A DNA stretch of 64,000 nt from the IMG/VR virus record IMGVR_UViG_3300042507_005574; one strand, written 5' to 3'. The position numbers were made by a program, and so were the translations under genes. The DNA is from a virus. Shown one piece after another: positions 1-64,000 of this stretch (positions are counted from its first letter, which is position 1; each line of letters starts with the position of its first letter). The notes under the pieces were generated by a model, which ran no database searches, had not been told where the DNA came from, and worked only from the letters and a program-made list of their open reading frames with translations.

Positions 1-2
1 TC

Positions 3-863
3 ATCGATGGTAAGACTGTTCGTATTAATGCAAAGAACATTACCGTAAGAGCAAAGTTTCTAGACTATGTGAAAACATCACAGGTATCCTATCGTGATTA
101 CACTATAAAAGATGGTGATCGTCCTGATACACTTTCTTATCGTTTATATGGAAGATCGGATTTACATTGGGTTATATTGATCTTCAATGAAATACTGAAT
201 CCCTTTTTTGATTGGCCTTTAACATCCGGTGACTTGAACCGAATGATTAAAAACAATTACAAAGGAAAAGCGATATTCATCAACTCAAAGGTAGCAAAAT
301 TCGGAAATAGGTTTGGAATTCTGGAAGCAGCAAATGAACAATTATGGTATGAGGTCGGACAGAGAGTAACACAAACTAGAGGCTCGTCTATTGTACACGG
401 AACTGTAAAAAGTTGGGATCCTAATTTATACAAAATTGTTTTGGACTCTGATACTATAACTGGATCCTTTTCTATAACTCCAAATATCACAAATTTTAAC
501 TCCGAAATTTTGGATTTAACTCACAATAGAACTGATGGTCTAAGCATATATGCTTCTGTTGGAAAAGTAGTCGAAGATAATATTTACTCTGTGCATCATT
601 TTGTTGACACAAACACAGGTGATATTGTTGATCATCATGCACTCATATCCACTTCAGATGGGAGTATTGTAAATTCTAGCATCATGGACAGATATGCAGT
701 TTATGGGAACGAAGTTATACCGTTGGCGAATAGAAACATCGTTTCGGTGTCGAATTATCAGTATGAGACAGAAAAAAATGATTCCCTTCGAAACATCAAG
801 ATAGTTCGACCTGAAATTATTGACTCTGTTATCAAAGACATGAGGAGTTTGTTAAGTGATTAA
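3..863 (+). CDS. gp53: Baseplate wedge protein gp53-like (5'-truncated by window edge)
   Basis: YTIKDGDRPDTLSYRLYG..LHWVILIFN..NPFFDWP and VSNYQYE..ND..RNIKI motifs typical of gp53; the frame stays open to the window start, so the GTG at 69 is probably not the true start. Confidence 0.85.
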   Translation: MDGKTVRINAKNITVRAKFLDYVKTSQVSYRDYTIKDGDRPDTLSYRLYGRSDLHWVILIFNEILNPFFDWPLTSGDLNRMIKNNYKGKAIFINSKVAKFGNRFGILEAANEQLWYEVGQRVTQTRGSSIVHGTVKSWDPNLYKIVLDSDTITGSFSITPNITNFNSEILDLTHNRTDGLSIYASVGKVVEDNIYSVHHFVDTNTGDIVDHHALISTSDGSIVNSSIMDRYAVYGNEVIPLANRNIVSVSNYQYETEKNDSLRNIKIVRPEIIDSVIKDMRSLLSD

Positions 864-2169
864 ATCAACTGATAAATTTTACACGGCAGGAGATGTTGTA
901 GTTGATGAAATTCGTCTTGTGTCTTACTCAGGACTTGAAGTCGATTTGAGAAAGATTGTTGGAGACTTTTCAATCACAGAAGACATGTTTTCAAACTCTC
1001 TATCAGGATCACTAGTGATAGCCGATTCGATGAATTTGGTTAAAAACCTCCCAATAATAGGTGATGAAGACTTGTATATTTCTTTCTACACTCCTGGCGT
1101 AGACAGCAAACCAAGAAAAGTTCGATTCAAAATCTATAAAGTCTCATCATATATTCGTGGACAGGGGGCTGCAAATGTACTCATTCGTGTTGAGTTTATG
1201 TGTCCCGCATTAGTATTATCGAACAGGACTAGGCTGCGTAAAGTTTTTAGAAATCTCCCCGTGAACGAAATGGTTAAAACTATTTACTCTGAGATGCGAG
1301 ATAAGGAAAAACAAAGGAATTTAGATCTTCCCGAACTTTTAACAGACGAAACATTCGGATCAACTACAGTTTTGATTCCAAATTGGTCTCCTTTTTATAC
1401 CATAAATTGGCTTGCAAATAGAGGAGTATCAGAGTCGAATACGCAAATTGCGGACTATGTTTTTTATCAAGATCTTGATAAGTATAACTTTGTTCCCATT
1501 TCCAAACTGAAAAAATTAAGTCCCATTTGCACATATAAAAACGCACCTGGTGGATTTAGGTCGGCTAGTGGTGATCGGATGTTGGAGTCGGAACTTCGTA
1601 ATATTATAGACTACTCTGTACGAGATTTAGGAGATAAAGTTGATGAGACAACTATGGGAGTTTATGCATCAAATATGCTTGTACATGAAGTAAACACAAA
1701 ATCATACTTCATGTACAATTACACTTATAAAGATGCCTTTGACAACGCTCCTAGTTTAAATAAAGGTAGAATGTTGCCATATTACAGTCCAATTCAAAAA
1801 TCATTTGATGCTCATGTTAAGTATTATGATAAGTCTTATTTTCAGTTCAGTAATCATGAAGACGCATCTGGAATTGATAGATTTTTGAACAGACAATCTC
1901 AGATGCATCAGATGAATTCTATGACCATGGTTTTAAATGTATATGGGGATACAACTATAAGAGTGGGTAATGTAATCAGACTTGAGTTTTTTACGCAAGA
2001 ATATAGTAAATACAGAGATGATTTTTTGGATGAATATTTGACTGCTAATTATATGATTACTGCAATAGTACATAATGTAACAGATGGGGTTCATACTATG
2101 AAAATGACTGTCGCAAGAGACAGTTATGGTAGTGAATTACCGGATATTAAAGAGAAAGTTATAAGATGA
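856..2169 (+). CDS. Baseplate hub protein (gp27-like / phage late control D family)
   Basis: EDMFSNSLSGSLVIADS, PNWSPF..INWL and GDTTIRVG..IRL..YMITAIVH motifs; located between gp53 and gp5. Confidence 0.7.
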   Translation: MIKSTDKFYTAGDVVVDEIRLVSYSGLEVDLRKIVGDFSITEDMFSNSLSGSLVIADSMNLVKNLPIIGDEDLYISFYTPGVDSKPRKVRFKIYKVSSYIRGQGAANVLIRVEFMCPALVLSNRTRLRKVFRNLPVNEMVKTIYSEMRDKEKQRNLDLPELLTDETFGSTTVLIPNWSPFYTINWLANRGVSESNTQIADYVFYQDLDKYNFVPISKLKKLSPICTYKNAPGGFRSASGDRMLESELRNIIDYSVRDLGDKVDETTMGVYASNMLVHEVNTKSYFMYNYTYKDAFDNAPSLNKGRMLPYYSPIQKSFDAHVKYYDKSYFQFSNHEDASGIDRFLNRQSQMHQMNSMTMVLNVYGDTTIRVGNVIRLEFFTQEYSKYRDDFLDEYLTANYMITAIVHNVTDGVHTMKMTVARDSYGSELPDIKEKVIR

Positions 2170-3335
2170 GATTAAGACCCGATTTCATAGGACTGAATGG
2201 ATTTCTTTGGTGGCATGGTGTTGTCGAGGACATAGAAGATCCCGAAAAAATGGGCAGACTTCGTGTTAGAGTGTTAGGTTGGCACACCGATGACAAGACA
2301 TCTGTTGGAATCCCAACAGAGGATCTTCCGTGGGCGACAGTGCTTATGCCTATCACCACATCTTCTATGACAGGATTAGGAAGATCACCAACAGGAATTC
2401 TACCGGGATCTTGGGTAATCGGGTTTTTCTTGGACGGAGAAGCAGCACAGCAACCATTTGTGCTTGGTTCTTATGGTGGAATTCAGAAACCCGATATTGC
2501 TCTAGGTTTAACAGCAGTTGCTGGACTTGATCAAGTTCCATACAACGATTTCAAAATTAAACCCAAATCACTTCAAAATAGAATCATGAATAATAAAGTG
2601 GGATTTAGAGATCCATCAGGATTTTACCCAATAGAAGGGAGAATGGGAGAACCAGACACAAATCGTCTTGTAAGAAACGAGAACATAGATTGGACGGTCG
2701 TTAAAAAAAAGAGAGATGAGGTATTGGATTGTGATACTGCTCTTTATGGATATTGGCAGGAACCATACACCCCATATGCGGCCAAGTATCCATATAATCA
2801 TGTCGTAGAATCTCAGTCCGGTCACATTTTCGAAGTGGATGATACAACGGGTGCCGAAAGAATTCACACATATCATAGATCGGGAACATTCGATGAGATC
2901 CATCCAAATGGCAGTCAAGTTCATAAAGTTGTTGGGAATGAATGGAACATTACTTTAAATGATAGACTTATTTTAGTTCGTGGTAATGCATCATGGAACA
3001 CAGATAGGTTGATGAAGATTCGTGTTGGTAAAGATCTAGGTAAAAACGGGCATTTTGAGATTGAAGTCGAGGGGGATATGAGAGTCCTTGTTAAAGGCAA
3101 CACCATCATGGAAACTCAAGGTAACTTCCTCCACAAGGTCAAAGGCAAATACACAACATCAAGCGAAGGGAATATGTTGTTCGTTGCTCCAAGAATAGAT
3201 TTAAATCCAAATGGATCATCAGCGCAAAAAATACAAACTTTTCTGACTAAACTGAGAGGAACTATTAGGAAAGTAGTTCGTGATACTATTGATGTTGTTA
3301 GGTTTAACGGAGCCATGAATAGGCGTAGGAATTAA
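2166..3335 (+). CDS. gp5: Baseplate central spike gp5 (OB-fold plus beta-helix, no lysozyme domain seen)
   Basis: WWHGVVEDIEDPEKMGRLRVRVLGWH, LPWA, GSWVIGFFLDG..QQPFVLG, YPYNHV.ES.SGHIFEVDDT.GAERIH. Confidence 0.92.
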   Translation: MRLRPDFIGLNGFLWWHGVVEDIEDPEKMGRLRVRVLGWHTDDKTSVGIPTEDLPWATVLMPITTSSMTGLGRSPTGILPGSWVIGFFLDGEAAQQPFVLGSYGGIQKPDIALGLTAVAGLDQVPYNDFKIKPKSLQNRIMNNKVGFRDPSGFYPIEGRMGEPDTNRLVRNENIDWTVVKKKRDEVLDCDTALYGYWQEPYTPYAAKYPYNHVVESQSGHIFEVDDTTGAERIHTYHRSGTFDEIHPNGSQVHKVVGNEWNITLNDRLILVRGNASWNTDRLMKIRVGKDLGKNGHFEIEVEGDMRVLVKGNTIMETQGNFLHKVKGKYTTSSEGNMLFVAPRIDLNPNGSSAQKIQTFLTKLRGTIRKVVRDTIDVVRFNGAMNRRRN

Positions 3336-3336
3336 T

Positions 3337-3921
3337 ATGCTAGGACCAAGACCATTTAAAAGACTTCTTCCTAAATCAAAAGACACGAAACCTCCTGTCT
3401 TAAGCGTTGATAATATATCAGCAGAATTTTTTGGTCTTGGTGAGTCGCCTACACTAGATCTACCATCTACTTTAGACCAATCTTTAGTGAATGAGCAATT
3501 ACTCGACAATCCGTCTTTGGTGATTGAAAACACCGTATCTATATTTCCGAATAATGAATTTTTGAGTGATGTTGCTGTGGGCATACCGATACCGAATCAG
3601 ACTGATAGTAGTGCATTTGGTGGTGGTATTGGCACACAAAATTCAGAACAGCGACAGACATTTAATCAGACCTCATTAGATCGTCAAGAGAGTGTAGTTC
3701 TTATGCAAAACACTCTTTTATCGCCGCTTGTAGTTACGGGAAATATAGTATTTCAGGAACTTGGAACTAAGTTGAAATATTCAAAGGAACAGTCTAACAA
3801 GTTGAACGAAATACTTTCCACACAATTTCAATTGTTAAATTTAGATACTCAGGTCGTAGTTGATCCTCCAACATTTTTGTCTCCAGATCCACCATTTGTT
3901 TTAGATGGGGGTGAATTCTAA
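3337..3921 (+). CDS. Hypothetical protein in baseplate module
   Basis: 194-aa ORF tightly packed between gp5 and the next gene; ends in LDGGEF. Confidence 0.6.
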   Translation: MLGPRPFKRLLPKSKDTKPPVLSVDNISAEFFGLGESPTLDLPSTLDQSLVNEQLLDNPSLVIENTVSIFPNNEFLSDVAVGIPIPNQTDSSAFGGGIGTQNSEQRQTFNQTSLDRQESVVLMQNTLLSPLVVTGNIVFQELGTKLKYSKEQSNKLNEILSTQFQLLNLDTQVVVDPPTFLSPDPPFVLDGGEF

Positions 3922-3923
3922 TT

Positions 3924-4619
3924 ATGCCGATGACGCATAGCGGCCAATATCCGATAGAATACTATTACCCTGGATTAGGTATCGGTCCCAACTACAATCC
4001 CATTGGATTTGGTCCAACATCGGAAAACTGTAGATTTACATGGACCGATTCAGGTAGAACATTTGGAAGAAAACCAATCTATGAAAAACAATTTGTCGGT
4101 CAATGTATAGACATTAGTGTTGAGGCGAACTACACAAGATGTGTTGATTCTGTTCTAAATGGGACATATGATCCGCCATTTGCCGGAGCAGATGAGATTC
4201 CCGCTCAATGTTGCCCAACTGCTAGTGGACCAATAAAATATGCAGTTATAGGTGGAGAGTTTCCGCCGAGTTTAGTTTTGGACATAGACACAGGAAAGAT
4301 GTTCGGCCAAATAGATTCTTTACAAGAAATATCCCCCAACAGATTTGGATATTTCGATAAGACAGATTTTAGTAATGTCGATTATCTAGATGGATCGATA
4401 GGTGGCGGAAAGATATTTTTTACGATTAGGGCTTTTGATTCTGGAAATACATCTGATTTCTCTGACAAGGAATTCACATTTCATGTTAGAACAAATTGGG
4501 CTTTGCGAAGAGATAGGATGCTACTAAATATAAACAATCAATCTTATTTGGATGACATGAAAAAACAAGGATTCTTTACAGGTCCAGGATGCGACGAATA
4601 CGAAGACGATATTTTCTGA
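3924..4619 (+). CDS. Putative virion protein with Ig-like (He_PIG-type) segment
   Basis: YAVIGGEFPPSLVLDIDTGKMFG...FTIRAFD...KEFTFHV pattern. Confidence 0.55.
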   Translation: MPMTHSGQYPIEYYYPGLGIGPNYNPIGFGPTSENCRFTWTDSGRTFGRKPIYEKQFVGQCIDISVEANYTRCVDSVLNGTYDPPFAGADEIPAQCCPTASGPIKYAVIGGEFPPSLVLDIDTGKMFGQIDSLQEISPNRFGYFDKTDFSNVDYLDGSIGGGKIFFTIRAFDSGNTSDFSDKEFTFHVRTNWALRRDRMLLNINNQSYLDDMKKQGFFTGPGCDEYEDDIF

Positions 4620-4628
4620 AAGGTTATA

Positions 4629-4913
4629 ATGCCCCCAGTTCACAGATTAAGAGACATATGCACAGGACATGGATGCTATCCACCAAGACCGAATAGGTCT
4701 GCGTCTGCAAATGTCATTGTAAACAGTCGTGGATGGCATCGTAAAGGCGACTCATGGAAAGTCCATTGTTGCGGGGGGTGTCACAGTAGTGTAACTTGTA
4801 AAGGATCATCGACTGTATTTGTTAATAGTAGACAAGCGGTTCGGATCGGGGATCCTGTTTGTTGTGGCTCTGCCACAGCAACGGGATCAGAAAATGTATT
4901 TTGTGGAGACTGA
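4629..4913 (+). CDS. PAAR spike-tip protein (gp5.4-like)
   Basis: DICTGHGCYPP, GSSTVFVNSRQAVRIGDPVCCGS..TGSENVF. Confidence 0.92.
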   Translation: MPPVHRLRDICTGHGCYPPRPNRSASANVIVNSRGWHRKGDSWKVHCCGGCHSSVTCKGSSTVFVNSRQAVRIGDPVCCGSATATGSENVFCGD

Positions 4914-4915
4914 TC

Positions 4916-5308
4916 ATGGCAGAAATTAACGAAAATGCAGCAGATCTTGATATAAATTTTGCAAGAAATTTTTTCACAAATGATGTCACTAGATTTACAG
5001 GTGACGCAGCAATACGCCGAGCACTTAAGAATTTGGTTCTCCTTAAATCAAATGAGAAGCCATTTCATCCAGAAATTAATTCTGGTATAGCAGATCTTCT
5101 TTTTGAGAACACCTCCCCCATAATTGTTCAGGAAATCAAAAAACGAGTCGAAAAGGTCATAAGAACATACGAACCTAGAGTTAGTAGAACTATGATAAAA
5201 TTGCAATATGATATAGACAGAAGTGAAGTCAAAATAAGCATAATGTATACAATAAAAAACATCAAAAAAGTCTTTGACACCACGATAACATTACAGAGGA
5301 CAAGATAA
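4916..5308 (+). CDS. gp25: Baseplate wedge gp25 (start reassigned to ATG 4916)
   Basis: DLDINF, AIRRALKNLV...EKPFHPEI.SGI..LLFEN, YEPRV; GGAG upstream of 4916. Confidence 0.9.
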   Translation: MAEINENAADLDINFARNFFTNDVTRFTGDAAIRRALKNLVLLKSNEKPFHPEINSGIADLLFENTSPIIVQEIKKRVEKVIRTYEPRVSRTMIKLQYDIDRSEVKISIMYTIKNIKKVFDTTITLQRTR

Positions 5309-7242
5309 TGTCAGATACAAAAATCAATGATTTAGATTTTGACAGCATCAAGTCTAGTCTAAGAGACTACTTGAGAGGACAAGAGCAGTTCAAAGATTAT
5401 GACTTCGAAGGGTCTACTTTAAACATTCTTTTAGACCTTCTAGCGTATAATACGCATTATCAGGGATTCTATGCAAATATGGTTGCAAATGAAGCGTTCC
5501 TAGACTCTGCAATAGTGAGAAACTCTGTGGTGTCTTTAGCGAAACATTTGAACTATAGACCTAGATCAAAGAAAGCAGCCAGAGCAGTTGTAAATATTGA
5601 AATGATTCCAATTAACAGTGCTAGGGGTGGAGTTCCTGCATCTGCAACTGTGGCAGCCAACAAAGAGTATCTTCCTCCGGGAAAATCTTTCAGTGCTAGA
5701 GATGCGTTAGGTAAAACTGTAAACTTTGTTAACCTAGAGAATTACAGGTTCTCGGTTGTTGGTGGAAGATTTTTCATCAATAACGCTATTTTATATGAGG
5801 GTAATATACAGACATCTTCATTTGTAGTGAATGTAAAAGATGTTAATCAAAAGTTCATAATTGATGACGATGATATCGATATTGATACTCTATTTGTAAA
5901 AGTTCAAAGATCAGTTAGAGATACGACAGGCATAGAGGATGTTTGGTTTAGAGCGTTAGATGTTAATAAACTTGATGGAAATTCATTGGCATTTTTTGTA
6001 CAGGAGGCAGAGGGAGGCAAATGGGAAATATATTTTGGTGATGGGATAGTTGGTAAAAATGTTGAAAATGGAAACTTGATATCAATAATTTATTTGCGAA
6101 CTAATGGAACTCTCGGAAATGGAATAGGCAACACAGATACCGAGCAGAACAGAACATTTACAACAACAAATACAGATACATCACAGTACATAGTTTCAGT
6201 AGTCCGTGATGAAAATGGTAGACCATCTCCATCATTTGGTGGTTCTGAGCCAGAATCCATCAATTCAATCAAGTATTACGCTCCAAGAAACTATCAAGCA
6301 CAAGATCGTGCGGTCACATCCACGGACTATCTCGTTTTACTTGCCAAAGAATATTCACTTAGATCAGAATCATTTTTAGTTTGGGGTGGTGAGGAAAATG
6401 ATCCCCCGAATTACGGTAAGGTCTTTATTTCAGTCAAACCAAAGAATTCATCTAAGTTGTCTATAACTGAAAAACAAGCGATATCAAAAAGTATTTTGAG
6501 TCCTTTGAATGTTCTTACGGTTAAACCTGAGGTTGTAGATGCGGATGTAACATACATCAATCCCTCCGTAACAGTTTACTATGATCCGAGATTGACAACA
6601 TCTTCAGCAGACAGTTTATCACAGGGAATAAGAGATAAGATAATAACATTTGGTGATATTAATTTAGACCAGTTTGGAAAAAATTTCAGACAGTCAAAGT
6701 TTAGTTCTTACATTGATGGGCTTGATGCATCTTTTAATAGCAGTAGCATTTCTTTACTTCTTGAAAAAAGGTTTGAGGTAAAATTCGGGCAGGCTCTTCC
6801 CTATAAAATTAAGTATGACAACAAACTGTTTCATCCAATTGATGGGTATCCTCCAATTATTAGTTCATCTGGATTTTTTCATTTAGATTTAACCGCCACA
6901 TCATTAATTAAACCTACCGTAGTTGCATATTTTGATGACGATGGTTATGGAAATATTAGAATTTATAAGTTGATAGGTAGTGAAAGAGTATACTTAAAAA
7001 GAAAAGCCGGAACTGTCAATTATGAAACCGGTTTAATTGAGATTAAATCATTTACACCGTTAGGTATTCCTGATGGTACTGTTGAAATTAATATATTAGC
7101 CAAACCCGATAAGGGGGATATCTTTGTAAGAAGAAATCAAGTTCTAGTAATTAATACTGACAAGATAGATATTACAATGGTTCAGGAGAAATCGGTTATT
7201 GATAGAAAGGCAAGTGACACAGGATTCCCTTTCCTGACTTGA
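5308..7242 (+). CDS. gp6: Baseplate wedge gp6
   Basis: LDFDSIKSSL, FKDYDFEGS.LNILLDLLAYNTHY, EIYFGDG, QDRAVT..DY, WGGEENDPP.YGKVFIS. Confidence 0.95.
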   Translation: MSDTKINDLDFDSIKSSLRDYLRGQEQFKDYDFEGSTLNILLDLLAYNTHYQGFYANMVANEAFLDSAIVRNSVVSLAKHLNYRPRSKKAARAVVNIEMIPINSARGGVPASATVAANKEYLPPGKSFSARDALGKTVNFVNLENYRFSVVGGRFFINNAILYEGNIQTSSFVVNVKDVNQKFIIDDDDIDIDTLFVKVQRSVRDTTGIEDVWFRALDVNKLDGNSLAFFVQEAEGGKWEIYFGDGIVGKNVENGNLISIIYLRTNGTLGNGIGNTDTEQNRTFTTTNTDTSQYIVSVVRDENGRPSPSFGGSEPESINSIKYYAPRNYQAQDRAVTSTDYLVLLAKEYSLRSESFLVWGGEENDPPNYGKVFISVKPKNSSKLSITEKQAISKSILSPLNVLTVKPEVVDADVTYINPSVTVYYDPRLTTSSADSLSQGIRDKIITFGDINLDQFGKNFRQSKFSSYIDGLDASFNSSSISLLLEKRFEVKFGQALPYKIKYDNKLFHPIDGYPPIISSSGFFHLDLTATSLIKPTVVAYFDDDGYGNIRIYKLIGSERVYLKRKAGTVNYETGLIEIKSFTPLGIPDGTVEINILAKPDKGDIFVRRNQVLVINTDKIDITMVQEKSVIDRKASDTGFPFLT

Positions 7243-7248
7243 TAGAAG

Positions 7249-9435
7249 ATGTACGAAGATAAGTCTAAACAAATTTCTAATCTTGTAGCGGGAAGACTTC
7301 CTGAATTTGTTAGGGTCGATCATCCAACATTAGTTGCATTTCTTGAAACATATTATGAGTGGTTGCAAAAAAAAGAACGGGGCAAGCAAATTGTTAGCCC
7401 GATGCTTTTACAGGATATAATTGATGTAGATAAAAGTTTGGATGATTTTATCAGTCAATTCAAGAAAGAATATTTGTTCGATTTTCCCGAGCAGTTGGCT
7501 GTATCTAAAGAAACTGGAAATCCAGTTGATATCAGAAAACTAATTAAAAACATTAAATCATTTTATAGAGCAAAAGGTACAGAAAAGTCATACGAATTTT
7601 TGTTTAGAATTTTGTATGACACAGCAGTTGAATTTTATTATCCAAAGACCGATATTCTTCGGGTTTCTGATGGTAAGTGGTTACAGAAAACATCTATTAA
7701 AGTAACCAATACATTGAATGATCGTATATTTGAATCTATTGGTAGGATCATCTATCAGAAAAACGAATTAGGTCAGATAGTATCATCGGGGAAAGTCATT
7801 GATGTTTCGCTTTATCGTGAGGGGCAGAATGATGTCGCTGAATTAATAATTTCAGGCCGCAACGGCTCATTTACTCCTGGAAGCAAGGGTATAGATTTTA
7901 AAACTGAAAATGGAGAAACACTACATGAACTTAGAGTTTATGATGTGGTTGCATCTGTAACTATTTCGAACGGTGGATCTAACTACTCAGTTGGAGACAA
8001 AGTCTTTTTTACTTCTGCCGCAGGAGACAGCGGCGTTGGCGCACGGGGTTCTGTCTCACTTGTCGATGCCACAGGAAAAATTAGACGAATCAAAATTGAA
8101 AATTTTGGTATCAATTATCTCATCTCTCCAACAGTAAATGTGCAGTCTATTAGTGGTACGGGATTCGTTGGGGTTGCAAATACAGGAGCAATTTGTGAAT
8201 ATGAAGGGTACTACATAAATACTGATGGAAGAGTTAGTACCAATAAAGTCTTACAAGACAATCATTATTATCAAGATTATTCGTATGTTTTAAAAGCAGA
8301 AATTGTTATTGACGAATATCGTGAGTCAATCAGAAGACTTGTTCACCCTGCTGGTATGGCAATGTTTGGACAGGTTCTTATCAAACGCTGCGCCCGTGAA
8401 GATCTAGATCAATCATCCGCTTTAATTAAATTTGAAGTTCCTGTGATTGGTCACTACACACCGTACACATTCAATACATTTGACAACTTACCTGACTGGT
8501 TTTCTATTCCAGGAACAGGAGCATCATCGGGATATAATGTTCATGTTGGATACAATCCCGCCAAACACGACTCTTTAATACAAGCAATTGGTCTTTCGCC
8601 CGTTCCAAGACAAATCGGAAACCCAATAGCAAATATCATACCATTTGTTGAGGCTACAGGACCATCTTTTACTCCACTTGGTCTTACCGGTTACAAAACT
8701 GCCGATCCATTCTGGATCATTTATGAACATCCAAATAGGAAGATAAGCGACATAGTCATTGCACAAGTTTGGAAAAATCAAATAGATGATTTCACACAAT
8801 GGCCTGAGTGGACCACTATAACGGGTGGCTCTCCTCCTGTAGGTTGGACTGCGGATTTTTATGGTGCATCGGGAACCTCTGCTGTTAACAAGAAATATGC
8901 TCTACTGAAATATAACGAATTATCTGCTTTTAGAAAAATAACTGCAAGAGCATTTTTTAATATGCCGATTGGTAATGAATTTGATTGCAGAACAGAGGAT
9001 AGGATTAGATATGCGAAACCGATTGTTTCGTTGATATATCCACTAAACACACAAAGAGTTTTTACTCCTGGCAGATGTGAATTTAATGCTGGAATTTTGA
9101 TTAGTAACTATGAAAATTTACCTAGATTTGGTGTTACTTCAGCAAGTAAAATAAGATTCACACTTTCAGGGTCAAAGAATGAAGTTAAAGTTATCAACAT
9201 AAATGATAGAAACTGTTTGTTCCAGAATTTGACAGATGGTCCTTATTCATTGAAGGTTGAAGTTACCGATAGTAATGGGAAGGGAATACAAGGAATATCA
9301 GATACGGTGGTATTTGAGTTTTATTGTAGTGAACCAGTTTCACTTGGCGGTAGTGGCGGATCTGAGGATGCGGAAATTGACAGAATTATTTCTAGTATAT
9401 CTGGACAAGCACAAGATCCGCTCGGGTTCATTTAA
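7249..9435 (+). CDS. gp7: Baseplate wedge protein, gp7-like
   Basis: LPEFVR.DHP..V.FLE.YYEW, KSFYRAKGTEKSYEFLFRILY, LQDNHYYQDYSYV, LVHPAG..MFG; synteny gp6-X-gp8. Confidence 0.75.
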   Translation: MYEDKSKQISNLVAGRLPEFVRVDHPTLVAFLETYYEWLQKKERGKQIVSPMLLQDIIDVDKSLDDFISQFKKEYLFDFPEQLAVSKETGNPVDIRKLIKNIKSFYRAKGTEKSYEFLFRILYDTAVEFYYPKTDILRVSDGKWLQKTSIKVTNTLNDRIFESIGRIIYQKNELGQIVSSGKVIDVSLYREGQNDVAELIISGRNGSFTPGSKGIDFKTENGETLHELRVYDVVASVTISNGGSNYSVGDKVFFTSAAGDSGVGARGSVSLVDATGKIRRIKIENFGINYLISPTVNVQSISGTGFVGVANTGAICEYEGYYINTDGRVSTNKVLQDNHYYQDYSYVLKAEIVIDEYRESIRRLVHPAGMAMFGQVLIKRCAREDLDQSSALIKFEVPVIGHYTPYTFNTFDNLPDWFSIPGTGASSGYNVHVGYNPAKHDSLIQAIGLSPVPRQIGNPIANIIPFVEATGPSFTPLGLTGYKTADPFWIIYEHPNRKISDIVIAQVWKNQIDDFTQWPEWTTITGGSPPVGWTADFYGASGTSAVNKKYALLKYNELSAFRKITARAFFNMPIGNEFDCRTEDRIRYAKPIVSLIYPLNTQRVFTPGRCEFNAGILISNYENLPRFGVTSASKIRFTLSGSKNEVKVININDRNCLFQNLTDGPYSLKVEVTDSNGKGIQGISDTVVFEFYCSEPVSLGGSGGSEDAEIDRIISSISGQAQDPLGFI

Positions 9436-9446
9436 AGGAACACCAA

Positions 9447-10286
9447 ATGGCTGAAATAAATGCATCATATATTAAAAGACAAATAGCCAAATTGGCATAT
9501 CAAGATCCAAGGGGAGATGGATTTGAAAGGGTATTTCCAGATATACCTGTTGATCCTGGTGTAAACCAAGACTGTTGCGCCACAGACGGGGGAACAAATC
9601 CGATGGATATGCCCTGCGCTGGAATGTTTGTTTATATTTGGACTACACTCGTACCCGCATGTCTAAGAGAACAAAAAATAGTGGATGATCCTGCACCATT
9701 CCTACAGAACGATAGTGTTCAAGCATTTCAATTTTTACTTGCAGAGATGCAAAACTACTTAATCAAAAATCCGTCTTGGAGACCAGAAGATTTAAGTTTG
9801 TCTCCCGAAGATTTTGACCGTTATAATGATGCAAACGACGATTTTCCTGTAACAATCCCTCCACACCTATATTTGGGGGACTGGGACTGTGAAATTGATA
9901 TTTGGAAAATTATACCATACAGCGATACAAATTTCGACTGGCCACGGGACGAGACTGGAGAACCAATTGGGCCAAATCTGCCAGGCGACCGTGCCAACAG
10001 AAAAATTAAACTACAGGAAATACTTCAGTGTTTTCGTAGATTTTATGCATCAGTTTTGGCGCAACAGGGCGAACACACTTTAAATTGGGATCTCAACAAT
10101 CCATGTTGTTCTATTGCAAATTTGAATAAAATGATGACCATAATGAGACTTTTTGCTTGCCTCAGCACCATAACAGAGGGGAATATTCCTCACGCCGCCG
10201 GTGGAACTCGTATTATTTCAGATAAACTTAGACAAAAAATGATAAAATGTATAAATTGCATCGATAAGAAGTGTCAATTAGCGTAA
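9447..10286 (+). CDS. Cys/Pro/Asp-rich hypothetical protein
   Basis: 279-aa ORF with AAGGA RBS; several CC and CxxC motifs. Confidence 0.7.
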   Translation: MAEINASYIKRQIAKLAYQDPRGDGFERVFPDIPVDPGVNQDCCATDGGTNPMDMPCAGMFVYIWTTLVPACLREQKIVDDPAPFLQNDSVQAFQFLLAEMQNYLIKNPSWRPEDLSLSPEDFDRYNDANDDFPVTIPPHLYLGDWDCEIDIWKIIPYSDTNFDWPRDETGEPIGPNLPGDRANRKIKLQEILQCFRRFYASVLAQQGEHTLNWDLNNPCCSIANLNKMMTIMRLFACLSTITEGNIPHAAGGTRIISDKLRQKMIKCINCIDKKCQLA

Positions 10287-10341
10287 CTCTAAACAAATAC
10301 TCGTACCAATAACAATCAAAGTTTTAACTCAAATTTGCTTT

Positions 10342-10348
10342 CTAAATA
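10342..10348 (+). promoter_or_regulatory. T4-type late promoter motif CTAAATA
   Basis: Intergenic, 9 nt upstream of the gp8 ATG; motif recurs before many structural genes. Confidence 0.7.
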
Positions 10349-10357
10349 GGAATAGCC

Positions 10358-12694
10358 ATGCCAAGTTGCGACCCATTTCGTCAAAACCACAGACGCTTCA
10401 TAGCAGATACTATATTGGATGAATATAGTGATTTATCCGATGAGAATTTTTTTCTCTGTATTGGAAAGGTAACCCCTTGGGGAATAACAGGATCTGATTT
10501 TCCCCCACAGTCAGTAGATTCCGTTCAAGATGAGACAAACTTTTGGCGGAATCTTATAGCAGCAAAAAGAATAAACAAATCTGATTGTTCTATGCTTGTT
10601 AGACGAATAGATTGGAATCCAGGAGAGATATATCAACCATATAGAAATGACATAGATTTATTTGATGATGTTGAGCCTGCTAGGTTTTATGTCTTGGTAG
10701 ACGAAGAGAGGGTTTATGTTTGTGTAGATAATAATCTTGGAAATCCCTCTACAGTTCCTCCAACTCACACGGACACGATTGTTCGTAAGTTGTCCGATGG
10801 GTATAGATGGAAGTTTCTCTATCAAGTACCTGAAAGCAAAAGAAAGTTTTTGACAAAATCTCGGACTGGAGCATTAGGTTATATTCCAGTTGAATTTGTA
10901 GAATTTCTTCGTGTAAATGATGATAGATTTTTGCAATGGGAAGTTCAAAATTCAGCAGTTGATGGCAAGATTGAATTTGCTTATATGGATGAAGCAGCAA
11001 AAGCATATTGGGTTAGTACATTATCATGCATACTTCCATCCAGTGCAAATTTAGTAACCTTGAACGCTGCTCCCGGTGCAACTACAGTTTATATTGCTGC
11101 TCCTGAGTTAACTCCTAATTCCGCTCTTTATAATGATATGATTATTTCATTTGACGGTGGACCCGGACAGGGACAGAGAAGACAGATTAAAGATTATACA
11201 TGGCAGGGAACTTCCGCAAAAATTTTTATAGATCCTTTAGTTTTAGGTTTATCCGGTACATCCGATCCCAACAAACAATCATATTTTAGCATTCAACCGA
11301 GAATTACAGTCAGAGGTGATGGTAAAGCATATGAAAACATCAATAACCCTGACATAAAAACTGCCGATTTTCAAATCAAATTTGGGGAGACTGCAAACAC
11401 AGACTTGGAATGTAGTGTTGTGTCACCAAGATATATTAAAAGTATTGAGATTGTAGATGGTGGAAAGAACTACACATTTGCCGAACTTGATATCCCTAAA
11501 GGATTAACTACATTAGTTTCTAACACACCATTTGAATATACAGATCTGAAAAAAGTTTTACACGCAGTTATACCGCCCCCCGGAGGTCATGGTGCTAATC
11601 CTCTCCGTGAACTTGGTGCAGCATCATTCATGATTGTTAAAAATTATGAAAGAGATGAAGACGGCAAAGTAGATACTGACAATGATTTTAGACAATTTGG
11701 TATTCTAAGAAATCCCATTTTGAGTGAGAAGCAAGTCAGAATTAAATTCAATCAGGCTGGCCTCAGCGGTTCGTTCACTGTTGGTGCAACTGCAATGCAG
11801 ATGACTGGTGCGTATGGTGCGCCTTATGGTAAGGTAGTCGAGTGGTGTCCTGGATATTCAGGTGTAACGGCGACTAGTGAATTAGTTCTTACGAATATTC
11901 GTGGGGGCACATTTGCTGCGGGTGCTACAATGTCAGGACTTACCATTTTCGATGTTGTTACGAAAACTGTTGCTGGCTCTGAGGCGAGGCACTTATTAAA
12001 TCTAACTCTGACACCTGAAAATGTAGAATTTTTATCTGTCGGTGGTGACTATAAGAGAAAGCATTTTGCACATGGGGTTGGAGATAGAAGGGTAAATATT
12101 CCACAGTCGAGAGCCTCCGGTGAAATTTGCAGTTGGCTTGCGTCTGGAGGAACACTTCTATATGGAACCTTGAAACTGGAAAATCCCAAAGGGAAATTCT
12201 ACATCGGTGAAACAGTTCTTCAGACAGAACCATATTTCTCGGGATCTAATGGATCTACGGGCCAAGGTAAAATTTATGCAATTGACACAGAAGTTTGCTG
12301 TTCACCCGCAACATACGATTTAACCACTTCTTTAACACTTTATGGTGAGGGTTTCGAAAACGATACTTTCTATAAAGATTCTTTTGTCTCTTTCCTGACA
12401 GGATCAACAGAGGGTAATGGATATATTGTTGATTGGAATCCCGTTACCGGAGGAACAAGTGGTGTTCTTCGTCTTGCAGGGGTTCAGGGTGATATAGTTA
12501 AAGGTCAATTAATCGATTACACCACTTTAGGGGCATCAGGAACTACCGTTACCATAAGTGGGTCAGTTCTTTCGGTGGATCACTCGGGAGAACTTAAATA
12601 TAGGTCTGGAGAAGTGCTATACATACAGAATATCAAACCTATACAAAGGGATTTGGAGCAGAGGGAAGAAATCAAACTTGTCATCGATTTCTAA
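10358..12694 (+). CDS. gp8: Baseplate wedge gp8 (long form)
   Basis: RRIDWNPG..Y..Y, FYVL..E.RVYVC.DN, DGYRWKFLY, PPGGHGANPLRELG, DNDFRQFGILRNP, SGEVLYIQN..PI.R..Q.EEIKLVI.F. Confidence 0.9.
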   Translation: MPSCDPFRQNHRRFIADTILDEYSDLSDENFFLCIGKVTPWGITGSDFPPQSVDSVQDETNFWRNLIAAKRINKSDCSMLVRRIDWNPGEIYQPYRNDIDLFDDVEPARFYVLVDEERVYVCVDNNLGNPSTVPPTHTDTIVRKLSDGYRWKFLYQVPESKRKFLTKSRTGALGYIPVEFVEFLRVNDDRFLQWEVQNSAVDGKIEFAYMDEAAKAYWVSTLSCILPSSANLVTLNAAPGATTVYIAAPELTPNSALYNDMIISFDGGPGQGQRRQIKDYTWQGTSAKIFIDPLVLGLSGTSDPNKQSYFSIQPRITVRGDGKAYENINNPDIKTADFQIKFGETANTDLECSVVSPRYIKSIEIVDGGKNYTFAELDIPKGLTTLVSNTPFEYTDLKKVLHAVIPPPGGHGANPLRELGAASFMIVKNYERDEDGKVDTDNDFRQFGILRNPILSEKQVRIKFNQAGLSGSFTVGATAMQMTGAYGAPYGKVVEWCPGYSGVTATSELVLTNIRGGTFAAGATMSGLTIFDVVTKTVAGSEARHLLNLTLTPENVEFLSVGGDYKRKHFAHGVGDRRVNIPQSRASGEICSWLASGGTLLYGTLKLENPKGKFYIGETVLQTEPYFSGSNGSTGQGKIYAIDTEVCCSPATYDLTTSLTLYGEGFENDTFYKDSFVSFLTGSTEGNGYIVDWNPVTGGTSGVLRLAGVQGDIVKGQLIDYTTLGASGTTVTISGSVLSVDHSGELKYRSGEVLYIQNIKPIQRDLEQREEIKLVIDF

Positions 12695-12709
12695 TAAGTA
12701 AGGTAAAAA

Positions 12710-15700
12710 ATGCCATCATATATTCCAGAACTATTCAATACTGACCCTTATTACGATGATTTTAGCGAGAGCAAAAAGTTTCTTCGTATTATGTTTAGAC
12801 CAGGATTTGGTGTTCAAGGTCGTGAACTAACCCAACTTCAAACAATCTTACAGAATCAGATTGAAAGATTCGGTAATCATGTCTTCGAAGAAGGGAGCAT
12901 GGTTTTAGATGGTAAGATAACAGTTAATAGTTTGAGATTTGCCCGTGTTTCGGGGCTGTCGGGAACAAATGATGTTTCTGATTTTCTCGGTACGATAATT
13001 TCTGCTGGAGGCAAGGCTAAGGCTAAAATTGTTCATACTGAGAATGGGTACACGGCATCATCGATTGACAATATTCCAGTAGTATTTTTTGAATACTTAG
13101 AAGGCGGAACCGCTTTTGCTTGGGGCGATTACATTGGCGGAACGGCAGGAAATGGAACATATGTTGTCGCTAGCATTACAGGAGCAACATCAGGAGTTGT
13201 TCCTCCAACCGGAACGGCATTAGTTGTTTCTGTAGATAGCGGAGTTCGCTTCACAGAAGGATTTTTTGTACTGAATGATGCACAGTCTATCGGTGCTTAT
13301 TCGCTTTCTGGTTCTGCTGGGTCTCAAGTTAGAATGTACGGATCGCCTACGACAAGAGTCGGTTTAAATGTCGTAAAGGGATTTGTTCAAGCGGAAGAAG
13401 ATACATCGCTAAATGACCCCGCATTTGGATCTTACAATTACAACGCACCAGGCGCAGATAGATTCAAAATTGATCTCAATATAGTTCAATATGGATTTAC
13501 TGCGGCAAATACAAGTGCAACTGACAACTTCTCACGAAAAGACTTCATAGAATTTTTACGATTAGTTAATGGGAGTCCAATTAAGATAGAGAAGTATCCT
13601 GATTACGCTGTTCTAGAGGATACATTAGCAAGAAGAACATATGACGAGTCTGGAAACTATACAGTTCGTCCATTTGAACTGAACATGGTAGATGGACCTG
13701 GCATCAGCGGTGATGGTGCTACCGCAAATCTTTTTGCAGATTTAGAACCAGGAAAAGCATATATTTTTGGATATGAGTTTGAAACTCAAGGAATAACAAG
13801 ACTTCCTATCAATACAGCCAGAGATGCTGCACATGTCAGAACAATAACTGACAAATATTTCAATAGATCTTTAGGTCCATATTGCAGAGTTCAATTTACA
13901 AATATTGCAAGTTCTTTGACTGGAATTGCATTTGATGACGAGCAACTTGTCTATCTTGGTAGAGGCATTTCAGGTGCTGCAAGAGATCAGATAGGCACAG
14001 CAAGATTGCGTTGGATAGAACCTTATAGTGTTGCCAATAGTGTCTATAATTTACATCTTTTCAATGTTGAAATGTCTGGAACCGCATCGTTTGACGATGT
14101 GACTAGAATTCATCACGCATCTTCGGGGACAGCACATGCATTTTCAGTTACTGGAAATGATGGTTTAATCAACCTACAGAATAGTAATCTTCTGTTTGAA
14201 TATCCAACGGGAACAAGAGGTAAAACAGTAACTGATGCTAATTATTCAATCGCAGGCTTCTTTGAAGTGACACTAGGGGCAGGAAACTTCCCCTCCGTCG
14301 GATCAAATGGTTCAAGAGGTGTTGTCAACATCACTGATTACACTGCAAGTGCGACTGATGTTGCATTCTCTGTTCCACAAGACTATACGGTTTTGCCAGA
14401 TGAAGATGTCATGGCATTCACTAGAAGTGGATTGCCAATTGGTGGGACTGCCTACAGAAGAAATGACCAAGAACTTGATCTGACTTTAACGGGACCAGGA
14501 GTTATATCTGGAGAAAAGGTGTATATCGTAACATCAATCGATGTCCGTGCGCTTGATTACCCTGATCTTCGTAGAAATAAGACTGTCGTAACCGAAAATA
14601 TTGGATTTACTGCTGCTGGCGGATTTACTGGAATATTTTCTGGATTAACAACAGATCAATACAATAACAGTGTTCTGTATCTTGCAGGAAAAGTGGATGT
14701 TTTTGATATCATATCTGTTACAGGAGTCAAAGACACAACAACACAACTAAAGCAATACTTCACATTTGACAATGGACAAAGAGATAATTTGTATGATTGG
14801 TCTAGACTGAGTTTATTGGCGGGAGTCACTGGAGTTACAGGTCCATTCCAAGCAACGATAAAGAGATATGAGAGATCTGGAAATCGTGGACCATTCATAG
14901 TTGATTCCTATCCTTCTCCATACTCTGATATTCCAAAATATTCTAGTAGAACAACTGGAAAGATATATGATCTAGCAGATGTGATCGACTTTAGACCTGA
15001 TCGTGGTTCAAGTGGTAATGTCGTTGGTTATCCTTGGTTCCCAATCAATACTGCTGCAAACGATCAACTTTTCTCGTATCAACACTATCTTCCAAGAACA
15101 GACAAAATTGTTTTGAATAGAGATAGAACATTCTCAGTAATTAGTGGAGTTCCGAGTCTTGATGCTCAATCTCCACCTGATGATCCGAATGCAATGACAC
15201 TCTACTCAGTTACGGTGAATCCATATACATTCGATAAGAAAGATGTGTCTATTAGATTCGTGGAAAATAAGCGTTACACGATGCGTGATATCGGTGAACT
15301 GGAAAAGAGAATAGAAGCAGTAGAATACTATACAACATTGACGCTTCTTGAACAAGAGGCAAAATCCATATCGATTGTCGATGACAGCAATATTGAAATT
15401 CCTAAGAAGGGTATTTTAGTCGATCAATTCAAGGGACACAATATTGGTGATGTCACCAACTCAATGTATGCTGCATCTGTAGATTTTGAGAAGAATGAAC
15501 TTCGTCCTCCATTTGTTTCTCGGGTTTTTGCGCTCACGGGGCCATCAGAAATCTCAGGACTGACAACTTCGGGTGACGGAATCGTGACTTTGAACTATAC
15601 GACACAGGCAGAAATAGTTCAGCCTCTCACTACAAGAACATATACAATTAACCCATCAAATGTTTTCAATTACCTTGGCTCTCTGATGCTGTCTCCTTCT

Positions 15701-17659
15701 TGTGATTTCTGGTTTGACACAGGAATTACTCCATCAGTAAAGGTCAATGTTGATGGTGAAAATGATGCTTGGCAATCAGGCGATGGTTTCGGTACACAAT
15801 GGAACGATTGGGAATCAATTTGGTATGGTCGTGAAGTTGCTAATGAGGTCAATACAAAACAAAATATTGTTGACACGAAGAATTCAGTGGTTGCAGGAAC
15901 TAAAGGTCTCAGTTTAGGAAACACATTTAAGTCTGGTGTTCCCGAAGGGATAAAGAGAAAGTCTATCTCTAAAGTCATCCGAAAAGATGTCGTTCCTTAT
16001 ATGCGAGACAAAACAATAACAATGAATGCGTATGGCCTAAAGCCAAATACTAAATTCTATGTGTTTGTTGATGATGTTGATATCACAGCATATTGCACAG
16101 GTGGTTCACAAATCACAAGTGAAAAGGGTGAGATCAGTAATCTGAAATATATTATGAGTCAGGATGTGGAAAATGAGTTCTTAACTGGCCGTAGAGTTTT
16201 CAGAATCACCGACAGTAGTACTAATACTGTCTCTGAGACAACTATGGCCGCTGACGCTATTTTCAATTCATCGGGAAGTATTGATACTTTACCCGAAGAT
16301 GAGATACTCTCAACTCGCTCTGCTATTGTTCGTCGTAGATCGACAAAGTCGAATAAAATTCAGTCTAACTTGACAGAGTTATTATCTACAGATTTCTTCG
16401 GTTATACCGAGCCAATGAGCCAGACTTTCTTTGTGGATCCTGTTAAGTATCCCGATGGTGTGTTTGTGAAAACCGTTGGCGTTGCATTTGCAGGAAAAGA
16501 TAGTGATCCAAATTCTGCGATTACTCTTATGATAAAGCCAACCCAAAGTGGATATCCACACCCCTCAAAGGTGATGCCATTTGGACAAAGGACTCTGTAT
16601 TCTTCAAGTATTACAACAACGGAAGACGGATCTACAGAAACAACATTCGATTTCTCAAGTCCAGTTTATCTTCTTCCGGGTAGAGAGTATGCAATTGCTA
16701 TTGCAACGAATAGTAGTGATTATATTGTTTTCGGTGCGTCTATCGGTAGTGATCTAATTCGTCTTAGTGAAGGTGACCCAATACAAAAGGCAACTAAACA
16801 ACCCGCAATACGCAGCATATTCTTGCCGCAAAATACAGGCAGTCTTTCGAAGAAAGAAACAGATTCCTTAAAATTCTCAGTATATCTTTGCAAATTCTCG
16901 CCGCAGTCTGGATATGTGAAATACGAAAATAATCATGAATCTTATGGATCTGACACTAAGTTCGATCTCATGAGAATCAATATGAACTATATTTCACCAT
17001 CAAACACTTCGACCACATTTAGTGAAAGAGGGTTGTTAGGTGACATTGGCGGTTCTTTCATCGCTGCTCAAGCAAATAAAAATTTGAATCGTCCAACTAC
17101 AAGATCAACGAGAAACATGGGGACAGGTAAATTCTCAGAAGTTAGAGCAAATATGATCGGAAATGCTTATGTTTCTCCTTCTCTTGATGTGGAAACATCG
17201 CACTATCTTGTAGTTGAAAATAAAGTAAATAATAACTTCGTTGTCGCTACCAATCGTGAATTGTTCCCTAATAATCTGGGCGCAACAGCACCTAGCGAAG
17301 CAAGATACATCACTAAACAAGTAACTCTTGAGCCAGGATTTGAGGCAACAAATGTTCATGTTCAGATGTCTCTCTGTAATCCATACGATTCATCTATTCA
17401 GGTGTTTGTGAGACCACTTCCTGTTGGGGAAGGTGATTTTAGTAGTATTGGTTACACTCAATTGAATACTACTGACTCAGGATATTCACAAAATTCTGAT
17501 GAGTTCAGAGAAGTGCTTTATACGAGTGACGGATTGGGACTCTCTAAATTTAGGGCGTTCGCCATAAAGATTGTAATGTATTCGTCATGCACATCGACTT
17601 TACCAAGCGATCCGAGATCTCTACCAAGAATTAGAAATCTAAGATTGGTGGCTACATGA
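12710..17659 (+). CDS. Large virion structural protein, VrlC/DUF4815-like
   Basis: NTDPYYDDF, FRPGFGVQGRELTQLQTILQNQIERFG.HVF.EG, APGADRFKI, LARRTYDESGNY.V.PF, NKRYTMRDIG.LEKRI..VEYYT.L.LLE, F..FAIKIVM. Confidence 0.88.
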   Translation: MPSYIPELFNTDPYYDDFSESKKFLRIMFRPGFGVQGRELTQLQTILQNQIERFGNHVFEEGSMVLDGKITVNSLRFARVSGLSGTNDVSDFLGTIISAGGKAKAKIVHTENGYTASSIDNIPVVFFEYLEGGTAFAWGDYIGGTAGNGTYVVASITGATSGVVPPTGTALVVSVDSGVRFTEGFFVLNDAQSIGAYSLSGSAGSQVRMYGSPTTRVGLNVVKGFVQAEEDTSLNDPAFGSYNYNAPGADRFKIDLNIVQYGFTAANTSATDNFSRKDFIEFLRLVNGSPIKIEKYPDYAVLEDTLARRTYDESGNYTVRPFELNMVDGPGISGDGATANLFADLEPGKAYIFGYEFETQGITRLPINTARDAAHVRTITDKYFNRSLGPYCRVQFTNIASSLTGIAFDDEQLVYLGRGISGAARDQIGTARLRWIEPYSVANSVYNLHLFNVEMSGTASFDDVTRIHHASSGTAHAFSVTGNDGLINLQNSNLLFEYPTGTRGKTVTDANYSIAGFFEVTLGAGNFPSVGSNGSRGVVNITDYTASATDVAFSVPQDYTVLPDEDVMAFTRSGLPIGGTAYRRNDQELDLTLTGPGVISGEKVYIVTSIDVRALDYPDLRRNKTVVTENIGFTAAGGFTGIFSGLTTDQYNNSVLYLAGKVDVFDIISVTGVKDTTTQLKQYFTFDNGQRDNLYDWSRLSLLAGVTGVTGPFQATIKRYERSGNRGPFIVDSYPSPYSDIPKYSSRTTGKIYDLADVIDFRPDRGSSGNVVGYPWFPINTAANDQLFSYQHYLPRTDKIVLNRDRTFSVISGVPSLDAQSPPDDPNAMTLYSVTVNPYTFDKKDVSIRFVENKRYTMRDIGELEKRIEAVEYYTTLTLLEQEAKSISIVDDSNIEIPKKGILVDQFKGHNIGDVTNSMYAASVDFEKNELRPPFVSRVFALTGPSEISGLTTSGDGIVTLNYTTQAEIVQPLTTRTYTINPSNVFNYLGSLMLSPSCDFWFDTGITPSVKVNVDGENDAWQSGDGFGTQWNDWESIWYGREVANEVNTKQNIVDTKNSVVAGTKGLSLGNTFKSGVPEGIKRKSISKVIRKDVVPYMRDKTITMNAYGLKPNTKFYVFVDDVDITAYCTGGSQITSEKGEISNLKYIMSQDVENEFLTGRRVFRITDSSTNTVSETTMAADAIFNSSGSIDTLPEDEILSTRSAIVRRRSTKSNKIQSNLTELLSTDFFGYTEPMSQTFFVDPVKYPDGVFVKTVGVAFAGKDSDPNSAITLMIKPTQSGYPHPSKVMPFGQRTLYSSSITTTEDGSTETTFDFSSPVYLLPGREYAIAIATNSSDYIVFGASIGSDLIRLSEGDPIQKATKQPAIRSIFLPQNTGSLSKKETDSLKFSVYLCKFSPQSGYVKYENNHESYGSDTKFDLMRINMNYISPSNTSTTFSERGLLGDIGGSFIAAQANKNLNRPTTRSTRNMGTGKFSEVRANMIGNAYVSPSLDVETSHYLVVENKVNNNFVVATNRELFPNNLGATAPSEARYITKQVTLEPGFEATNVHVQMSLCNPYDSSIQVFVRPLPVGEGDFSSIGYTQLNTTDSGYSQNSDEFREVLYTSDGLGLSKFRAFAIKIVMYSSCTSTLPSDPRSLPRIRNLRLVAT

Positions 17660-17853
17660 AAGTACCCGTTAAAAATAACAAAATGGTTCGGGATACAAAA
17701 ACCAATGCCATTCTCTCAGTCGATATTGATGCCATTAAGGCATACGAAGAGAAGAGAAGAAAGATTCAGACCGAAAGAGATAGACTAAATAGGCTAGAAC
17801 TAGAGGTATTGGAACTTCGTTCCATCATAGATCAATTAAGGAATAAGCCATAA
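17656..17853 (+). CDS. Small coiled-coil protein typically following VrlC-like genes
   Basis: RDTKTNAIL...Y...RL..LE.EV.ELR pattern; ATGA/TAATG coupling with neighbours. Confidence 0.75.
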   Translation: MKVPVKNNKMVRDTKTNAILSVDIDAIKAYEEKRRKIQTERDRLNRLELEVLELRSIIDQLRNKP

Positions 17854-20800
17854 TGTCCTGCACATGTACCGGCAACTGCGACCTAATTAATATTTCAAAT
17901 TTAGTCCTATCGGACACATTTCATACATGGTACGATAGAACAAATGAGATAATTGATGCTATAAATCCACTACAAATCTATGATGTTAATGTTGGGCAAA
18001 CTGATGGTGGTTTGACTTTAAATTCAACTTGCGTGAATGGTGACACAAACGGTGTCATTACTTTGAAAGTATGGCCTGGACCCGGAATTGGTGTCGGTAC
18101 AACATTAACTCCAAATTACTATCTAAACCACACGATGATAGATGTGTCAAACATGTTGACACTCGGCGTGACGGGTTTCTCAGATGCGATTGTAGCAAAT
18201 AGATCACTAACATCATTCCCGAACATAAACGACTGGTTTATAGTCAGTGATACTCTTGATAATAGACTTGGTTCGGGTGCAGGAACTCCTAAGAGAATTA
18301 GCGCACAGCACATTCTGCCCCCAACTGTCTATTTGCCTCCTGGATTTCAATTCAATGGTAATGTCAGTATAAATGGAAATTTGAGTGTTCAAGGTACTGC
18401 ATCAAATGTCGATTCAAATGATCTTCGTATAGAAGATAAAGTAATTGAACTTGCATACCATAGAATCGTTGCTATCGATGTCACTGGTCCAACATATGGG
18501 GGATTCCCCGCACAAGGTGCTACCTTCTATTATTATGATCCTGGAGTGACTAATCCAACTGATTACACCACTAGTGGTCAAGTTAGTGAAGTAAATTTCT
18601 ATCCATCGTTTACAACACTAAAATTACATAACTTTGTTTTTGGTGGAGTAAATGATATTGTATCGGGAGGCAGTATCAGCATCACGGGAACTGTTCTTGA
18701 TTTCTCAATGATTGCTGGACCAACTACTACTGAAAATTTCTATGGTGATATTGAGTTGGATGAAGCGGGGATAAGAGTTCGTGGTTCGGATAGTGATAAA
18801 CACTTCATATGGGTTTATGAGCAAGGACCATATCAAGAAGTAGTGAATACATTCATGGCAGACACCAATCTTGGTGTCAGCGGCACAGATTTACACATTT
18901 ATTCTTCAAGATTTAAGGCATTTGGTTACTACGACCCAGATGTTGCGGCTTACAAAGATGATTATAATGATAAGTTCCATTTCATCGGCCATGAAGGAGC
19001 AAATACTTCAATAAGACTCGGTGGATTGGGTACAGGAGGATCTTTAGATGCTCCGTATGGATATTGGGGTATTACAAGATATAACTACGGTTCTACGGGT
19101 TCACAGCAGCCTCTTGTATTCTCTTTCAAACAGAGTTTAAATCACGGGGAACAAGACAAATTCACGATTTGGTCGGGAGCATCGGGTCCACAATATCCTT
19201 ACATCACAGGACCAACGGGACAAAGTGATAATGCAATAGACCATTTTGCACAAAGACTGAATGTCGATTTCTTAGATGGTGCACACGGCACTACGATGCC
19301 AACGCCATTCAGCATTCCTGTTGCAAGAGCAAGTGGAACGATTGATCCAGGCTGGATTGACTTCGATAATTCATCAATCGGTAAGTGTTACTCTGTAACT
19401 GCTCATAGTTTTGTAATTGGTGATGTTGTAAGACTTGATCCGGATAATTTAACAATAACTGGTGCGATTGCAACGAGTCCTGAAAATGCAGAAGTATTGG
19501 GTATCGTTAGTAGAGTTGTGAATGCTAATAATTTCTGTGTTACGACTAAAGGATACATATCAGGTCTTACTGGTACTGCATCTTCAAGAATCGCATCGAT
19601 TCTTCCATTGGCACCCGGAAATGCATACTTTTTGAGTGCAGACAATGTTCGTGGAATGATTGCTGATCCTGATGGTGGGGCAAGTCAACTCCAACTTGGT
19701 GAAATTCGTAAGCCACTTATAGTTGCACTCGGTCCAGATAGTGCCTATGTTCACAATTATCTTGGTGCTGTATTTGGTGGAATTCCAAGTGGAGGCGGTG
19801 CAGGCGCAACAGGAACGCTGAGTGATGTTGTTGATATTCAAGGTCTGATGCCGGTAGGGATCATACAGCCTTTTAGTGGAGAAATTGAATATATTCCATC
19901 AGGGTGGTTGCTATGTGATGGTAGAAGACTCGAAAAATCATTGTGGACAGAACTGCATACCGCTATTGGGCAGAAGTTCTATGCTGATGGGACATTGAAT
20001 AGTTCTTATAACCCTAATGTTGGGGGTAATGTTCCGATAGATATTGCAGGATGGAATCGTGGACTTTTAGTGAATGATGCAGTTACTGTCGAGGCAACTG
20101 TAGGTGGAGTCCTGAGAGAATCGGACACATTTGTTACATCTGTAAATGGAACAACTGTAAGTTTTGACGAAAACACATTTGCATATGAAACTTTCAATGG
20201 AGCAACTTCGTTTAGAATTAGAGGTAGACTAAAGACTCCATCTGAAAGTTATACAAGCGTTTTCTTTATTCCCGACTTACGCCGTAGAATTCTTGTTGGT
20301 GCAACTAAAGGTCTGACAGGTTCCCTTACACCGAGTATTTCTGTCGGTGATATTGGTGGAACGAATCAAGTTACTCTGTCTGCTGCAAATATTCCACCGC
20401 ATGAGCATAGACTAACATCTGCATCTATCAATACTGGTTTAGACGCTGAAATCGGAGTTGGTTTTGGTCAACCAACTTCGGACAGTACTGTTGATACTTA
20501 CTTTACTGCCCGTGGCCCTCTAGGGGTAAGTACAGCACAGCCATTCGATAACATGCAAGAGTATGTTACTGTTCATTGGATTATTCGTGCACAGAAGGGT
20601 CTTAGTGCAATTATCCTTACAGGACATAATCATGATGATCGTTATGTTCGCTACGATAGTTCACAGACAGTCACATCCTCACAAAGAAATACATTTAGAT
20701 CAAATGCACATGTTTTGAGTGATGGATCTGACGGTGGGGCAACATTCGCAAATAGACTCACCATAACAGGTGGTGCCGTCATAGGTGACAATGGTTCTTC

Positions 20801-21953
20801 ACTATTGATTGTTCGATCAGGAGCCTCATTTGGCGGCGGTGCGACATTTAATGATGTCAGTATAGTGAAATATCCGTTCTCATCGGGTGGGTTGACTCAC
20901 AAGGGAGTCATCAGTTCTGACAATATCAGTAACTATACAAGATGGTCTATTCGTGGAAATCCATATTCTGAAGCATCAAATGGATATGGTGATCTTCTAG
21001 TTGAAAGTGGTTGGTCTGGTTCTTCTTGGAACACACTTTCAACTGTTATTGCACCTATGAGTCAGGCTGCGATTAAAGTTCGTGGCGGAACCATTGGTAC
21101 TTCTTCCATTGCAATTTTCAATGACAACGCTCTTGGTGCAACTAATGATGCTTGCTCTCTTTTAATGTATGGGAAGGGAACTGCATCTGACGATGTAAAT
21201 GAGGTAAAGTTCTCCTCTGGAATTAGAGGCAGAATTGATCGTGCAGAAACTTCAAGTACGATTACTAGGAAATTTAGTATTGTTCTTGGTGGTGGATCTT
21301 CGCCAAATGCCGCAGAAGATGTTTTCACTTTCACAAGAAAGGATAGTACACCTGCAACTGTTGACATTAACATTCCTAAGGGACTTGCTACTATAACTAG
21401 CCCGTCATCTTATGTTGTTCTTGATTCAAATAACAATTTGAAGAAAGTTACCACAGTAGTAAGTGCACCAAATATACCAGGAGCCTCTAATACGCTGACA
21501 GGTGCTGCATCATTTGACAGTAGACATTTCCAAATCGGTTCTACGGGACATGTGGTCAGTAAGATTACGGTTAATGGGCAAATTCCTGATAGTGATGGAA
21601 ATATTACTATTGATATACCAACACCAACAACATCATTTGGTGTTAAGGCACACGGTTCATATCAATTAAATGGGAGTACTATTAGTACGATAGTATCGGG
21701 GAATCTTTCATTCAGTATACCTACTGGTGGTCAAATTGGAAGAGTGCGATGTACATTCACCACGCCTATGACTAATACTAATTACACTGTAGTTGTAACT
21801 CCTCTCCGTCCGGCTAATTGGGGATCTTCACAAATTGTTAATTCAGCCATGGGAGTTTGGCAAGGATCTAAGACAATAACTCATTTTGATTTGATTGCAG
21901 ATTCAACTTTTAGTCCAGGACCAAATTCATCCGAAGTGGTGGTTATAGGATAA
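17853..21953 (+). CDS. Tail fibre protein with tail-collar domain
   Basis: LSDTFHTWYDRTN N-terminus, IEDKVIELA, DFLDGAH, MPVGII.PF.G..IPSGWLLCDG...FFIPDLR...WIIRA collar, C-terminal FTTPMTNTNYTVV. Confidence 0.8.
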   Translation: MSCTCTGNCDLINISNLVLSDTFHTWYDRTNEIIDAINPLQIYDVNVGQTDGGLTLNSTCVNGDTNGVITLKVWPGPGIGVGTTLTPNYYLNHTMIDVSNMLTLGVTGFSDAIVANRSLTSFPNINDWFIVSDTLDNRLGSGAGTPKRISAQHILPPTVYLPPGFQFNGNVSINGNLSVQGTASNVDSNDLRIEDKVIELAYHRIVAIDVTGPTYGGFPAQGATFYYYDPGVTNPTDYTTSGQVSEVNFYPSFTTLKLHNFVFGGVNDIVSGGSISITGTVLDFSMIAGPTTTENFYGDIELDEAGIRVRGSDSDKHFIWVYEQGPYQEVVNTFMADTNLGVSGTDLHIYSSRFKAFGYYDPDVAAYKDDYNDKFHFIGHEGANTSIRLGGLGTGGSLDAPYGYWGITRYNYGSTGSQQPLVFSFKQSLNHGEQDKFTIWSGASGPQYPYITGPTGQSDNAIDHFAQRLNVDFLDGAHGTTMPTPFSIPVARASGTIDPGWIDFDNSSIGKCYSVTAHSFVIGDVVRLDPDNLTITGAIATSPENAEVLGIVSRVVNANNFCVTTKGYISGLTGTASSRIASILPLAPGNAYFLSADNVRGMIADPDGGASQLQLGEIRKPLIVALGPDSAYVHNYLGAVFGGIPSGGGAGATGTLSDVVDIQGLMPVGIIQPFSGEIEYIPSGWLLCDGRRLEKSLWTELHTAIGQKFYADGTLNSSYNPNVGGNVPIDIAGWNRGLLVNDAVTVEATVGGVLRESDTFVTSVNGTTVSFDENTFAYETFNGATSFRIRGRLKTPSESYTSVFFIPDLRRRILVGATKGLTGSLTPSISVGDIGGTNQVTLSAANIPPHEHRLTSASINTGLDAEIGVGFGQPTSDSTVDTYFTARGPLGVSTAQPFDNMQEYVTVHWIIRAQKGLSAIILTGHNHDDRYVRYDSSQTVTSSQRNTFRSNAHVLSDGSDGGATFANRLTITGGAVIGDNGSSLLIVRSGASFGGGATFNDVSIVKYPFSSGGLTHKGVISSDNISNYTRWSIRGNPYSEASNGYGDLLVESGWSGSSWNTLSTVIAPMSQAAIKVRGGTIGTSSIAIFNDNALGATNDACSLLMYGKGTASDDVNEVKFSSGIRGRIDRAETSSTITRKFSIVLGGGSSPNAAEDVFTFTRKDSTPATVDINIPKGLATITSPSSYVVLDSNNNLKKVTTVVSAPNIPGASNTLTGAASFDSRHFQIGSTGHVVSKITVNGQIPDSDGNITIDIPTPTTSFGVKAHGSYQLNGSTISTIVSGNLSFSIPTGGQIGRVRCTFTTPMTNTNYTVVVTPLRPANWGSSQIVNSAMGVWQGSKTITHFDLIADSTFSPGPNSSEVVVIG

Positions 21954-21956
21954 GTT

Positions 21957-22298
21957 ATGGCAATATCGATCAACAGAGACATGGATCAAGGATCAGACTT
22001 TTCTTTCTCTTATATTGTAAGAGGAAGTGACGGGTCTCCCACGGACATTTCAATAGGTTATACAGCATATTCACAGATGCGTAGATTTTACTCGTCAACA
22101 ACGGGAGTCAATTTAACCACATCAATAACAGGATCTACGGGCAATATTATAGTTTCTATGTCAGCAACAAATACTGCAAACATAAAGGCAGGAGTTTGGT
22201 TTTATGATGTGGAATTACATTCGAATGGCAGTGAAAATGTCCAAAGAGTAGTTCAAGGAATGATAACTGTTTATCCAGAAATTACGAAAATTTCTTGA
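21957..22298 (+). CDS. Small virion structural protein (BppU N-terminal-like fold)
   Basis: DQGSDF, GYTAYSQMRR, T.NIKAG.W.YDVE..RVVQG.ITV.P. Confidence 0.7.
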   Translation: MAISINRDMDQGSDFSFSYIVRGSDGSPTDISIGYTAYSQMRRFYSSTTGVNLTTSITGSTGNIIVSMSATNTANIKAGVWFYDVELHSNGSENVQRVVQGMITVYPEITKIS

Positions 22299-22326
22299 AC
22301 ATCTTATATCATCTCATAATCGATTG

Positions 22327-22333
22327 CTAAATA
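22327..22333 (+). promoter_or_regulatory. Late promoter motif CTAAATA upstream of glycosyltransferase
   Basis: Intergenic; same motif as before structural genes. Confidence 0.7.
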
Positions 22334-22366
22334 GTTCAGACTCAACAGTTCATAATGGAGATTAAA

Positions 22367-23563
22367 ATGGCTGAAACAGCGATTCTTGAGCCTACGATTC
22401 AAAACACGCAAACTAAGACGAATAAGAGCGGAATTCCTACGGTCAACCTTTGCATGATTGTAAAGGACGAGGCACATGTCATCGAAAGATGTCTTGCTTC
22501 CGTTCTTCCTGTGATCGATTATTGGGTTATTGTTGATACAGGTTCAACTGACGGAACGCAGCAAAGAATTAAGGATTTCTTTGATCGAAATGGCATCCCC
22601 GGTGAACTACACCAAAGCACTTGGACAGATTTCGGAACGAATAGAAGCGAGGCTCTAGAGTACGCCCAAAAGACAGGGCACGACTATAGCCTCATGATTG
22701 ATGCAGACGAGATTCTTGTTTTCGATCCTGGCTTTGATCCACAGACTTTCAAGAAGGGTCTAACTGCTGATCTCTACAATGTGTTTGCAATGTTTGGACA
22801 GACTAAGTACCATCGTCCACAATTGACAAGCAATCACAAGAAATTCTACTACCGTGGAATTCTTCATGAGTATGTTGATTGCCATGATCAGATCTCAACT
22901 AGAGATTTTGCCCGTGGATTTATCAATACTCCAATTCAAGATGGTAATAGATCTAAATCTGCTGATAAGTATGAGAAAGATGCAAGAGTATTTGAGGCAG
23001 CACTTGAATCAGGTAAGGTCGATGAGAAGGATCTAAACCGATATCATTTCTATCTTGCTCAGTCATACCGTGATTCGCAGCAGTGGGAAAAGTCACTTTC
23101 TGCATACTTGAAGAGAGCAGAACTTGGTGGTTGGAATGAAGAAGTTTTCTACTCGTACTATCAGGCGGGTAGAATCATGGAAATTCTCAACAAGTCATTC
23201 GATGAAATCGTCAAGACATATTTCCAAGCCTACCAGGCTGCCCCTTGGAGAGCAGAGAGCCTATGGGCTGCTGCTAGACTCTGTCGGACATACTGCCGCT
23301 GGGATCAGGCTTATCGCTTCGCCAAGCAGGCATTAAAGATTCGATATCCTGAAGGTGCTTTGTTTGTTGGTCAAGGTATCTACGAGTGGGCAATCCTTGA
23401 TGAATTTGCTATTTCATCATATTGGACTGAGCATTATCGTGAATCTCGTCTAGCATCAATGCAACTTTTAAATGATGGTAAGTTCCCGCAAGACCAGAAA
23501 GAAAGAATTGAAGCAAACCTCAAGTTCGCCACGGAGGCTCTGTTAACAGAGCCAAATGGGTGA
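22367..23563 (+). CDS. Family-2 glycosyltransferase with C-terminal TPR repeats
   Basis: LCMIVKDE..VIERCL.S, VIVDTGSTDGT, DF..NR..AL, DxD motif IDADE, YRG.LHE, FYLAQSY helical repeats; GGAG RBS favours ATG 22367. Confidence 0.92.
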   Translation: MAETAILEPTIQNTQTKTNKSGIPTVNLCMIVKDEAHVIERCLASVLPVIDYWVIVDTGSTDGTQQRIKDFFDRNGIPGELHQSTWTDFGTNRSEALEYAQKTGHDYSLMIDADEILVFDPGFDPQTFKKGLTADLYNVFAMFGQTKYHRPQLTSNHKKFYYRGILHEYVDCHDQISTRDFARGFINTPIQDGNRSKSADKYEKDARVFEAALESGKVDEKDLNRYHFYLAQSYRDSQQWEKSLSAYLKRAELGGWNEEVFYSYYQAGRIMEILNKSFDEIVKTYFQAYQAAPWRAESLWAAARLCRTYCRWDQAYRFAKQALKIRYPEGALFVGQGIYEWAILDEFAISSYWTEHYRESRLASMQLLNDGKFPQDQKERIEANLKFATEALLTEPNG

Positions 23564-23590
23564 TACTTGGTGGACTGAGTAGTTTGCTGT

Positions 23591-23597
23591 CTAAATA
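23591..23597 (+). promoter_or_regulatory. Late promoter motif CTAAATA
   Basis: Intergenic, upstream of second tail fibre. Confidence 0.7.
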
Positions 23598-23621
23598 GTC
23601 AAGTTACATAAGGACTAACGG

Positions 23622-26600
23622 ATGGCATTTAGCGCACTACCAATTCAAGGGGGCGGATCCAGTGACGGACGCTCCATCAGAAACACTATCACGCAAGTCG
23701 GCCACTCCTTTCAGCCAGGAATGGTTGTCAGGCGTGATAGTGCTACTGGTTTATATGTTGTTGCCAGAGCAAATACTATAGCAAACTCAAACTCATGCGG
23801 TATAGTTGAGTCTGTTACTGCAAACACATTTGTTCTTGTTTACCAGGGAGAAATGGATTTTGGTTCTGCTACAATATCAATTGATGACGGTTCGACTAGT
23901 TTAACAAATGGTTTTGTGTACTATCTTTCACCTGGTAGTGGTACACAGGGCTATCTGACACCTACTGCACCTACTGATCAGTCAGCAATTTATCATCCTC
24001 TTTTTGTAGCAACTGCAAATAAAAACGGATTAGTAATTAATGCATTACCTAGACCAGGTGGTGGCGGTGGAGAAGGATCTTCTCTTTTCACACCTGTCGG
24101 CTCTATAATTTCTTGGGGCGGCAAGGCAAATGAAGTTCCTCAAAATTGGATGTTGTGTGCTGGTGATGCACTAGGCAAGAGCGAATATTCTACGCTTTAT
24201 AGCAAGATAGGCGATTCATATAAGATAATTGGTTTGGAAAATGCAATTTCAACTGGAGTAACGGCTAATGATAGACTCAGTTTGAAGTTCATTGAGGAAC
24301 TTGAAGATAAACCAGCAGCGGGTCCGGGAAGCAGTAATATACACAATATTGTTGTCGGATCAAAATATAAACTGAGTTGGAATGCAGATGACAGCATTGT
24401 TGTTGCAGATGTTGTTGCCATTGATGACCCCAATAAAACTGTTACATTTAGATATATCAATGACCATCCAGATACTACAACCGCTCACACATCAACTCGT
24501 TTTGGTGATTTGAGCGGTGGAGTCGTATCAACAATTACAGTTCAATCTCTAGCACATGGAGAAGTGACTGGAATTACTAGTGACTATTTCTTCGTTCCTG
24601 ATCTTCGTGCTAGAACCATATTCGGAGTAGGATCAAGTGTTGGATTGACTTCAACGGGATTTAGTCGTGGTGACATTGCAGGATCTCAAACGCATCTTCT
24701 TACAGAAGATGAAATGCCGAGTCACTCACACGACAGTAAAGTCACCTCTACTACCACATCAGCAGGATCATACTATTTAAATGTTGCCGCAGGACAACCC
24801 ACACAAGCCGCTACATTCCAATCAACTTTAGCATCTTCAGAAGTAACAGGTAGTGATGATGCGTTTAGCATCTTGCCACCTTATGTTTCTTGTAATTGGA
24901 TTATTCGTTGGAAAAATCCTGGCGGGATTTTGATAGATGAATGTCTTCCTGGTCCAACCGGTCCAATGGGAAATACAGGTAATACTGGCCCAACAGGACC
25001 GCCCGGCCCTCCAGGACCGGGTGGCGGCGGTGGACCTCCTGGTCCTCCTGGTGAAAATGGCAGCAATGGTCCTCCTGGTCCTCCAGGTGAGGCATGTCCC
25101 TGCGAAGCAACAGAAGGGGCTTTCCTTGAGACATCAGTTTTCGTTGGAGAAAACACGATTTATGATGGCAGCAGAATTCCTCCTGTAACATCTACTACAC
25201 TATCTCGTCTCTCGGGATCCGTTAATCATCCTACTAATTGGAATTATTTTACAGATAGACTAACGAACAACAACACACCCTTCTCTCAATTCTTCAATGG
25301 GGTTCAGCATTTCAATGAAATCAATCCGCAAGAACCTGCTGACCTAACACAACTTGAAAGTTCATATAGATCTGTTTTCGCTATGCCAACTCGGTATCAG
25401 GAAAGAGATATAAGTAGCACAACCAATTTAATACTGGTTGAGGAAAGAAAAGACGAAAACTCAAAGCAAATGAATTTCGTCTTCTTGCCCGGTGTCTATG
25501 AGATGGACAAACCCTTCTCAGTATTCGGGACGAGAAAAATAGCAATTGGCGGTGGGCCTGGATCCGTTGTTGAAATCCCGATAAGTCAAGTTGGAATTGA
25601 TTATGCTTATTCTGCCACAGGTGCTACGGAAAACAATCGTTTCTACTTGAAGTGTCTTGCTAGTACAACCGGACACGCAAACCCATTAGTTGCAACGGGA
25701 AATTATGCACTCATTGAAGGTAGACACTTGAGATTCACAAATGTTGTTCCTTTAGGTTACACTGCGGGAACTTCGGTTGGTGGATACACCGGAGCATCGG
25801 GAGCAACATTCGGTTTCTTGACTTCTTTACTTGGTTCTTATCCTTGCGTTCTCAATGGATGGGCTACAGGGGGATCGAAGAATTCAAGTTTCACCCTTGA
25901 AGTTCCACACAATCCTGTCACTGTGATTGCAACAACTGGTGCTTCACTTCCTCCACTTGGAGTTCCTTATGGGGCAACATTTGGTACAGGTGCAGGACAA
26001 GCATCTGGATTGTCAGCAATGACAATCATGAAAACCATTTTCCATGTGAATAATGATAATGGATTCTTGGTTGCAGATAGAAACACAAATGTTTATATCG
26101 GTGGTGGATCAGATACTTTCAATCTCCAACCAATCATGATTGTAAATATTGCGGACCCTGACACAAATGTTGAAGGGAATAGTAAAATAACATCTAATTC
26201 AGTTGGAATTCAGTCCGCAGGTAATGTGTTTATTGCTGACAGAGTGGGGATTTATGGGTTCCCGACAGCGGTTCATATAACTGATACCGGAAGAGCAGTT
26301 ATAAACAAAGCATCTTTTGTAGGTAATTATTCTGCTATTGCATCTGATGGTGGATCTTTATCTGTGAAGGGAGCAATCGTAAATAGAAACGAATTTGGTG
26401 TTTCACTTGCATCGGGAGCAAAAGCAGAAATAAAGGATAGTACTGTTTTTGCTAGAAATGGTGTAGCAATAGTTGCGAATAGTTCAAGAGTATTCTTAGA
26501 TGATCCGTCTAAAGATAGTGCTGCCATTATTCGTTCTTCGCCTGCTCTTGTTGCCTTCAACTCAAGTATTAGAGTTGGAAACATAGTTGCTGATGCACCA

Positions 26601-26969
26601 GTTTCTTGGTTAGGGGCATCGGGACACTCAGGAGGCACAGCACAAGTTTCGGGATCAGGAACATTGCGTCCGAATGAGCCTGGAGTTTCACCGAAAGATT
26701 ATGCGATATTTGCCTCTGGATGTGATTTCACATATCACGATCCGAGTCTTTACGGAGGGAAATCTCAGATCCCAACAATCTCTGCGGTCGCATCGGATAT
26801 TTCTGTTAAAGCAACATCAAGGGATGTTGCCGCCGCAACCATAATTTCTCAAAGGTCTTTCATTAATTTTGACTCAAGTAGTGTGAACACTACGAGTGCT
26901 AGATCCGGACCAAAGAGTACAACTAATATATTCTCAGATAAGTCAACATATTCTCCACCTAAGGTTTAA
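23622..26969 (+). CDS. Tail fibre/spike with collar domain, collagen-like segment and C-terminal beta-helix-like region
   Basis: [20 protein letters not shown]...FFVPDLR...WIIR; GPT/GPP triplets; C-terminal ~21-aa repeats with GN/RN..AI/GV. Confidence 0.8.
24951..25091 (+). repeat. Collagen-like Gly-X-Y repeat within tail fibre
   Basis: [47 protein letters not shown]. Confidence 0.9.
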
Positions 26970-26972
26970 CGC

Positions 26973-27515
26973 ATGGCATCTTTCAAACAAATCGGCAATA
27001 AAATATTCATAGATGGGTTGGAGATTCCATTTGAAGTTTTTAAAATTCTTGAGCCAAACTATAACCCTCAGTCGGGTATGGAGGCTTTGAATTATAATGG
27101 TGAAGTTTTGGTAGTTCGCACAAATGGAATAACAAGCACTATTAGTGGAAAATGGAAAGACGGTGAGAGATACATTCAAAGGAAGAAAGATTTTATTTCT
27201 CTCCTAGGAATGCTCCGAAAAGAAGACAGCGAGGTTAACGAAGAAGTAAATGCAATTACTGATCCTTCTGGATGTAGGAAAAACGCATTTCCGAACATTG
27301 ATGAACTCGTAGTCGCTCTATGGGAACACATAGTTGAAAAAAAGAGCCTAAATGATTCTGGAATAGATGAACTTCAGATGAAGAGGATTAGTGTAAAGGA
27401 TAAATACCCTCTGAAGGAGACATCGAATGCCAGCGATAAACTCACGGGAGAAACTGAAGGATTACTGCCTAAGGGCACTCGGCGCACCCGTAGTCGAAAT
27501 AAACATAGCGGATGA
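26973..27515 (+). CDS. Tail-fibre-associated protein (assembly-chaperone-like)
   Basis: RKNAFPNIDELVVALWE...VKDKYP motif, commonly found next to phage fibres; 3' end overlaps gp13 by 89 nt. Confidence 0.55.
   Translation: MASFKQIGNKIFIDGLEIPFEVFKILEPNYNPQSGMEALNYNGEVLVVRTNGITSTISGKWKDGERYIQRKKDFISLLGMLRKEDSEVNEEVNAITDPSGCRKNAFPNIDELVVALWEHIVEKKSLNDSGIDELQMKRISVKDKYPLKETSNASDKLTGETEGLLPKGTRRTRSRNKHSG
27400..27406 (+). promoter_or_regulatory. Late promoter motif ATAAATA upstream of gp13
   Basis: Followed by AAGGAG RBS and ATG 27427. Confidence 0.6.
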
Positions 27516-28263
27516 ACAAATTGAAGATCGTCTTGATGACGCTCTCCGCTTCTTCTCCGAATACCATTTCGATGGTGTTGAAAAAGTATACCTGAAATAT
27601 CAGGTTACTGCTACTGATATCACTCGGGGATATATTGAACTCAAGGCAACAAATAGAAAAGAAATCGGTGGCGGATTAGAAAACGCAGATGCCATATTTG
27701 ACGCTACTGAAGAAGGTAGAACTGATGAAGATGTCTTGGTCGAAAACCTCATAACGAGTGTAACTAGAATATTCCCATTCACTCAGCAGTCGGTCGGCAT
27801 GTTCGATATTAGATATCAATATGCACTAAATGATCTTTATACATTTGGAACGATTGATTTAGTTCAATACGATCTAACCCAACAGTACCTCACACTCCTC
27901 AGACAATATTTGTCTCCAGACAAGAGTGTTAGATTTAATAGAGTTCAAAATCGTCTTTACATAGACATGAATTGGTCTCAGCAAGTTGCACCAGGATCTT
28001 ATTTGATTATAGAGTGCTACAGAATATTAGACCCAAGAATTTACCCTGAAATTTATGAAGACAGACTGTTGAAGAGGTATGCAACAGCACTAATGAAAAA
28101 GCAATGGGGCGTTAATCTCAGTAAATATAGCGGAGTCAAATTACCCGGTGATATTACTTTGAGAGGAACTGAGATAGCCCAAGAAGCAACAACAGAAATT
28201 GAAAATCTTGAAAAAGAAATCATTTCGAAGTACGAACTACCAGCAGATTTTATGATGGGATAA
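27427..28263 (+). CDS. gp13: Neck protein gp13
   Basis: LKDYCLRALGAPVVEINIADEQIEDRLDDAL.FF.EYHFDG, LKRYATALMKKQWG.NL.KY.GV.LPG. Confidence 0.95.
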   Translation: MPAINSREKLKDYCLRALGAPVVEINIADEQIEDRLDDALRFFSEYHFDGVEKVYLKYQVTATDITRGYIELKATNRKEIGGGLENADAIFDATEEGRTDEDVLVENLITSVTRIFPFTQQSVGMFDIRYQYALNDLYTFGTIDLVQYDLTQQYLTLLRQYLSPDKSVRFNRVQNRLYIDMNWSQQVAPGSYLIIECYRILDPRIYPEIYEDRLLKRYATALMKKQWGVNLSKYSGVKLPGDITLRGTEIAQEATTEIENLEKEIISKYELPADFMMG

Positions 28264-28264
28264 A

Positions 28265-29158
28265 ATGGCACTTAATCCATACATCAGACTCAACAATCAA
28301 AACTATCTTCCAGAACAAAATCTGGTTGAGGATCTTACCATTGAAGCAATTAAAATTCATGGTATGGAGATGTATTATATTCCAAGAAGTTTGGTTAAGC
28401 GAGATGATTTATTTGGAGAGTCTCGGTATTCCAAATTCAATACCTTCAAAATGATAGAAATGTACATGGATACAACACAAGCGTTTGAAGGTGGAGACAC
28501 ATTCACTAAATTTGGATTTGAAGTCCGTGATAGTGTCAAGTTTACAGTATCAAGAAAAAGATTCATCAGAGAAACAGGAATGCAAAGACCTTTAGAAGGT
28601 GATTTGTTATTCTTACCTCTTAATCGTGGATTATTTGAGATCAAATTTGTTGAACACGAAAACCCGTTTTATCAATTGGGAAAATTATTTTCTTACCAAT
28701 TGACATGTGAACTATTCCAGTACAGTGAGGAAGAATTCAATACGGGTGTAAATGAAATAGATGCGATCAACGATGAAACTGGATACAAGGTTGAACTTAC
28801 CTTGGGGGGTGTCTATGGAACAGGATCTTTCGCAAAAGGCGACATCGTATATCAATACCAAGACGGTCAAACTACGGGAGGATATGAGGGAGAAACTGCA
28901 CGGGCGAAAGTTTACCTATACGACAGCGGAGGGGCTGCGCCGATACTTTCTCTTACCGATGTTTCTGGCAAGTGGTTGTATAGCACAAGTTCGTCATTGA
29001 AGTATCTTGTGAATAAAGACAATTCACTATACGCAGAGGTCTTTGGTATTAATGATAAGATGGGTATAGGGAATGAGGCTAAAAATAATGAGATTGAAAA
29101 CGAATCGTTGGATGTTTTGAACTTTGATGAGAACAATCCGTTCGGAGAATTATTTTAA
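28265..29158 (+). CDS. gp14: Neck protein gp14
   Basis: EQNLVEDL..EAIKIHG..MYYIPR, FTKFG.EVRD, RPLEGDL, FEIKFVEHENPFYQLG, F.E.NPFG. Confidence 0.95.
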   Translation: MALNPYIRLNNQNYLPEQNLVEDLTIEAIKIHGMEMYYIPRSLVKRDDLFGESRYSKFNTFKMIEMYMDTTQAFEGGDTFTKFGFEVRDSVKFTVSRKRFIRETGMQRPLEGDLLFLPLNRGLFEIKFVEHENPFYQLGKLFSYQLTCELFQYSEEEFNTGVNEIDAINDETGYKVELTLGGVYGTGSFAKGDIVYQYQDGQTTGGYEGETARAKVYLYDSGGAAPILSLTDVSGKWLYSTSSSLKYLVNKDNSLYAEVFGINDKMGIGNEAKNNEIENESLDVLNFDENNPFGELF

Positions 29159-31551
29159 TGACTGACTATTATTACCACAGCACGATTAGAAAAGTTGTAG
29201 TTGCTTTCGCATCTCTGTTCAATGACATTTATATTTCTAGAAAAGATGAAGATGGCAAAGAAATTGAACGATTTAGAGTTCCAATTGCTTATGGACCAAA
29301 ACAAAAATTTCTTGCGAGATTAGATAAACTTGGGACTAATTTTGATCAGTCAGTCAAATTGGAAACTTATCTTCCGAGATTATCATTTGAAATATCAAAT
29401 TTACAATACGATTCATCAAGGAAGTTAAACACAATCCAAAAGACAATAGGGATTGGTTCAGACAATCAACCATACGCTCGTTATGAACGAGTTCCATACA
29501 ACATATCATTTACCTTGAGTATAATGTCAAAAACTATGGATGATAATTTACAGATAATGGAACAGATACTTCCGATGTTTGGTCCCGAATTTACATTCAC
29601 AATCAAAGCAATTGACCCGACAGACATGGATGTGGATATTCCTTTAGTTTTTTCTTCATCTACTCTCAGCGATGGAGATGATGGTAGTTACGGAGATTAT
29701 GGTACAAGGAAGATCACGGTATCAAACATACAATTTGTGGCTAAGATGTATCTTTATGGTCCTGTGGCAAAACAGAAAATAATCACTGAAACTGATATTA
29801 GATTAATTGATTCTAAATTTATAGATTCAATGTTAGACCCGCCACCAACATATTCTACCATTAATGCAATACCGATGGTTGGAGTTGATGCACAAGAGTA
29901 TAATCCGAATGCTGGACTAGGAGCAACTAATGGAGCAGAAATTTCTATAGTCGGAGGAGATTATGGGGAAACCATATATCTTGCGCCGTCACTATTTGGA
30001 ATATCCTCTTTCCGCATGGACGAAAGACAATTTGAATCCCCTACTATAGGTGTTTGGGATAAAATTTCACAAACGATGGCAAATTCTTATGATGTTTGGA
30101 ATGTTCGAAGAGGATACAGGATATCTGCATCTGTTGTTGGAAATCCTAGTTCCAAAGAATGGAGAAATTGGTTTATTTTTGCCTGTCAAGTTTTTGGTTT
30201 AAAACCAAGTGGATATGATGAATTATATCCACCAAATGGGAAACTAATCGATCTACCACCAGCAGACTTGAATTTAATACCTGTTTCTTCGTCTTTAGAT
30301 TGTAATAATCAAACTGTAGAGTGTTTTGAGTGCGAACAATATTGGAACAAGTATTTCGCCTCAACAGTCAACACGGTCAACACGAATAGAATGCTGATAG
30401 ATCCACAAACTCTTCCACCTGGACCACCAGGAGAAACTGGAAGTTGGTATGGACCAGAATTTGTTGATCCTGCTCGGTTAGATGATATATTTCCGACTGA
30501 TCTTCCTAATTTTCCTGATGAGGAATGGGCAACTCCACTTGGAACCATACCTAAATTTCCATGCTCATTCCCATCAGAATTACCAGAGGGACCACATCAT
30601 CCTAGTCATGATTTCTGGCCTGTTCCACCCGCAGAACTTGTAGCAGCATGTTGTAATGCTGAGATGCAAGATGACCCTACTACATATCCATGTAGAGGAA
30701 GACCATTTGGTGTTTATGGTACGCCTGGCGCACCTTGTATTCTATTATCGCAATGGTGGACTAATTGGCTTGTAAGATTGAACGACTTAAAAGAACAATA
30801 TGTCGATAGGGCAAATCCTGCACTTTTAAATAGAAGATCAAAGTTAGTTCCCGCTTGGATTGTCGATGAGGGATATGTTCCATATGTACCGGCTGATCCA
30901 ACTATTCCTCTAGAGGATCTTGAGCGAAAATACAATTTGTGTAGAGCCTCACGAGGACCACTTATAGATTGTTTTGAGAGTTATCCAAATGATCCTGATC
31001 GGCCATATCGTCAGCCCGATGTTGGCGATCCAGAATTAGTTCCACTTACACCTCATTGGTGGGATTTTTGGAATGGGAGAATACGAGAATATAATAGAAG
31101 AATAAGAGAAGGTAATCCGTGTCCTTACCCTCTTGAATTGCCAGTCTTGAACTATGTGTGGTTTGCTAGAATGACAACCATAATTTCTCGGTTTTGCACC
31201 AGTCCTGAGTTTGCGGCTGGGCGTGGACCCTCGCCTTGTGGATTTATGATACAATGTCCTAGTGGATTAATGACTTTTTCTCCTCATGGATTTAGACCCG
31301 ATGGAGTGTCACCACTAACACCAAATGGATGGGGATTAGATGGCATTCCACAGCCAGAGGAATTCTGGAAACCTTGGAGGTATTATCCTGCAAATCAAAA
31401 TGGTTGTTTCTTGTGGGTTCAACCGACTCTGACTAATTGCAATACGCTTCCAAATGGCGACTGTCTGTGCCTTAATCCTGAAAATAATGTTTATAGTGTA
31501 GTTCCAAAAGACTTTTGTGGCGGCGCACAACCACAATTAAATCCACAATGA
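29158..31551 (+). CDS. gp15: Tail sheath stabiliser/terminator gp15 with a long Cys/Pro/Trp-rich C-terminal extension
   Basis: YYHSTIRKVVVAF..LFNDI, VPIAYGPKQKFLARL, LPRLSFE, YD..RK, PYNI.F.L.I, QIMEQILP.F.P, YLYGPV in the first ~210 aa. Confidence 0.88.
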   Translation: MTDYYYHSTIRKVVVAFASLFNDIYISRKDEDGKEIERFRVPIAYGPKQKFLARLDKLGTNFDQSVKLETYLPRLSFEISNLQYDSSRKLNTIQKTIGIGSDNQPYARYERVPYNISFTLSIMSKTMDDNLQIMEQILPMFGPEFTFTIKAIDPTDMDVDIPLVFSSSTLSDGDDGSYGDYGTRKITVSNIQFVAKMYLYGPVAKQKIITETDIRLIDSKFIDSMLDPPPTYSTINAIPMVGVDAQEYNPNAGLGATNGAEISIVGGDYGETIYLAPSLFGISSFRMDERQFESPTIGVWDKISQTMANSYDVWNVRRGYRISASVVGNPSSKEWRNWFIFACQVFGLKPSGYDELYPPNGKLIDLPPADLNLIPVSSSLDCNNQTVECFECEQYWNKYFASTVNTVNTNRMLIDPQTLPPGPPGETGSWYGPEFVDPARLDDIFPTDLPNFPDEEWATPLGTIPKFPCSFPSELPEGPHHPSHDFWPVPPAELVAACCNAEMQDDPTTYPCRGRPFGVYGTPGAPCILLSQWWTNWLVRLNDLKEQYVDRANPALLNRRSKLVPAWIVDEGYVPYVPADPTIPLEDLERKYNLCRASRGPLIDCFESYPNDPDRPYRQPDVGDPELVPLTPHWWDFWNGRIREYNRRIREGNPCPYPLELPVLNYVWFARMTTIISRFCTSPEFAAGRGPSPCGFMIQCPSGLMTFSPHGFRPDGVSPLTPNGWGLDGIPQPEEFWKPWRYYPANQNGCFLWVQPTLTNCNTLPNGDCLCLNPENNVYSVVPKDFCGGAQPQLNPQ

Positions 31552-31563
31552 GAAAGAGTAATT

Positions 31564-32025
31564 ATGTTGAATTCGAACGATAAAATTTCAGAGGAATTGA
31601 ATATTGCACCTGAATATAGAGAAGAAGTCAATGGATCTGATTCAAGGCAGATAGAAATATCAGGTAAAACTTACAAACCAAATGAAGCCGATGACGATTA
31701 CAATGAAGTCAGAAGAAATCTGAAGGTTGTGATTGAGCAATCCAATAGTGCTATACAGGGGATTCTTGAATTGGCTGAGGACAGTCAGCAACCTAGAGCA
31801 TATGAAGTTGTTGCACAATTAATTGGACAGACTCTAGAGGCAAATACACGACTCATCGACTTGCATCGTCGCATGAGAGATATAAAGAAAGAAGACGGCC
31901 CATTAAAAGCAACAAATGTGACTAATAACAGTATTTTTGTTGGCAGCACGGCAGAGTTGCAGAAAATGATAAAGGCTCAACAAAAACAGATAATTGATGT
32001 GTCCCCAATTCAAGAATCCAAATAA
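31564..32025 (+). CDS. gp16: Terminase small subunit gp16
   Basis: DDYNEVRRNL, PRAYEVVAQLI, TNNSIFVGSTAELQKM. Confidence 0.93.
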   Translation: MLNSNDKISEELNIAPEYREEVNGSDSRQIEISGKTYKPNEADDDYNEVRRNLKVVIEQSNSAIQGILELAEDSQQPRAYEVVAQLIGQTLEANTRLIDLHRRMRDIKKEDGPLKATNVTNNSIFVGSTAELQKMIKAQQKQIIDVSPIQESK

Positions 32026-33704
32026 TGCGTAAAACTGATGAAACATATCTTGGCAATCCGTTACTTAAAGCCGGAAATATCAAGATTGAATTTACCAAAG
32101 ATCAACTAGAGGAGTATATCAAATGCTCCCAAGATCCTGTTTACTTCATGGAAAATCACATGAAGATTGTTACCTTGGATCAAGGTTTAGTGACCATTAC
32201 CTTATATGAATTTCAAAAAGAGATAGTAAGATCGGTTCACAACAATAGATTCACTATTTGCAAGATTCCTCGCCAATCAGGTAAAACAACCTGTCTAATT
32301 GGTGAGATTGTTCATCAAGTTTTGTTCAATCCATCATACAAAGTAGCCATACTTGCAAACAAATTGAAAACCGCTACAGAAATCATGGACAGAGTTAAAC
32401 TTGTTTATGAAAATCTTCCAAAGTGGATGCAGCAAGGGGTAATTGAGTGGAACAAAACCAGTATTACACTTGAAAATGGGTCTAAAGTGGTCTGTTCATC
32501 TACATCATCAAGTGCTGTTCGTGGTTCTTCATATAACTTTTTACTTTTAGATGAATTTGCATTCGTTCCTGAGGAGATAGCAGAGGATTTCTTTGCATCT
32601 GTTTATCCGACTATTACGGCAGGACAGACAACGAAAACCGTAATAGTTAGTACTCCTAATGGATTGAACATGTTTTATAAGTTGTGGCAAAACGCTAAAG
32701 ACGGAAAATCAAACTTTAAACCTGTAGAGGCGTTTTGGTGGCAAATTCCTGGTCGAGATGAAAAATTTAAAGCAGAGACAATCAGAAATACATCTGAAAG
32801 AAATTGGGCAAGTGAATATGAATGTGAGTTCCTCGGTTCACAAAATACTCTTATCAAAACATCTAAATTGGCATCGTTAACATTCTGTGAGCCTATTTTT
32901 AGTTCAAGTGATGGCCTTTGCGTATACGAATCTCCTAAAGAAAACCACATTTACTCAATTACGGTGGACACAAGTAGATCTGTAGGGCAGGATTATAATG
33001 CATTTGTGGTAATTGATGTGACTAATTTTCCATATAAAGTGGTTGCAAAGTATAAAAACAATCATATACCCTCTGAAATCTACCCAAATGTTATCCTATC
33101 TGTAGGAAATAAATACAACGAAGCGATGGTTCTTGTTGAAATTAATGACATCGGACAGCGGGTTGCTGACTTACTTAAGGAAGAATTAGAATATGACAAC
33201 CTTCTTGAAGTAGTGATTCAAAATAAAAAATCACAAAGACTTGCAACTGCTTACGGTGGAATGAAGGCTTATCCCGGATTAAGAACAAGTACACAGACAA
33301 AAAAATTGGGATGTAATGCTTTAAAAGAGTTGATAGAAGGCGATAAGTTAATACTAAACGATTTTGATATAATATCAGAACTGAGTACATTTATTGCTAA
33401 AGGCCAATCATTCGAAGCAAGTTCGGGATATCACGACGATTTGGTGTCCTGTCTTGTGATGTTCGGTTGGATGACAACGCAACCATATTTTCAAGATATT
33501 AGCAATTTAGATGTCAGAAAGAAAATTTACGAGGAAAAGATTAAAAAACTTGAAGAAGAACTAATACCCTTTGGGTTTATAGATTCTGGTCTTCAGGATG
33601 ATTATGAAAAGTCATCTTCCGAACTAGGAAGAGAGACATCGATTAGTTCAGATAATGAGGCAAAATCTAGTAATTGGGCAGCAGACAAAGACGAGATTTT
33701 TTGA
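32025..33704 (+). CDS. gp17: Terminase large subunit gp17
   Basis: YLGNPLLK, Walker A PRQSGKTT, Walker B LLLDEFAF, STPNGLN.FY, nuclease HDDLV. Confidence 0.97.
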   Translation: MRKTDETYLGNPLLKAGNIKIEFTKDQLEEYIKCSQDPVYFMENHMKIVTLDQGLVTITLYEFQKEIVRSVHNNRFTICKIPRQSGKTTCLIGEIVHQVLFNPSYKVAILANKLKTATEIMDRVKLVYENLPKWMQQGVIEWNKTSITLENGSKVVCSSTSSSAVRGSSYNFLLLDEFAFVPEEIAEDFFASVYPTITAGQTTKTVIVSTPNGLNMFYKLWQNAKDGKSNFKPVEAFWWQIPGRDEKFKAETIRNTSERNWASEYECEFLGSQNTLIKTSKLASLTFCEPIFSSSDGLCVYESPKENHIYSITVDTSRSVGQDYNAFVVIDVTNFPYKVVAKYKNNHIPSEIYPNVILSVGNKYNEAMVLVEINDIGQRVADLLKEELEYDNLLEVVIQNKKSQRLATAYGGMKAYPGLRTSTQTKKLGCNALKELIEGDKLILNDFDIISELSTFIAKGQSFEASSGYHDDLVSCLVMFGWMTTQPYFQDISNLDVRKKIYEEKIKKLEEELIPFGFIDSGLQDDYEKSSSELGRETSISSDNEAKSSNWAADKDEIF

Positions 33705-33708
33705 AACA

Positions 33709-33715
33709 CTAAATA
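33709..33715 (+). promoter_or_regulatory. Late promoter motif CTAAATA upstream of gp18
   Basis: Intergenic; followed by AGGAG RBS. Confidence 0.75.
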
Positions 33716-33756
33716 CCAACGACTAACTAAAGTCAAGTAAACAGGAGACTATTCAG

Positions 33757-35523
33757 ATGGCATTTCAACTTTCTCCAGGCGTGAGTGTAACGGAGCGGGA
33801 TCTAACGACCATTGTTCCAGCCGTTGCAACTACAAATGCAGCATTTGCGGGTATTTTTTCGTGGGGACCGATTGACCAAAGAGTCCTAATCGACAGCGAA
33901 AATAATTTAGTAAGACTCTTCGGTCTTCCTAACAACAATAATTATCCTTATTGGTTCTCGGCAGCAAACTTCTTGCAGTACGGAAATAATTTGCAAGTAG
34001 TTCGTTGCGTCAAAGAACAAACTTTGGCAAAGAATGCAGTTCCAGGAAATAAAACTGCTGCTTTGATTAAGAACGAAAACTTCTTGGGAAATGCTGACTG
34101 CGATACACATGGCGCATTTATTGCCAAGTACGCTGGTGCATTGGGTAATTCAATCGAAGTTCAGATTTGTGGTAGTAAAAACCCAACAACTGAATTCAAC
34201 ACTTGGATTTATGCCGATGAATTTGATCAGCAGCCAAGAACGAGTGGATATTCAGAGACCCTTGGCGGTACTGCTGATGAATTCCATTTAGTGGTTATCG
34301 ACAAAACAGGTTTGTGGTCAGGCGCAACCGGAACTGTTCTTGAGAGATTCTCAAACCTGTCTCTATCGGAAGATGCACAAGATTTCAATGGTATCTCTAG
34401 GTACTATAGATCAAGAATAAATGAAGATTCTCGTTATCTGTGGTGTCCTAACACACCGGCAGGAGTGACATCTATTGAAGAGGGTGCGGATTCGGCTACT
34501 CCGTTTAATACATTTGTATTCAATGGTGCCACTGCTTCTAACAATGTTTCATTTGGTGTCGCTAAGTATATTTTGGGTGGTGGTGTGGATGAAACATATC
34601 CTACAACTGCACAAGAGTTCAAAGATATTGCACTTGGGGGAACAGGAGCAGGATATAAGGCGTTCTCGGATCCTGAACAAGTTGATGTTAACCTCTTAAT
34701 TGGTGGACCAGAATATTCGCCATCAAACACAACTATTACTGATACCGTTGCAGCATCACTCAAAGATATCGCAGAAACTCGTAAAGACTGTGTAGTTTTC
34801 TGCTCCGCACCAATATCGAATCCTTATAGAACCGAAGACGATAAGTTGTCAATTGCAAAGAATTATCGTAACAATATCGGCTCTTCTTCGTATGTCTTCA
34901 TCGATAGCGGATATAAGTACATGTATGATATTTACAACGATAAGTATCGTTTTGTTCCTTTGTGTGGCGATATTGCAGGACTTTGCGCTCGTTCCGACAC
35001 AAACACGGATCCGTGGTATAGTCCTGCCGGATTCAACCGTGGCGGCATTAAGGGAGTTGTAAAGTTGTCGTTCAACCCAACACAAACATTCCGTGATGAG
35101 TTGTACAAGAATAACATCAATCCAGTAGTCACCTTTCCTGGTGAAGGAACAGTTCTGTACGGCGATAAGACTGCTCAGGCTAAACCTTCTGCATTCGATA
35201 GAATCAATGTCCGTCGTTTGTTCATCGTTCTTGAGAAGGCTATCGCAACTGCATCGAAGTACAGTCTGTTTGAATTCAATGATTCTTTCACCCGGGCACA
35301 GTTTCGTTCACTAGTTGAACCTTTCCTGCGGGATGTTCAGTCTCGTCGGGGTGTCATCGATTTCAAAGTGGTCTGTGATGAAAAGAACAACACACCCGAA
35401 GTCATTGACAGTAATAGATTTGTTGCTGACATTTACATTAAGCCTGCTCGTAGCATCAATTTCATTCAACTGAATTTTATCGCCACAAGAACAGGCATTT
35501 CGTTCAGCGAGGTCGGGGCGTAA
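33757..35523 (+). CDS. gp18: Tail sheath protein gp18
   Basis: FQLSPGVSVTERDLT, PWYSPAGFNRG, GDKT, SAFDRINVRRLF, IYIKPARSINFIQLNFIATR. Confidence 0.97.
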   Translation: MAFQLSPGVSVTERDLTTIVPAVATTNAAFAGIFSWGPIDQRVLIDSENNLVRLFGLPNNNNYPYWFSAANFLQYGNNLQVVRCVKEQTLAKNAVPGNKTAALIKNENFLGNADCDTHGAFIAKYAGALGNSIEVQICGSKNPTTEFNTWIYADEFDQQPRTSGYSETLGGTADEFHLVVIDKTGLWSGATGTVLERFSNLSLSEDAQDFNGISRYYRSRINEDSRYLWCPNTPAGVTSIEEGADSATPFNTFVFNGATASNNVSFGVAKYILGGGVDETYPTTAQEFKDIALGGTGAGYKAFSDPEQVDVNLLIGGPEYSPSNTTITDTVAASLKDIAETRKDCVVFCSAPISNPYRTEDDKLSIAKNYRNNIGSSSYVFIDSGYKYMYDIYNDKYRFVPLCGDIAGLCARSDTNTDPWYSPAGFNRGGIKGVVKLSFNPTQTFRDELYKNNINPVVTFPGEGTVLYGDKTAQAKPSAFDRINVRRLFIVLEKAIATASKYSLFEFNDSFTRAQFRSLVEPFLRDVQSRRGVIDFKVVCDEKNNTPEVIDSNRFVADIYIKPARSINFIQLNFIATRTGISFSEVGA

Positions 35524-35524
35524 G

Positions 35525-35531
35525 ATAAATA
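35525..35531 (+). promoter_or_regulatory. Late promoter motif ATAAATA upstream of gp19
   Basis: Intergenic; followed by AAGGAG. Confidence 0.7.
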
Positions 35532-35549
35532 ATCAAGGAGCAAACGAAA

Positions 35550-36176
35550 ATGTCACAATTCAGTATTGACGCATTTAGAGCAAATTTGGTAAACGGTATT
35601 GCCCGTAACAATCTTTTTCTTGTTCAGGGAAATTTCCCTAACGCAGGTCTTGGTGCTGTGAATTTTGCAGCAGGGGCTGCTGGCGCATTTTTTGGTCAGG
35701 CAGTAGCCGGTGCAATTAATAATGTTTCAGCGGCGATTGGTGCAGGAAGTTCGAATAATCAGGTTTCATATCTTGCAAAAGCGGCATCTATCCCACAGGC
35801 AGTGCAAAATATTGGACTAGCAAATTATATGGGCCGTCAATATAAGTATCCTGCCGATAGAACTTTCAATGAATGGAATCTTACGGTTTATAATGATGGT
35901 GCTTACACACTAAGAAAAGCGTTCGAACAGTGGTTAAATTCAATTAATACATACAAGACAAATATCGGTCCTAACGCCATGAATGGTGTCATGACAGATT
36001 GGTATGTCTCTCCACTTACCCGTGAGGGAACTATAATTACAACATATAAATTTGTTGGATGCTGGCCTTCCACAATCGGTGAAATTCAACTTGATATGGC
36101 ACCTACAACTGAACCATCATCGTTCCAAGTAACGATGTCATATCAGTATTATGAGATCGCCAACATCACTACTTGA
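35550..36176 (+). CDS. gp19: Tail tube protein gp19
   Basis: GIARNNLF.V, KAASIP, YMGRQ.K...DRTFNEWNLTVYND, FEQW.N.IN, YKFVGCWP..IGEI.L. Confidence 0.93.
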   Translation: MSQFSIDAFRANLVNGIARNNLFLVQGNFPNAGLGAVNFAAGAAGAFFGQAVAGAINNVSAAIGAGSSNNQVSYLAKAASIPQAVQNIGLANYMGRQYKYPADRTFNEWNLTVYNDGAYTLRKAFEQWLNSINTYKTNIGPNAMNGVMTDWYVSPLTREGTIITTYKFVGCWPSTIGEIQLDMAPTTEPSSFQVTMSYQYYEIANITT

Positions 36177-36227
36177 TAGAGATATATCTCGGATACCGCC
36201 TCAGATTTTAAAGGAGAGGTAATTATT

Positions 36228-37733
36228 ATGGCAGAACTATTTGGTTTTAAATTAGAGCGGTCCAAGAAGCAGAAAGAAAATTTCAAAGCACTAAAATCGT
36301 TCGTAGTACCAACTTCGGACGATGGTGCTATTCCTGTAGAAGCCGGTGGGTTTTACGGTCAGTATGTTGATCTTGATGGTACAGTAAGAAATGACTTTGA
36401 GTTAGTCATGAAGTACCGTGAAATGGCTATGGATCCAATTACAGAAATTGCAGTTGATGATATCGTCAATGAAGCGATTGTTCTTGGTGAAAAGAAAAGT
36501 CCTGTAAAGATTATTTTGGATCGATTGAAACAACCGGACAGTATCAAAGAAAAGATACACGATGAGTTTCGTAATATTCTTAGAGTTTTGCAGTTTGAAA
36601 CAAAAGGTGCAGATATTTTTCGAAGATGGTATGTAGATAGTAGAATCTATTTTCACATCATCGTAGATGAAGAAAATCCGCAAAAAGGAATTTTAGAGTG
36701 CCGTTATGTTGATCCTATGAATATCACGAAGATTCGTGAATTCAAAAAGGAAACCTTGAAGGATGGAACAAAAGTCATTGCCGGATACCATGACTTTTAC
36801 ATTTACAATAAAGACAACCCTCGCCAAGGTGGAAATGTAAGTGGAACTAAGATCAGTGACGATGCTATCGCATTCTGCTCATCGGGATTGATGGATTCCC
36901 GTTACAAAAGAATAGTCGGATTTCTTCATAAAGCAATTAAGCCACTCAATCAATTGAGAATGCTTGAGGACGCTGTTGTAATTTATCGAATCAGCCGTGC
37001 TCCTGAAAGAAGAATTTTCTACATCGATGTTGGTAATCTTCCGAAAACTAAAGCCGAAGCATATGTAAAAGGACTGATGAATCAGTATCGTAACCGTTTG
37101 GTTTATGATGCGAATAGTGGTGAAGTTCGTGATGATCGTAAGTTTATGAGCATGCTTGAGGATTATTGGTTGCCCCGTCGTGAAGGTAGCAAGGGTACTG
37201 AAATCACCACCTTACAAGGAGGAGCAAACCTTGGTGAATTGACAGATGTGGTGTATTTCCAAAAGAAACTTTATCGTGCTTTGTCAGTTCCAGTAAGCAG
37301 ATTGGAGCAAGATAAACAATTTATGCTTGGACGAACCACAGAAATTACCCGTGATGAAGTTCGATTCACCAAATTCATTCATAGACTTCGAACTAGATTC
37401 AGCGAGTTGTTTTTCGATTTACTTAAGAAACAACTCGTTCTTAAGAATATTATCACTCAAGATGATTGGCCTGACATGCGAGAATCTGTATATTTTGATT
37501 TTGTTAAAGATAATCTATTTACTGAATTAAAGAATAGTGAGGTTCGTAAGAATCAAATAGATGAATTAGGAAATATTAAACCATACATAGGTAAGTACTA
37601 TTCTCATGAATGGGTGCGGAAAAATGTTCTGACTCAATCAGAAGCAGATATTCGGGATATGGATCGGCAAATCGAAAAGGAACGCAACGCAGGCAAGATC
37701 GAACCCGATACATCACAGTTCGGTCTTGCGTAA
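36228..37733 (+). CDS. gp20: Portal protein gp20
   Basis: LFGF, FRRWYVD.R, LHKAIKPLNQLRMLEDAVVIYRISRAPERRIFYIDVGNLPK, EDYWLPRREG, EITRDE. Confidence 0.97.
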   Translation: MAELFGFKLERSKKQKENFKALKSFVVPTSDDGAIPVEAGGFYGQYVDLDGTVRNDFELVMKYREMAMDPITEIAVDDIVNEAIVLGEKKSPVKIILDRLKQPDSIKEKIHDEFRNILRVLQFETKGADIFRRWYVDSRIYFHIIVDEENPQKGILECRYVDPMNITKIREFKKETLKDGTKVIAGYHDFYIYNKDNPRQGGNVSGTKISDDAIAFCSSGLMDSRYKRIVGFLHKAIKPLNQLRMLEDAVVIYRISRAPERRIFYIDVGNLPKTKAEAYVKGLMNQYRNRLVYDANSGEVRDDRKFMSMLEDYWLPRREGSKGTEITTLQGGANLGELTDVVYFQKKLYRALSVPVSRLEQDKQFMLGRTTEITRDEVRFTKFIHRLRTRFSELFFDLLKKQLVLKNIITQDDWPDMRESVYFDFVKDNLFTELKNSEVRKNQIDELGNIKPYIGKYYSHEWVRKNVLTQSEADIRDMDRQIEKERNAGKIEPDTSQFGLA

Positions 37734-37742
37734 AGGGAAAAT

Positions 37743-38444
37743 ATGGACGAACAGACGGAAGACATTCTCAATTCGGTAATCGAAACTCTTATGAAAAAAG
37801 AGGTGGGGAAATTTCGCAGCATGATTCAGAAAGAGTTAGAATCTAAGGTTTACTTCAAAATTGAGGAACTAAAGAAGTTTTTGTCCTCAAATATCACAGA
37901 TCAACCGAGTACCGTGAGTGAAGTTCCGATGTCGCCGTCTGCACCTGTAGCAACAACACCCACAAATGATATGGACACAATGGGCACAGGTTCACCGAAG
38001 CCAACCAAACCCATCCCGCCTAAAAAAATCAAGTTGATTCCAACTACGGCAGGACAAAACAAAGACGATGTAACATTAGATCCAAACTTTGAAAAAGAGT
38101 TCTATCTAAGTTCATATACTTACAGGGGACAGAGAGTTATTATCAAACAAGTCGGGACGGGATTCGGTAAACCTGTTCGCATTTATATTAACGATAGAAG
38201 ATGGGAGTTTTTTCCTGGTCCTAAAAGTGCTACGAAGGCAACTAAAGAATACATCGATCAGTTGATGAAAGATGCGAAGAATGATGATGTTCTTGCGATA
38301 AACATGACAAAGAAAGTTGAAGCAGATAAGAGGGCAGGATTTGCAGAACCTCCTCCAGAAGTCCAAACTTCAGTTAGCAAATCGAGCACATCTTCTAAAA
38401 CCATCGATGGTGATCCACCAAAATCTAAAAAATCAAAGAAATAA
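37743..38444 (+). CDS. Prohead core protein (gp67-like N-terminus) with extra C-terminal domain
   Basis: Position directly after portal; helical N-terminal ~45 aa, Pro/Thr linker, then a globular-looking domain. Confidence 0.5.
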   Translation: MDEQTEDILNSVIETLMKKEVGKFRSMIQKELESKVYFKIEELKKFLSSNITDQPSTVSEVPMSPSAPVATTPTNDMDTMGTGSPKPTKPIPPKKIKLIPTTAGQNKDDVTLDPNFEKEFYLSSYTYRGQRVIIKQVGTGFGKPVRIYINDRRWEFFPGPKSATKATKEYIDQLMKDAKNDDVLAINMTKKVEADKRAGFAEPPPEVQTSVSKSSTSSKTIDGDPPKSKKSKK

Positions 38445-38455
38445 GAGAATTACCC

Positions 38456-38926
38456 ATGAATGACGAAAAAAACATCAATCAAGAGAAAATTGACGGCAGA
38501 ACAAAAATGTATAGAGATACTGTCTCTCGTCTTGAACACAATAGAAGACTGCGTGAGGAGCGCAAAAGATCCATGACTACGAAAAATGAGAACATAGTTG
38601 CAAACGCAATGAAGATGGTTGAGATGTATCGAAAGTTGCGTGAAGAGAAGAAGAAAACCATCATGGGAGCAAAGAAGGAATCTGTTCAATCTGAACCAAT
38701 CAAAGACGATAAGAAGTTGACCAGAGGACAGATGGTGGATGCAATTGGAATGAATAGCAATGGTAAGTTTGAAGTTAATGAAGAAGAACTCTCATCCAAG
38801 CAGAAAGCATATCGTGCTTTCTTTGAGAAAGCACTTAAGAAGTTTGGTAAAAAGTCTCCTGCTGATATGGATGATGGTGAGAAGAAGAAGTTCTTCAACT
38901 ATGTTAAATTGAATTGGAAGGGATAA
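38456..38926 (+). CDS. Basic head-region protein (possible prohead core/internal protein)
   Basis: DGRTKMY and YRAFFEKALKKFG..SPADM..EKKKFFNYV..W motifs; location between gp20 and gp21. Confidence 0.55.
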   Translation: MNDEKNINQEKIDGRTKMYRDTVSRLEHNRRLREERKRSMTTKNENIVANAMKMVEMYRKLREEKKKTIMGAKKESVQSEPIKDDKKLTRGQMVDAIGMNSNGKFEVNEEELSSKQKAYRAFFEKALKKFGKKSPADMDDGEKKKFFNYVKLNWKG

Positions 38927-39357
38927 TGCCTACTCTTAAGGTAAAATTTAAAGGTCCAAAAACAGCCAAAGAATTCCAAAAGAACTTTGGTATTGTTGGT
39001 TTAGACGCATCGATAAAAATCGATGGATCTTCTGCAACTATCACTACCAAAGATAAGAAGGCACACGATTTCGTAAAACAAATGGTCTTAGATTTGAAAG
39101 CAGATGTAAAGATGGAATCTGCTATGAAAAAATTCGTCAATGCAATAGTTGAGTCTGTCGAGACTAAAAACAATGTGGATCTAGTTTTATTAGATAAATC
39201 TATCGTTTCAGTAAATCCAATCTGTGCAGAGAAATTCATCTCTTTTCATGACGGAATCGTTGACGGAGATGCGGGAAACATTCTTCTTAGTCTTGCAGTG
39301 GAAAGTCAAGATTCATTCAATAGGACCATGCAATTTGTTCTCAAAGAACAGGAATAA
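38926..39357 (+). CDS. Prohead core protein, gp68-like
   Basis: C-terminal LVLLDKS.V.V.P..A..F...HD...ESQDSF....F pattern; TAATG coupling gives start 38926. Confidence 0.5.
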   Translation: MPTLKVKFKGPKTAKEFQKNFGIVGLDASIKIDGSSATITTKDKKAHDFVKQMVLDLKADVKMESAMKKFVNAIVESVETKNNVDLVLLDKSIVSVNPICAEKFISFHDGIVDGDAGNILLSLAVESQDSFNRTMQFVLKEQE

Positions 39358-39360
39358 CCA

Positions 39361-39789
39361 ATGGCAATAGTTAAACAAGATTTAGTCAAGACGCAAAAGA
39401 GGTATGTGACCAAAGTAGATTTCTCATCAGAAACTGCTATGTACGAACTTGGCGTTACGGGTTCGGCATTTGATGGTATTGGGGGTATTACCGGCGAAAG
39501 ATTTGTTGCAGGAATTACAAACAACACAGCAGCATTGTCGAGAATCACATGGACACTAAGTACAGGCGGATTGAATCTCACATGGGCTGGTGCGCCCGGT
39601 GCTACTGCCATGAGACTATATGGAACAAACGGTGAAATGAATCTAGAAAGAACCACTTTAAAGAATAACGCAACTGCACCGACAGGAATTTTGAATATAA
39701 CTCCAACAGGCACATTAAGTGGAACTGTTTTACTGGAATTTGTTCATGCATCAGGATCAGTAACACCTCCTGGCTACCTCGGACTATAA
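39361..39789 (+). CDS. Gly/Thr-rich virion-associated hypothetical protein
   Basis: Typical position before gp21; beta-rich pattern; many GxT motifs. Confidence 0.6.
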   Translation: MAIVKQDLVKTQKRYVTKVDFSSETAMYELGVTGSAFDGIGGITGERFVAGITNNTAALSRITWTLSTGGLNLTWAGAPGATAMRLYGTNGEMNLERTTLKNNATAPTGILNITPTGTLSGTVLLEFVHASGSVTPPGYLGL

Positions 39790-39798
39790 GGAAATCAC

Positions 39799-40446
39799 AT
39801 GAAACTAATCACAGAAGTAAACGAAGGCATTGAGATCATTTGCGAAGCATCCGCAAATGGAGACAAAAAGTACACGATTGAGGGAACTTTCCTTCAGGGA
39901 GATATCACTAATCGAAATAAGAGGAAGTATCCATTTGAGATGTTAAAGTCTAAGGTGAATGACTACATCAAAGAGTTCGTTAATCAAAAAAGAGCATTCG
40001 GTGAACTTGGTCACCCAGAGGGTCCAACTATTAACCTTGAGCGGGTTTCGCATATGATAACCGAACTTCACGCTGACGGTAAAAACTTTTACGGTAAAGC
40101 CAAGATTATGGACACCCCTTATGGAAAGATTGTAAAAAATCTAATCGATGAGGGGGCCAAACTCGGCGTTTCAAGCCGTGGCGTTGGTTCAATTGAAGAA
40201 AAGAATGGAATAAATGTGGTCAAAGATGATTTCCGTCTTTCAACAGCAGCCGACATTGTTGCAGATCCTTCTGCTCCCGAAGCATTTGTTCGTGGAGTTA
40301 TGGAAGGTAAAGAGTGGATTTATGAGAATGGGATACTAAAAGAAAGAGAAATTGATCAGATTCGCCGTGAGATCAGTAGAGCATCTTCCAGAAAATTAGA
40401 GGAAGCATGCATGCAAGCATTCAAGAAATTTATAACGAAACTTTAA
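39799..40446 (+). CDS. gp21: Prohead protease gp21
   Basis: MKLITE, IEGTFLQ..N.N.R.YP, AFGELGHP.GP.INL.RVSH, TP.G.IVK.L, LGVSSRG.GS, DIVADPSAP.AFV.G.ME. Confidence 0.97.
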   Translation: MKLITEVNEGIEIICEASANGDKKYTIEGTFLQGDITNRNKRKYPFEMLKSKVNDYIKEFVNQKRAFGELGHPEGPTINLERVSHMITELHADGKNFYGKAKIMDTPYGKIVKNLIDEGAKLGVSSRGVGSIEEKNGINVVKDDFRLSTAADIVADPSAPEAFVRGVMEGKEWIYENGILKEREIDQIRREISRASSRKLEEACMQAFKKFITKL

Positions 40447-40452
40447 CCCTTA

Positions 40453-40459
40453 CTAAATA
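40453..40459 (+). promoter_or_regulatory. Late promoter motif CTAAATA upstream of gp22
   Basis: Intergenic; followed by AAGGAG. Confidence 0.75.
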
Positions 40460-40481
40460 ACTATTACGAAGGAGACAAGAC

Positions 40482-41591
40482 ATGTCCGACGCTAATGAAG
40501 ATATCGAAGAAATCATCGATGAATTGTTCGAAGAAGAATCAACCATCGAAGAAGAAGATTCAAAAACATCGCAGAAAGCCAATCTAACAAAGGTTGGAAA
40601 GAAGCCTGTTCCTCCAACAAAGAAAGAAACCATGCACGAAGATGGTGAAGAAGAAGAGGAAGAAGAATTGGCAGCCGAAGAAACTGCCGCTAATGCATCT
40701 AATAAAGGTGCAGGAAAAGGTAAGTTGGCTGGCCTCTATAAGGATGGAACTGGTAAGGGTGCTGTTGTTCCCGAGCCTGTTGCAACCGATGCTTCTGATT
40801 CGTCAAGCAAGTTGTCGGCAAATGTCAAAGCCAAGAAGTCTATGCGTGAAGACATCGAAACTCACATGGATGCCATGTTTGATGGAGAAGAACTCACCGA
40901 AGATTTTAAGACCAAGGCATCAACCATCTTCGAAGCCGCTTTACAGGAGCGGATTGATGTGATTGAATCTGAACTTCAGGAAGAGTATCAGAATCGACTT
41001 GTAAGTGAAGTCGATGAAATCAAGAAGGGCTTAACAGAACAACTTGATTCTTATCTCTCATATGTGGTCGAAGAGTGGATGGAAGAAAACCGTCTTGCCG
41101 TCGAAAAGGGAATTCGCACCGAAATTGCAGAGGAGTTCATGCAAGGTCTGCGTAACCTGTTCCTGGAACACGACATTTCAGTTCCTGAGACTAAGGTTGA
41201 TCTTACCGATCAACTTGCAGAAACCGTTGAATCGCTCAAGGCCAAACTTGACGAAGAAATGAACAACAATATTGAACTCAAGAGTCAAATTGCAGTTTAT
41301 CGTCGTGAACAAATTCTTGACGAAGCAGCATCAGATTTAGCGGATACGCAAAAAGAAAGATTTGCTGTCCTTGCTGAGGGAATCACCTTCGAAACAGAAG
41401 ATGATCTTCGCAGAAAGGCACAGATCATTAAGGAGTCATACTTCTCTAGCAAGAAGCCTGTTCTCCGTGAGGAAGCACTCGCAACCTCAGATGAAGGAAG
41501 CATTGATGAAGTTGCAACTCCAGCGACGGACACGCTATCGGAATCAATGGCTAGTTATGCTCAGACATTGTCACGGCTTAACCGTCGTTGA
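40482..41591 (+). CDS. gp22: Prohead core scaffold gp22
   Basis: ELTEDFK.KA.TIFEAA, DSYLSYVVEEWM.EN.LAVE.GIR.EIAE.FM.GL..LF.EH, IKESYF. Confidence 0.95.
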   Translation: MSDANEDIEEIIDELFEEESTIEEEDSKTSQKANLTKVGKKPVPPTKKETMHEDGEEEEEEELAAEETAANASNKGAGKGKLAGLYKDGTGKGAVVPEPVATDASDSSSKLSANVKAKKSMREDIETHMDAMFDGEELTEDFKTKASTIFEAALQERIDVIESELQEEYQNRLVSEVDEIKKGLTEQLDSYLSYVVEEWMEENRLAVEKGIRTEIAEEFMQGLRNLFLEHDISVPETKVDLTDQLAETVESLKAKLDEEMNNNIELKSQIAVYRREQILDEAASDLADTQKERFAVLAEGITFETEDDLRRKAQIIKESYFSSKKPVLREEALATSDEGSIDEVATPATDTLSESMASYAQTLSRLNRR

Positions 41592-41608
41592 CCAAAAAGA
41601 TAGATTCG

Positions 41609-41615
41609 ATAAATA
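41609..41615 (+). promoter_or_regulatory. Late promoter motif ATAAATA upstream of gp23
   Basis: Intergenic; followed by TAAGGAG. Confidence 0.75.
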
Positions 41616-41657
41616 AAAACCGTACTAAAAGAGTACTCAATTAAGGAGAAATTACAA

Positions 41658-43025
41658 ATGGATCTAACCATTTCAGAAGCACTTCAAAAGAAGTGGAAGC
41701 CAATCTTGGAGCACCCCGAACTACCAGAAATCAAGGATGCTTACAAGAGAGCAGTAACAACCATGCTACTGGAAAACCAGGAGCAACACCTCAGGGAATC
41801 GGCCCCGACTAACTTCTCGGCAAACCTAGACGGCCCGACCACATCAAATGTGTCTCGTTGGGATCCGATCCTTATCTCGCTCGTTCGTCGGGCAATGCCG
41901 AACCTGATCGCCTATGATATCTGTGGCGTTCAGCCGATGAGTGGACCGACTGGCCTTATCTTCGCCATGCGTAGCCGCTACATCAACCAGACTGGTCCTG
42001 AGGCTCTGTATCAAGAAGCAGATACGGGCTTCGGTGGCTCAGGCTCAACGGGTACGACTGCCGATGGTGTCTATGACACTTCGACTTTCGCTGCAAACTC
42101 GTCGGGCGTTGATCCGTTCGAAACTGCAAACGGTCCTACGAAGCCAAACGGCAACGCATACGGTGGTCGTGGTTACCCCACGGTCAACGGCGAAGCCCTT
42201 GGTGATTCGGCTAACAACCCGTTCCCGCAGATGGCATTCAGCATCGAAAAGACCACGGTCGAAGCAAAGACCCGTGCTCTGAAGGCTGAGTACACGATGG
42301 AACTCGCACAAGACTTGAAGGCAATCCACGGTCTCGACGCTGAAACCGAACTTGCCAACATTCTGTCGAGCGAAATCCTCGCTGAAATCAACCGTGAAGT
42401 TGTTCGCACTCTGTATCAAACCGCTAAGTTGGGTGCCCGTTCGGGAACCACTCAAACCGCTGGTGTGTTTGACTTGAATGTTGACTCAAACGGTCGTTGG
42501 AGCGTTGAAAAGTTCAAGGGTCTGCTGTATCAGATTGAGCGTGAATGCAACATGATTGCTAAGGAAACTCGTCGTGGCAAGGGCAACTTCGTCCTTTGCT
42601 CGGCAGATGTTGCCTCGGCACTCAGCATGGCAGGCATCCTCGACTATGCACCGGCTCTCTCAACGAACCTGAATGTGGATGACACGGGCAACACCTTCGC
42701 TGGTGTGCTGAACGGTCGCCTCCGTGTGTACATCGATCCCTATGCATCGATGACAACTGCCCATGACTTCTTCATGGTTGGTTATAAGGGATCGTCGGCA
42801 TATGACGCAGGTATGTTCTACTGCCCGTATGTTCCTCTGCAAATGGTCCGTGCTGTCGGTGAGCAGTCATTCCAACCGAAGATCGGCTTCAAGACCCGTT
42901 ACGGTCTGGTGAACAACCCGTTCGCCACGATCTCGGGTGGAGTATCGGTTACGGATCCGACTGCCGCAGGAGCAAAGCGGTCTAACTGCTACTACCGTAT
43001 CGTGAAGGTCACGAACCTGTTCTGA
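41658..43025 (+). CDS. gp23: Major capsid protein gp23
   Basis: KWKPILEH, DPILISLVRRAMPNLIAYDICGVQPMSGPTGLIFAMR, RALKAEYTMELAQDLKAIHGLDAE, FQPKIGFKTRYG. Confidence 0.98.
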   Translation: MDLTISEALQKKWKPILEHPELPEIKDAYKRAVTTMLLENQEQHLRESAPTNFSANLDGPTTSNVSRWDPILISLVRRAMPNLIAYDICGVQPMSGPTGLIFAMRSRYINQTGPEALYQEADTGFGGSGSTGTTADGVYDTSTFAANSSGVDPFETANGPTKPNGNAYGGRGYPTVNGEALGDSANNPFPQMAFSIEKTTVEAKTRALKAEYTMELAQDLKAIHGLDAETELANILSSEILAEINREVVRTLYQTAKLGARSGTTQTAGVFDLNVDSNGRWSVEKFKGLLYQIERECNMIAKETRRGKGNFVLCSADVASALSMAGILDYAPALSTNLNVDDTGNTFAGVLNGRLRVYIDPYASMTTAHDFFMVGYKGSSAYDAGMFYCPYVPLQMVRAVGEQSFQPKIGFKTRYGLVNNPFATISGGVSVTDPTAAGAKRSNCYYRIVKVTNLF

Positions 43026-43063
43026 TCGGTTAAGGTCACCCTGTTTCACAGGGAATTTCGCTA

Positions 43064-43096
43064 GGGGCTGTGAGGAGAAATCTTCACAGCCCTTTT
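43064..43096 (+). terminator. Rho-independent terminator after gp23
   Basis: GGGCTGTGAGGA-GAAA-TCTTCACAGCCC followed by TTTT. Confidence 0.85.
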
Positions 43097-43105
43097 CATT
43101 TGATT

Positions 43106-43112
43106 CTAAATA
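43106..43112 (+). promoter_or_regulatory. Late promoter motif CTAAATA
   Basis: 6 nt upstream of ATG 43119, right after the terminator. Confidence 0.7.
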
Positions 43113-43118
43113 CTTAAA

Positions 43119-43676
43119 ATGACACCCTATGATTACAAGAAAAAAATTGTTCCCGAACTCATTCTTGATGGTTCTGTTGATTCAAGAAGAATTCCATTAA
43201 ATACAAATTTTGCATACGCCACCAATTTTCATTTAACAATTCCAAGAGTCAGTGAGGCAGTTTATTTTTGCACTGAGGTTGTGTTTCCTGATTTTTCGTG
43301 TGATGCTATCAGACTTCCCGCAAGATTTGCACCGACTCTTAAATTTTATGGGAACAAAGTCACACACGGAGATATGACTGTTAAATTCATAGTTAATGAA
43401 AATTACTCTAATTATAAACAAGCAGAAGACTGGTTTAAAACATCTTTGGTGTGGGAAGATTTTTTCAAAACTGGAGATGATTTTAAACAACTAAGTAATG
43501 TTGGTTATTTACTCATACTGTCAAATAAGAAAAATCCAATCGCAAGATTTACACTAAACGGTCTTTTTATTACTAATCTTACTAACATTGAGTATAATAA
43601 CGGATTAACAGATACTCCTGTTGCTACGGCGACAGCAACATTTCAATTCAGTACATATGATTTGGAAACAATCTGA
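43119..43676 (+). CDS. Tail completion / tube terminator gp3-like (copy 1)
   Basis: TNFHLTIPR...YFCT.V.FP, GDMTVKFIVNE...NY....W, LLILSN, F.T.L..IEY, ATATF.F..Y. Confidence 0.75.
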   Translation: MTPYDYKKKIVPELILDGSVDSRRIPLNTNFAYATNFHLTIPRVSEAVYFCTEVVFPDFSCDAIRLPARFAPTLKFYGNKVTHGDMTVKFIVNENYSNYKQAEDWFKTSLVWEDFFKTGDDFKQLSNVGYLLILSNKKNPIARFTLNGLFITNLTNIEYNNGLTDTPVATATATFQFSTYDLETI

Positions 43677-44218
43677 TGTCAATAAACAATTATAGTTTGA
43701 CCGGAGATTACGAGAGATTTGGAAGATTAAATGGTCAACCGATCAATAAAAATGCTGCTCTCACGACAAATTTTAGATTTTCACTGATCAAAGTTCCGAA
43801 TGTGACTTATTTTTGCACATCGATAACAACACCGACAAGCAACTCAAATCCGCTGTCATACGATTATATTACCGCAGCACCTTTAAAACTTCCTGGTGCA
43901 AAATCATCAACAGACATGTCTATAAGATTCATCATATCAGAAGACTTTAAAAACTACATGGAAATGGTCAAGTGGATTAGATCTGGAAGCCCATACAGAG
44001 ATTTTCAAGAAATTAAACCTGAGAACGAACTTGGATTAGGGGATGGGCAAATACTGTTACTGAACAACTCCAAGGTTCCATTGCAGATGATCACATTTAG
44101 AAATTTGATTCCAACTGTTTTATCTGGTTTTACACTATCAAATAGTGATGCAGATCCCCCTGTGCTTACTGCAACAGTGTCATTCGTCTACGACACATTT
44201 ACCGTTCAAACCCTTTAA
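43676..44218 (+). CDS. Tail completion / tube terminator gp3-like (copy 2)
   Basis: TNFRFSLIKVPNVTYFCT, DMSIRFIISED..NY.E...W, ILLLNN, P..LSG, LTATVSF.Y. Confidence 0.75.
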   Translation: MSINNYSLTGDYERFGRLNGQPINKNAALTTNFRFSLIKVPNVTYFCTSITTPTSNSNPLSYDYITAAPLKLPGAKSSTDMSIRFIISEDFKNYMEMVKWIRSGSPYRDFQEIKPENELGLGDGQILLLNNSKVPLQMITFRNLIPTVLSGFTLSNSDADPPVLTATVSFVYDTFTVQTL

Positions 44219-44299
44219 GGCTTTGGTTTTCTTGGATTTTTAGCAGATCCCTTTAATCTACCATCATTTGCTCTTATAGATTTCTTCGGTTTTTGCGGT

Positions 44300-44572
44300 T
44301 TAATTATCGTCTGTCTTCTCGGCATTTGAAACTTTCGGTAAGAATTCATCCAATGAATTGACGATTTTTATGTTGTTTGCGACAATATTTTTAGCATTGT
44401 CCAAGATGTCATTTGGACAATTTTCAATTCGTCCTAACTTTTTCATAGTCTTGACGAGTTCTAGAGTATTCTTTTCATAGAATTGCTTCATTGATAATAT
44501 TTTTTCCTCTCTCTCCTTGATTGGTAGTGATCTAAACCACTCAAATAATTGTAACAAGGATTTATCATCCAT
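44300..44572 (-). CDS. Hypothetical protein
   Basis: 90-aa ORF with GGAG upstream, coupled to the upstream ORF. Confidence 0.55.
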   Translation of the reverse strand: MDDKSLLQLFEWFRSLPIKEREEKILSMKQFYEKNTLELVKTMKKLGRIENCPNDILDNAKNIVANNIKIVNSLDEFLPKVSNAEKTDDN

Positions 44573-44774
44573 TCTTTTTTTCTCCGAATAAATGAAGCGT
44601 TAGAATGCCCTCTCTATGCTCCAAACTGACTAGGACTTTATCCCATCCTTGAGACTTTGCAAGATCTACTTCTATCTTGCATATCCTGTAAAAGACTTCA
44701 GGAACAAACTCACGGCCTAACTTGTATGTTGCCGTTCTAATGTGCTTTCTATTTGGGGAGTTTGTTTCTGACAT
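44565..44774 (-). CDS. Hypothetical protein (start at ATG 44774)
   Basis: ORF preceded by TATAAACA motif. Confidence 0.5.
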   Translation of the reverse strand: MSETNSPNRKHIRTATYKLGREFVPEVFYRICKIEVDLAKSQGWDKVLVSLEHREGILTLHLFGEKKNG

Positions 44775-44856
44775 GATAGTGTTTATACAACAGACAATCA
44801 ACTATAACTTTAAAAGTTCCAATACTTTCTTTTCTGCAATGCAAGAATTAAGATTC

Positions 44857-44863
44857 ATAAATA
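44857..44863 (+). promoter_or_regulatory. Late promoter motif ATAAATA
   Basis: Upstream of the + strand membrane protein pair. Confidence 0.55.
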
Positions 44864-44899
44864 TTTAAGTGGTATTGATTCTTTACGGAAAGGTTATGT

Positions 44900-45337
44900 A
44901 TGTTCGCACCTGAACTCATATCATTGATCGCCGGATCTGCTGTCGGGTTTATCTTTCGATATATGGCCCAACGGGCACAAGATCAGAAAGAAATGTTTGT
45001 TCGACTTATGGATGCCAATAAGAGAACAACAGAAAACCAAGATAAAGCGGCGGAAAGAGTTCCTATTGATGTGGGCAAGGGAGTCAGACAGTTGATTGTT
45101 TTGTCTGTACTGTTTGGAACTTTACTGGCACCATTTATTCTTCCGTTCTTCGGTGTCCCAACATTTGTAGAAGTAGACACAACTACATCAGAAAAACTTT
45201 TCGGTCTTATCCCATCTTCAGCGAAAAAGTATTTTGTTGAGGTGAATGGATTTGTATATGCATCTGAGACTAGACAAATTCTAGTCAGTATTGTTGGGTT
45301 CTACTTTGGATCTGCTGCTGCGGCGAATAAAAATTAA
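44900..45337 (+). CDS. Holin-like membrane protein
   Basis: About three hydrophobic segments; C-terminal SIVGFYFGS motif reminiscent of 3TM holins. Confidence 0.55.
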   Translation: MFAPELISLIAGSAVGFIFRYMAQRAQDQKEMFVRLMDANKRTTENQDKAAERVPIDVGKGVRQLIVLSVLFGTLLAPFILPFFGVPTFVEVDTTTSEKLFGLIPSSAKKYFVEVNGFVYASETRQILVSIVGFYFGSAAAANKN

Positions 45338-45349
45338 GGAAATAAAAAC

Positions 45350-45751
45350 ATGAACATCAAACTACTATCGTTTTTCGCCCTTCTTCTGCTCGGCTCATGC
45401 TGCACAGCACCTGAAATCATTCCCTCTGTTTCACAAGATTCTGTAATCATGATGAGTTTAAAGGAACAGATTAAAGACAATAACAAAATTGAAACTGGAT
45501 GGGGATGGATTGCTTGGTATTTTCCGGTACTTCTTTTAGTAGGTGCTTGGACTTGGAGAGAATTGATTAAGAAACCATTCGTGTGTGAGACATGCGAATT
45601 TGAGAGAACTAAAGCAGCGAATGCTTTTAGAAAACTCAAATCCAATGAAGAAAAGGCCAAGGCTGAATCAGCCAAGGCCGATAAGGATTCTGACGAAAAG
45701 AAGGATCAGGAAAAGACAGAAACTACTCAAACAAGTTCTATCACTAATTGA
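45350..45751 (+). CDS. Predicted lipoprotein with an additional TM segment
   Basis: Lipobox LGSC at C17; hydrophobic WGWIAWYFPVLLLVGAWTW; CETC; charged tail. Confidence 0.6.
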   Translation: MNIKLLSFFALLLLGSCCTAPEIIPSVSQDSVIMMSLKEQIKDNNKIETGWGWIAWYFPVLLLVGAWTWRELIKKPFVCETCEFERTKAANAFRKLKSNEEKAKAESAKADKDSDEKKDQEKTETTQTSSITN

Positions 45752-45989
45752 ACTTGAGGGTGGCGTATCCCTGACGGATGAGTTCTTTCCACATCATTCG
45801 GGCATAGGTCTTGGACATCGTAGCGTAGTAGTTCCAAACGCCACTGGTCTTATTCCCACGCCAAACGAAGACGGAAACCAATTCATTGTTGTCATCAGAC
45901 GGAGAAATACGAATTCGCTTCTTACCGTCAGGGGAAACGAGTCCTGAGTCTTGTGGAGTCAAACGAGGATTAGGGGAAGTTCCGTTCAC
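45744..45989 (-). CDS. Hypothetical protein (ARxxWxxL motif family)
   Basis: GTG start 6 nt downstream of TATACT; YARMMWKELIRQGY. Confidence 0.65.
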   Translation of the reverse strand: MNGTSPNPRLTPQDSGLVSPDGKKRIRISPSDDNNELVSVFVWRGNKTSGVWNYYATMSKTYARMMWKELIRQGYATLKFN

Positions 45990-45995
45990 GGTTCA

Positions 45996-46024
45996 AGTAT
46001 AACGATTATAAATCCTTTTGTCAA
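45996..46024 (-). promoter_or_regulatory. Sigma70-type early promoter
   Basis: TTGACA-17-TATACT. Confidence 0.85.
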
Positions 46025-46071
46025 GCCCTATAGGGAATATTTTTGAATCGCAAAGGCGGTCTAGCCGCCTC

Positions 46072-46494
46072 CTAGAGGCCGTCTGCGGGAACCCACCCGC
46101 TGCCCCCTATGGAATCCCCGTCCTCACACAGGGCATCCTGCGCCTCCGTTTGGGACTTCCTGTAACTGTCCATGGCAGTCCTCTTATCAAAGAACGGTCC
46201 CATAACTTTACCGCTACTGTGATTCCAAACCCAACCTAGGTGTCTTGCGCTGTAGTAGATAACATCTTGTCCCATGGAAGGATCCATGCACCTCATATGG
46301 GAGATTTCAACATGGTCTGAAATGATGTTATTGGCATCATATTCCATGGGAAAGTGCTTGAGTAATCTAATTGCATTCTTTCGTACCGCACTCGGAATTT
46401 TCTTAACATAGTCAGGGCGACTAGGGTCACAGAGAGAAAGCAGAAAGTTCCTTGTGTTCACCATGGAAATGTATTGTTCGTATGGAAGTGTCAT
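46072..46494 (-). CDS. Conserved-type phage hypothetical protein
   Basis: MTLPYE......TR.FL..L.DP....IP..VR..A..LLKHFP pattern seen in phage genomes. Confidence 0.7.
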   Translation of the reverse strand: MTLPYEQYISMVNTRNFLLSLCDPSRPDYVKKIPSAVRKNAIRLLKHFPMEYDANNIISDHVEISHMRCMDPSMGQDVIYYSARHLGWVWNHSSGKVMGPFFDKRTAMDSYRKSQTEAQDALCEDGDSIGGSGWVPADGL

Positions 46495-46500
46495 ATGACT

Positions 46501-46528
46501 ATTTTATCCTGCTTTTGATGGAAGTCAA
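46501..46528 (-). promoter_or_regulatory. Sigma70-type promoter
   Basis: TTGACT-16-TAAAAT, 6 nt before ATG 46494. Confidence 0.7.
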
Positions 46529-46534
46529 GAGTAT

Positions 46535-46574
46535 AAAAAGAACCCCCTGCACAATTCCGGCTGTGCAGGGGGTC
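46535..46574 (-). terminator. Rho-independent terminator closing the candidate ncRNA
   Basis: GACCCCCTGCACAG-CCGGAA-TTGTGCAGGGGGTT-CTTTTT on the minus strand. Confidence 0.88.
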
Positions 46575-46824
46575 TCGGGATTCTCGCACCACCCCTTTAT
46601 AATTACGGCTCTTTGCCCCGTAGTGCGAGTACGGAACTGACTGACGGCAGTTGCAACTGCCGATTTTACACCAGAGAGTGAAGTCTAGAATACACTCCCA
46701 AGCGTCAGATGCCATCTGACTGAATATCAGTCAACGCTTCGTGCTTAATGGCCTATTTTACTTCGCACGAACGAAGGTGACTAGCCTTGGCGAACCTTGG
46801 CAGGGGCGAACCCTTTTCGTCACA
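46535..46824 (-). ncRNA. Candidate structured non-coding RNA (~290 nt), family unknown
   Basis: Bounded by its own sigma70 promoter and terminator; dense stems with UUCG loops; no credible ORF. Confidence 0.7.
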
Positions 46825-46829
46825 CCCCT

Positions 46830-46857
46830 AGTATAGCGTCTTGCCCACCTTTGTCAA
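46830..46857 (-). promoter_or_regulatory. Sigma70-type promoter driving the candidate ncRNA
   Basis: TTGACA-16-TATACT. Confidence 0.8.
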
Positions 46858-46907
46858 TACCCTATGTCTAAATTTTTGGAGGTTTGGTTATCGGTCACTT
46901 GTCAAAT

Positions 46908-46941
46908 AAAGAAGGCTGTGAAGATTTCTCCTCACAGCCCT
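46908..46941 (-). terminator. Terminator after gmd; 27-bp core identical to the gp23 terminator
   Basis: Minus strand GGGCTGTGAGGAGAAATCTTCACAGCC-TTCTTT. Confidence 0.8.
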
Positions 46942-46993
46942 GGCCCACTTCTACACTCCTTGTCTGGAGCCTTGGACAAGGTAAAATTTTTGG

Positions 46994-48019
46994 TCACTCA
47001 ACAAGAGCAGGCGCAGATCCTTGCATCTGTTTAGTGAGTAATGCCGAATCATATTTATACATGATCTTCGCAAGAAGTTTCATATCCACCTTGGGCTTCC
47101 ATCCAAGAACTCGTTTTGCCTTCGATGGGTCACCAAGAAGGAAAGGAACTTCATTCGGTCGGAAGTACTTGGGGTCGATGACAACATACTTGTTCCAATC
47201 AAGTCCTGCCTCTTCGAAGACTGCATCCAAGAATTCACGAACGCTATGTGTCCTCTGAGTTGCGATCACATAATCATCTCCCTCTGGCTGTTGAAGCATG
47301 AGCCACATGGCCTCAACATAGTCCTCTGCATACCCCCAATCACGAAGAGCATCAATATTTCCAAGACGCAACTCAGACTGCAATCCCATCTTGATTCTTG
47401 CAGCAGCCATGGTGATTTTACGAGTTACGAATGTCTCACCACGACGAGGACTCTCATGATTGAAAAGAATGCCAGTCGATGCATGGAGACCATATGCATT
47501 TCGATAAACCCGTGTCATGTGATGAGCATGAAGTTTGGCTACGGCATATGGAGATACAGGCATCATGATGCTGTTCTCATTGTACCCATATCGCTCATCA
47601 TAATCCTTACTATCGCCAAACATCTCAGATGATGATGCTTGGTAGAAACGGGTATTTGGACTAAAGGTACGAATTGCCTCAAGAATCTTTAGTGTTCCCG
47701 ACGCAATACCGTCTGATGTATATTCAGGAATATCAAATGATACTGCCACATGTGACTGTGCAGCAAGATTGTAGAATTCATCAGGTTTATGTGTCATGAT
47801 GATATGAGCGATGGCAGATCCATCAGTCAGATCAAAGTGATACATCTTGAATTTTGAATGATGAAAAAGATGATCGATTCTCGTCGTACTGATTGATGAT
47901 GTACGACGCTTTAACCCGATCACTGTGTATCCCTTCGCCAACAACATATCAGCGAGATACGATCCATCCTGACCATTGACACCAGTAATTACTGCAACTC
48001 TGTCTTCGCAATTTTTCAT
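46994..48019 (-). CDS. gmd: GDP-mannose 4,6-dehydratase
   Basis: ITGVNGQDGSYLA, YNLAAQSHVAVSF, RFYQASSSEMFG, SPYAVAK, GILFNHESPRRGETFVTRKIT, LGNIDALRDWG. Confidence 0.97.
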   Translation of the reverse strand: MKNCEDRVAVITGVNGQDGSYLADMLLAKGYTVIGLKRRTSSISTTRIDHLFHHSKFKMYHFDLTDGSAIAHIIMTHKPDEFYNLAAQSHVAVSFDIPEYTSDGIASGTLKILEAIRTFSPNTRFYQASSSEMFGDSKDYDERYGYNENSIMMPVSPYAVAKLHAHHMTRVYRNAYGLHASTGILFNHESPRRGETFVTRKITMAAARIKMGLQSELRLGNIDALRDWGYAEDYVEAMWLMLQQPEGDDYVIATQRTHSVREFLDAVFEEAGLDWNKYVVIDPKYFRPNEVPFLLGDPSKAKRVLGWKPKVDMKLLAKIMYKYDSALLTKQMQGSAPALVE

Positions 48020-48037
48020 GTTTACCTTTATGTTAAA

Positions 48038-48307
48038 TCATAGAGCATCCGATGACATTTTTTGCCATCTGTCTTGACGGAGGCTTTCATTCTCAAGAAT
48101 GATACTCTCTAGTTCCTTGAGAACCTTTCGGAATGCTGCTCGTTCCTTTTCTCCATACGCTTCCTTGTCGTTAATGCATTCTTGGAGAAATTTGATTGAA
48201 TCAAACTTGGGCTTATTCTTAGGCTTGGGCTTTGGCCTATCCCAATCAATATGCAAACCCTTCTTGAGTCCGTTTGATGTACGAGTGTTGCGATAATTGG
48301 ACATCAT
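48038..48307 (-). CDS. Hypothetical protein
   Basis: 89-aa ORF; TAATG coupling with upstream gene. Confidence 0.6.
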   Translation of the reverse strand: MMSNYRNTRTSNGLKKGLHIDWDRPKPKPKNKPKFDSIKFLQECINDKEAYGEKERAAFRKVLKELESIILENESLRQDRWQKMSSDAL

Positions 48308-48561
48308 TAGTTTTGTCCCTCATCTTCGTGACAATCATCGTCATCTCCGTCCTCAATGAATTCATCGTCATCATCCCAATCAGGGACATCAACAAGATGA
48401 TCGTCAATCAGATCATCGTCATTGAGGGGTTCACCGCAACGGGCAATGTGAGTTTCATTCATGATGAGTTGTGCGTGAAGGCGATCAAGTGTTTCAAAAT
48501 AGAGCATAGGTATGGGGTACTCCTGTTTGAGTAAGTATAACAACTTCCCCATGTAATTCAA
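48307..48561 (-). CDS. Hypothetical protein with acidic C-terminus
   Basis: Asp-rich tail; packed in the minus-strand operon. Confidence 0.55.
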   Translation of the reverse strand: MNYMGKLLYLLKQEYPIPMLYFETLDRLHAQLIMNETHIARCGEPLNDDDLIDDHLVDVPDWDDDDEFIEDGDDDDCHEDEGQN

Positions 48562-48597
48562 GGGAGAAATTGAGATAATGCAAAAATTATTTTACAG

Positions 48598-48801
48598 TTA
48601 TTCGGATATACTTGATGCTATCATCCAAGCCCCAAAGGGGTCGGATTGCTTTAGTAACCTTTTAGCCTTTCTTAAGGCTTCTTCTTGTTTTCTCACTTGA
48701 TTGAGAGTTCGCTTCATGACTTTCTGAAGCCGTCGAATCTCGTCGTTTGCCATCTCGGCATAGTAACCCGATTCTCTAGGAGTCATAGATTCTGCATCCA
48801 T
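48598..48801 (-). CDS. Hypothetical coiled-coil protein
   Basis: AGGAGG RBS upstream. Confidence 0.65.
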   Translation of the reverse strand: MDAESMTPRESGYYAEMANDEIRRLQKVMKRTLNQVRKQEEALRKAKRLLKQSDPFGAWMIASSISE

Positions 48802-48863
48802 GTCAGTTCCCTCCTATAGTGTTTATGTAAGATAGCATTCACAAGATCTAGTATTTTTCCAAG

Positions 48864-48870
48864 ATAAATA
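48864..48870 (+). promoter_or_regulatory. Late promoter motif ATAAATA
   Basis: 5 nt before ATG 48876. Confidence 0.6.
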
Positions 48871-48875
48871 AATGC

Positions 48876-49241
48876 ATGGAACCCTCATCCCAAGATACCA
48901 CTAGAAGTGCGGTGGAGCAATTTCTTCTTAGTTATGGGATTGATATTGGATTTTTAATTTCTGGTTTTTTTGGTGCTTTGCTCCTCGTACCCAAAAACTC
49001 AGCCCAAAGAGTCGGCTCAACGATAGCATCTCTTTTAGCAGGAACGGCTTGCGCTAATTACTTAACGCCTGTGGTTATGAGTGCGCTTCCTGCTGCTGTG
49101 CAAACAAATGGAAAATATGCAGTTGCATTTGTAATGGGATTCATGGGCCTCAAAGGTTTAGAAATTGTGATCAACCGATATTTTGTGCATGAAATAGCCG
49201 CCAAGAAAACGGTTAGAAAATCAAAACTCAAAAGGAAATGA
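48876..49241 (+). CDS. Holin-like 3-TM membrane protein
   Basis: GFFGALL, SLLAGTACANYLTP, AVAFVMGFMGLKGLE; basic C-terminal tail. Confidence 0.65.
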   Translation: MEPSSQDTTRSAVEQFLLSYGIDIGFLISGFFGALLLVPKNSAQRVGSTIASLLAGTACANYLTPVVMSALPAAVQTNGKYAVAFVMGFMGLKGLEIVINRYFVHEIAAKKTVRKSKLKRK

Positions 49242-49244
49242 ATC

Positions 49245-49583
49245 ATGGACTGGTTAATGCAAAATAAATTATGGTTGAACTTTGCATGTAATTCTATTAT
49301 GACAATTTCGTTTTTGTCTTTTCTTCTTTTTGTTTTTGGCCGCAGCAATTCGATAGTACATAAATTTAGCCTACCTAAATCTTTAGCACTAAAAGCAGGA
49401 CTTTCTCTCTGTGCTACCGGTTCTTTATACAATGCAATTACATTTAGTGATCCTCCACTATCTGAGGTAGTATTGAATTCAGGTTTGGCTGTTCTCTTTA
49501 CATGGGCAGCGTTGTTTCACCATGAAAGATTTGTAACACCTGTGCGTCCTAAAAATGCAAAGAAAAGGCAGTACAAGAAATAA
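49245..49583 (+). CDS. 3-TM membrane protein
   Basis: Three hydrophobic segments, basic tail, AAGGA RBS. Confidence 0.65.
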   Translation: MDWLMQNKLWLNFACNSIMTISFLSFLLFVFGRSNSIVHKFSLPKSLALKAGLSLCATGSLYNAITFSDPPLSEVVLNSGLAVLFTWAALFHHERFVTPVRPKNAKKRQYKK

Positions 49584-49597
49584 TTCTTGCACTGCCT
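49558..49597 (-). terminator. Terminator between convergent genes
   Basis: Minus strand AGGCAGTGCAAGAA-TTAT-TTCTTGTACTGCCT-TTTCTTTT. Confidence 0.7.
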
Positions 49598-49626
49598 GAA
49601 TCCCCATCGGGGAGTTTTAATTACCT

Positions 49627-49932
49627 TCAGTCGGTAACAGTCTGATCGTAGTACCACTGACCATCATCGGTCAGGTTATACTCGGGATTGCCTTCTTCGT
49701 CGTAGACGGTCACCTCAACCAACTTGCCCTGAGTTCCCGTAGGAACCGCAGCGTGTTCCTCAAGGGCACTCATGAGGAGGGAGACTGCCATGTTGGGATT
49801 GGTCGTGAGCATCCAAACCGCAAGTTCCTGAAGCGGCATGGTGGTCGGACGATCCTTGTAGGTCAGCCAGTTCTCTGCAACCTGATCGTCGTTTGCGGGA
49901 GGGGGAGTGACGGCTGTAGTGGTCTTCTTCAT
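49627..49932 (-). CDS. Hypothetical protein (GC-rich codons, early)
   Basis: ATG 8 nt after TATACT; own terminator. Confidence 0.7.
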   Translation of the reverse strand: MKKTTTAVTPPPANDDQVAENWLTYKDRPTTMPLQELAVWMLTTNPNMAVSLLMSALEEHAAVPTGTQGKLVEVTVYDEEGNPEYNLTDDGQWYYDQTVTD

Positions 49933-49940
49933 ACGCCATG

Positions 49941-49969
49941 AGTATACTACCTTTTGGTCGCCGTGTCAA
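49941..49969 (-). promoter_or_regulatory. Sigma70-type early promoter
   Basis: TTGACA-17-TATACT. Confidence 0.85.
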
Positions 49970-49999
49970 CCCCTATTATAACTTAATAGCGTCCGATAA

Positions 50000-50470
50000 T
50001 TAACGGAATCTATTTCTCGGTTTCCTTGAAAGGATCAATGATAACCCAAATAGGGCAATCGCCGCAGGGGCAGGGACAACAGGATCCGCCGCTACACCCC
50101 TGACAGATTCGGGATCGGGGGAGATCGACAGACAGACGCTCTGGATGTAGTCATAGGCGATGGGGACGAACAGTTGTTGGTTGTCGGTTTTGAGTACCAT
50201 AATAAGGTTACCATCCAGGTATACCCTATGTACCCAATAACCATCAAAGTCCCCCATAAAAATCGTGGAAGGCATTTCGCCATAATTGGTTACTGCGTAT
50301 TGCTGATAATAAAGAGATGGCGGATTGAGCATCTCAGATGAGAAATTGAACTTAGTGGGACTTAGTCCCATAACACCAACATAGTTAGATCCTTGATATA
50401 ACGATGTCGATGAGTAACCGAAATTTTGATTGGTGAAATATAGTGTAGAACTTCCGTAATCCATGTTCAC
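50000..50470 (-). CDS. PEP-CTERM-like sorting-domain protein (no evident signal peptide)
   Basis: C-terminal VPAPAAIALFGLSLILSRKPRNRFR. Confidence 0.7.
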   Translation of the reverse strand: MNMDYGSSTLYFTNQNFGYSSTSLYQGSNYVGVMGLSPTKFNFSSEMLNPPSLYYQQYAVTNYGEMPSTIFMGDFDGYWVHRVYLDGNLIMVLKTDNQQLFVPIAYDYIQSVCLSISPDPESVRGVAADPVVPAPAAIALFGLSLILSRKPRNRFR

Positions 50471-50685
50471 TTCTTTTCTGTCAGTCTTACGATTTCTCTA
50501 ACTAAAGATTCAATCATCAAAGCAGCGTTTGCATACAGTTGACTATCACCGCAGACAGAAACAATACTCTGCTTTGATTCATTACGAAGTTTTTGTGCTA
50601 AACGCATAGCATTGTTTTGCTTCATCAATCTTCGTAAGGTTGCTCTCTGCTCTTTTTCAAGAGCATTGATTTCGGGATCATTCAT
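50467..50685 (-). CDS. Hypothetical protein
   Basis: Coupled ORF in the minus-strand operon. Confidence 0.55.
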   Translation of the reverse strand: MNDPEINALEKEQRATLRRLMKQNNAMRLAQKLRNESKQSIVSVCGDSQLYANAALMIESLVREIVRLTEKK

Positions 50686-50914
50686 TTACATTTTCTCCAT
50701 GAACGAAGTTGTTTAGTTCATGCTTGATTCCCAAAATGAATTCTTCTTCGTCAGCAGTTAGCCAAAACCCCCCACGGCTGACAACTGAAATCAATTCATT
50801 GATCATACTCATGAGATTGACCATCTCAAGAGCATTTTCCTTCCATGCTTCAACTCCGTGAGTTGCTTCGATGATGGCGAGATAATCACTGATGCAGCAC
50901 TTGCTGAGTTTCAT
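50678..50914 (-). CDS. Hypothetical protein (start ATG 50914)
   Basis: AAGGA RBS before MKLSKCC. Confidence 0.55.
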   Translation of the reverse strand: MKLSKCCISDYLAIIEATHGVEAWKENALEMVNLMSMINELISVVSRGGFWLTADEEEFILGIKHELNNFVHGENVNE

Positions 50915-51092
50915 TGTTTGTTTCCTTGGATTGTGGTTCAATTGAAATTTGGAAATACTCAGAGAGGTTGTTGAGAACACTCAGGTACAAAAAGGTACTC
51001 CAAGTATCTCCCTTATCTCCATACTTATCACCGATGGATTTTGCAAATCCATATGCGATTTGTTGAACTTCTTCTAAACTAGGTTTGGTCAT
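50886..51092 (-). CDS. Hypothetical protein
   Basis: TAATG coupling with upstream gene. Confidence 0.5.
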   Translation of the reverse strand: MTKPSLEEVQQIAYGFAKSIGDKYGDKGDTWSTFLYLSVLNNLSEYFQISIEPQSKETNNETQQVLHQ

Positions 51093-51526
51093 TATCGCTT
51101 TCCTGCCTCAAGGATCGGAAGCCCCGCTTCCGTTGGAATGTAGATGACACTATTTGACCCCGATTCAAGATTCTGAATCCACAACCAACGCAGATAGGAT
51201 TCATTATTCTTGAGTGAAGCACCAATGATTTCGTTGGCCTGTGCTACACCATGTGCCCTTGCAATCTCTGCATCCGCTAGAGACTTAGCCGCTTCCAACT
51301 TGGCTTCGGCTTCAAGGATGGTAATCTTTCGATTTTGCTCTGCTTGGGCATACTGAGCCATGCCTTCTTGTTCAGCAGCCCAAACATTGTACTTGGGACG
51401 AATGTATGAGCATGCTCCTACGAATCCAGTAAGGGCAATAAAACTGATCGCACCAATAGCAACGAACTTGATGGTTGCGCTACGGTTGTAATCTTCTACA
51501 CTATTTCTATTGTTGGAATTGTACAT
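51092..51526 (-). CDS. SPFH/band-7-related small membrane protein
   Basis: One TM, PKYNVW..EQEG.A..A.AEQNR.I..EA.A..EAA...AEI.RA.G.A.AN.IIG.SL..N..YLRWLWI...VIYIPTEAGLPILEAG. Confidence 0.8.
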   Translation of the reverse strand: MYNSNNRNSVEDYNRSATIKFVAIGAISFIALTGFVGACSYIRPKYNVWAAEQEGMAQYAQAEQNRKITILEAEAKLEAAKSLADAEIARAHGVAQANEIIGASLKNNESYLRWLWIQNLESGSNSVIYIPTEAGLPILEAGKR

Positions 51527-51583
51527 TTTCAATATCTCCTGTGAGTGAGCAAGTAAGAACCTTACATTTGGTTCTTTGGGTTA

Positions 51584-51611
51584 ATTGTAACAACTTTTAG
51601 GGGTATGTCAA
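51584..51611 (-). promoter_or_regulatory. Sigma70-type promoter
   Basis: TTGACA-16-TACAAT; leader contains AGGAG. Confidence 0.75.
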
Positions 51612-51642
51612 TACTAAAAAACAAGTTATTAGTAAATTATAA

Positions 51643-52674
51643 TCAAGTGGGTGGTCGGGTTGCGTTCGGCGGAATGGTATATGAGCCATATTCTGTCATA
51701 AGAATTCCTAAATCTGCTCCATCAACTTTTCCATCAAAATTTAGATCGGCAATTGAATTATCTAAATCATAACTACCAAGTAAAAACCCTAGATCATTTC
51801 CGTCCACATTTCCATCCTGATTGAAGTCAGAAGCCCTCGCAGAAATTTTTACATGTGAGATGGAGTAGCCACTGGTACTGATGATGTTGTTGAGGGTATT
51901 CAGTTCTGTTGGACTAATAATTGCCCCACCGTACATGAGACCCACTAAGATAGTATCTTTGTACTTATCTAAAACAAAGGCAGGGGTTCCACTATCACCA
52001 TTCCATATGTATGGATAACTATCGATCCCTCCTGCTGGACCATATGTTAGAGTAAATGAGTTTGGATCAATTGGTGGATTACTTTGAGGCCACCAGGTCG
52101 CAACATTCATTTTGAATCTCACACATCTTCCTTGGCATTCGTATCCCCAAAAATCATGGCCTGTGGGGATATATTGGATGTTGGCAATCTTACTGTATAC
52201 TTTTACATCATTCGTTGGAAATGGTTCATTGAATTCAAGAAGAGTGTGATCAGGACCAACACCAAGTGTCACCCGAGACACTAACCTATTATATTTTTGT
52301 CCCGATTTTCCTAAAAAGGTATAATTCTCTCCTGGATTAGGTTCAGGATTAGTTCCACGGTAGTGTTGAGTTATTAGCGCATGTTTTGGTGTAATGAGAA
52401 CACAACATGGCACCTGCGTGTTATAGAAGTTGATATTTGATTCTTGGTATGGAGTCCCAACTGGAGTGCTGCCAGTATATCTCCTAGCAAAAGAACGGTT
52501 CCGCAGACTGACTCCAGTTAAATTAAGAGCAGCACCATGACATTGTGGATTGAATCCCACAGGAACGCCGTCGCAGCAACAGGGACAAGGGTCTTGACCC
52601 ATAGGAGTATAAATCGCCTGTGGGTCATATGTGTAAATATCATGTTTGCTTGGTAAGTAATTTGGAATTAGCAT
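51643..52674 (-). CDS. Trypsin-like serine protease with C-terminal dockerin/EF-hand-like pair
   Basis: VLITPKHALITQH (His), PDHTLL (Asp), GDSGTP (Ser); DFNQDGNVDGNDLGFLL and DLNFDGKVDGADLGILM. Confidence 0.75.
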   Translation of the reverse strand: MLIPNYLPSKHDIYTYDPQAIYTPMGQDPCPCCCDGVPVGFNPQCHGAALNLTGVSLRNRSFARRYTGSTPVGTPYQESNINFYNTQVPCCVLITPKHALITQHYRGTNPEPNPGENYTFLGKSGQKYNRLVSRVTLGVGPDHTLLEFNEPFPTNDVKVYSKIANIQYIPTGHDFWGYECQGRCVRFKMNVATWWPQSNPPIDPNSFTLTYGPAGGIDSYPYIWNGDSGTPAFVLDKYKDTILVGLMYGGAIISPTELNTLNNIISTSGYSISHVKISARASDFNQDGNVDGNDLGFLLGSYDLDNSIADLNFDGKVDGADLGILMTEYGSYTIPPNATRPPT

Positions 52675-52716
52675 GGATTTTCCAGTAACAATAATAGTAG
52701 ATAGGTCTGAAAATCA

Positions 52717-53376
52717 TCACTTCCTTCGGCGGGATCGAATGAGGCTACCACCAAGCAAAAGCGTTAAGCATCCCGGAGCAGGAACAAGGCTGTATGCAAA
52801 GTCATCCATAACAAAATGGTTGCCTGCATTTGGATTATACTCTCTCCAAATAGTAAGGGTATCAATCTCATACCCCGCACCATAACTCAGCCAAGATTGA
52901 TAATCAGAACTGATGCTAAAACCAACATCAAATTGCGTTGCTCCATTCTTCTTACCAACAATTCTTAGATCACCACTCCCATCCCACGCAGAAGTAAACC
53001 AAGCACCGAAGAAGTGCCAATCCCCTCCGTCGATTCGTGTGATATTCCACCGACTGGCGGAACTCGCATAGGGATATGTGTAATAAGGGCTGTAGAGTGC
53101 TGCTTCTCCACGCAGACCAACTGAATATCCCGCCTGTTTATACTGAGGGTGGTTCACGCCGTACCACCCCCATTTGTTATCGTAAATGGGCAATCCCTCA
53201 TCAATCCCATAGGAAGAGAATCGGAATCCTCCGTACTCGCCAAGCGGTCCCCTGCCAGGTTCTGATCCGCTTTGGCCTGAAACTACAAGGTCATCAAAAT
53301 TCAAAACATTAACATCAGCAAAAGTTGTAGATGCCACAACGATTGAAGAAACGATTGACAAAAGTTCATGCTTCAT
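52717..53376 (-). CDS. Secreted PEP-CTERM-like protein
   Basis: N-terminal signal peptide (..ASTTFA/D), LNFDDL, FVMDDF, C-terminal VPAPGCLTLLLGGSLIRSRRRK. Confidence 0.82.
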   Translation of the reverse strand: MKHELLSIVSSIVVASTTFADVNVLNFDDLVVSGQSGSEPGRGPLGEYGGFRFSSYGIDEGLPIYDNKWGWYGVNHPQYKQAGYSVGLRGEAALYSPYYTYPYASSASRWNITRIDGGDWHFFGAWFTSAWDGSGDLRIVGKKNGATQFDVGFSISSDYQSWLSYGAGYEIDTLTIWREYNPNAGNHFVMDDFAYSLVPAPGCLTLLLGGSLIRSRRRK

Positions 53377-53593
53377 TGTTATTTTCTCCCTTTACTTCGT
53401 CTTCAAACATACTGAACACCATGCCGCTCTTGCTGTTCTTCCAGTAATCAAGTTCCTTCTGTGGATACCCGTTGGCAGCAAACCACTCATGGAGTTGTTC
53501 CTGAGTCATGTCACGAATATTCTCTGGAGCAGGCTTGGGAAAGCCGTAACGCCATCCACTTGGAGGATCAATGAACACAACAGTCTTTTTCAC
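53366..53593 (-). CDS. Conserved-type phage hypothetical protein
   Basis: IDPPSGWRYGFPK...W...GYP motif. Confidence 0.7.
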   Translation of the reverse strand: MKKTVVFIDPPSGWRYGFPKPAPENIRDMTQEQLHEWFAANGYPQKELDYWKNSKSGMVFSMFEDEVKGENNNEA

Positions 53594-53688
53594 GGCTTAT
53601 CCTTTCCCCAAAACATGGCAATGCCAGTAATACATTGTCCTGTAATGATTCCTAGCAGGTAAATAGCAATAATAAGTAGTGTTTCCAT
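53590..53688 (-). CDS. 32-aa hydrophobic peptide (not in ORF track)
   Basis: METLLIIAIYLLGIITGQCITGIAMFWGKDKP; TAATG and GTGA overlaps with both neighbours. Confidence 0.6.
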   Translation of the reverse strand: METLLIIAIYLLGIITGQCITGIAMFWGKDKP

Positions 53689-53984
53689 TATAGTAATCCA
53701 TTCTCCTGATCGAATTGTGCAATGCGATCTAGTGCTGCCATTTGTTCTTCTTTCTTAAAGCAATCCCAGCCCCGACGAGCCGCTTCACGATGCGGGTCTG
53801 CCATTGTTGGTAGTTGATTGGTTTCGTTTCTACAGACTTCCCGCCTCGCCTCATCCCTTTCAGCACGAAGAGAGGCAATAACTTGAAGCAGATCAACTCT
53901 TTCATTTTCCATTCGTCTAATCTGATTGAGAAGATCAACAAGAATTGGGGAACTCTCTACTACTGGAAATTGTTGATTATTCAC
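53688..53984 (-). CDS. Hypothetical coiled-coil protein
   Basis: GGAGG RBS plus GTG; LRAERDEARREVC...A.RRGWDCF. Confidence 0.6.
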   Translation of the reverse strand: MNNQQFPVVESSPILVDLLNQIRRMENERVDLLQVIASLRAERDEARREVCRNETNQLPTMADPHREAARRGWDCFKKEEQMAALDRIAQFDQENGLL

Positions 53985-54280
53985 TTGCCGTCCTCCATCC
54001 AATCCGCTACCGCAAGCAGAGCCTGTGCAAGAACTCTCAAGTTGTGCGGATTGTCCATGTAGACAGTCGGTGAAGCGGGTTCGGAAGTGTCAAAATAGTC
54101 CGCACGAACTCCTCCCATGCGCTTATGCATCGTGGAGTTGTAGAGCGTAGTGATCTCCACTTCGCACCGTCCTCCCGACACAACCCTCACGCCCACAGGA
54201 CGGGTCTGTTCTGCCGCCATACGCAGACGCTCCATCTTGGTGATGCGGGTGGTCTTGATTTTCTTCTTGGTGTTAGGCAT
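53981..54280 (-). CDS. Hypothetical protein (start ATG 54280)
   Basis: AAGGAGG RBS before MPNTKKK. Confidence 0.6.
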   Translation of the reverse strand: MPNTKKKIKTTRITKMERLRMAAEQTRPVGVRVVSGGRCEVEITTLYNSTMHKRMGGVRADYFDTSEPASPTVYMDNPHNLRVLAQALLAVADWMEDGK

Positions 54281-54572
54281 TGCCGTCCTCCTTAATGTCT
54301 CTAACTTGCTGCCGTGCCTCATCCCTTTCGGTACGGGCACAATCCCGCTCCTTGCACAGGGCGACCATACGGTCTGCGGCATCACCGCAGACATCTTGGA
54401 GATTGTCAATCTCCTTGAGTGCATCATCCCGTTCAGCAGTGAGCCGAACGATATCTCCGTAGGCTTGCTTCATGATGATCTGCTCCATCGTGGAGCCACT
54501 TCCACCATCAAGGTACGCTTGAATCATTGCCAGTGTATTAGATGTCATAGTGATTTGGATCTTCGCTTTCAA
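54273..54572 (-). CDS. Hypothetical coiled-coil protein
   Basis: ERD repeats (AERDDA, KERDCA, TERDEAR). Confidence 0.55.
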   Translation of the reverse strand: MKAKIQITMTSNTLAMIQAYLDGGSGSTMEQIIMKQAYGDIVRLTAERDDALKEIDNLQDVCGDAADRMVALCKERDCARTERDEARQQVRDIKEDGNA

Positions 54573-55005
54573 TTTTGTTCACAAAATTCAAAACACGATT
54601 CATTTGATCTTCTGTAGGTTTTTCCTGACACTCAGGAGAACGAGTAGCCCACATAGGGGGAACCGTGCTGCTGCCAATATCTCCTGTAATCTCACAGACA
54701 TTGCGGCTCATGGCTTCTGCCATCTTAATCATACCATACACTTCTTCATCGCCGCCTTCAATATAAAAACGAAGAGTTCCAAACTTTTCTTTGACTTGAA
54801 CAGCCTTCACATAAAAGGCTGGATTAGTCCTACGCTTCCATTCCACATGGGATTGAATGCAACGGCACAGATTGTCGATGATGAAATACCAACCATCGCC
54901 GTGTGTGAATCCAAACCCCATGAGGGAGTCTGTTAGCGGTGCATCCTTATCTGCGAAGATATCGGGATAGCGGGTGTATAGAAGATTTGAGAGATCTGAG
55001 TGCAT
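54538..55005 (-). CDS. Conserved-type phage hypothetical protein (start ATG 55005)
   Basis: GDGWY.II..LC...QVKEKFGTLRFY...AE.MS..VCEITG motif. Confidence 0.75.
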   Translation of the reverse strand: MHSDLSNLLYTRYPDIFADKDAPLTDSLMGFGFTHGDGWYFIIDNLCRCIQSHVEWKRRTNPAFYVKAVQVKEKFGTLRFYIEGGDEEVYGMIKMAEAMSRNVCEITGDIGSSTVPPMWATRSPECQEKPTEDQMNRVLNFVNKIESEDPNHYDI

Positions 55006-55012
55006 GGCCTCA

Positions 55013-55345
55013 TTACTCCTTTTTCCATCCCAAATCCACGAAATGGTGCCAGATCTTTCTAGCATCAGTCTTGTTCACTTTCAAAAGGTTAGATTCAAGT
55101 CCCTTTCCTGCTGAGTTGTGAATGCTGTATTTCACTTCGGTGTGGCTGCTCTCTTGAATGATGAATTCCATTCCCAAATCATCAGCATTCTTGTAATTGC
55201 AGTATTGAATCGATACTGTATCTTCGTTCTTTGTATGAATGAAAGATAGGAAACCGCCCCTCCACATGTAGACTTCCGTCTTTCGCAATTCATTCGAACA
55301 GGGGACAGTGAGAATGCTGATTCGATGCGTGTTGTCTTTGATCAT
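55013..55345 (-). CDS. Hypothetical protein (ARxxW motif family)
   Basis: DARKIWHHFVDLGW C-terminus; probable start ATG 55345. Confidence 0.6.
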   Translation of the reverse strand: MIKDNTHRISILTVPCSNELRKTEVYMWRGGFLSFIHTKNEDTVSIQYCNYKNADDLGMEFIIQESSHTEVKYSIHNSAGKGLESNLLKVNKTDARKIWHHFVDLGWKKE

Positions 55346-55355
55346 GGTATTGAAC

Positions 55356-55565
55356 TCAACGAGAGTTGAGAATGCGATGAGCCGCAAACTCTTCGAAAGA
55401 AATGTTTTCACCCAAACTGTTGAAACGGCGGGTGAGTTGCCAGTCATCGAACAGTTGTTGGGTCAGAATCTTGGTAACGATTTCGACCATTCCATTTTGG
55501 CAATGAGAGGGCAAATCGTTCCAAGGAGTGAGTTCAATATTGAAGTTTTCAGAGGTGTTGTTCAT
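55356..55565 (-). CDS. Hypothetical protein (start ATG 55565)
   Basis: ATG 7 nt after the -10 box. Confidence 0.55.
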   Translation of the reverse strand: MNNTSENFNIELTPWNDLPSHCQNGMVEIVTKILTQQLFDDWQLTRRFNSLGENISFEEFAAHRILNSR

Positions 55566-55572
55566 GGTGTGT

Positions 55573-55601
55573 AATGTACCTTGATGAGTGTCGTTCGTCA
55601 A
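55573..55601 (-). promoter_or_regulatory. Sigma70-type promoter
   Basis: TTGACG-17-TACATT. Confidence 0.65.
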
Positions 55602-55627
55602 TTCAATTCTTCAAACCTAAAAAGATT

Positions 55628-55918
55628 TCATTCGTTCATGGGAATGTCAGAGAGCGAGAATTCCATTCTTTGATTTCCATCTGTGGGTATGAATTCGACC
55701 CATGCAGTCTCTCCGTCAGGGTGAATACTTACGACTCGCCATAGTCCACACAACTCACTTGGCGGTTCTCCATCATCGTCAAGAAGATCCGTTTCAAGAG
55801 TATCTTCATCCCATTCCCATGGCTCACACCATTCGAATTCATAATCGATGAAAGAGTCTAGATTCGGATTCCCGCTATGGTTGTTCGGATCGCAATTAGT
55901 ATTTTTCTTTTTCTTCAT
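55628..55918 (-). CDS. Acidic hypothetical protein
   Basis: 96-aa ORF, ATGA coupling. Confidence 0.6.
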   Translation of the reverse strand: MKKKKNTNCDPNNHSGNPNLDSFIDYEFEWCEPWEWDEDTLETDLLDDDGEPPSELCGLWRVVSIHPDGETAWVEFIPTDGNQRMEFSLSDIPMNE

Positions 55919-56253
55919 TGTCTATTACCTACAATCATTCGGTGAAGTTCTTTTCCACAGAGATGATCGAATTGAATTCTTTCCTTTTCATTACTATCTT
56001 TTGGATCGTAACGAAGAGCAATAATGCCAGTCAGAGTGTCGATGATTCCATGACTACGAGTGTATGACATGGAGTCTACAGTACTGTCAAATTTGTTCTG
56101 AGCAACCATAAGAAACTTTTCATGGCAGTCAGGGTAGAACTGACGAGTGTAGGCATCTTGTACTATGTAGACGGATGAGACATCGGGAATCGCAGAGAGC
56201 GGAACTCCCAAATCCTCAAAAGTGTAATGAATGGAAACTAGATCAGTCAGCAT
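55915..56253 (-). CDS. Hypothetical protein
   Basis: 112-aa ORF, packed in operon. Confidence 0.6.
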   Translation of the reverse strand: MLTDLVSIHYTFEDLGVPLSAIPDVSSVYIVQDAYTRQFYPDCHEKFLMVAQNKFDSTVDSMSYTRSHGIIDTLTGIIALRYDPKDSNEKERIQFDHLCGKELHRMIVGNRQ

Positions 56254-56256
56254 TTT

Positions 56257-56580
56257 TTACCTTATCTTATTGTGCAAAGACTGAGACCATACATGATCAT
56301 TTTCTTTGAGATCATGCCAAACCAATCGTGCAGTTTCGATTGGAATCTTTTCAGTCGTTTCATCTCGTACAAAAAAGACTCCACCCATATAGGGTACTTT
56401 AGAGAAAGTCAGCATCTTACCTCTGTTACCAGACTTATCGTGTTGCTGATACCTCACGAATACTGCATCGGAAGCAGTAGAGAAGTTCCAAAGAAAAGAA
56501 AATGTATCCTTATTCTTGTTTATGAATTGGACAAAACCGTCGTTTTCGTGTGTCGGAGTGATGTTTTCAGCGTGTTGCAT
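56257..56580 (-). CDS. Hypothetical protein (ARxxW motif family; start ATG 56580)
   Basis: IPIETARLVWHDLKE; the upstream in-frame extension overlaps the promoter. Confidence 0.6.
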   Translation of the reverse strand: MQHAENITPTHENDGFVQFINKNKDTFSFLWNFSTASDAVFVRYQQHDKSGNRGKMLTFSKVPYMGGVFFVRDETTEKIPIETARLVWHDLKENDHVWSQSLHNKIR

Positions 56581-56666
56581 GGTGGGGCAGTGTGGGGGAA
56601 TGTGGGGGTACGAGAGGGTATGGTGGGTATGGCGTTTTTGAGTGCGGGAGTGTGTATGTGTTAGCC

Positions 56667-56694
56667 AGCATAGCCCCGAGAAAAAATTTGTCAA
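56667..56694 (-). promoter_or_regulatory. Sigma70-type promoter
   Basis: TTGACA-16-TATGCT. Confidence 0.7.
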
Positions 56695-56723
56695 GTTAAA
56701 ATTTTTTCTAGGTAAAAGAATTT

Positions 56724-57299
56724 TTACGCATTCAACGCATAGTTCCCTTCGTACCTAGACAGGTCCACCGAGTTCGAAGCCTCCTTCAAGTGTTGCTGCG
56801 GGTTTGCAGAAGTTAAGATTGAATTCTTACCCACATACGAAGACTTCGCTGTGAACCGGAAAACTTTCTTAAGAATCAGATTCTCCCAAGTATCCACTCC
56901 GTAGATTCTCTCAAAAAGATCTGAGGGAGTCATCAGAGTTGTGGGATGGAAGTACAGCAGATCATTACCCTCATAGGCTCCTCCATGGTTGCGAAGGTAG
57001 TTCCAAAAGTTCCGAGCCAAACTTCTGGGAATAGCAACCATATCGTCGTACCTACTGCCATCCTGATTGATGTCTCTCATGTCAGACATTGCAACCAACT
57101 GAAGGGGATCCTGAGAGTGCGGACGATTCTTTAAGAAACGGTCGAACACCGACATCGTTGAAGTTTCGATGATGACCATGTCGGCCAACAGGCTATCTGC
57201 GGAATCGTGACCAGACACAACATGCTTGTGGTGAAACTTGATGATGTGGTATCCATCATTCAGAATGTCGGTTCTCACGATCCACTGGCAATCACTCAT
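56724..57299 (-). CDS. Hypothetical protein (ARxxW motif family)
   Basis: IPRSLARNFWNYLRNHG. Confidence 0.65.
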   Translation of the reverse strand: MSDCQWIVRTDILNDGYHIIKFHHKHVVSGHDSADSLLADMVIIETSTMSVFDRFLKNRPHSQDPLQLVAMSDMRDINQDGSRYDDMVAIPRSLARNFWNYLRNHGGAYEGNDLLYFHPTTLMTPSDLFERIYGVDTWENLILKKVFRFTAKSSYVGKNSILTSANPQQHLKEASNSVDLSRYEGNYALNA

Positions 57300-57314
57300 T
57301 AGTTTACTTTCTTA

Positions 57315-59780
57315 TTAGAGATTCTTACTGATGAGTTCAGCGATCTGAGTCATCAGCGAACGGTTGGTGCGACGGTTGTCGAGGCTCTTCTTGAACGCCT
57401 TCTGAAGATCCCGCAGACCCTGCTTGCTGTTCTTATCCACGACGAGGTTTTCGAAGGTATCGACCACTTCTTCGATTCCTGCGTCAAGGATGATTCGAAC
57501 ATCGTAGCCAACGGGATTGTCGAGGGTGACGAATCCATTCTTATTGAATTCCTTCTTCAGGGCATCACCCTTGTCCCAATCGGCCTGAGGACTTTGCTCC
57601 CCGAGCCGTGCAGCACGGTCAGTCATCCAGCGGCGACGAGCAGCGTTCGAAGTGTAGGTTCCGAGGTGCTGTTCGATGCGGTGAGTGGCATCCCGAACAC
57701 CCGAGACCAGATCGATGCAGATGATCTTCGAACCCGTGCGGTCACGCAGAATCGAAGAGATCAGATTCGTCTGCTCATTGATATTGAACCCTCTGTAGTA
57801 CGCCATTTCGGTACGATTCTTATCGTAGCAGCGGTACTCACGGCGAGTCACGGGATCACGAACCGTGATGAAGGGAGTTTTTTCGCCGCAGCCGTCGCTG
57901 AAGTATTCAGCCGCAAGAATCGGGTCAGCCGCTTCGCCGTCGGTGAGAACCACCGTATTCACAATCTGAAGGTTGTTTGCCTTCTTGAAGGTCGGCACCA
58001 AGTGAGTCAGTGCCATCAGAGCGGTGTTCAGCGGAGTGCCGTTCAGACGAAGACCCGCCTGAGCGTAGAGATCGTGCAGGGCGTAAGCACCGAGATCCGT
58101 ACCCTGCTTGTACGCATTCTGGCTTTCCTTATTCTGACTAGAGACACCACGCTGCCGTCCCGAGCACCAGAACGACCAGCGCAGAAGGTGACCCGCCTGA
58201 ACTTGGAATCGCTTCTGATTCATGCCCGATTCGAAGAGCGTCAGAAGACGAGTAGTGGAATCCTGAAGAGTGCGGTAGGTGTTCGGAGTCTTGGTGTCCC
58301 AACCAACCTTATCGTCGCAGATCGTCGGCTTCGTATCGATGAAGCCGTAGACCTTGAAGGGGACATTGACCCGACGAGCGAAGGCAACCAGGTTGACCAA
58401 CTGCACGACGGTCTGGTAGATGATCCCGCTCATGCTGCCGCTCATATCGAGCAGCAGGACGATGCCGTGATTCTTACCCTCAAGGATCGTTGACGAGCGA
58501 AGGAAGATATCGTCGCTCACCTTGTAGGCATGGAGGCGAGTCGGGTCAAGCGAACCCGTATCGCTCAGAACCGTGCGACGGTGAGCGTCAGCGGCCTTGC
58601 GCCGTTCGAATTCGGTCGCAAGAGCCTGAACATTCCCGATATTGGAAGTCTTCCAAGCGTCGAACATCAACTGAGCCGCCGGAACGAGTTTGTCGTTATT
58701 GAGATGGTTTTCGATCTTTTCAATCGGAACAATCATCGACGGCGGCGGGGTCGGCAGATCAATCGTCAGGTAGTCATTGTTGCTGATCTTGGCGAGATCA
58801 CTCAGACCCTTTTCAAGGTTTCGCTGAGTCTCGCTACCCGAAGGAGGAGCGGTATCTTCGCCGCCAGTGGAGGGACTACCGTTTCGTGACGCAGACTTGG
58901 AATCGCTACCTTCAGCGGTCGATCCATCGTCTTCGTCGTTTTCTTCGCCCTCAGCGGTGCCTTCACCCTTCGAATCGCCGCCGTCCTGAGTAGTCTCAGC
59001 GTCGGCACCCTTATCGGAGGGAGTCTCTTCGCCCGAATCAGACTCTTCAGTCTGAGTGGTTTCTTGACCTTCGGACTTTTCGGAAGCATCGGACGAATCC
59101 CCGTCCCCATCTTCCTGATCCTGATCCTGATCGTCCTGATCCTGATCCTGATTCTTATCCTGATTCTTATCCTGTTCTTGCTGGCGAGCGAGATCGTAGA
59201 GAGCCTTGCTCAGATCCACAACCTCATCCCAAGTACGAGTTTCAGCCACTTGCCGAACGAGCGGGAGTTCCGCATCAGTGAACGGCACGGGAATGAACCA
59301 ACCGATCTTGTAGTGAAGATTCACACGGTCGATCAGCGGCAGGGAGGCCAAGGAATCCAACTTTTTGGCAACCCCGAAGAGGTCACGCTTCATGAACTCA
59401 CGGTAACCCGCAGCGAAGGAGCGGCGCAGACCGGGGTAGTCGGCCTTGATCAAGCGTTCGATTCGTGCGTCCTCGACCACATTCAGGTAGTCCTTAGCGA
59501 CGGCACGATTCTTGGGGTCGATTCGGTCGCATGCCGCCCACAAAGAATCCGCACCCTCAGGAGTGTAGAGGGCATGGCTCACTTCGTGACCGACGAGCAT
59601 ATCGTAGGCATCGTTGTCCACTTCCCACAAGGGAAGCGTCAGAGTGCGATTCTGAACATCGAACATGGCAGTGGGTGCTTTCGCATTAATCTGCACATTG
59701 ATGTTTTCAGCAGCCATGAGGCGGGCTAGTGCGCTCTTGGCGGCGAGATTGGCTTGGGGAGTTGGGGAGGTCTTCGTCAT
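57315..59780 (-). CDS. CobT-like protein: HEXXH metallopeptidase-like N-domain, acidic linker, VWA domain (start ATG 59780)
   Basis: TAMFD..NR.L.LP.W, GHEVSHALYT, NVVEDARIE; MIDAS LLLDMSGSM, GTPL, LTDGE. Confidence 0.85.
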   Translation of the reverse strand: MTKTSPTPQANLAAKSALARLMAAENINVQINAKAPTAMFDVQNRTLTLPLWEVDNDAYDMLVGHEVSHALYTPEGADSLWAACDRIDPKNRAVAKDYLNVVEDARIERLIKADYPGLRRSFAAGYREFMKRDLFGVAKKLDSLASLPLIDRVNLHYKIGWFIPVPFTDAELPLVRQVAETRTWDEVVDLSKALYDLARQQEQDKNQDKNQDQDQDDQDQDQEDGDGDSSDASEKSEGQETTQTEESDSGEETPSDKGADAETTQDGGDSKGEGTAEGEENDEDDGSTAEGSDSKSASRNGSPSTGGEDTAPPSGSETQRNLEKGLSDLAKISNNDYLTIDLPTPPPSMIVPIEKIENHLNNDKLVPAAQLMFDAWKTSNIGNVQALATEFERRKAADAHRRTVLSDTGSLDPTRLHAYKVSDDIFLRSSTILEGKNHGIVLLLDMSGSMSGIIYQTVVQLVNLVAFARRVNVPFKVYGFIDTKPTICDDKVGWDTKTPNTYRTLQDSTTRLLTLFESGMNQKRFQVQAGHLLRWSFWCSGRQRGVSSQNKESQNAYKQGTDLGAYALHDLYAQAGLRLNGTPLNTALMALTHLVPTFKKANNLQIVNTVVLTDGEAADPILAAEYFSDGCGEKTPFITVRDPVTRREYRCYDKNRTEMAYYRGFNINEQTNLISSILRDRTGSKIICIDLVSGVRDATHRIEQHLGTYTSNAARRRWMTDRAARLGEQSPQADWDKGDALKKEFNKNGFVTLDNPVGYDVRIILDAGIEEVVDTFENLVVDKNSKQGLRDLQKAFKKSLDNRRTNRSLMTQIAELISKNL
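59114..59174 (-). repeat. CAGGAT / CAGGATAAGAAT tandem repeats encoding QD/QDKN linker
   Basis: cctgat units visible on + strand; protein QDKNQDKNQDQDQDDQDQDQE. Confidence 0.85.
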
Positions 59781-59789
59781 TACGAGATA

Positions 59790-59818
59790 AGTATAGGGGG
59801 AAACGGGGGCTATGTCAA
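59790..59818 (-). promoter_or_regulatory. Sigma70-type early promoter for VWA gene
   Basis: TTGACA-17-TATACT. Confidence 0.85.
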
Positions 59819-59838
59819 GCCCATGCAACCATTAATAG

Positions 59839-59847
59839 TTATCCACA
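59839..59847 (+). promoter_or_regulatory. Perfect DnaA-box consensus TTATCCACA
   Basis: Exact 9-mer between divergent promoters; function not established. Confidence 0.35.
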
Positions 59848-59881
59848 AAGTTATTGGACAAGGCGTATTTCAATCCTTTAG

Positions 59882-59910
59882 TTGACACAAGACCGATTTG
59901 GGTGTATAGT
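59882..59910 (+). promoter_or_regulatory. Sigma70-type early promoter (divergent)
   Basis: TTGACA-17-TATAGT with extended -10 TG. Confidence 0.8.
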
Positions 59911-59933
59911 TCAGTTGTGAGGTGACTCCCATT

Positions 59934-60179
59934 ATGAATGATCCAAACAGAACCCTAACACCCGGCACTCGCCTGCGAACTCCTGATGGGGTCGATGATG
60001 GTGTTCTGGTTCTGTATCCAGGAGCCGTTTATGAATTGATTTCAGAAACTTCCTGGGACGATCTAGAGTGGTGGACCTGCAAGATTATCGGTCCTAACGA
60101 AAATATGACCGATAAGTTTGTGGCACTCAAGAACGGAAGTTTGATCAAAAATTCGACTTTGGTGGTCGATGCCTCTTGA
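59934..60179 (+). CDS. Hypothetical protein
   Basis: GAGGTG RBS before ATG 59934. Confidence 0.55.
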   Translation: MNDPNRTLTPGTRLRTPDGVDDGVLVLYPGAVYELISETSWDDLEWWTCKIIGPNENMTDKFVALKNGSLIKNSTLVVDAS

Positions 60180-60204
60180 CAACTGCTCCCAAAGTCTTTA
60201 GTAT
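60176..60204 (+). promoter_or_regulatory. Sigma70-type promoter for AAA+ gene
   Basis: TTGACA-17-TAGTAT. Confidence 0.6.
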
Positions 60205-60228
60205 TCGATTGTGAAAGGAACTCCCCTA

Positions 60229-61422
60229 ATGAATCTGACCCCAAAACAGCAAGCGTTCGTTGATGCCGCCCGTGAGCGGCTAGGGACTGATCGATCTGAA
60301 GATCTCGTCCTGACTCGCACCCAAGTGCTTGAGGTCGCTGCTGCCGTCGGGCAGAATCCGCCTCAGTGGCTCATGAATGAAGCCGCCTACCGTGCGGGTC
60401 GAGGTGTGTACCGAATTCCTGGTGAGGGCGGTACTCGTACCGTTGCTCCCGCTGCTCCGGCTCCCGTCGCTACCGCTCCTGCGGTGAAGACTGCCGCTGC
60501 GGTTCCCGAAGCGGCCTTGGCGTTCCATACGGGTGCGCTGATTCCCGAACGCATGGCATCCTATGTGCCGTTCGGTTGCCACAACGACATTAAGAAGATC
60601 GTTTCGAAGAAGGTCTTCTTCCCCGTCTATGTGACGGGTCTGTCTGGTAACGGTAAGACCACTACCTTCGAACAGGTCTGCGCCGAACTTGGGCGTGAAT
60701 TCTTCCGTGTGAATATCACTCCCGAAACCTCTGAGGACGATCTCCTTGGGGGCTTCCGCCTTGTCAACGGCGAAACCGTGTGGGTCGATGGCCCCGTCGT
60801 TACGGCCATGAAGCGTGGAGCCTTCCTCCTGCTTGACGAAGTCGATCTCGGCACGACGAAGGTCATGTGCCTTCAGCCCGTCCTTGAGGGCAAGGGCGTG
60901 TTCCTCAAGAAGACCAACGCATGGGTTCACCCTGCGAAGGGCTTCACCGTCGGCCTTACGGGTAACACCAAGGGTCGGGGTGACGAAACGGGCAAGTTCG
61001 TCGGTACGAACATCATGAACGAAGCGTTCCTTGACCGTGTTCCGCTCACCATCGAGCAGGAATACCCGAAGCCTGAGGTCGAAGAAAAGATCCTGCTCAA
61101 GATCATGGAACTCAATGGCGAAGTCGATCAGGAATTCGCTACGGTTCTGGTCCGTTGGGCGGATCAGATTCGCAAGTCCTACGCCGACGGTGCGACCGAA
61201 GATGTGATCACCACTCGCCGCCTTGTTCAGGCCGCTCAGGGGTATGCGATCTTCGGCAACCGCAAGAAGGCAGTCGAAGGGGTTCTCACTCGCTTCGACC
61301 GTCTGACGCAGGAAGCGTTCATGGATCTCTACGAGAAGTTGGACGCTCCCGTGGTGAAGGATAACCTTGGTGCTGCTCCCGGCGCTGAGACTGTTCAGTC
61401 TCGGTCGGACTGCCCCTTCTAA
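60229..61422 (+). CDS. cobS: CobS-like MoxR-family AAA+ ATPase
   Basis: YVPFG, FFPVYVTGLSGNGKT, RVNITPET.EDDLLGGFRLVNGETVW.DGPV, LLLDEVDL, NTKGRG, NEAFLDR, ITTRRLV; start may be GTG 60211 or ATG 60229. Confidence 0.9.
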   Translation: MNLTPKQQAFVDAARERLGTDRSEDLVLTRTQVLEVAAAVGQNPPQWLMNEAAYRAGRGVYRIPGEGGTRTVAPAAPAPVATAPAVKTAAAVPEAALAFHTGALIPERMASYVPFGCHNDIKKIVSKKVFFPVYVTGLSGNGKTTTFEQVCAELGREFFRVNITPETSEDDLLGGFRLVNGETVWVDGPVVTAMKRGAFLLLDEVDLGTTKVMCLQPVLEGKGVFLKKTNAWVHPAKGFTVGLTGNTKGRGDETGKFVGTNIMNEAFLDRVPLTIEQEYPKPEVEEKILLKIMELNGEVDQEFATVLVRWADQIRKSYADGATEDVITTRRLVQAAQGYAIFGNRKKAVEGVLTRFDRLTQEAFMDLYEKLDAPVVKDNLGAAPGAETVQSRSDCPF

Positions 61423-61441
61423 GAAACTGAGTCAGAGTCCC

Positions 61442-61464
61442 GCCCCGTAGCAATACGGGGCTTT
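61442..61464 (+). terminator. Hairpin (GCAA tetraloop) after cobS; weak terminator or stabilising stem
   Basis: GCCCCGTA-GCAA-TACGGGGC-TTT. Confidence 0.6.
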
Positions 61465-61489
61465 CTCCAAACTTTAAGAAAGGATAAGA

Positions 61490-61726
61490 ATGGCTAAGTA
61501 TACGCTGCGAACCACCTTCTTTAAGGCATCTTCCGATTCGATCATTCGTCCCGAAGACGCAGATGTTCTTTCGGAACACGAAAACCTTAAGGATGCTGTC
61601 GCTGCACAGCAGAAGTCTTCGATTCGTTGTTTTGTGTACGACGAAGTGTACGACATTCCTCTGTACTGGCATCAGTGGAATGCACCGAAGAATGATACTG
61701 ATGCCGTTCCTTCGGGAGCAGACTAA
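61490..61726 (+). CDS. Hypothetical protein
   Basis: AAGGA RBS; 78 aa. Confidence 0.65.
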   Translation: MAKYTLRTTFFKASSDSIIRPEDADVLSEHENLKDAVAAQQKSSIRCFVYDEVYDIPLYWHQWNAPKNDTDAVPSGAD

Positions 61727-61968
61727 TGAATTCACAACCAGTCCAAGATGTTTCATTTGGATTCTTAAGAATCTGTGGGGTTCTTTGGTACATGGCATTT
61801 CTTACCGTCGCCTTCATTGTCGGAATTGGAATGCTAACAGGCACTATGGAACCCACTCTTAAGAATGCATTCCTTCTTGTTTGGATGCCATTCGTTGTCG
61901 CTTTCATCATCTTTCTTGTGATTAGCCCAATCATTTTGATTCTCACCATTACGGGTTTGTTACGGTAA
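61726..61968 (+). CDS. 2-TM membrane protein
   Basis: Two long hydrophobic segments; TAATG coupling. Confidence 0.65.
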   Translation: MNSQPVQDVSFGFLRICGVLWYMAFLTVAFIVGIGMLTGTMEPTLKNAFLLVWMPFVVAFIIFLVISPIILILTITGLLR

Positions 61969-61997
61969 ACAATCTTTCGAAATTCATCGATTCGATA

Positions 61998-62025
61998 TTG
62001 ACAAACCCTTCAAACCTCGTATACT
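61998..62025 (+). promoter_or_regulatory. Sigma70-type early promoter
   Basis: TTGACA-16-TATACT. Confidence 0.8.
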
Positions 62026-62059
62026 CTACGCAACAACCTCAATAAGGAGAACACAAAAA

Positions 62060-62293
62060 ATGCCTCGTCCTCGTAAGCAAATCAACCTCGACTTTTCCGC
62101 AATCGAAACCGCTCTCAACAACGGAGAATCGGTGGATCTGAAGCGACTCGCTGCACAAAACGGCACTTGTCCTCCCGTGATTCGTCGTATTCTCTCGGAA
62201 CACTTCGGTTCCCGTCTGCACTTCAAGCCTGGCCGTAATGGTGGTATTCGTTGGGAGGCTACTCAGCCGACCCCTGCTGACACCACTGTCTGA
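62060..62293 (+). CDS. Small basic protein, possible winged-HTH DNA binder
   Basis: TAAGGAG RBS; VDLKRLAAQNGTCPPVIRRIL helix-turn-helix-like, then GRNGGIRW wing-like (cf. Rrf2-type GxxGG). Confidence 0.6.
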   Translation: MPRPRKQINLDFSAIETALNNGESVDLKRLAAQNGTCPPVIRRILSEHFGSRLHFKPGRNGGIRWEATQPTPADTTV

Positions 62294-62379
62294 TCTTTTT
62301 CGAATGGTTTCTTATGGTAATGGCATTCCATAAGAAACTCTAACCACAACGGGTTACTAATACCCAAAGGAGATTTAAT

Positions 62380-62682
62380 ATGCCCACTTGCACTCAGAAG
62401 CGTAACACCAAGACCTCGTACCGTAGCCGTATCGCCGCTCAGAACCTCATGGAAGGTGACACTTTCATCATGCGTGGTGAACCGAACCTCAGCGTTTGGC
62501 ACATCAAGCGTAACGAAAAGAAGGGCATCATCGTGGTGTCCCTGAGCGACGAGACTTACCGCACCTTCGATTGGAACGATAAGGTTTCGATTGTCGAAAC
62601 TCCGGCTCGTAATCGTTTCCGTCGCAACTCGCTGCGCCGCTACGGTTACCCGAACTACATGGACTACAGCGCCAGCCGCTAA
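62380..62682 (+). CDS. Basic hypothetical protein
   Basis: AAGGAG RBS; AQNLMEGDTF beta-rich pattern. Confidence 0.7.
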   Translation: MPTCTQKRNTKTSYRSRIAAQNLMEGDTFIMRGEPNLSVWHIKRNEKKGIIVVSLSDETYRTFDWNDKVSIVETPARNRFRRNSLRRYGYPNYMDYSASR

Positions 62683-62713
62683 GTCCTGACTCGTAAAACC
62701 TGGGGAGGTTCCG

Positions 62714-62752
62714 ACCCCCGTGATCCGAAAGGACACGGGGGTTTTTATTTTT
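62714..62752 (+). terminator. Rho-independent terminator
   Basis: ACCCCCGTGATCC-GAAA-GGACACGGGGGT-TTTTATTTTT. Confidence 0.88.
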
Positions 62753-62878
62753 AGTGGTTTTATGCTGTTTTTTAACGATTTTGTGTGTTTTTTAGCGATT
62801 TTATGTGTTTTTTAGCGATTTTATGTGTTTTTTAGCGATTTTATGTGTTTTTTAGCGATTTTGTGAGTTTTTTAGCGA
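62751..62878. repeat. Tandem array, 20-bp unit TTTAGCGATTTTATGTGTTT
   Basis: Three identical units, two variants, plus degenerate/partial flanking units. Confidence 0.92.
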
Positions 62879-63334
62879 ACTCTTAGAGTTTTTACCCCAC
62901 ACCCACGCAACTCCAAAACTTTTACGAATTTTTACGAATTCGTGAGAATTTTGTGGCACACCCCACCGCCCACCTCTAAAACTTTGACCCCCCCTTTATA
63001 ATTTTTTCGGAATTTTGGGTTGAGCCTCCCCCGGCTTAGCCCCCTGCCACTCGTTTCCACTCAAAAGTCGCAGAAAATACAGGTGACACCCCCCTACCCT
63101 CAACTTTTTCAAAATCGAAATTCGGGGCCATCTCAAAAATTTTTTGGATATTTGCGCTTTTTTGGGGTTTTTAGTGATTTTGAAGCATTTTAGCGTTTTT
63201 GAGGTTTGACCATTTTTCGAGGATTTCCCAAATTTTCGACCCCTTTGCCTTCTTGAGTCATTTCATGCCTTTATGGTGAGTCTGAAAAATTTTTCGGGTA
63301 TTTTCAGGTTTTAACAGGTCGATCTAATAAATCA

Positions 63335-63341
63335 ATAAATA
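63335..63341 (+). promoter_or_regulatory. Late promoter motif ATAAATA
   Basis: Followed by GGAG and ATG 63360. Confidence 0.65.
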
Positions 63342-63359
63342 CACCAATGGGAGATCACT

Positions 63360-63911
63360 ATGCCATTTAACAATAACTGGGACGGTATTCAGCGCAACAA
63401 ACAGCCGATCAACGAAGCAACTTCCGAAGAAAAGGCAAAACAGGCTGCGATAGATGCAAGGGTTCGTAAAATGAATACTGATAATGCCGTTGAACAAGTC
63501 AAAGAAATCTTGAGATCTTACGGCAATGACAAGAAGCAAAGAGAGATGATTATTGCTGCAATCAAGAATATCAAGGAAGAGACATCAGCAGCAGCGGCGC
63601 AACGACTTGATGAAAGTCGCCCTCTCAATGAGGAGTACATCGAACTGGAAGATGTAGCAAGAAATATCCGCATCATGTCGGATACCGTAAAGAACAAATC
63701 CTTGTACCCGTCAGATATCAGTTCCTACCTCAAGCAACTCGCAGGATCGTTGCAGATCGCCCATCGGCAGCAGCAGGACTTCTATGATGGTGTCATCTAT
63801 TCCATTGATGGGGTTCGCAAGATGTTGATGAATCCCTCTCGCCATGGCAACATGGAGATCTTGAAGGAACTTGATATAATCATTCGTGAACTGAAAAAAT
63901 ATAAGAAATGA
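63360..63911 (+). CDS. Putative internal head protein
   Basis: Late promoter; multiple gp21-type (I/L)-x-E sites (INE, IKE, LDE, LNE); NWDGIxR leader. Confidence 0.55.
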   Translation: MPFNNNWDGIQRNKQPINEATSEEKAKQAAIDARVRKMNTDNAVEQVKEILRSYGNDKKQREMIIAAIKNIKEETSAAAAQRLDESRPLNEEYIELEDVARNIRIMSDTVKNKSLYPSDISSYLKQLAGSLQIAHRQQQDFYDGVIYSIDGVRKMLMNPSRHGNMEILKELDIIIRELKKYKK

Positions 63912-63924
63912 TTGAGGTGTAACC

Positions 63925-64000
63925 ATGCTAAACGATAACTGGGACGGTATTCTCCGTAAGAATAAACTTGTTGAAGAGACTTTGTTGGAAGACAAGTACT
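63925..64000 (+). CDS. Putative internal head protein, 3'-truncated by window edge
   Basis: GAGGT RBS; MLNDNWDGILRKNKLVEETLLEDKY shares the NWDGIxR leader. Confidence 0.55.
   Translation, partial: MLNDNWDGILRKNKLVEETLLEDKY

What the first reader, a model, noticed from the sequence alone, without database searches (positions are those of the whole stretch)
7249..26969. Putative sequon-directed virion glycosylation system: pervasive G-x-[T/S]-[G/A] motifs in exterior virion proteins plus a late GT2-TPR glycosyltransferase and Gmd
Seen: unrelated exterior proteins are studded with the same short motif. Examples are gp7-like (EATGP, GLTG, GASG), gp8 (GITG, GLSG, GATA, GYSGVTA, GSTG, GTSG, GASG), VrlC-like (GLSG, ITGATSG, GFTA, GISG, GFTG, GVTGVTG, GATA), fibre 1 (GVTG, GVSG, GSTG, GASG, ITGPTG, GATG, GLTG), 21957 (GYTA, ITGSTG), fibre 2 ([29 protein letters not shown]), sheath (GATG, GATA), 39361 (GVTG, GITG, GATA) and a capsid loop (GSGSTG). 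By eye the motif is rare in terminase, portal, protease and scaffold. A GT2 (DADE) + TPR enzyme sits between the two fibres behind its own late promoter, and gmd supplies GDP-deoxyhexose precursor. Established: GT2-TPR enzymes glycosylate Ser/Thr of proteins such as flagellins, and virion glycosylation has been shown in some mycobacteriophages. Inference: the phage has seeded an acceptor sequon across its surface proteins to build a glycan coat.
Basis: partly seen in the sequence, partly recalled or inferred. Interest (0 to 1): 0.85.

Follow-up and report, generated by a model that had tools for sequence, protein, structure and literature searches.

The report
Candidate phage virion O-glycosylation sequon
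An uncultured T4-like aquatic phage has about three to four times too many Gly-x-Thr/Ser-Gly/Ala sites in its outward-facing particle proteins and carries, inside its tail-fibre operon, an enzyme of the type that adds sugars to exactly such sites, so the particle is probably sugar-coated at a defined motif, although no chemistry has shown this.

Summary
G-x-[ST]-[GA] occurs 67-70 times in the exterior virion proteins against 20-25 expected (z 9-12). The excess survives local shuffles, removal of collagen-like runs and removal of paralogous segments. Interior and non-virion proteins show none (4 vs 4.4).

The motif is sharply defined. G.T[GA] is enriched 4.4x, but G.T[^GA] and [^G].T[GA] are not. 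Thr is preferred over Ser, and Val, Ala, Asn or Cys in its place give nothing.

The GT-less phages T4, HTVC008M, Melnitz and a 90%-complete relative show no excess. More than 100 GT-bearing uncultured relatives do, at sites that turn over while density is kept.

The enzyme (22355-23563) is a GT2 with an invariant DxD and a TPR-like domain. Its nearest solved or characterised relatives are all protein glycosyltransferases: GmaR, SunS, ThuS and C. difficile SgtA, which O-GlcNAcylates Thr of Gly-Pro-Thr repeats. Bacterial homologues and the one in jumbo phage Tunturi_5 lie beside (G-x-T)n collagen-like genes.

A Gmd link is not supported.

Verdict: probable sequon-directed virion O-glycosylation, a new variant of a known kind, unproven chemically. 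The scan had already noted the same system on other DNA of this clade.

The parts
22355..23563 (+). GT2 (GT-A, DxD = D116-A-D118) plus a C-terminal TPR-like helical domain; the putative protein O-glycosyltransferase
   Evidence: Pfam PF00535 at 35 bits against a cutoff of 23.3. Invariant DTGSTDGT and D116/D118/E119. PDB sequence hits to GmaR 7.8e-14, SunS 6.4e-10, ThuS 6.4e-07 and a designed TPR over residues 233-329. AF2 model with pLDDT 84.6 showing a GT-A core at 30-193 and ten helices at 203-398. Top Foldseek hits are full-length SunS and ThuS. SgtA is 27% identical with E 3e-20.
22327..22333 (+). CTAAATA late-promoter-like element 28 nt upstream of the GT start
   Evidence: There are 8 copies on the + strand and none on the - strand. 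Seven of them lie 13-68 nt upstream of late structural genes.
23622..26969 (+). Tail fibre 2, immediately downstream of the GT; 12 motif sites
   Evidence: Collar, Collagen and Gp10_C Pfam hits. 12 sites against 5.2 expected. Homologous fibres in 57 relatives have 753 against 260.
24948..25091 (+). Collagen-like G-x-Y segment of fibre 2 (aa 443-490, [19 protein letters not shown]...), the classical SgtA-type acceptor context
   Evidence: Pfam Collagen hit at 443-490. Motif sites at 444, 450, 453 and 456.
7249..9435 (+). gp7-like baseplate wedge protein, 6 motif sites
   Evidence: 6 against 1.15 expected, z 4.5. Matches to PHROG and Pfam baseplate wedge families.
10358..12694 (+). gp8-like baseplate wedge protein, 11 motif sites
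   Evidence: 11 against 1.54 expected, z 7.9. Pfam Phage-Gp8 and phrog_438.
12710..17659 (+). DUF4815/VrlC-like large virion protein, 15 motif sites
   Evidence: 15 against 3.6 expected, z 6.2. PF16075 at 5e-58.
17853..21953 (+). Tail fibre 1, 11 motif sites
   Evidence: 11 against 5.6 expected. Collar and Gp10_C hits.
21957..22298 (+). LtfC-like small fibre or assembly protein, 2 motif sites
   Evidence: 2 against 0.31 expected. phrog_1084 and phrog_3304. Homologues in relatives have 84 against 12.
33757..35523 (+). Tail sheath, 4 motif sites in the variable middle region
   Evidence: 4 against 1.08 expected. The sites align to T4 gp18 at about residues 228-354 and are not conserved among relatives.
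39361..39789 (+). Small Gly/Thr-rich head-module protein of unknown family, 3 motif sites
   Evidence: 3 against 0.91 expected. No family hit.
41658..43025 (+). Major capsid protein, 6 motif sites, including a G/S/T-rich loop at aa 126-135
   Evidence: 6 against 1.1 expected, z 4.8. GPTG at aa 96 is ancestral, since HTVC008M and Melnitz also have it; the loop sites are lineage-specific.
46994..48019 (-). GDP-mannose 4,6-dehydratase (Gmd); its membership of the system is doubtful
   Evidence: PF16363 at 1.9e-121. Present in 4 of 5 long GT-bearing contigs but also in GT-less cyanophages.

Best explanation
The phage expresses a cytoplasmic GT2-TPR protein O-glycosyltransferase late, together with its structural genes. 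The enzyme recognises the minimal unit of a Gly-x-Thr collagen-like repeat: G, then a hydrophobic or small residue, then T (less often S), then G or A. It transfers a sugar to the hydroxyl of the Thr or Ser. By analogy with characterised relatives the first sugar is probably a UDP-hexose or UDP-HexNAc from the host pool.

The lineage has accumulated this four-residue acceptor in the collagen-like segment of fibre 2 and, mostly as isolated copies, in the variable parts of its outward-facing virion proteins. These are the peripheral baseplate proteins, the VrlC-like protein, the fibres, the sheath and the capsid. The assembled particle would therefore carry a glycan coat.

Shown here: the motif excess and its exact definition; its restriction to exterior virion proteins; its presence only in GT-bearing genomes; turnover of positions with density kept; the enzyme's family and fold; and the family-wide genomic linkage to (G-x-T)n proteins.

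Inferred: that the enzyme uses these sites, that scattered copies are used as well as collagen-like runs, the identity of the sugar, and the benefit to the phage (for example shielding from proteases, from non-productive adsorption or from grazers, or tuning of host binding).
For: 1. Motif excess. 70 sites against 21-25 expected (z 9-11) under global and local shuffles; ten of the eleven permuted orderings give z < 4.2. It ranks top in an unbiased scan. With classes set in advance, exterior proteins have 67 against 20.5 and interior proteins 4 against 4.4.
2. Hydroxyl-specific and three-position-specific. G.T[GA] is 4.4x in the window and 4.65x in distant clade members, and G.S[GA] is 2.4x and 1.3x. 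G.T[^GA] is 1.09x and [^G].T[GA] 1.05x. V, A, N or C in place of T give no excess. The x position is 6-7x enriched when hydrophobic and about 1x when charged.
3. Not DNA-level, since the codons are diverse. Not due to duplicated modules or collagen-like runs: 68 against 18.5 outside duplications, and only 4 sites in collagen-like runs.
4. GT-less controls show no excess. Structural modules give HTVC008M 52/46.6, T4 14/16.8 and Melnitz 77/73.5. The GT is absent from those complete genomes, with positive controls ringing. G006, a 90%-complete relative, has no GT and 18/14.2.
5. GT-bearing relatives are enriched: fibre 2 753/260, VrlC 240/76, gp8 63/11, sheath 70/25, against terL 8/11 and tube 0/2.4. 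Distant GT-bearing loci give z 5-15. In a 98%-complete relative the excess is confined to the structural module and a fibre cluster, and is absent from 80-150 kb.
6. Site turnover. Sheaths carry 5.1 sites per sequence spread over 49 alignment columns in 21 sequences, with none shared by more than 50%.
7. The GT is on the same strand inside the fibre module in all 80 loci where it was sought. It is 62-93% identical where the neck protein gp13 is 51-57% identical. It sits behind a CTAAATA element.
8. Enzyme family. It matches GmaR, SunS and ThuS by sequence and fold, and SgtA at E 3e-20. SgtA adds beta-O-GlcNAc to Thr, and also Ser, of GPT repeats in vitro (PMC7157674).
9. Independent linkage. 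About 26-30 of 80 bacterial loci with full-length homologues, from several phyla, hold a collagen-like (G-x-T)n gene within about 6 kb. In jumbo phage Tunturi_5 the homologue lies 4 kb from a tail fibre with 66 G.T[GA] sites against 8.5 expected.
Against: - There is no chemical evidence of any glycan.
- All the enriched T4-like genomes form what may be a single clade, so the co-variation of GT and motif within T4-like phages may reflect one evolutionary event.
- One fragment, L147 (7% complete), is enriched with no GT in the 10 kb seen.
- SgtA's known acceptors are collagen-like repeats, not isolated sites in folded proteins, and identity to SgtA is only 27%.
- The gp8-like fold was poor (pLDDT 47). 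In its usable part, 5 of 7 acceptor residues lie in loops against a coil fraction of 0.50, which is not significant. Exposure is therefore untested.
- One MCP site, GPTG at aa 96, is ancestral and also present in GT-less phages.
Confidence: 0.6

Rival explanations
1. The GT glycosylates only true collagen-like (G-x-T)n stretches of the tail fibres, such as fibre 2 aa 443-490, as SgtA does with BclA3. The isolated G-x-T-G/A copies elsewhere are poor acceptors or not acceptors at all, and their excess has another cause, for example remnants or seeds of collagen-like modules, or a shared loop preference in this lineage.
For: Every characterised or genomically linked partner of this GT family is a repeat protein (PMC7157674). 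The GT sits directly upstream of the collagen-bearing fibre 2 in most loci. Exposure of the scattered sites is unproven.
Against: Only 4 of about 70 sites in this window lie in a collagen-like run. The scattered sites show the same three-position and Thr-specific definition. They occur in sheath and capsid proteins that contain no collagen-like run, and they turn over while density is kept. They are absent from GT-less phages, which also have collagen-like fibres.
Confidence: 0.2
2. The motif is a structural signature unrelated to glycosylation, such as a turn or loop preference or conserved fibre-module positions. The GT acts on something else, for example host envelope polysaccharide or a host surface protein, for superinfection exclusion.
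For: In the usable part of the gp8-like model most sites fall between beta-strands. One MCP site is ancestral. GT2 enzymes often act on polysaccharides.
Against: The sites are not conserved in position and do not lie in duplicated modules. Residues that favour turns (N, D) or that resemble Thr in shape (V) are not enriched at the Thr position. T4, HTVC008M and Melnitz homologues lack the excess. The nearest relatives of the enzyme by sequence and fold are all protein or peptide glycosyltransferases with a TPR domain, not polysaccharide synthases.
Confidence: 0.12
3. The motif is read by another factor, such as a kinase, another modifying enzyme, a chaperone or a host protease or immune receptor. 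Its co-occurrence with the GT would then be a coincidence of clade membership.
For: Co-variation within the T4-like phages may rest on a single origin.
Against: The same GT family is independently linked to G-x-T repeat proteins in bacteria of several phyla and in an unrelated jumbo phage. No other candidate modifying enzyme was found in the window.
Confidence: 0.05

Closest known systems
Clostridioides difficile SgtA with BclA3 (exosporium collagen-like glycoprotein; PMC7157674)
   Same: The architecture is the same: a GT-A domain followed by TPR repeats. The two are homologous (27% identity over 251 aa, E 3e-20; hhalign 99.3%). In both cases the transferase gene lies directly upstream of a gene encoding collagen-like G-x-T repeats. 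The SgtA acceptor is Thr (Ser is tolerated) in G-P-T-G, which is an instance of the motif found here.
   Different: SgtA is a bacterial enzyme acting on one repeat protein of the spore surface. Here the enzyme is phage-encoded and late, and the motif is mostly scattered as single copies over about ten unrelated virion proteins. Identity is low, and the donor and activity are untested.
SunS / ThuS glycocin glycosyltransferases (PDB 7MSN, 7MSP, 7MSK) and Listeria GmaR (PDB 22AO)
   Same: These are the best sequence hits in the PDB (E 7.8e-14 to 6.4e-07). SunS and ThuS are also the best fold matches over the full length, at TM about 0.58. All are GT2-plus-TPR-type enzymes that glycosylate proteins or peptides in the cytoplasm.
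   Different: Their acceptors are Cys, Ser or Thr in bacteriocin loops, or in flagellin, not G-x-T-G/A. None is known to act on virion proteins.
Virion glycosylation of mycobacteriophages (Freeman et al. 2023, Cell Host Microbe, cited in PMC12582341)
   Same: Phage-encoded glycosyltransferase genes sit among the structural genes, and the virion proteins are modified.
   Different: This is a different phage group and host. From my recollection of that paper, which is not held in the library, the glycans sit on C-terminal tails of capsid and tail-tube proteins and no short internal sequon was defined. Here a four-residue motif is dispersed across baseplate, fibre, sheath and capsid proteins, and nothing has been shown chemically.
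Tunturiibacter phage Tunturi_5 gp35 / gp29 (PP885688.1)
   Same: gp35 is a homologue of the GT (36% identity over 90% of its length). It lies 4 kb from the tail fibre gp29, which has 66 G.T[GA] sites against 8.5 expected. This phage is cultured, so the prediction can be tested on it.
   Different: It is a jumbo phage of Acidobacteria. The motif there occurs as long collagen-like runs in one fibre, and the neighbouring proteins are not enriched.

Membership tests
Glycosyltransferase family 2 (GT-A fold) | Match to the Pfam GT2 model above its curated cutoff | tested here: met
   PF00535 at 35 bits against a cutoff of 23.3; PF13704 at 32.4 against 27.5.
Glycosyltransferase family 2 (GT-A fold) | DxD metal/nucleotide-sugar motif and a Rossmann-like GT-A core | tested here: met
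   D116-A-D118-E119 and DTGSTDGT are invariant in 17 sequences. The AF2 model shows a GT-A core at 30-193 with pLDDT around 90.
GT2-TPR protein/peptide glycosyltransferases (SgtA, GmaR, SunS, ThuS) | Sequence homology to characterised members | tested here: met
   GmaR 7.8e-14, SunS 6.4e-10 and ThuS 6.4e-07. SgtA E 3e-20, hhalign probability 99.3%.
GT2-TPR protein/peptide glycosyltransferases (SgtA, GmaR, SunS, ThuS) | C-terminal TPR-like helical repeat domain fused to the GT-A domain | tested here: met
   Ten helices at 203-398. A designed TPR matches residues 233-329. Foldseek gives full-length SunS and ThuS as top hits, and TPR proteins including the OGT TPR domain lower in the list.
GT2-TPR protein/peptide glycosyltransferases (SgtA, GmaR, SunS, ThuS) | Transfers a sugar to Ser, Thr or Cys of a protein acceptor | not testable with these tools
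   This needs an enzyme assay or mass spectrometry.
SgtA-BclA3-type pairs (transferase plus G-x-T collagen-like acceptor) | Transferase gene adjacent to a gene encoding G-x-T collagen-like repeats | tested here: met
   Fibre 2, directly downstream, has a collagen-like run at aa 443-490. About 26-30 of 80 bacterial homologue loci, and Tunturi_5, show the same pairing.
Sequon-directed protein glycosylation | A short defined acceptor motif that is statistically over-represented in the target proteins and absent from non-targets | tested here: met
Sequon-directed protein glycosylation | The motif is occupied by glycan in the mature protein | not testable with these tools
   No virion material is available; glycoproteomics is required.
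Sequon-directed protein glycosylation | Motif sites are solvent-exposed | tested here: inconclusive
   The gp8-like model has pLDDT 47. In its usable part, 5 of 7 acceptor residues are in loops against a coil fraction of 0.50. The sheath sites align to T4 gp18 residues 228-354, which I recall as the protruding domains; that rests on memory only.
Phage virion glycosylation systems (mycobacteriophage type) | A phage-encoded GT within the late structural operon | tested here: met
   The GT is on the same strand inside the fibre module in 80 of 80 loci and has a CTAAATA element 28 nt upstream.
GDP-mannose 4,6-dehydratase (Gmd) | Match to the Gmd model | tested here: met
   PF16363 at 1.9e-121 over 11-320.
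Gmd as donor supplier for this GT | Specific co-occurrence with the GT, or a GDP-sugar donor preference of the GT | tested here: inconclusive
   Gmd is in 4 of 5 long GT-bearing contigs but also in GT-less cyanophages. SgtA accepted only UDP-GlcNAc among the donors tested (PMC7157674). No reductase or second GT was found in the window.

The most novel reading that the evidence does not exclude
A clade of T4-like aquatic phages uses a minimal, portable four-residue O-glycosylation sequon: G, then a hydrophobic or small residue, then T, then G or A. A single cytoplasmic GT2-TPR enzyme reads it. By gaining and losing this word in exposed loops, the phages continually rewrite where their capsid, sheath, baseplate and fibres carry sugar. 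This would be a genetically encoded and evolvable glycan coat on a tailed phage. The enzyme and tag pair could also serve as a simple glyco-tagging tool.
Probability: 0.45. Interest if true: 0.85.

Novelty: new variant of a known kind. Interest (0 to 1): 0.72.

Why it matters
Glycosylation of tailed-phage virions has been shown experimentally only for mycobacteriophages, and bacterial cytoplasmic O-glycosyltransferases rarely have a defined sequon. If this reading is right, an abundant clade of uncultured aquatic T4-like phages coats its particles with sugar at a four-residue motif. More than 6000 relatives of the enzyme exist in public protein data.

That would change how adsorption, decay, grazing and antigenicity of environmental phages are thought about. 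It would explain why these structural proteins are so Gly/Thr-rich. It would also supply a compact enzyme and tag pair for protein glyco-engineering.

The prediction can be tested directly on a cultured phage, Tunturi_5, and by co-expression in E. coli.

Tried and rejected
- DNA-level explanation (a repeated nucleotide word): rejected, because all synonymous codons are used.
- Composition or local low-complexity artefact: rejected by the 30-aa and 12-aa local shuffles and by the permuted motifs.
- A generic property of T4-like structural proteins: rejected by T4, HTVC008M and Melnitz.
- Duplicated fibre modules or collagen-like runs as the source: rejected for this window. There is one paralogous segment holding 4 sites, and 4 sites lie in a collagen-like run.
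- Canonical T4 late promoter TATAAATA: only one copy in the window, inside gmd and no more than chance would give. The CTAAATA variant is the element that shows a positional pattern.
- Megablast of the region against cultured phages: no match. The closest cultured relatives have an MCP about 62% identical.
- The window's own genome is not held, so a whole-genome search was impossible. A 98%-complete relative was used instead.
- Fold of the gp8-like protein: poor (pLDDT 47), so mapping of site exposure is inconclusive.
- Freeman et al. 2023 could not be read because it is not held.
- A literature search for SunS/ThuS was swamped by the common word 'thus'.
- Searches for papers on glycosylated collagen-like phage fibres found nothing relevant.
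- Other glyco-genes in the window: none found apart from Gmd.
- Complex prediction was not used, because an enzyme-substrate pair is a poor use of that test.
Full report
WHAT THE WINDOW IS

The window is the late structural module of an uncultured T4-like phage, followed by a block of minus-strand genes. The major capsid protein is about 62% identical to those of Pelagibacter phage HTVC008M and Methylophilales phage Melnitz. No cultured phage matches at DNA level. Gene order follows T4:
- hub, PAAR, gp25- and gp6-like genes, up to 7242
- gp7-like, 7249-9435
- an unassigned gene, 9447-10286
- gp8-like, 10358-12694
- DUF4815/VrlC-like, 12710-17659
- fibre 1, 17853-21953
- LtfC-like, 21957-22298
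- the glycosyltransferase, 22355-23563
- fibre 2, 23622-26969
- neck proteins gp13, gp14 and gp15, then terminase, sheath, tube, portal, protease, scaffold and MCP

Gmd lies at 46994-48019 on the minus strand.

Per protein, G.[ST][GA] exceeds composition shuffles in the gp7-like protein (6/1.15), gp8-like (11/1.54), VrlC (15/3.6), fibre 1 (11/5.6), fibre 2 (12/5.2), sheath (4/1.1) and MCP (6/1.1). Terminase, portal, tube, protease, scaffold, gp6, gp25 and the GT itself sit at or below expectation.

Pooled, the count is 70 against 21 to 25 expected under global, 30-aa local and 12-aa local shuffles (z 11.0, 10.5 and 9.2). Ten of the eleven other orderings of the same residue classes reach z 0.8-4.1; the eleventh, [GA].[ST]G, overlaps the motif. 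Exterior proteins then have 67 against 20.5 (z 10.6), and interior or non-virion proteins 4 against 4.4. In an unbiased scan of all three-residue gapped words, the top well-populated patterns are G.TA (20 vs 4.1), G.TG (25 vs 6.1) and GAT.

WHAT EXACTLY IS ENRICHED

All three positions are needed. G.T[GA] is 4.4x, whereas G.T[^GA] is 1.09x and [^G].T[GA] is 1.05x. Thr is preferred over Ser: 4.4x against 2.4x here, and 4.65x against 1.34x in distant clade members. Replacing Thr with Val, Ala, Asn or Cys gives no excess. The x position favours hydrophobic or small residues (6-7x and about 4x) and not charged ones. This dependence on a hydroxyl residue is what a modification site would show, and it is not what a turn or strand preference would show.

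The codons are diverse, so the signal is at protein level. Flanking positions are only weakly constrained. Only 4 sites lie in a collagen-like run. The only paralogous segment, fibre 1 aa 505-912 against fibre 2 aa 15-429, holds 4 sites. Outside duplications the count is 68 against 18.5.

COMPARATIVE CONTROLS

The structural modules of T4 (14/16.8), HTVC008M (52/46.6) and Melnitz (77/73.5) show no excess. A profile of the GT finds nothing in those complete genomes, while it does ring in positive controls. A 90%-complete relative, G006, also lacks the GT and has 18/14.2.

The GT itself has more than 6000 relatives in public protein data. In 80 of 80 IMG/VR loci it sits on the same strand inside the fibre module, just upstream of fibre 2 or of the neck gene gp13. 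In those loci the counts are fibre 2 753/260, VrlC 240/76, fibre 1 317/152, gp8 63/11 and sheath 70/25, against terL 8/11, tube 0/2.4 and GT 8/17. Loci anchored on gp13 show the same split. GT-bearing distant loci reach z 5-15, and loci with upstream sequence but no GT reach z < 1.5. The one exception is a 7%-complete fragment, L147.

In a 98%-complete GT-bearing relative, the G.T[GA] excess is confined to the structural module (30-70 kb) and to a cluster of collagen-like fibre and virion genes (150-177 kb). It is absent across 80-150 kb.

Site positions turn over. Sheaths carry 5.1 sites each, spread over 49 alignment columns in 21 sequences, and no column is shared by more than half of them. 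Density therefore appears to be what is maintained, not position.

A caveat applies. The enriched T4-like genomes may form one clade, so within T4-like phages this co-variation could be a single event.

THE ENZYME

The protein has an invariant DTGSTDGT and an invariant D116-A-D118-E119. The AF2 model (pLDDT 84.6) shows a GT-A core followed by ten helices. By sequence, the nearest solved structures are Listeria GmaR (7.8e-14), SunS (6.4e-10), ThuS (6.4e-07) and a designed TPR over residues 233-329. By fold, full-length SunS and ThuS lead, and TPR proteins including the OGT TPR domain also appear in the list. All of these relatives glycosylate proteins or peptides.

Following a lead from earlier scan notes, I recovered C. 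difficile sgtA through its published primer (PMC7157674). SgtA is homologous at 27% identity over 251 aa (E 3e-20; hhalign 99.3%). The paper shows that SgtA adds beta-O-GlcNAc from UDP-GlcNAc to Thr, and also Ser, of Gly-Pro-Thr collagen repeats of BclA3, whose gene lies directly downstream.

The GT is more conserved across the clade (62-93% identity) than the neck protein gp13 (51-57% in the same distant loci). A CTAAATA element lies 28 nt upstream of its start. That word occurs 8 times on the + strand and never on the - strand, and 7 of the 8 copies lie 13-68 nt upstream of late genes. This supports late expression.

INDEPENDENT LINKAGE OF THE FAMILY TO G-x-T

Among 80 bacterial loci with full-length homologues (32-45% identity), about 26-30 hold a collagen-like gene with G-x-T runs within about 6 kb, usually within 0-3 kb. 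These loci come from Alphaproteobacteria, Streptomyces, Polyangiaceae, Chlamydiae, Flavobacteria, Acidobacteria and Bacillus. Collagen-like genes are rare in bacterial genomes (general knowledge), so this rate is far above chance, although I ran no formal background control.

In the cultured jumbo phage Tunturi_5 the homologue gp35 lies 4 kb from tail fibre gp29. That fibre has 66 G.T[GA] sites against 8.5 expected, arranged as GATGATG and GPTGPTG runs. The neighbouring proteins are not enriched.

MECHANISM PROPOSED

A late cytoplasmic GT2-TPR enzyme O-glycosylates Thr, and less often Ser, in G-x-T/S-G/A. This is the minimal unit of its ancestral collagen-like acceptor. The lineage has spread that unit across variable regions of its exterior virion proteins. 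The steps shown and the steps inferred are separated in the Best explanation section.

The sheath sites align to T4 gp18 residues of about 228-354. I recall these as the protruding domains, but that rests on memory. Three of the MCP sites (aa 126-135) fall in a variable Gly-rich loop; the others are isolated, and GPTG at aa 96 is ancestral. The gp8-like fold was too poor to settle exposure.

THE Gmd CLAIM

Gmd is genuine, and strong Gmd matches occur in 4 of 5 long GT-bearing contigs. It is, however, about 23 kb away on the other strand and is common in GT-less cyanophages. SgtA accepted only UDP-GlcNAc among the donors tested (PMC7157674). No reductase or second GT is present in the window. 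The link is therefore unsupported; Gmd could equally serve glycan extension or changes to the host envelope.

NOVELTY AND VERDICT

Virion glycosylation is established for mycobacteriophages (Freeman et al. 2023, cited in PMC12582341), and SgtA-BclA3 is established in bacteria. I found no paper describing a dispersed G-x-T-G/A acceptor motif on T4-like virions. The scan has already noted this same system on other DNA of the clade. I rate it a new variant of a known kind, probable at about 0.6 but chemically unproven, and directly testable.

Noticed in passing
window 4524-43112, + strand (8 copies, e.g. 10342, 17785, 22327, 23591, 33709, 40453, 43106): CTAAATA occurs 8 times on the + strand and never on the - strand, and 7 copies lie 13-68 nt upstream of late structural genes. 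It looks like this lineage's version of the T4 late promoter. The canonical TATAAATA occurs only once, inside gmd.
   Followed up: partly
window 29158-31551: The gp15-like tail sheath stabiliser is 797 aa here, and 778-797 aa in the closest relatives L084-L086, against about 250-290 aa in most clade members. It therefore carries a C-terminal extension of about 520 aa of unknown function, with only one motif site.
   Followed up: no
window 57315-61422: This is a GC-rich island (0.52-0.55 against about 0.40 elsewhere). It holds an 837-aa protein matching phrog_459 'peptidase' (1e-155) on the minus strand and a divergently oriented AAA_5/CbbQ-type ATPase, a pairing that from memory resembles the CobS/CobT-like genes of marine T4-like phages.
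   Followed up: no
window 22355-22440 (GT residues 1-28): The N-terminus of the GT is a variable, disordered leader rich in Thr, Ala and Pro (pLDDT about 33). Its length differs widely among relatives, from 0 to about 50 residues.
   Followed up: no
L242 (Tunturi_5, PP885688.1) 19016-21137: In jumbo phage Tunturi_5 the GT homologue gp35 lies directly downstream of a gene annotated as a nucleotidyltransferase (gp36). It is also next to four paralogous genes of about 283 aa (gp30-33), which lie beside the collagen-like fibre gp29.
   Followed up: partly
L147 (IMGVR_UViG_3300046009_009308): This is a 15.5-kb fragment whose fibre proteins are motif-enriched (42/16.3). No GT is seen in the 10 kb upstream of gp13, so the GT may sit elsewhere in that genome, or this may be an exception to the GT-motif association.
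   Followed up: partly
L095, L121, L127, L133, L135: Several GT-bearing relatives carry two tandem sheath genes of about 590-620 aa each, and both copies are motif-enriched.
   Followed up: no

Follow-up and report, generated by a model that had tools for sequence, protein, structure and literature searches.

What kind of gene lies between gmd and the gene that follows it in an uncultured T4-like phage? The DNA analysed here, hereafter the window, is a 64,000-nt part of such a phage, with a major head protein 62% identical to that of Pelagibacter phage HTVC008M. On its minus strand about 288 nt of dense structure, holding no conserved ORF, lie between a promoter and the end of a terminator, and the initial annotation had read them as a stand-alone structured RNA gene of about 290 nt belonging to an unknown class.

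The structured RNA is present. A 296-nt fold reached -116.8 kcal/mol compared with -92.9 ± 4.9 in dinucleotide shuffles (z = -4.87, with 0 of 200 as good), and the structure is conserved with compensatory changes in relatives. The unknown class stands for part of the RNA only. The Rfam search, for which the initial annotation had said that a match would remove novelty, did return one, to the Pistol self-cleaving ribozyme (RF02679) at 46710-46776 (48.0 bits compared with a gathering score of 34.5), while the parts on either side, a 5' three-way junction and a 3' domain, are without an Rfam family. We regard it as very probable that this is a genuine pistol-containing RNA gene, and judging from its sequence the pistol is likely to cleave.

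The locus and its transcription signals

The features referred to below are the following, given in window coordinates.

46994-48019, minus strand: upstream ORF, Gmd (GDP-mannose 4,6-dehydratase; Pfam PF16363, E 1.9e-121)
46941..46912, minus strand: terminator of gmd, 13-bp stem, upstream of the RNA promoter
46857..46830, minus strand: promoter of the RNA, TTGACA-16-TATACT, 11/12 matches
46852..46857, minus strand: -35 hexamer TTGACA of this promoter
46830..46835, minus strand: -10 hexamer TATACT
46777..46823, minus strand: 5' three-way junction, 47 nt, with basal stem GUGAC/GUCAC, hairpin 1 (46814-46803) and hairpin 2 (46801-46784)
46710..46776, minus strand: Pistol self-cleaving ribozyme, RF02679 (E 1.1e-5 for the whole window)
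46776-46772 with 46765-46761, minus strand: P1, CUUCG/CGAAG
46771-46766 with 46743-46738, minus strand: pistol pseudoknot UUCGUG/CACGAA, six perfect pairs, from the P1 loop to the strand between P2 and P3
46760-46754, minus strand: A-rich linker
46753-46750 with 46713-46710, minus strand: P2
46737-46735, minus strand: G40-C41-G42
46734-46728 with 46722-46716, minus strand: P3, 5' strand TGACTGA with CAGTCAG
46714..46715, minus strand: predicted scissile junction between A46715 and U46714, a 2-nt link from P3 to P2, placed by the model alignment (register ±1 nt)
46637..46708, minus strand: first part of the 3' domain, closing stem CUGAC (46708-46704) with GUCAG (46641-46637)
46703-46669 and 46662-46645, minus strand: hairpins A and B, inside the CUGAC/GUCAG stem
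46575..46634, minus strand: second part of the 3' domain, with hairpin C (46634-46618)
46589-46583, minus strand: GUGCGAG, which can pair with the hairpin C loop CUCGCAC (pseudoknot)
46614-46603, minus strand: conserved single-stranded 12-nt motif AAAGAGCCGUAA
46535..46574, minus strand: intrinsic terminator of the RNA, 14-bp stem (8 G-C pairs) and CUUUUU tail, with stem and U tract at 46574..46541
46528..46501, minus strand: separate promoter of the downstream gene
46072-46494, minus strand: downstream 140-aa gene, ATG at 46494

The promoter and the 14-bp terminator bear out the stand-alone gene of the initial annotation, which had also placed a gmd terminator upstream of the RNA and a promoter of its own ahead of the downstream gene. 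Both were found, and all the hairpins it listed were located when checked letter by letter. We infer that transcription starts at G46823 (±2), which would be the first paired base of the junction. A match to the Moco riboswitch at 46879-46988 was set aside as chance; it scored 20.7 bits against a cut-off of 36 and overlaps the gmd terminator.

The product of the 140-aa gene is one of a conserved phage family (relatives at L334:2879-3250, L337:2809-3225 and L339:2943-3314) with the motifs LKHFP-EY-AN and EYSPRHGGW-FWDETW, and its gene usually comes next after the RNA, or after gmd where the RNA is absent. It had no match in Pfam or PHROG, and its AlphaFold model (pLDDT 60) was too poor for a fold search. 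Just past this gene a second promoter, TTGACA-17-TATACT with 11/12 matches, was seen at window positions 45996-46024 on the minus strand, and it fits an early-promoter pattern.

Relatives and covariation

Homologues were sought by pattern scans of viral and metagenome contigs, among gmd relatives and in contigs encoding close Gmd proteins. All of them lie directly downstream of a phage gmd, and the diversity of the pistol-bearing family is modest, amounting to three clades.

Clade 1: window, L002/L243, L242, L245
Clade 2: L003/L244, L247, L249
Clade 3: L334, L337, L339, truncated L342
Junction and terminator only, no ribozyme: L251, L252, L254, L330
Plain hairpin replacing the pistol, then a variant 3' domain: L253
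No RNA after gmd: L259, L266, L335, L343, L344

Since some relatives do without the ribozyme, and since L337 is a mosaic of a window-type junction and a clade-3 pistol, the pistol is by sequence comparison an optional and exchangeable module of a wider modular RNA family. It should be noted that the comparison of relatives gives no direction, gain or loss, for changes of the pistol.

The covariation set comprised the three-way junction and pistol from 10 sequences under an imposed structure with the pseudoknot (37 pairs). Standard pairs were found in 94.2% of cells compared with 81.4% in shuffles (0/500 as high), and changes on both sides at 21 of the 37 pairs compared with a shuffle mean of 11.7 (0/500), counts that are not to be taken as probabilities, as the 10 sequences are related and the structure was derived from these same sequences. 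The slid controls are fairer, and with the 3' partners moved by 1 to 3 columns pairing was at most 44%. Every helix of the junction and pistol holds at least one compensatory pair among the 10 sequences: 3/4 in the basal stem, 1/3 in hairpin 1, 4/7 in hairpin 2, 1/5 in P1, 3/6 in the pseudoknot, 3/4 in P2 and 6/7 in P3, and pairing in P1 and the pseudoknot reaches 100% of cells. Identity between the window and clade 2 likewise speaks for selection on the RNA, being 96% in the junction and 88% in the pistol compared with 83% in gmd DNA. The terminator at 46535..46574 is 88% identical to that of clade 2.

Some details of the surrounding genes were seen in the same contigs. In the ribozyme-less relatives L251:2040-2090, L253:3455-3500, L254:2015-2060 and L330:2140-2190 (minus strand) the final codons of gmd double as the RNA promoter, the -35 TTGACA falling on codons for E/S-L-T and the -10 on those for G-I-V or G-T-I; as the gmd stop UGA is in turn part of the basal stem, constraints on coding and on the promoter coincide. 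Some contigs of each clade have, inserted after the RNA terminator and ahead of the 140-aa gene, a convergent 508-aa ORF (L002:2347-3873, plus strand; homologous ends in L003, L249, L254 and L330) that is absent from the window. It had no Pfam match and carries its own terminator hairpin, C7-UUUC-G7.

The pistol ribozyme and its flanking domains

By its sequence, 46776-46710 is a member of the pistol class. The window aligns to RF02679 end to end (model positions 1-68), and the homologues score 43.8-46.6 bits (clade 2 43.8, clade 3 44.8-46.6). The P1 hairpin, 6-bp loop pseudoknot, A-rich linker, P2, P3 and 2-nt scissile junction given for Pistol in the literature (Weinberg 2015; Harris 2015, PMC4604425; env25 structure 5K7C as cited in PMC6154101) are all found here, as is the usual phage habitat. 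The CTTCG hairpin, whose loop had been proposed to pair with downstream CACGAA as a pseudoknot or switch, turned out to be P1 with its pseudoknot. Core letters common to the window RNA and the RF02679 alignment are the AAA linker, purine-32, G33-C41 with G40, and G42; this check covers part of the 10 conserved pistol nucleotides, namely the positions named in the literature, with catalytic roles taken from PMC6154101. At position 32 the window has A and clade 2 has G, and either purine is active in env25 (PMC6154101).

Within the ribozyme, the RNA departs from the published pistols at two points. Where the consensus junction is GU, clades 1 and 3 have AU and clade 2 has GA, the length being 2 nt in all members; Harris 2015 reports that junction identity varies, that GU is only modestly conserved and that the length is strictly conserved (PMC4604425). 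P2 is very short, 3 bp (three G-C pairs) and a G·A mismatch, and an alternative register of P2 would move the predicted cut by one nucleotide.

Two pairings of the initial annotation had to be corrected, one here and one in the 3' domain. It had taken TGACTGA and TCAGTCA to close a multiloop, but TGACTGA forms the 5' strand of P3, where its partner is the neighbouring CAGTCAG. What closes the multiloop is a stem of CUGAC (46708-46704) and GUCAG (46641-46637), which is kept in clade 2, where the P3 sequence differs. The hairpin GUCAGAU-GGC-AUCUGAC was not adopted; it is in competition with P2 and P3, weaker in L002 and absent from clade 2.

A crude survey of viral contigs that match a pistol core pattern (L003-L118) gave 69 distinct phage pistols with a matching pseudoknot. 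An ORF of at least 60 aa started within 120 nt downstream in 30 of the 69, and 29 had no ORF within 250 nt, some of these 29 being cut by locus ends; going by these counts, a non-coding context downstream of pistols is not rare. In L016 a T-arm-like sequence (GGTTCGATCCCTGG...) lies directly before the pistol around 6458-6482 (minus strand), and ARAGORN found no tRNA in that locus.

The GTGAC/GTCAC stem around two UUCG-capped hairpins, as the initial annotation described it, is the 5' three-way junction, and compensatory changes in the basal stem and in both hairpins uphold it. The junction strands are GAAAA, U and UA in the window, and these strands (GAAAA, U or CU, UA) together with the letters of the UUCG loops are nearly invariant among the relatives; the whole junction is 88-98% identical compared with 71-84% for gmd DNA. 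Such near-invariance of strands and loops suggests recognition by a protein or ligand, and thus that the junction may be a protein- or ligand-binding module and not a base-pairing seed. Its conservation is aptamer-like; no ligand and no switching helix was identified.

Neither the junction nor the 3' domain, together about 220 of the 288 nt, matched any Rfam family at E up to 10 on short stretches. Scans of about 186,000 prokaryote genomes (bacterial and archaeal) for the junction yielded first no match and then a single one, due to chance, and blastn gave no match in the phage GenBank collection; all occurrences found are next to gmd in these uncultured T4-like phages. Loose DNA patterns, GGTTCGCC...GGTTCGCC and AAAGAGCCGTAA, found beyond the family coding or chance matches only. 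A long-range pairing of GGGUUCGC with GCGAAYYC given by RNAalifold clashes with hairpin 1 and has wobble-level support, and was not adopted.

The 2x2 internal loop of hairpin 2 (46798-46797 in the window) was seen to vary. The window has AA/AA, and L002 has UU/AA, which pairs fully; L242, L245 and clade 2 have GA/AA, and a tandem GA/AG is present in L251 and L252.

The 3' domain diverges faster than gmd (61-63% identity between the window and clade 2, compared with 83% for gmd DNA), and its layout is kept: a closing stem round two hairpins directly after the 3' strand of P2, followed by further hairpins, an A-rich single strand and the terminator. Clades 1 and 2 share the closing stem CUGAC/GUCAG; clade 3 has CCGA/UCGG. 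Hairpins A and B of clade 2 differ in sequence and lie in the same places, and between L003 and L249 of that clade all 7 substitutions of hairpin A fall in the stem with pairing kept or improved. At the opposed positions 46699 and 46672 of hairpin A, U·U in the window is C·C in L002, L242 and L245, a coordinated swap between pyrimidine mismatches.

For the second part of this domain the initial annotation had CTCGCAC and GTGCGAG enclosing TACGG..CCGTA. The CTCGCAC/GTGCGAG pairing is retained, not as an enclosing stem; UACGG pairs with the upstream CCGUA in hairpin C, which covaries to CUGCAU/AUGCAG in clade 2 with three compensatory pairs, and this makes CUCGCAC/GUGCGAG a pseudoknot. In the pairing of the hairpin C loop with GUGCGAR, clade 2 has U-A where clade 1 has C-G. 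The single-stranded motif AAAGAGCCGUAA is kept in clades 1 and 2; a search for its pairing targets in the window gave 5 matches compared with 4.6 expected by chance, and no convincing partner. Hairpin C, its pseudoknot and the A-rich linker look pistol-like, and a second or permuted pistol in the 3' domain was considered and rejected, as Rfam gave nothing there at E values up to 10 and the GCG core lacks conservation.

Transcript, proposed processing and meaning

All lineages inspected have a sigma-70-type -35/-10 pair ahead of the RNA, apart from the truncated L342, where none is evident. The hexamers are kept and the spacer varies. From the end of the -10 to GUGAC the distance is exactly 6 nt in clades 1 and 2 and in L251, L252, L253, L254, L330 and L337; in L334 and L339 the promoter is about 27-33 nt upstream of the junction. 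A near-universal promoter at this fixed distance, even within gmd codons, favours an independent transcript that would start at the junction. On balance we lean towards an independently transcribed, modular, non-coding phage RNA gene that is self-processed by its pistol.

We propose that a host sigma-70-type RNA polymerase would start at about G46823, at the base of the three-way junction, which would fold first in the nascent RNA, followed by the pistol. Once the 3' strand of P2, GGC (46713-46711), has emerged, the ribozyme would cut its own backbone between A46715 and U46714 (±1 nt). The 5' product of about 109 nt would then carry the junction and ribozyme core and end in a 2',3'-cyclic phosphate. 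The 3' product of about 179 nt would begin with a 5'-OH and hold the two-hairpin multiloop, the pseudoknotted hairpin C, the single-stranded motif and the terminator. As P2 has only three G-C pairs, the products could separate. In this way the ribozyme would give the RNA a processing site of its own, for which no host RNase is required, and the cut would uncouple two RNA modules that in related phages stand alone or are fused without a ribozyme. We infer that the separated products could be the functional forms, with our confidence evenly balanced. Against self-processing stand the AU junction in place of the consensus GU, the 3-bp P2 with its G·A mismatch, and the relatives that lack the ribozyme, from which it follows that the core function of the family needs no cleavage.

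As the gmd stop overlaps or nearly abuts the junction stem in most relatives, the element may also be carried on gmd read-through transcripts, especially in clade 2 with its lack of a strong gmd terminator. This raises the alternative that the RNA serves as a 3'-end module of gmd mRNA, the pistol trimming off the 3' domain and terminator so that a compact junction-ribozyme end with a 2',3'-cyclic phosphate tunes the stability of the mRNA. The constant position directly after gmd would fit this, as would the gmd stop codon inside or touching the basal stem in L251-L254, L330, L334 and L337, the lack of a strong terminator between gmd and the RNA in clade 2, and the 3' UTR roles proposed for bacterial ribozymes (PMC6765202). 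In the window, however, the 13-bp gmd terminator lies upstream of the RNA promoter, and a near-consensus promoter is found in nearly all lineages examined, even within gmd codons, and we think this alternative unlikely. It is compatible with an RNA that has its own transcript; the two are not mutually exclusive.

We find it quite unlikely that the RNA is a cis-regulatory leader of the 140-aa gene, in which the junction as a sensor (aptamer or protein site) would control termination or cleavage and with it read-through. In L251 and L252 the junction and a hairpin do lie in the 5' leader of the next gene, in the order promoter, junction, hairpin, Shine-Dalgarno and ATG with no intervening promoter, and such an order speaks for a function in cis in these two. 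The aptamer-like conservation would agree with a sensor, as would the fact that in clades 1 and 3 P1 follows the junction without a gap; clade 2, on the other hand, has a 4-nt spacer there. Further, the window has a strong terminator and a separate promoter ahead of the 140-aa gene, no alternative pairing between junction and terminator was found, and in five contigs (L002, L003, L249, L254 and L330) a convergent gene follows the RNA terminator, so that for the RNA in general a leader role does not hold. It is more speculative still, and in our judgement very improbable, that the junction senses a protein or small molecule, perhaps tied to the GDP-sugar pathway of gmd, and by stacking on P1 forms a natural allosteric self-cleaving ribozyme; a 2021 review knew of no natural aptazyme outside glmS-type cases (PMC8495972).

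A 74-codon ORF (46715-46491) has its ATG (46715-46713) at the predicted scissile junction and a stop overlapping the ATG of the following gene, so that the ribozyme cut could be read as making a leaderless mRNA, but we reject this as extremely improbable because the ORF lacks conservation (in L002 it has lost 1 nt and meets an in-frame TGA after 15 codons, and in clades 2 and 3 there is no start codon at this position), has no match in Pfam, reads through the strong terminator, and by the model would be cut within its AUG. Substitutions among the relatives preserve base pairs and not the reading frame. The reading-frame check proposed with the initial annotation thus came out on the side of an RNA, and the sequences favour a non-coding gene.

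Self-cleaving ribozymes of the hammerhead, twister or pistol classes punctuate phage operons, lying between small genes. Like these, the RNA studied here would have a self-cleaving ribozyme in a phage transcript as a presumed processing site; it differs in having a single ribozyme with no ORF on either side within the transcript, both predicted products being structured non-coding RNAs. Small RNAs derived from 3' UTRs with a promoter inside the upstream ORF, such as DapZ and MicL in enterobacteria, resemble the ribozyme-less relatives, in which the last gmd codons contain the promoter, and gene and RNA have the terminator region in common, whereas the conserved part here is a compact three-way junction and not a single-stranded seed. 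Theta (HDV-like) ribozymes lie beside phage tRNAs and have been proposed to define the end of the tRNA (PMC10879173). They too are small ribozymes adjoining a structured non-coding RNA in phage, but they are of another class, and the partner here is not a tRNA (none by ARAGORN).

What we describe is a new setting for a known ribozyme and not a new RNA class. In contrast to the known pistols, a single ribozyme here lies within a promoter-to-terminator non-coding RNA, between two conserved flanking domains, and close relatives are free of it. New as well is the three-way junction, a covariation-supported motif specific to a group of uncultured T4-like phages.

The roles of small self-cleaving ribozymes in bacteria and phages are largely unknown (PMC6765202). 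The relatives form a natural series in one gene neighbourhood, from no RNA, through junction and terminator, and junction with plain hairpin and 3' domain, to junction with pistol and 3' domain. This series allows the contribution of the ribozyme to be isolated by swapping natural variants, and it could help to clarify what the ribozyme does.
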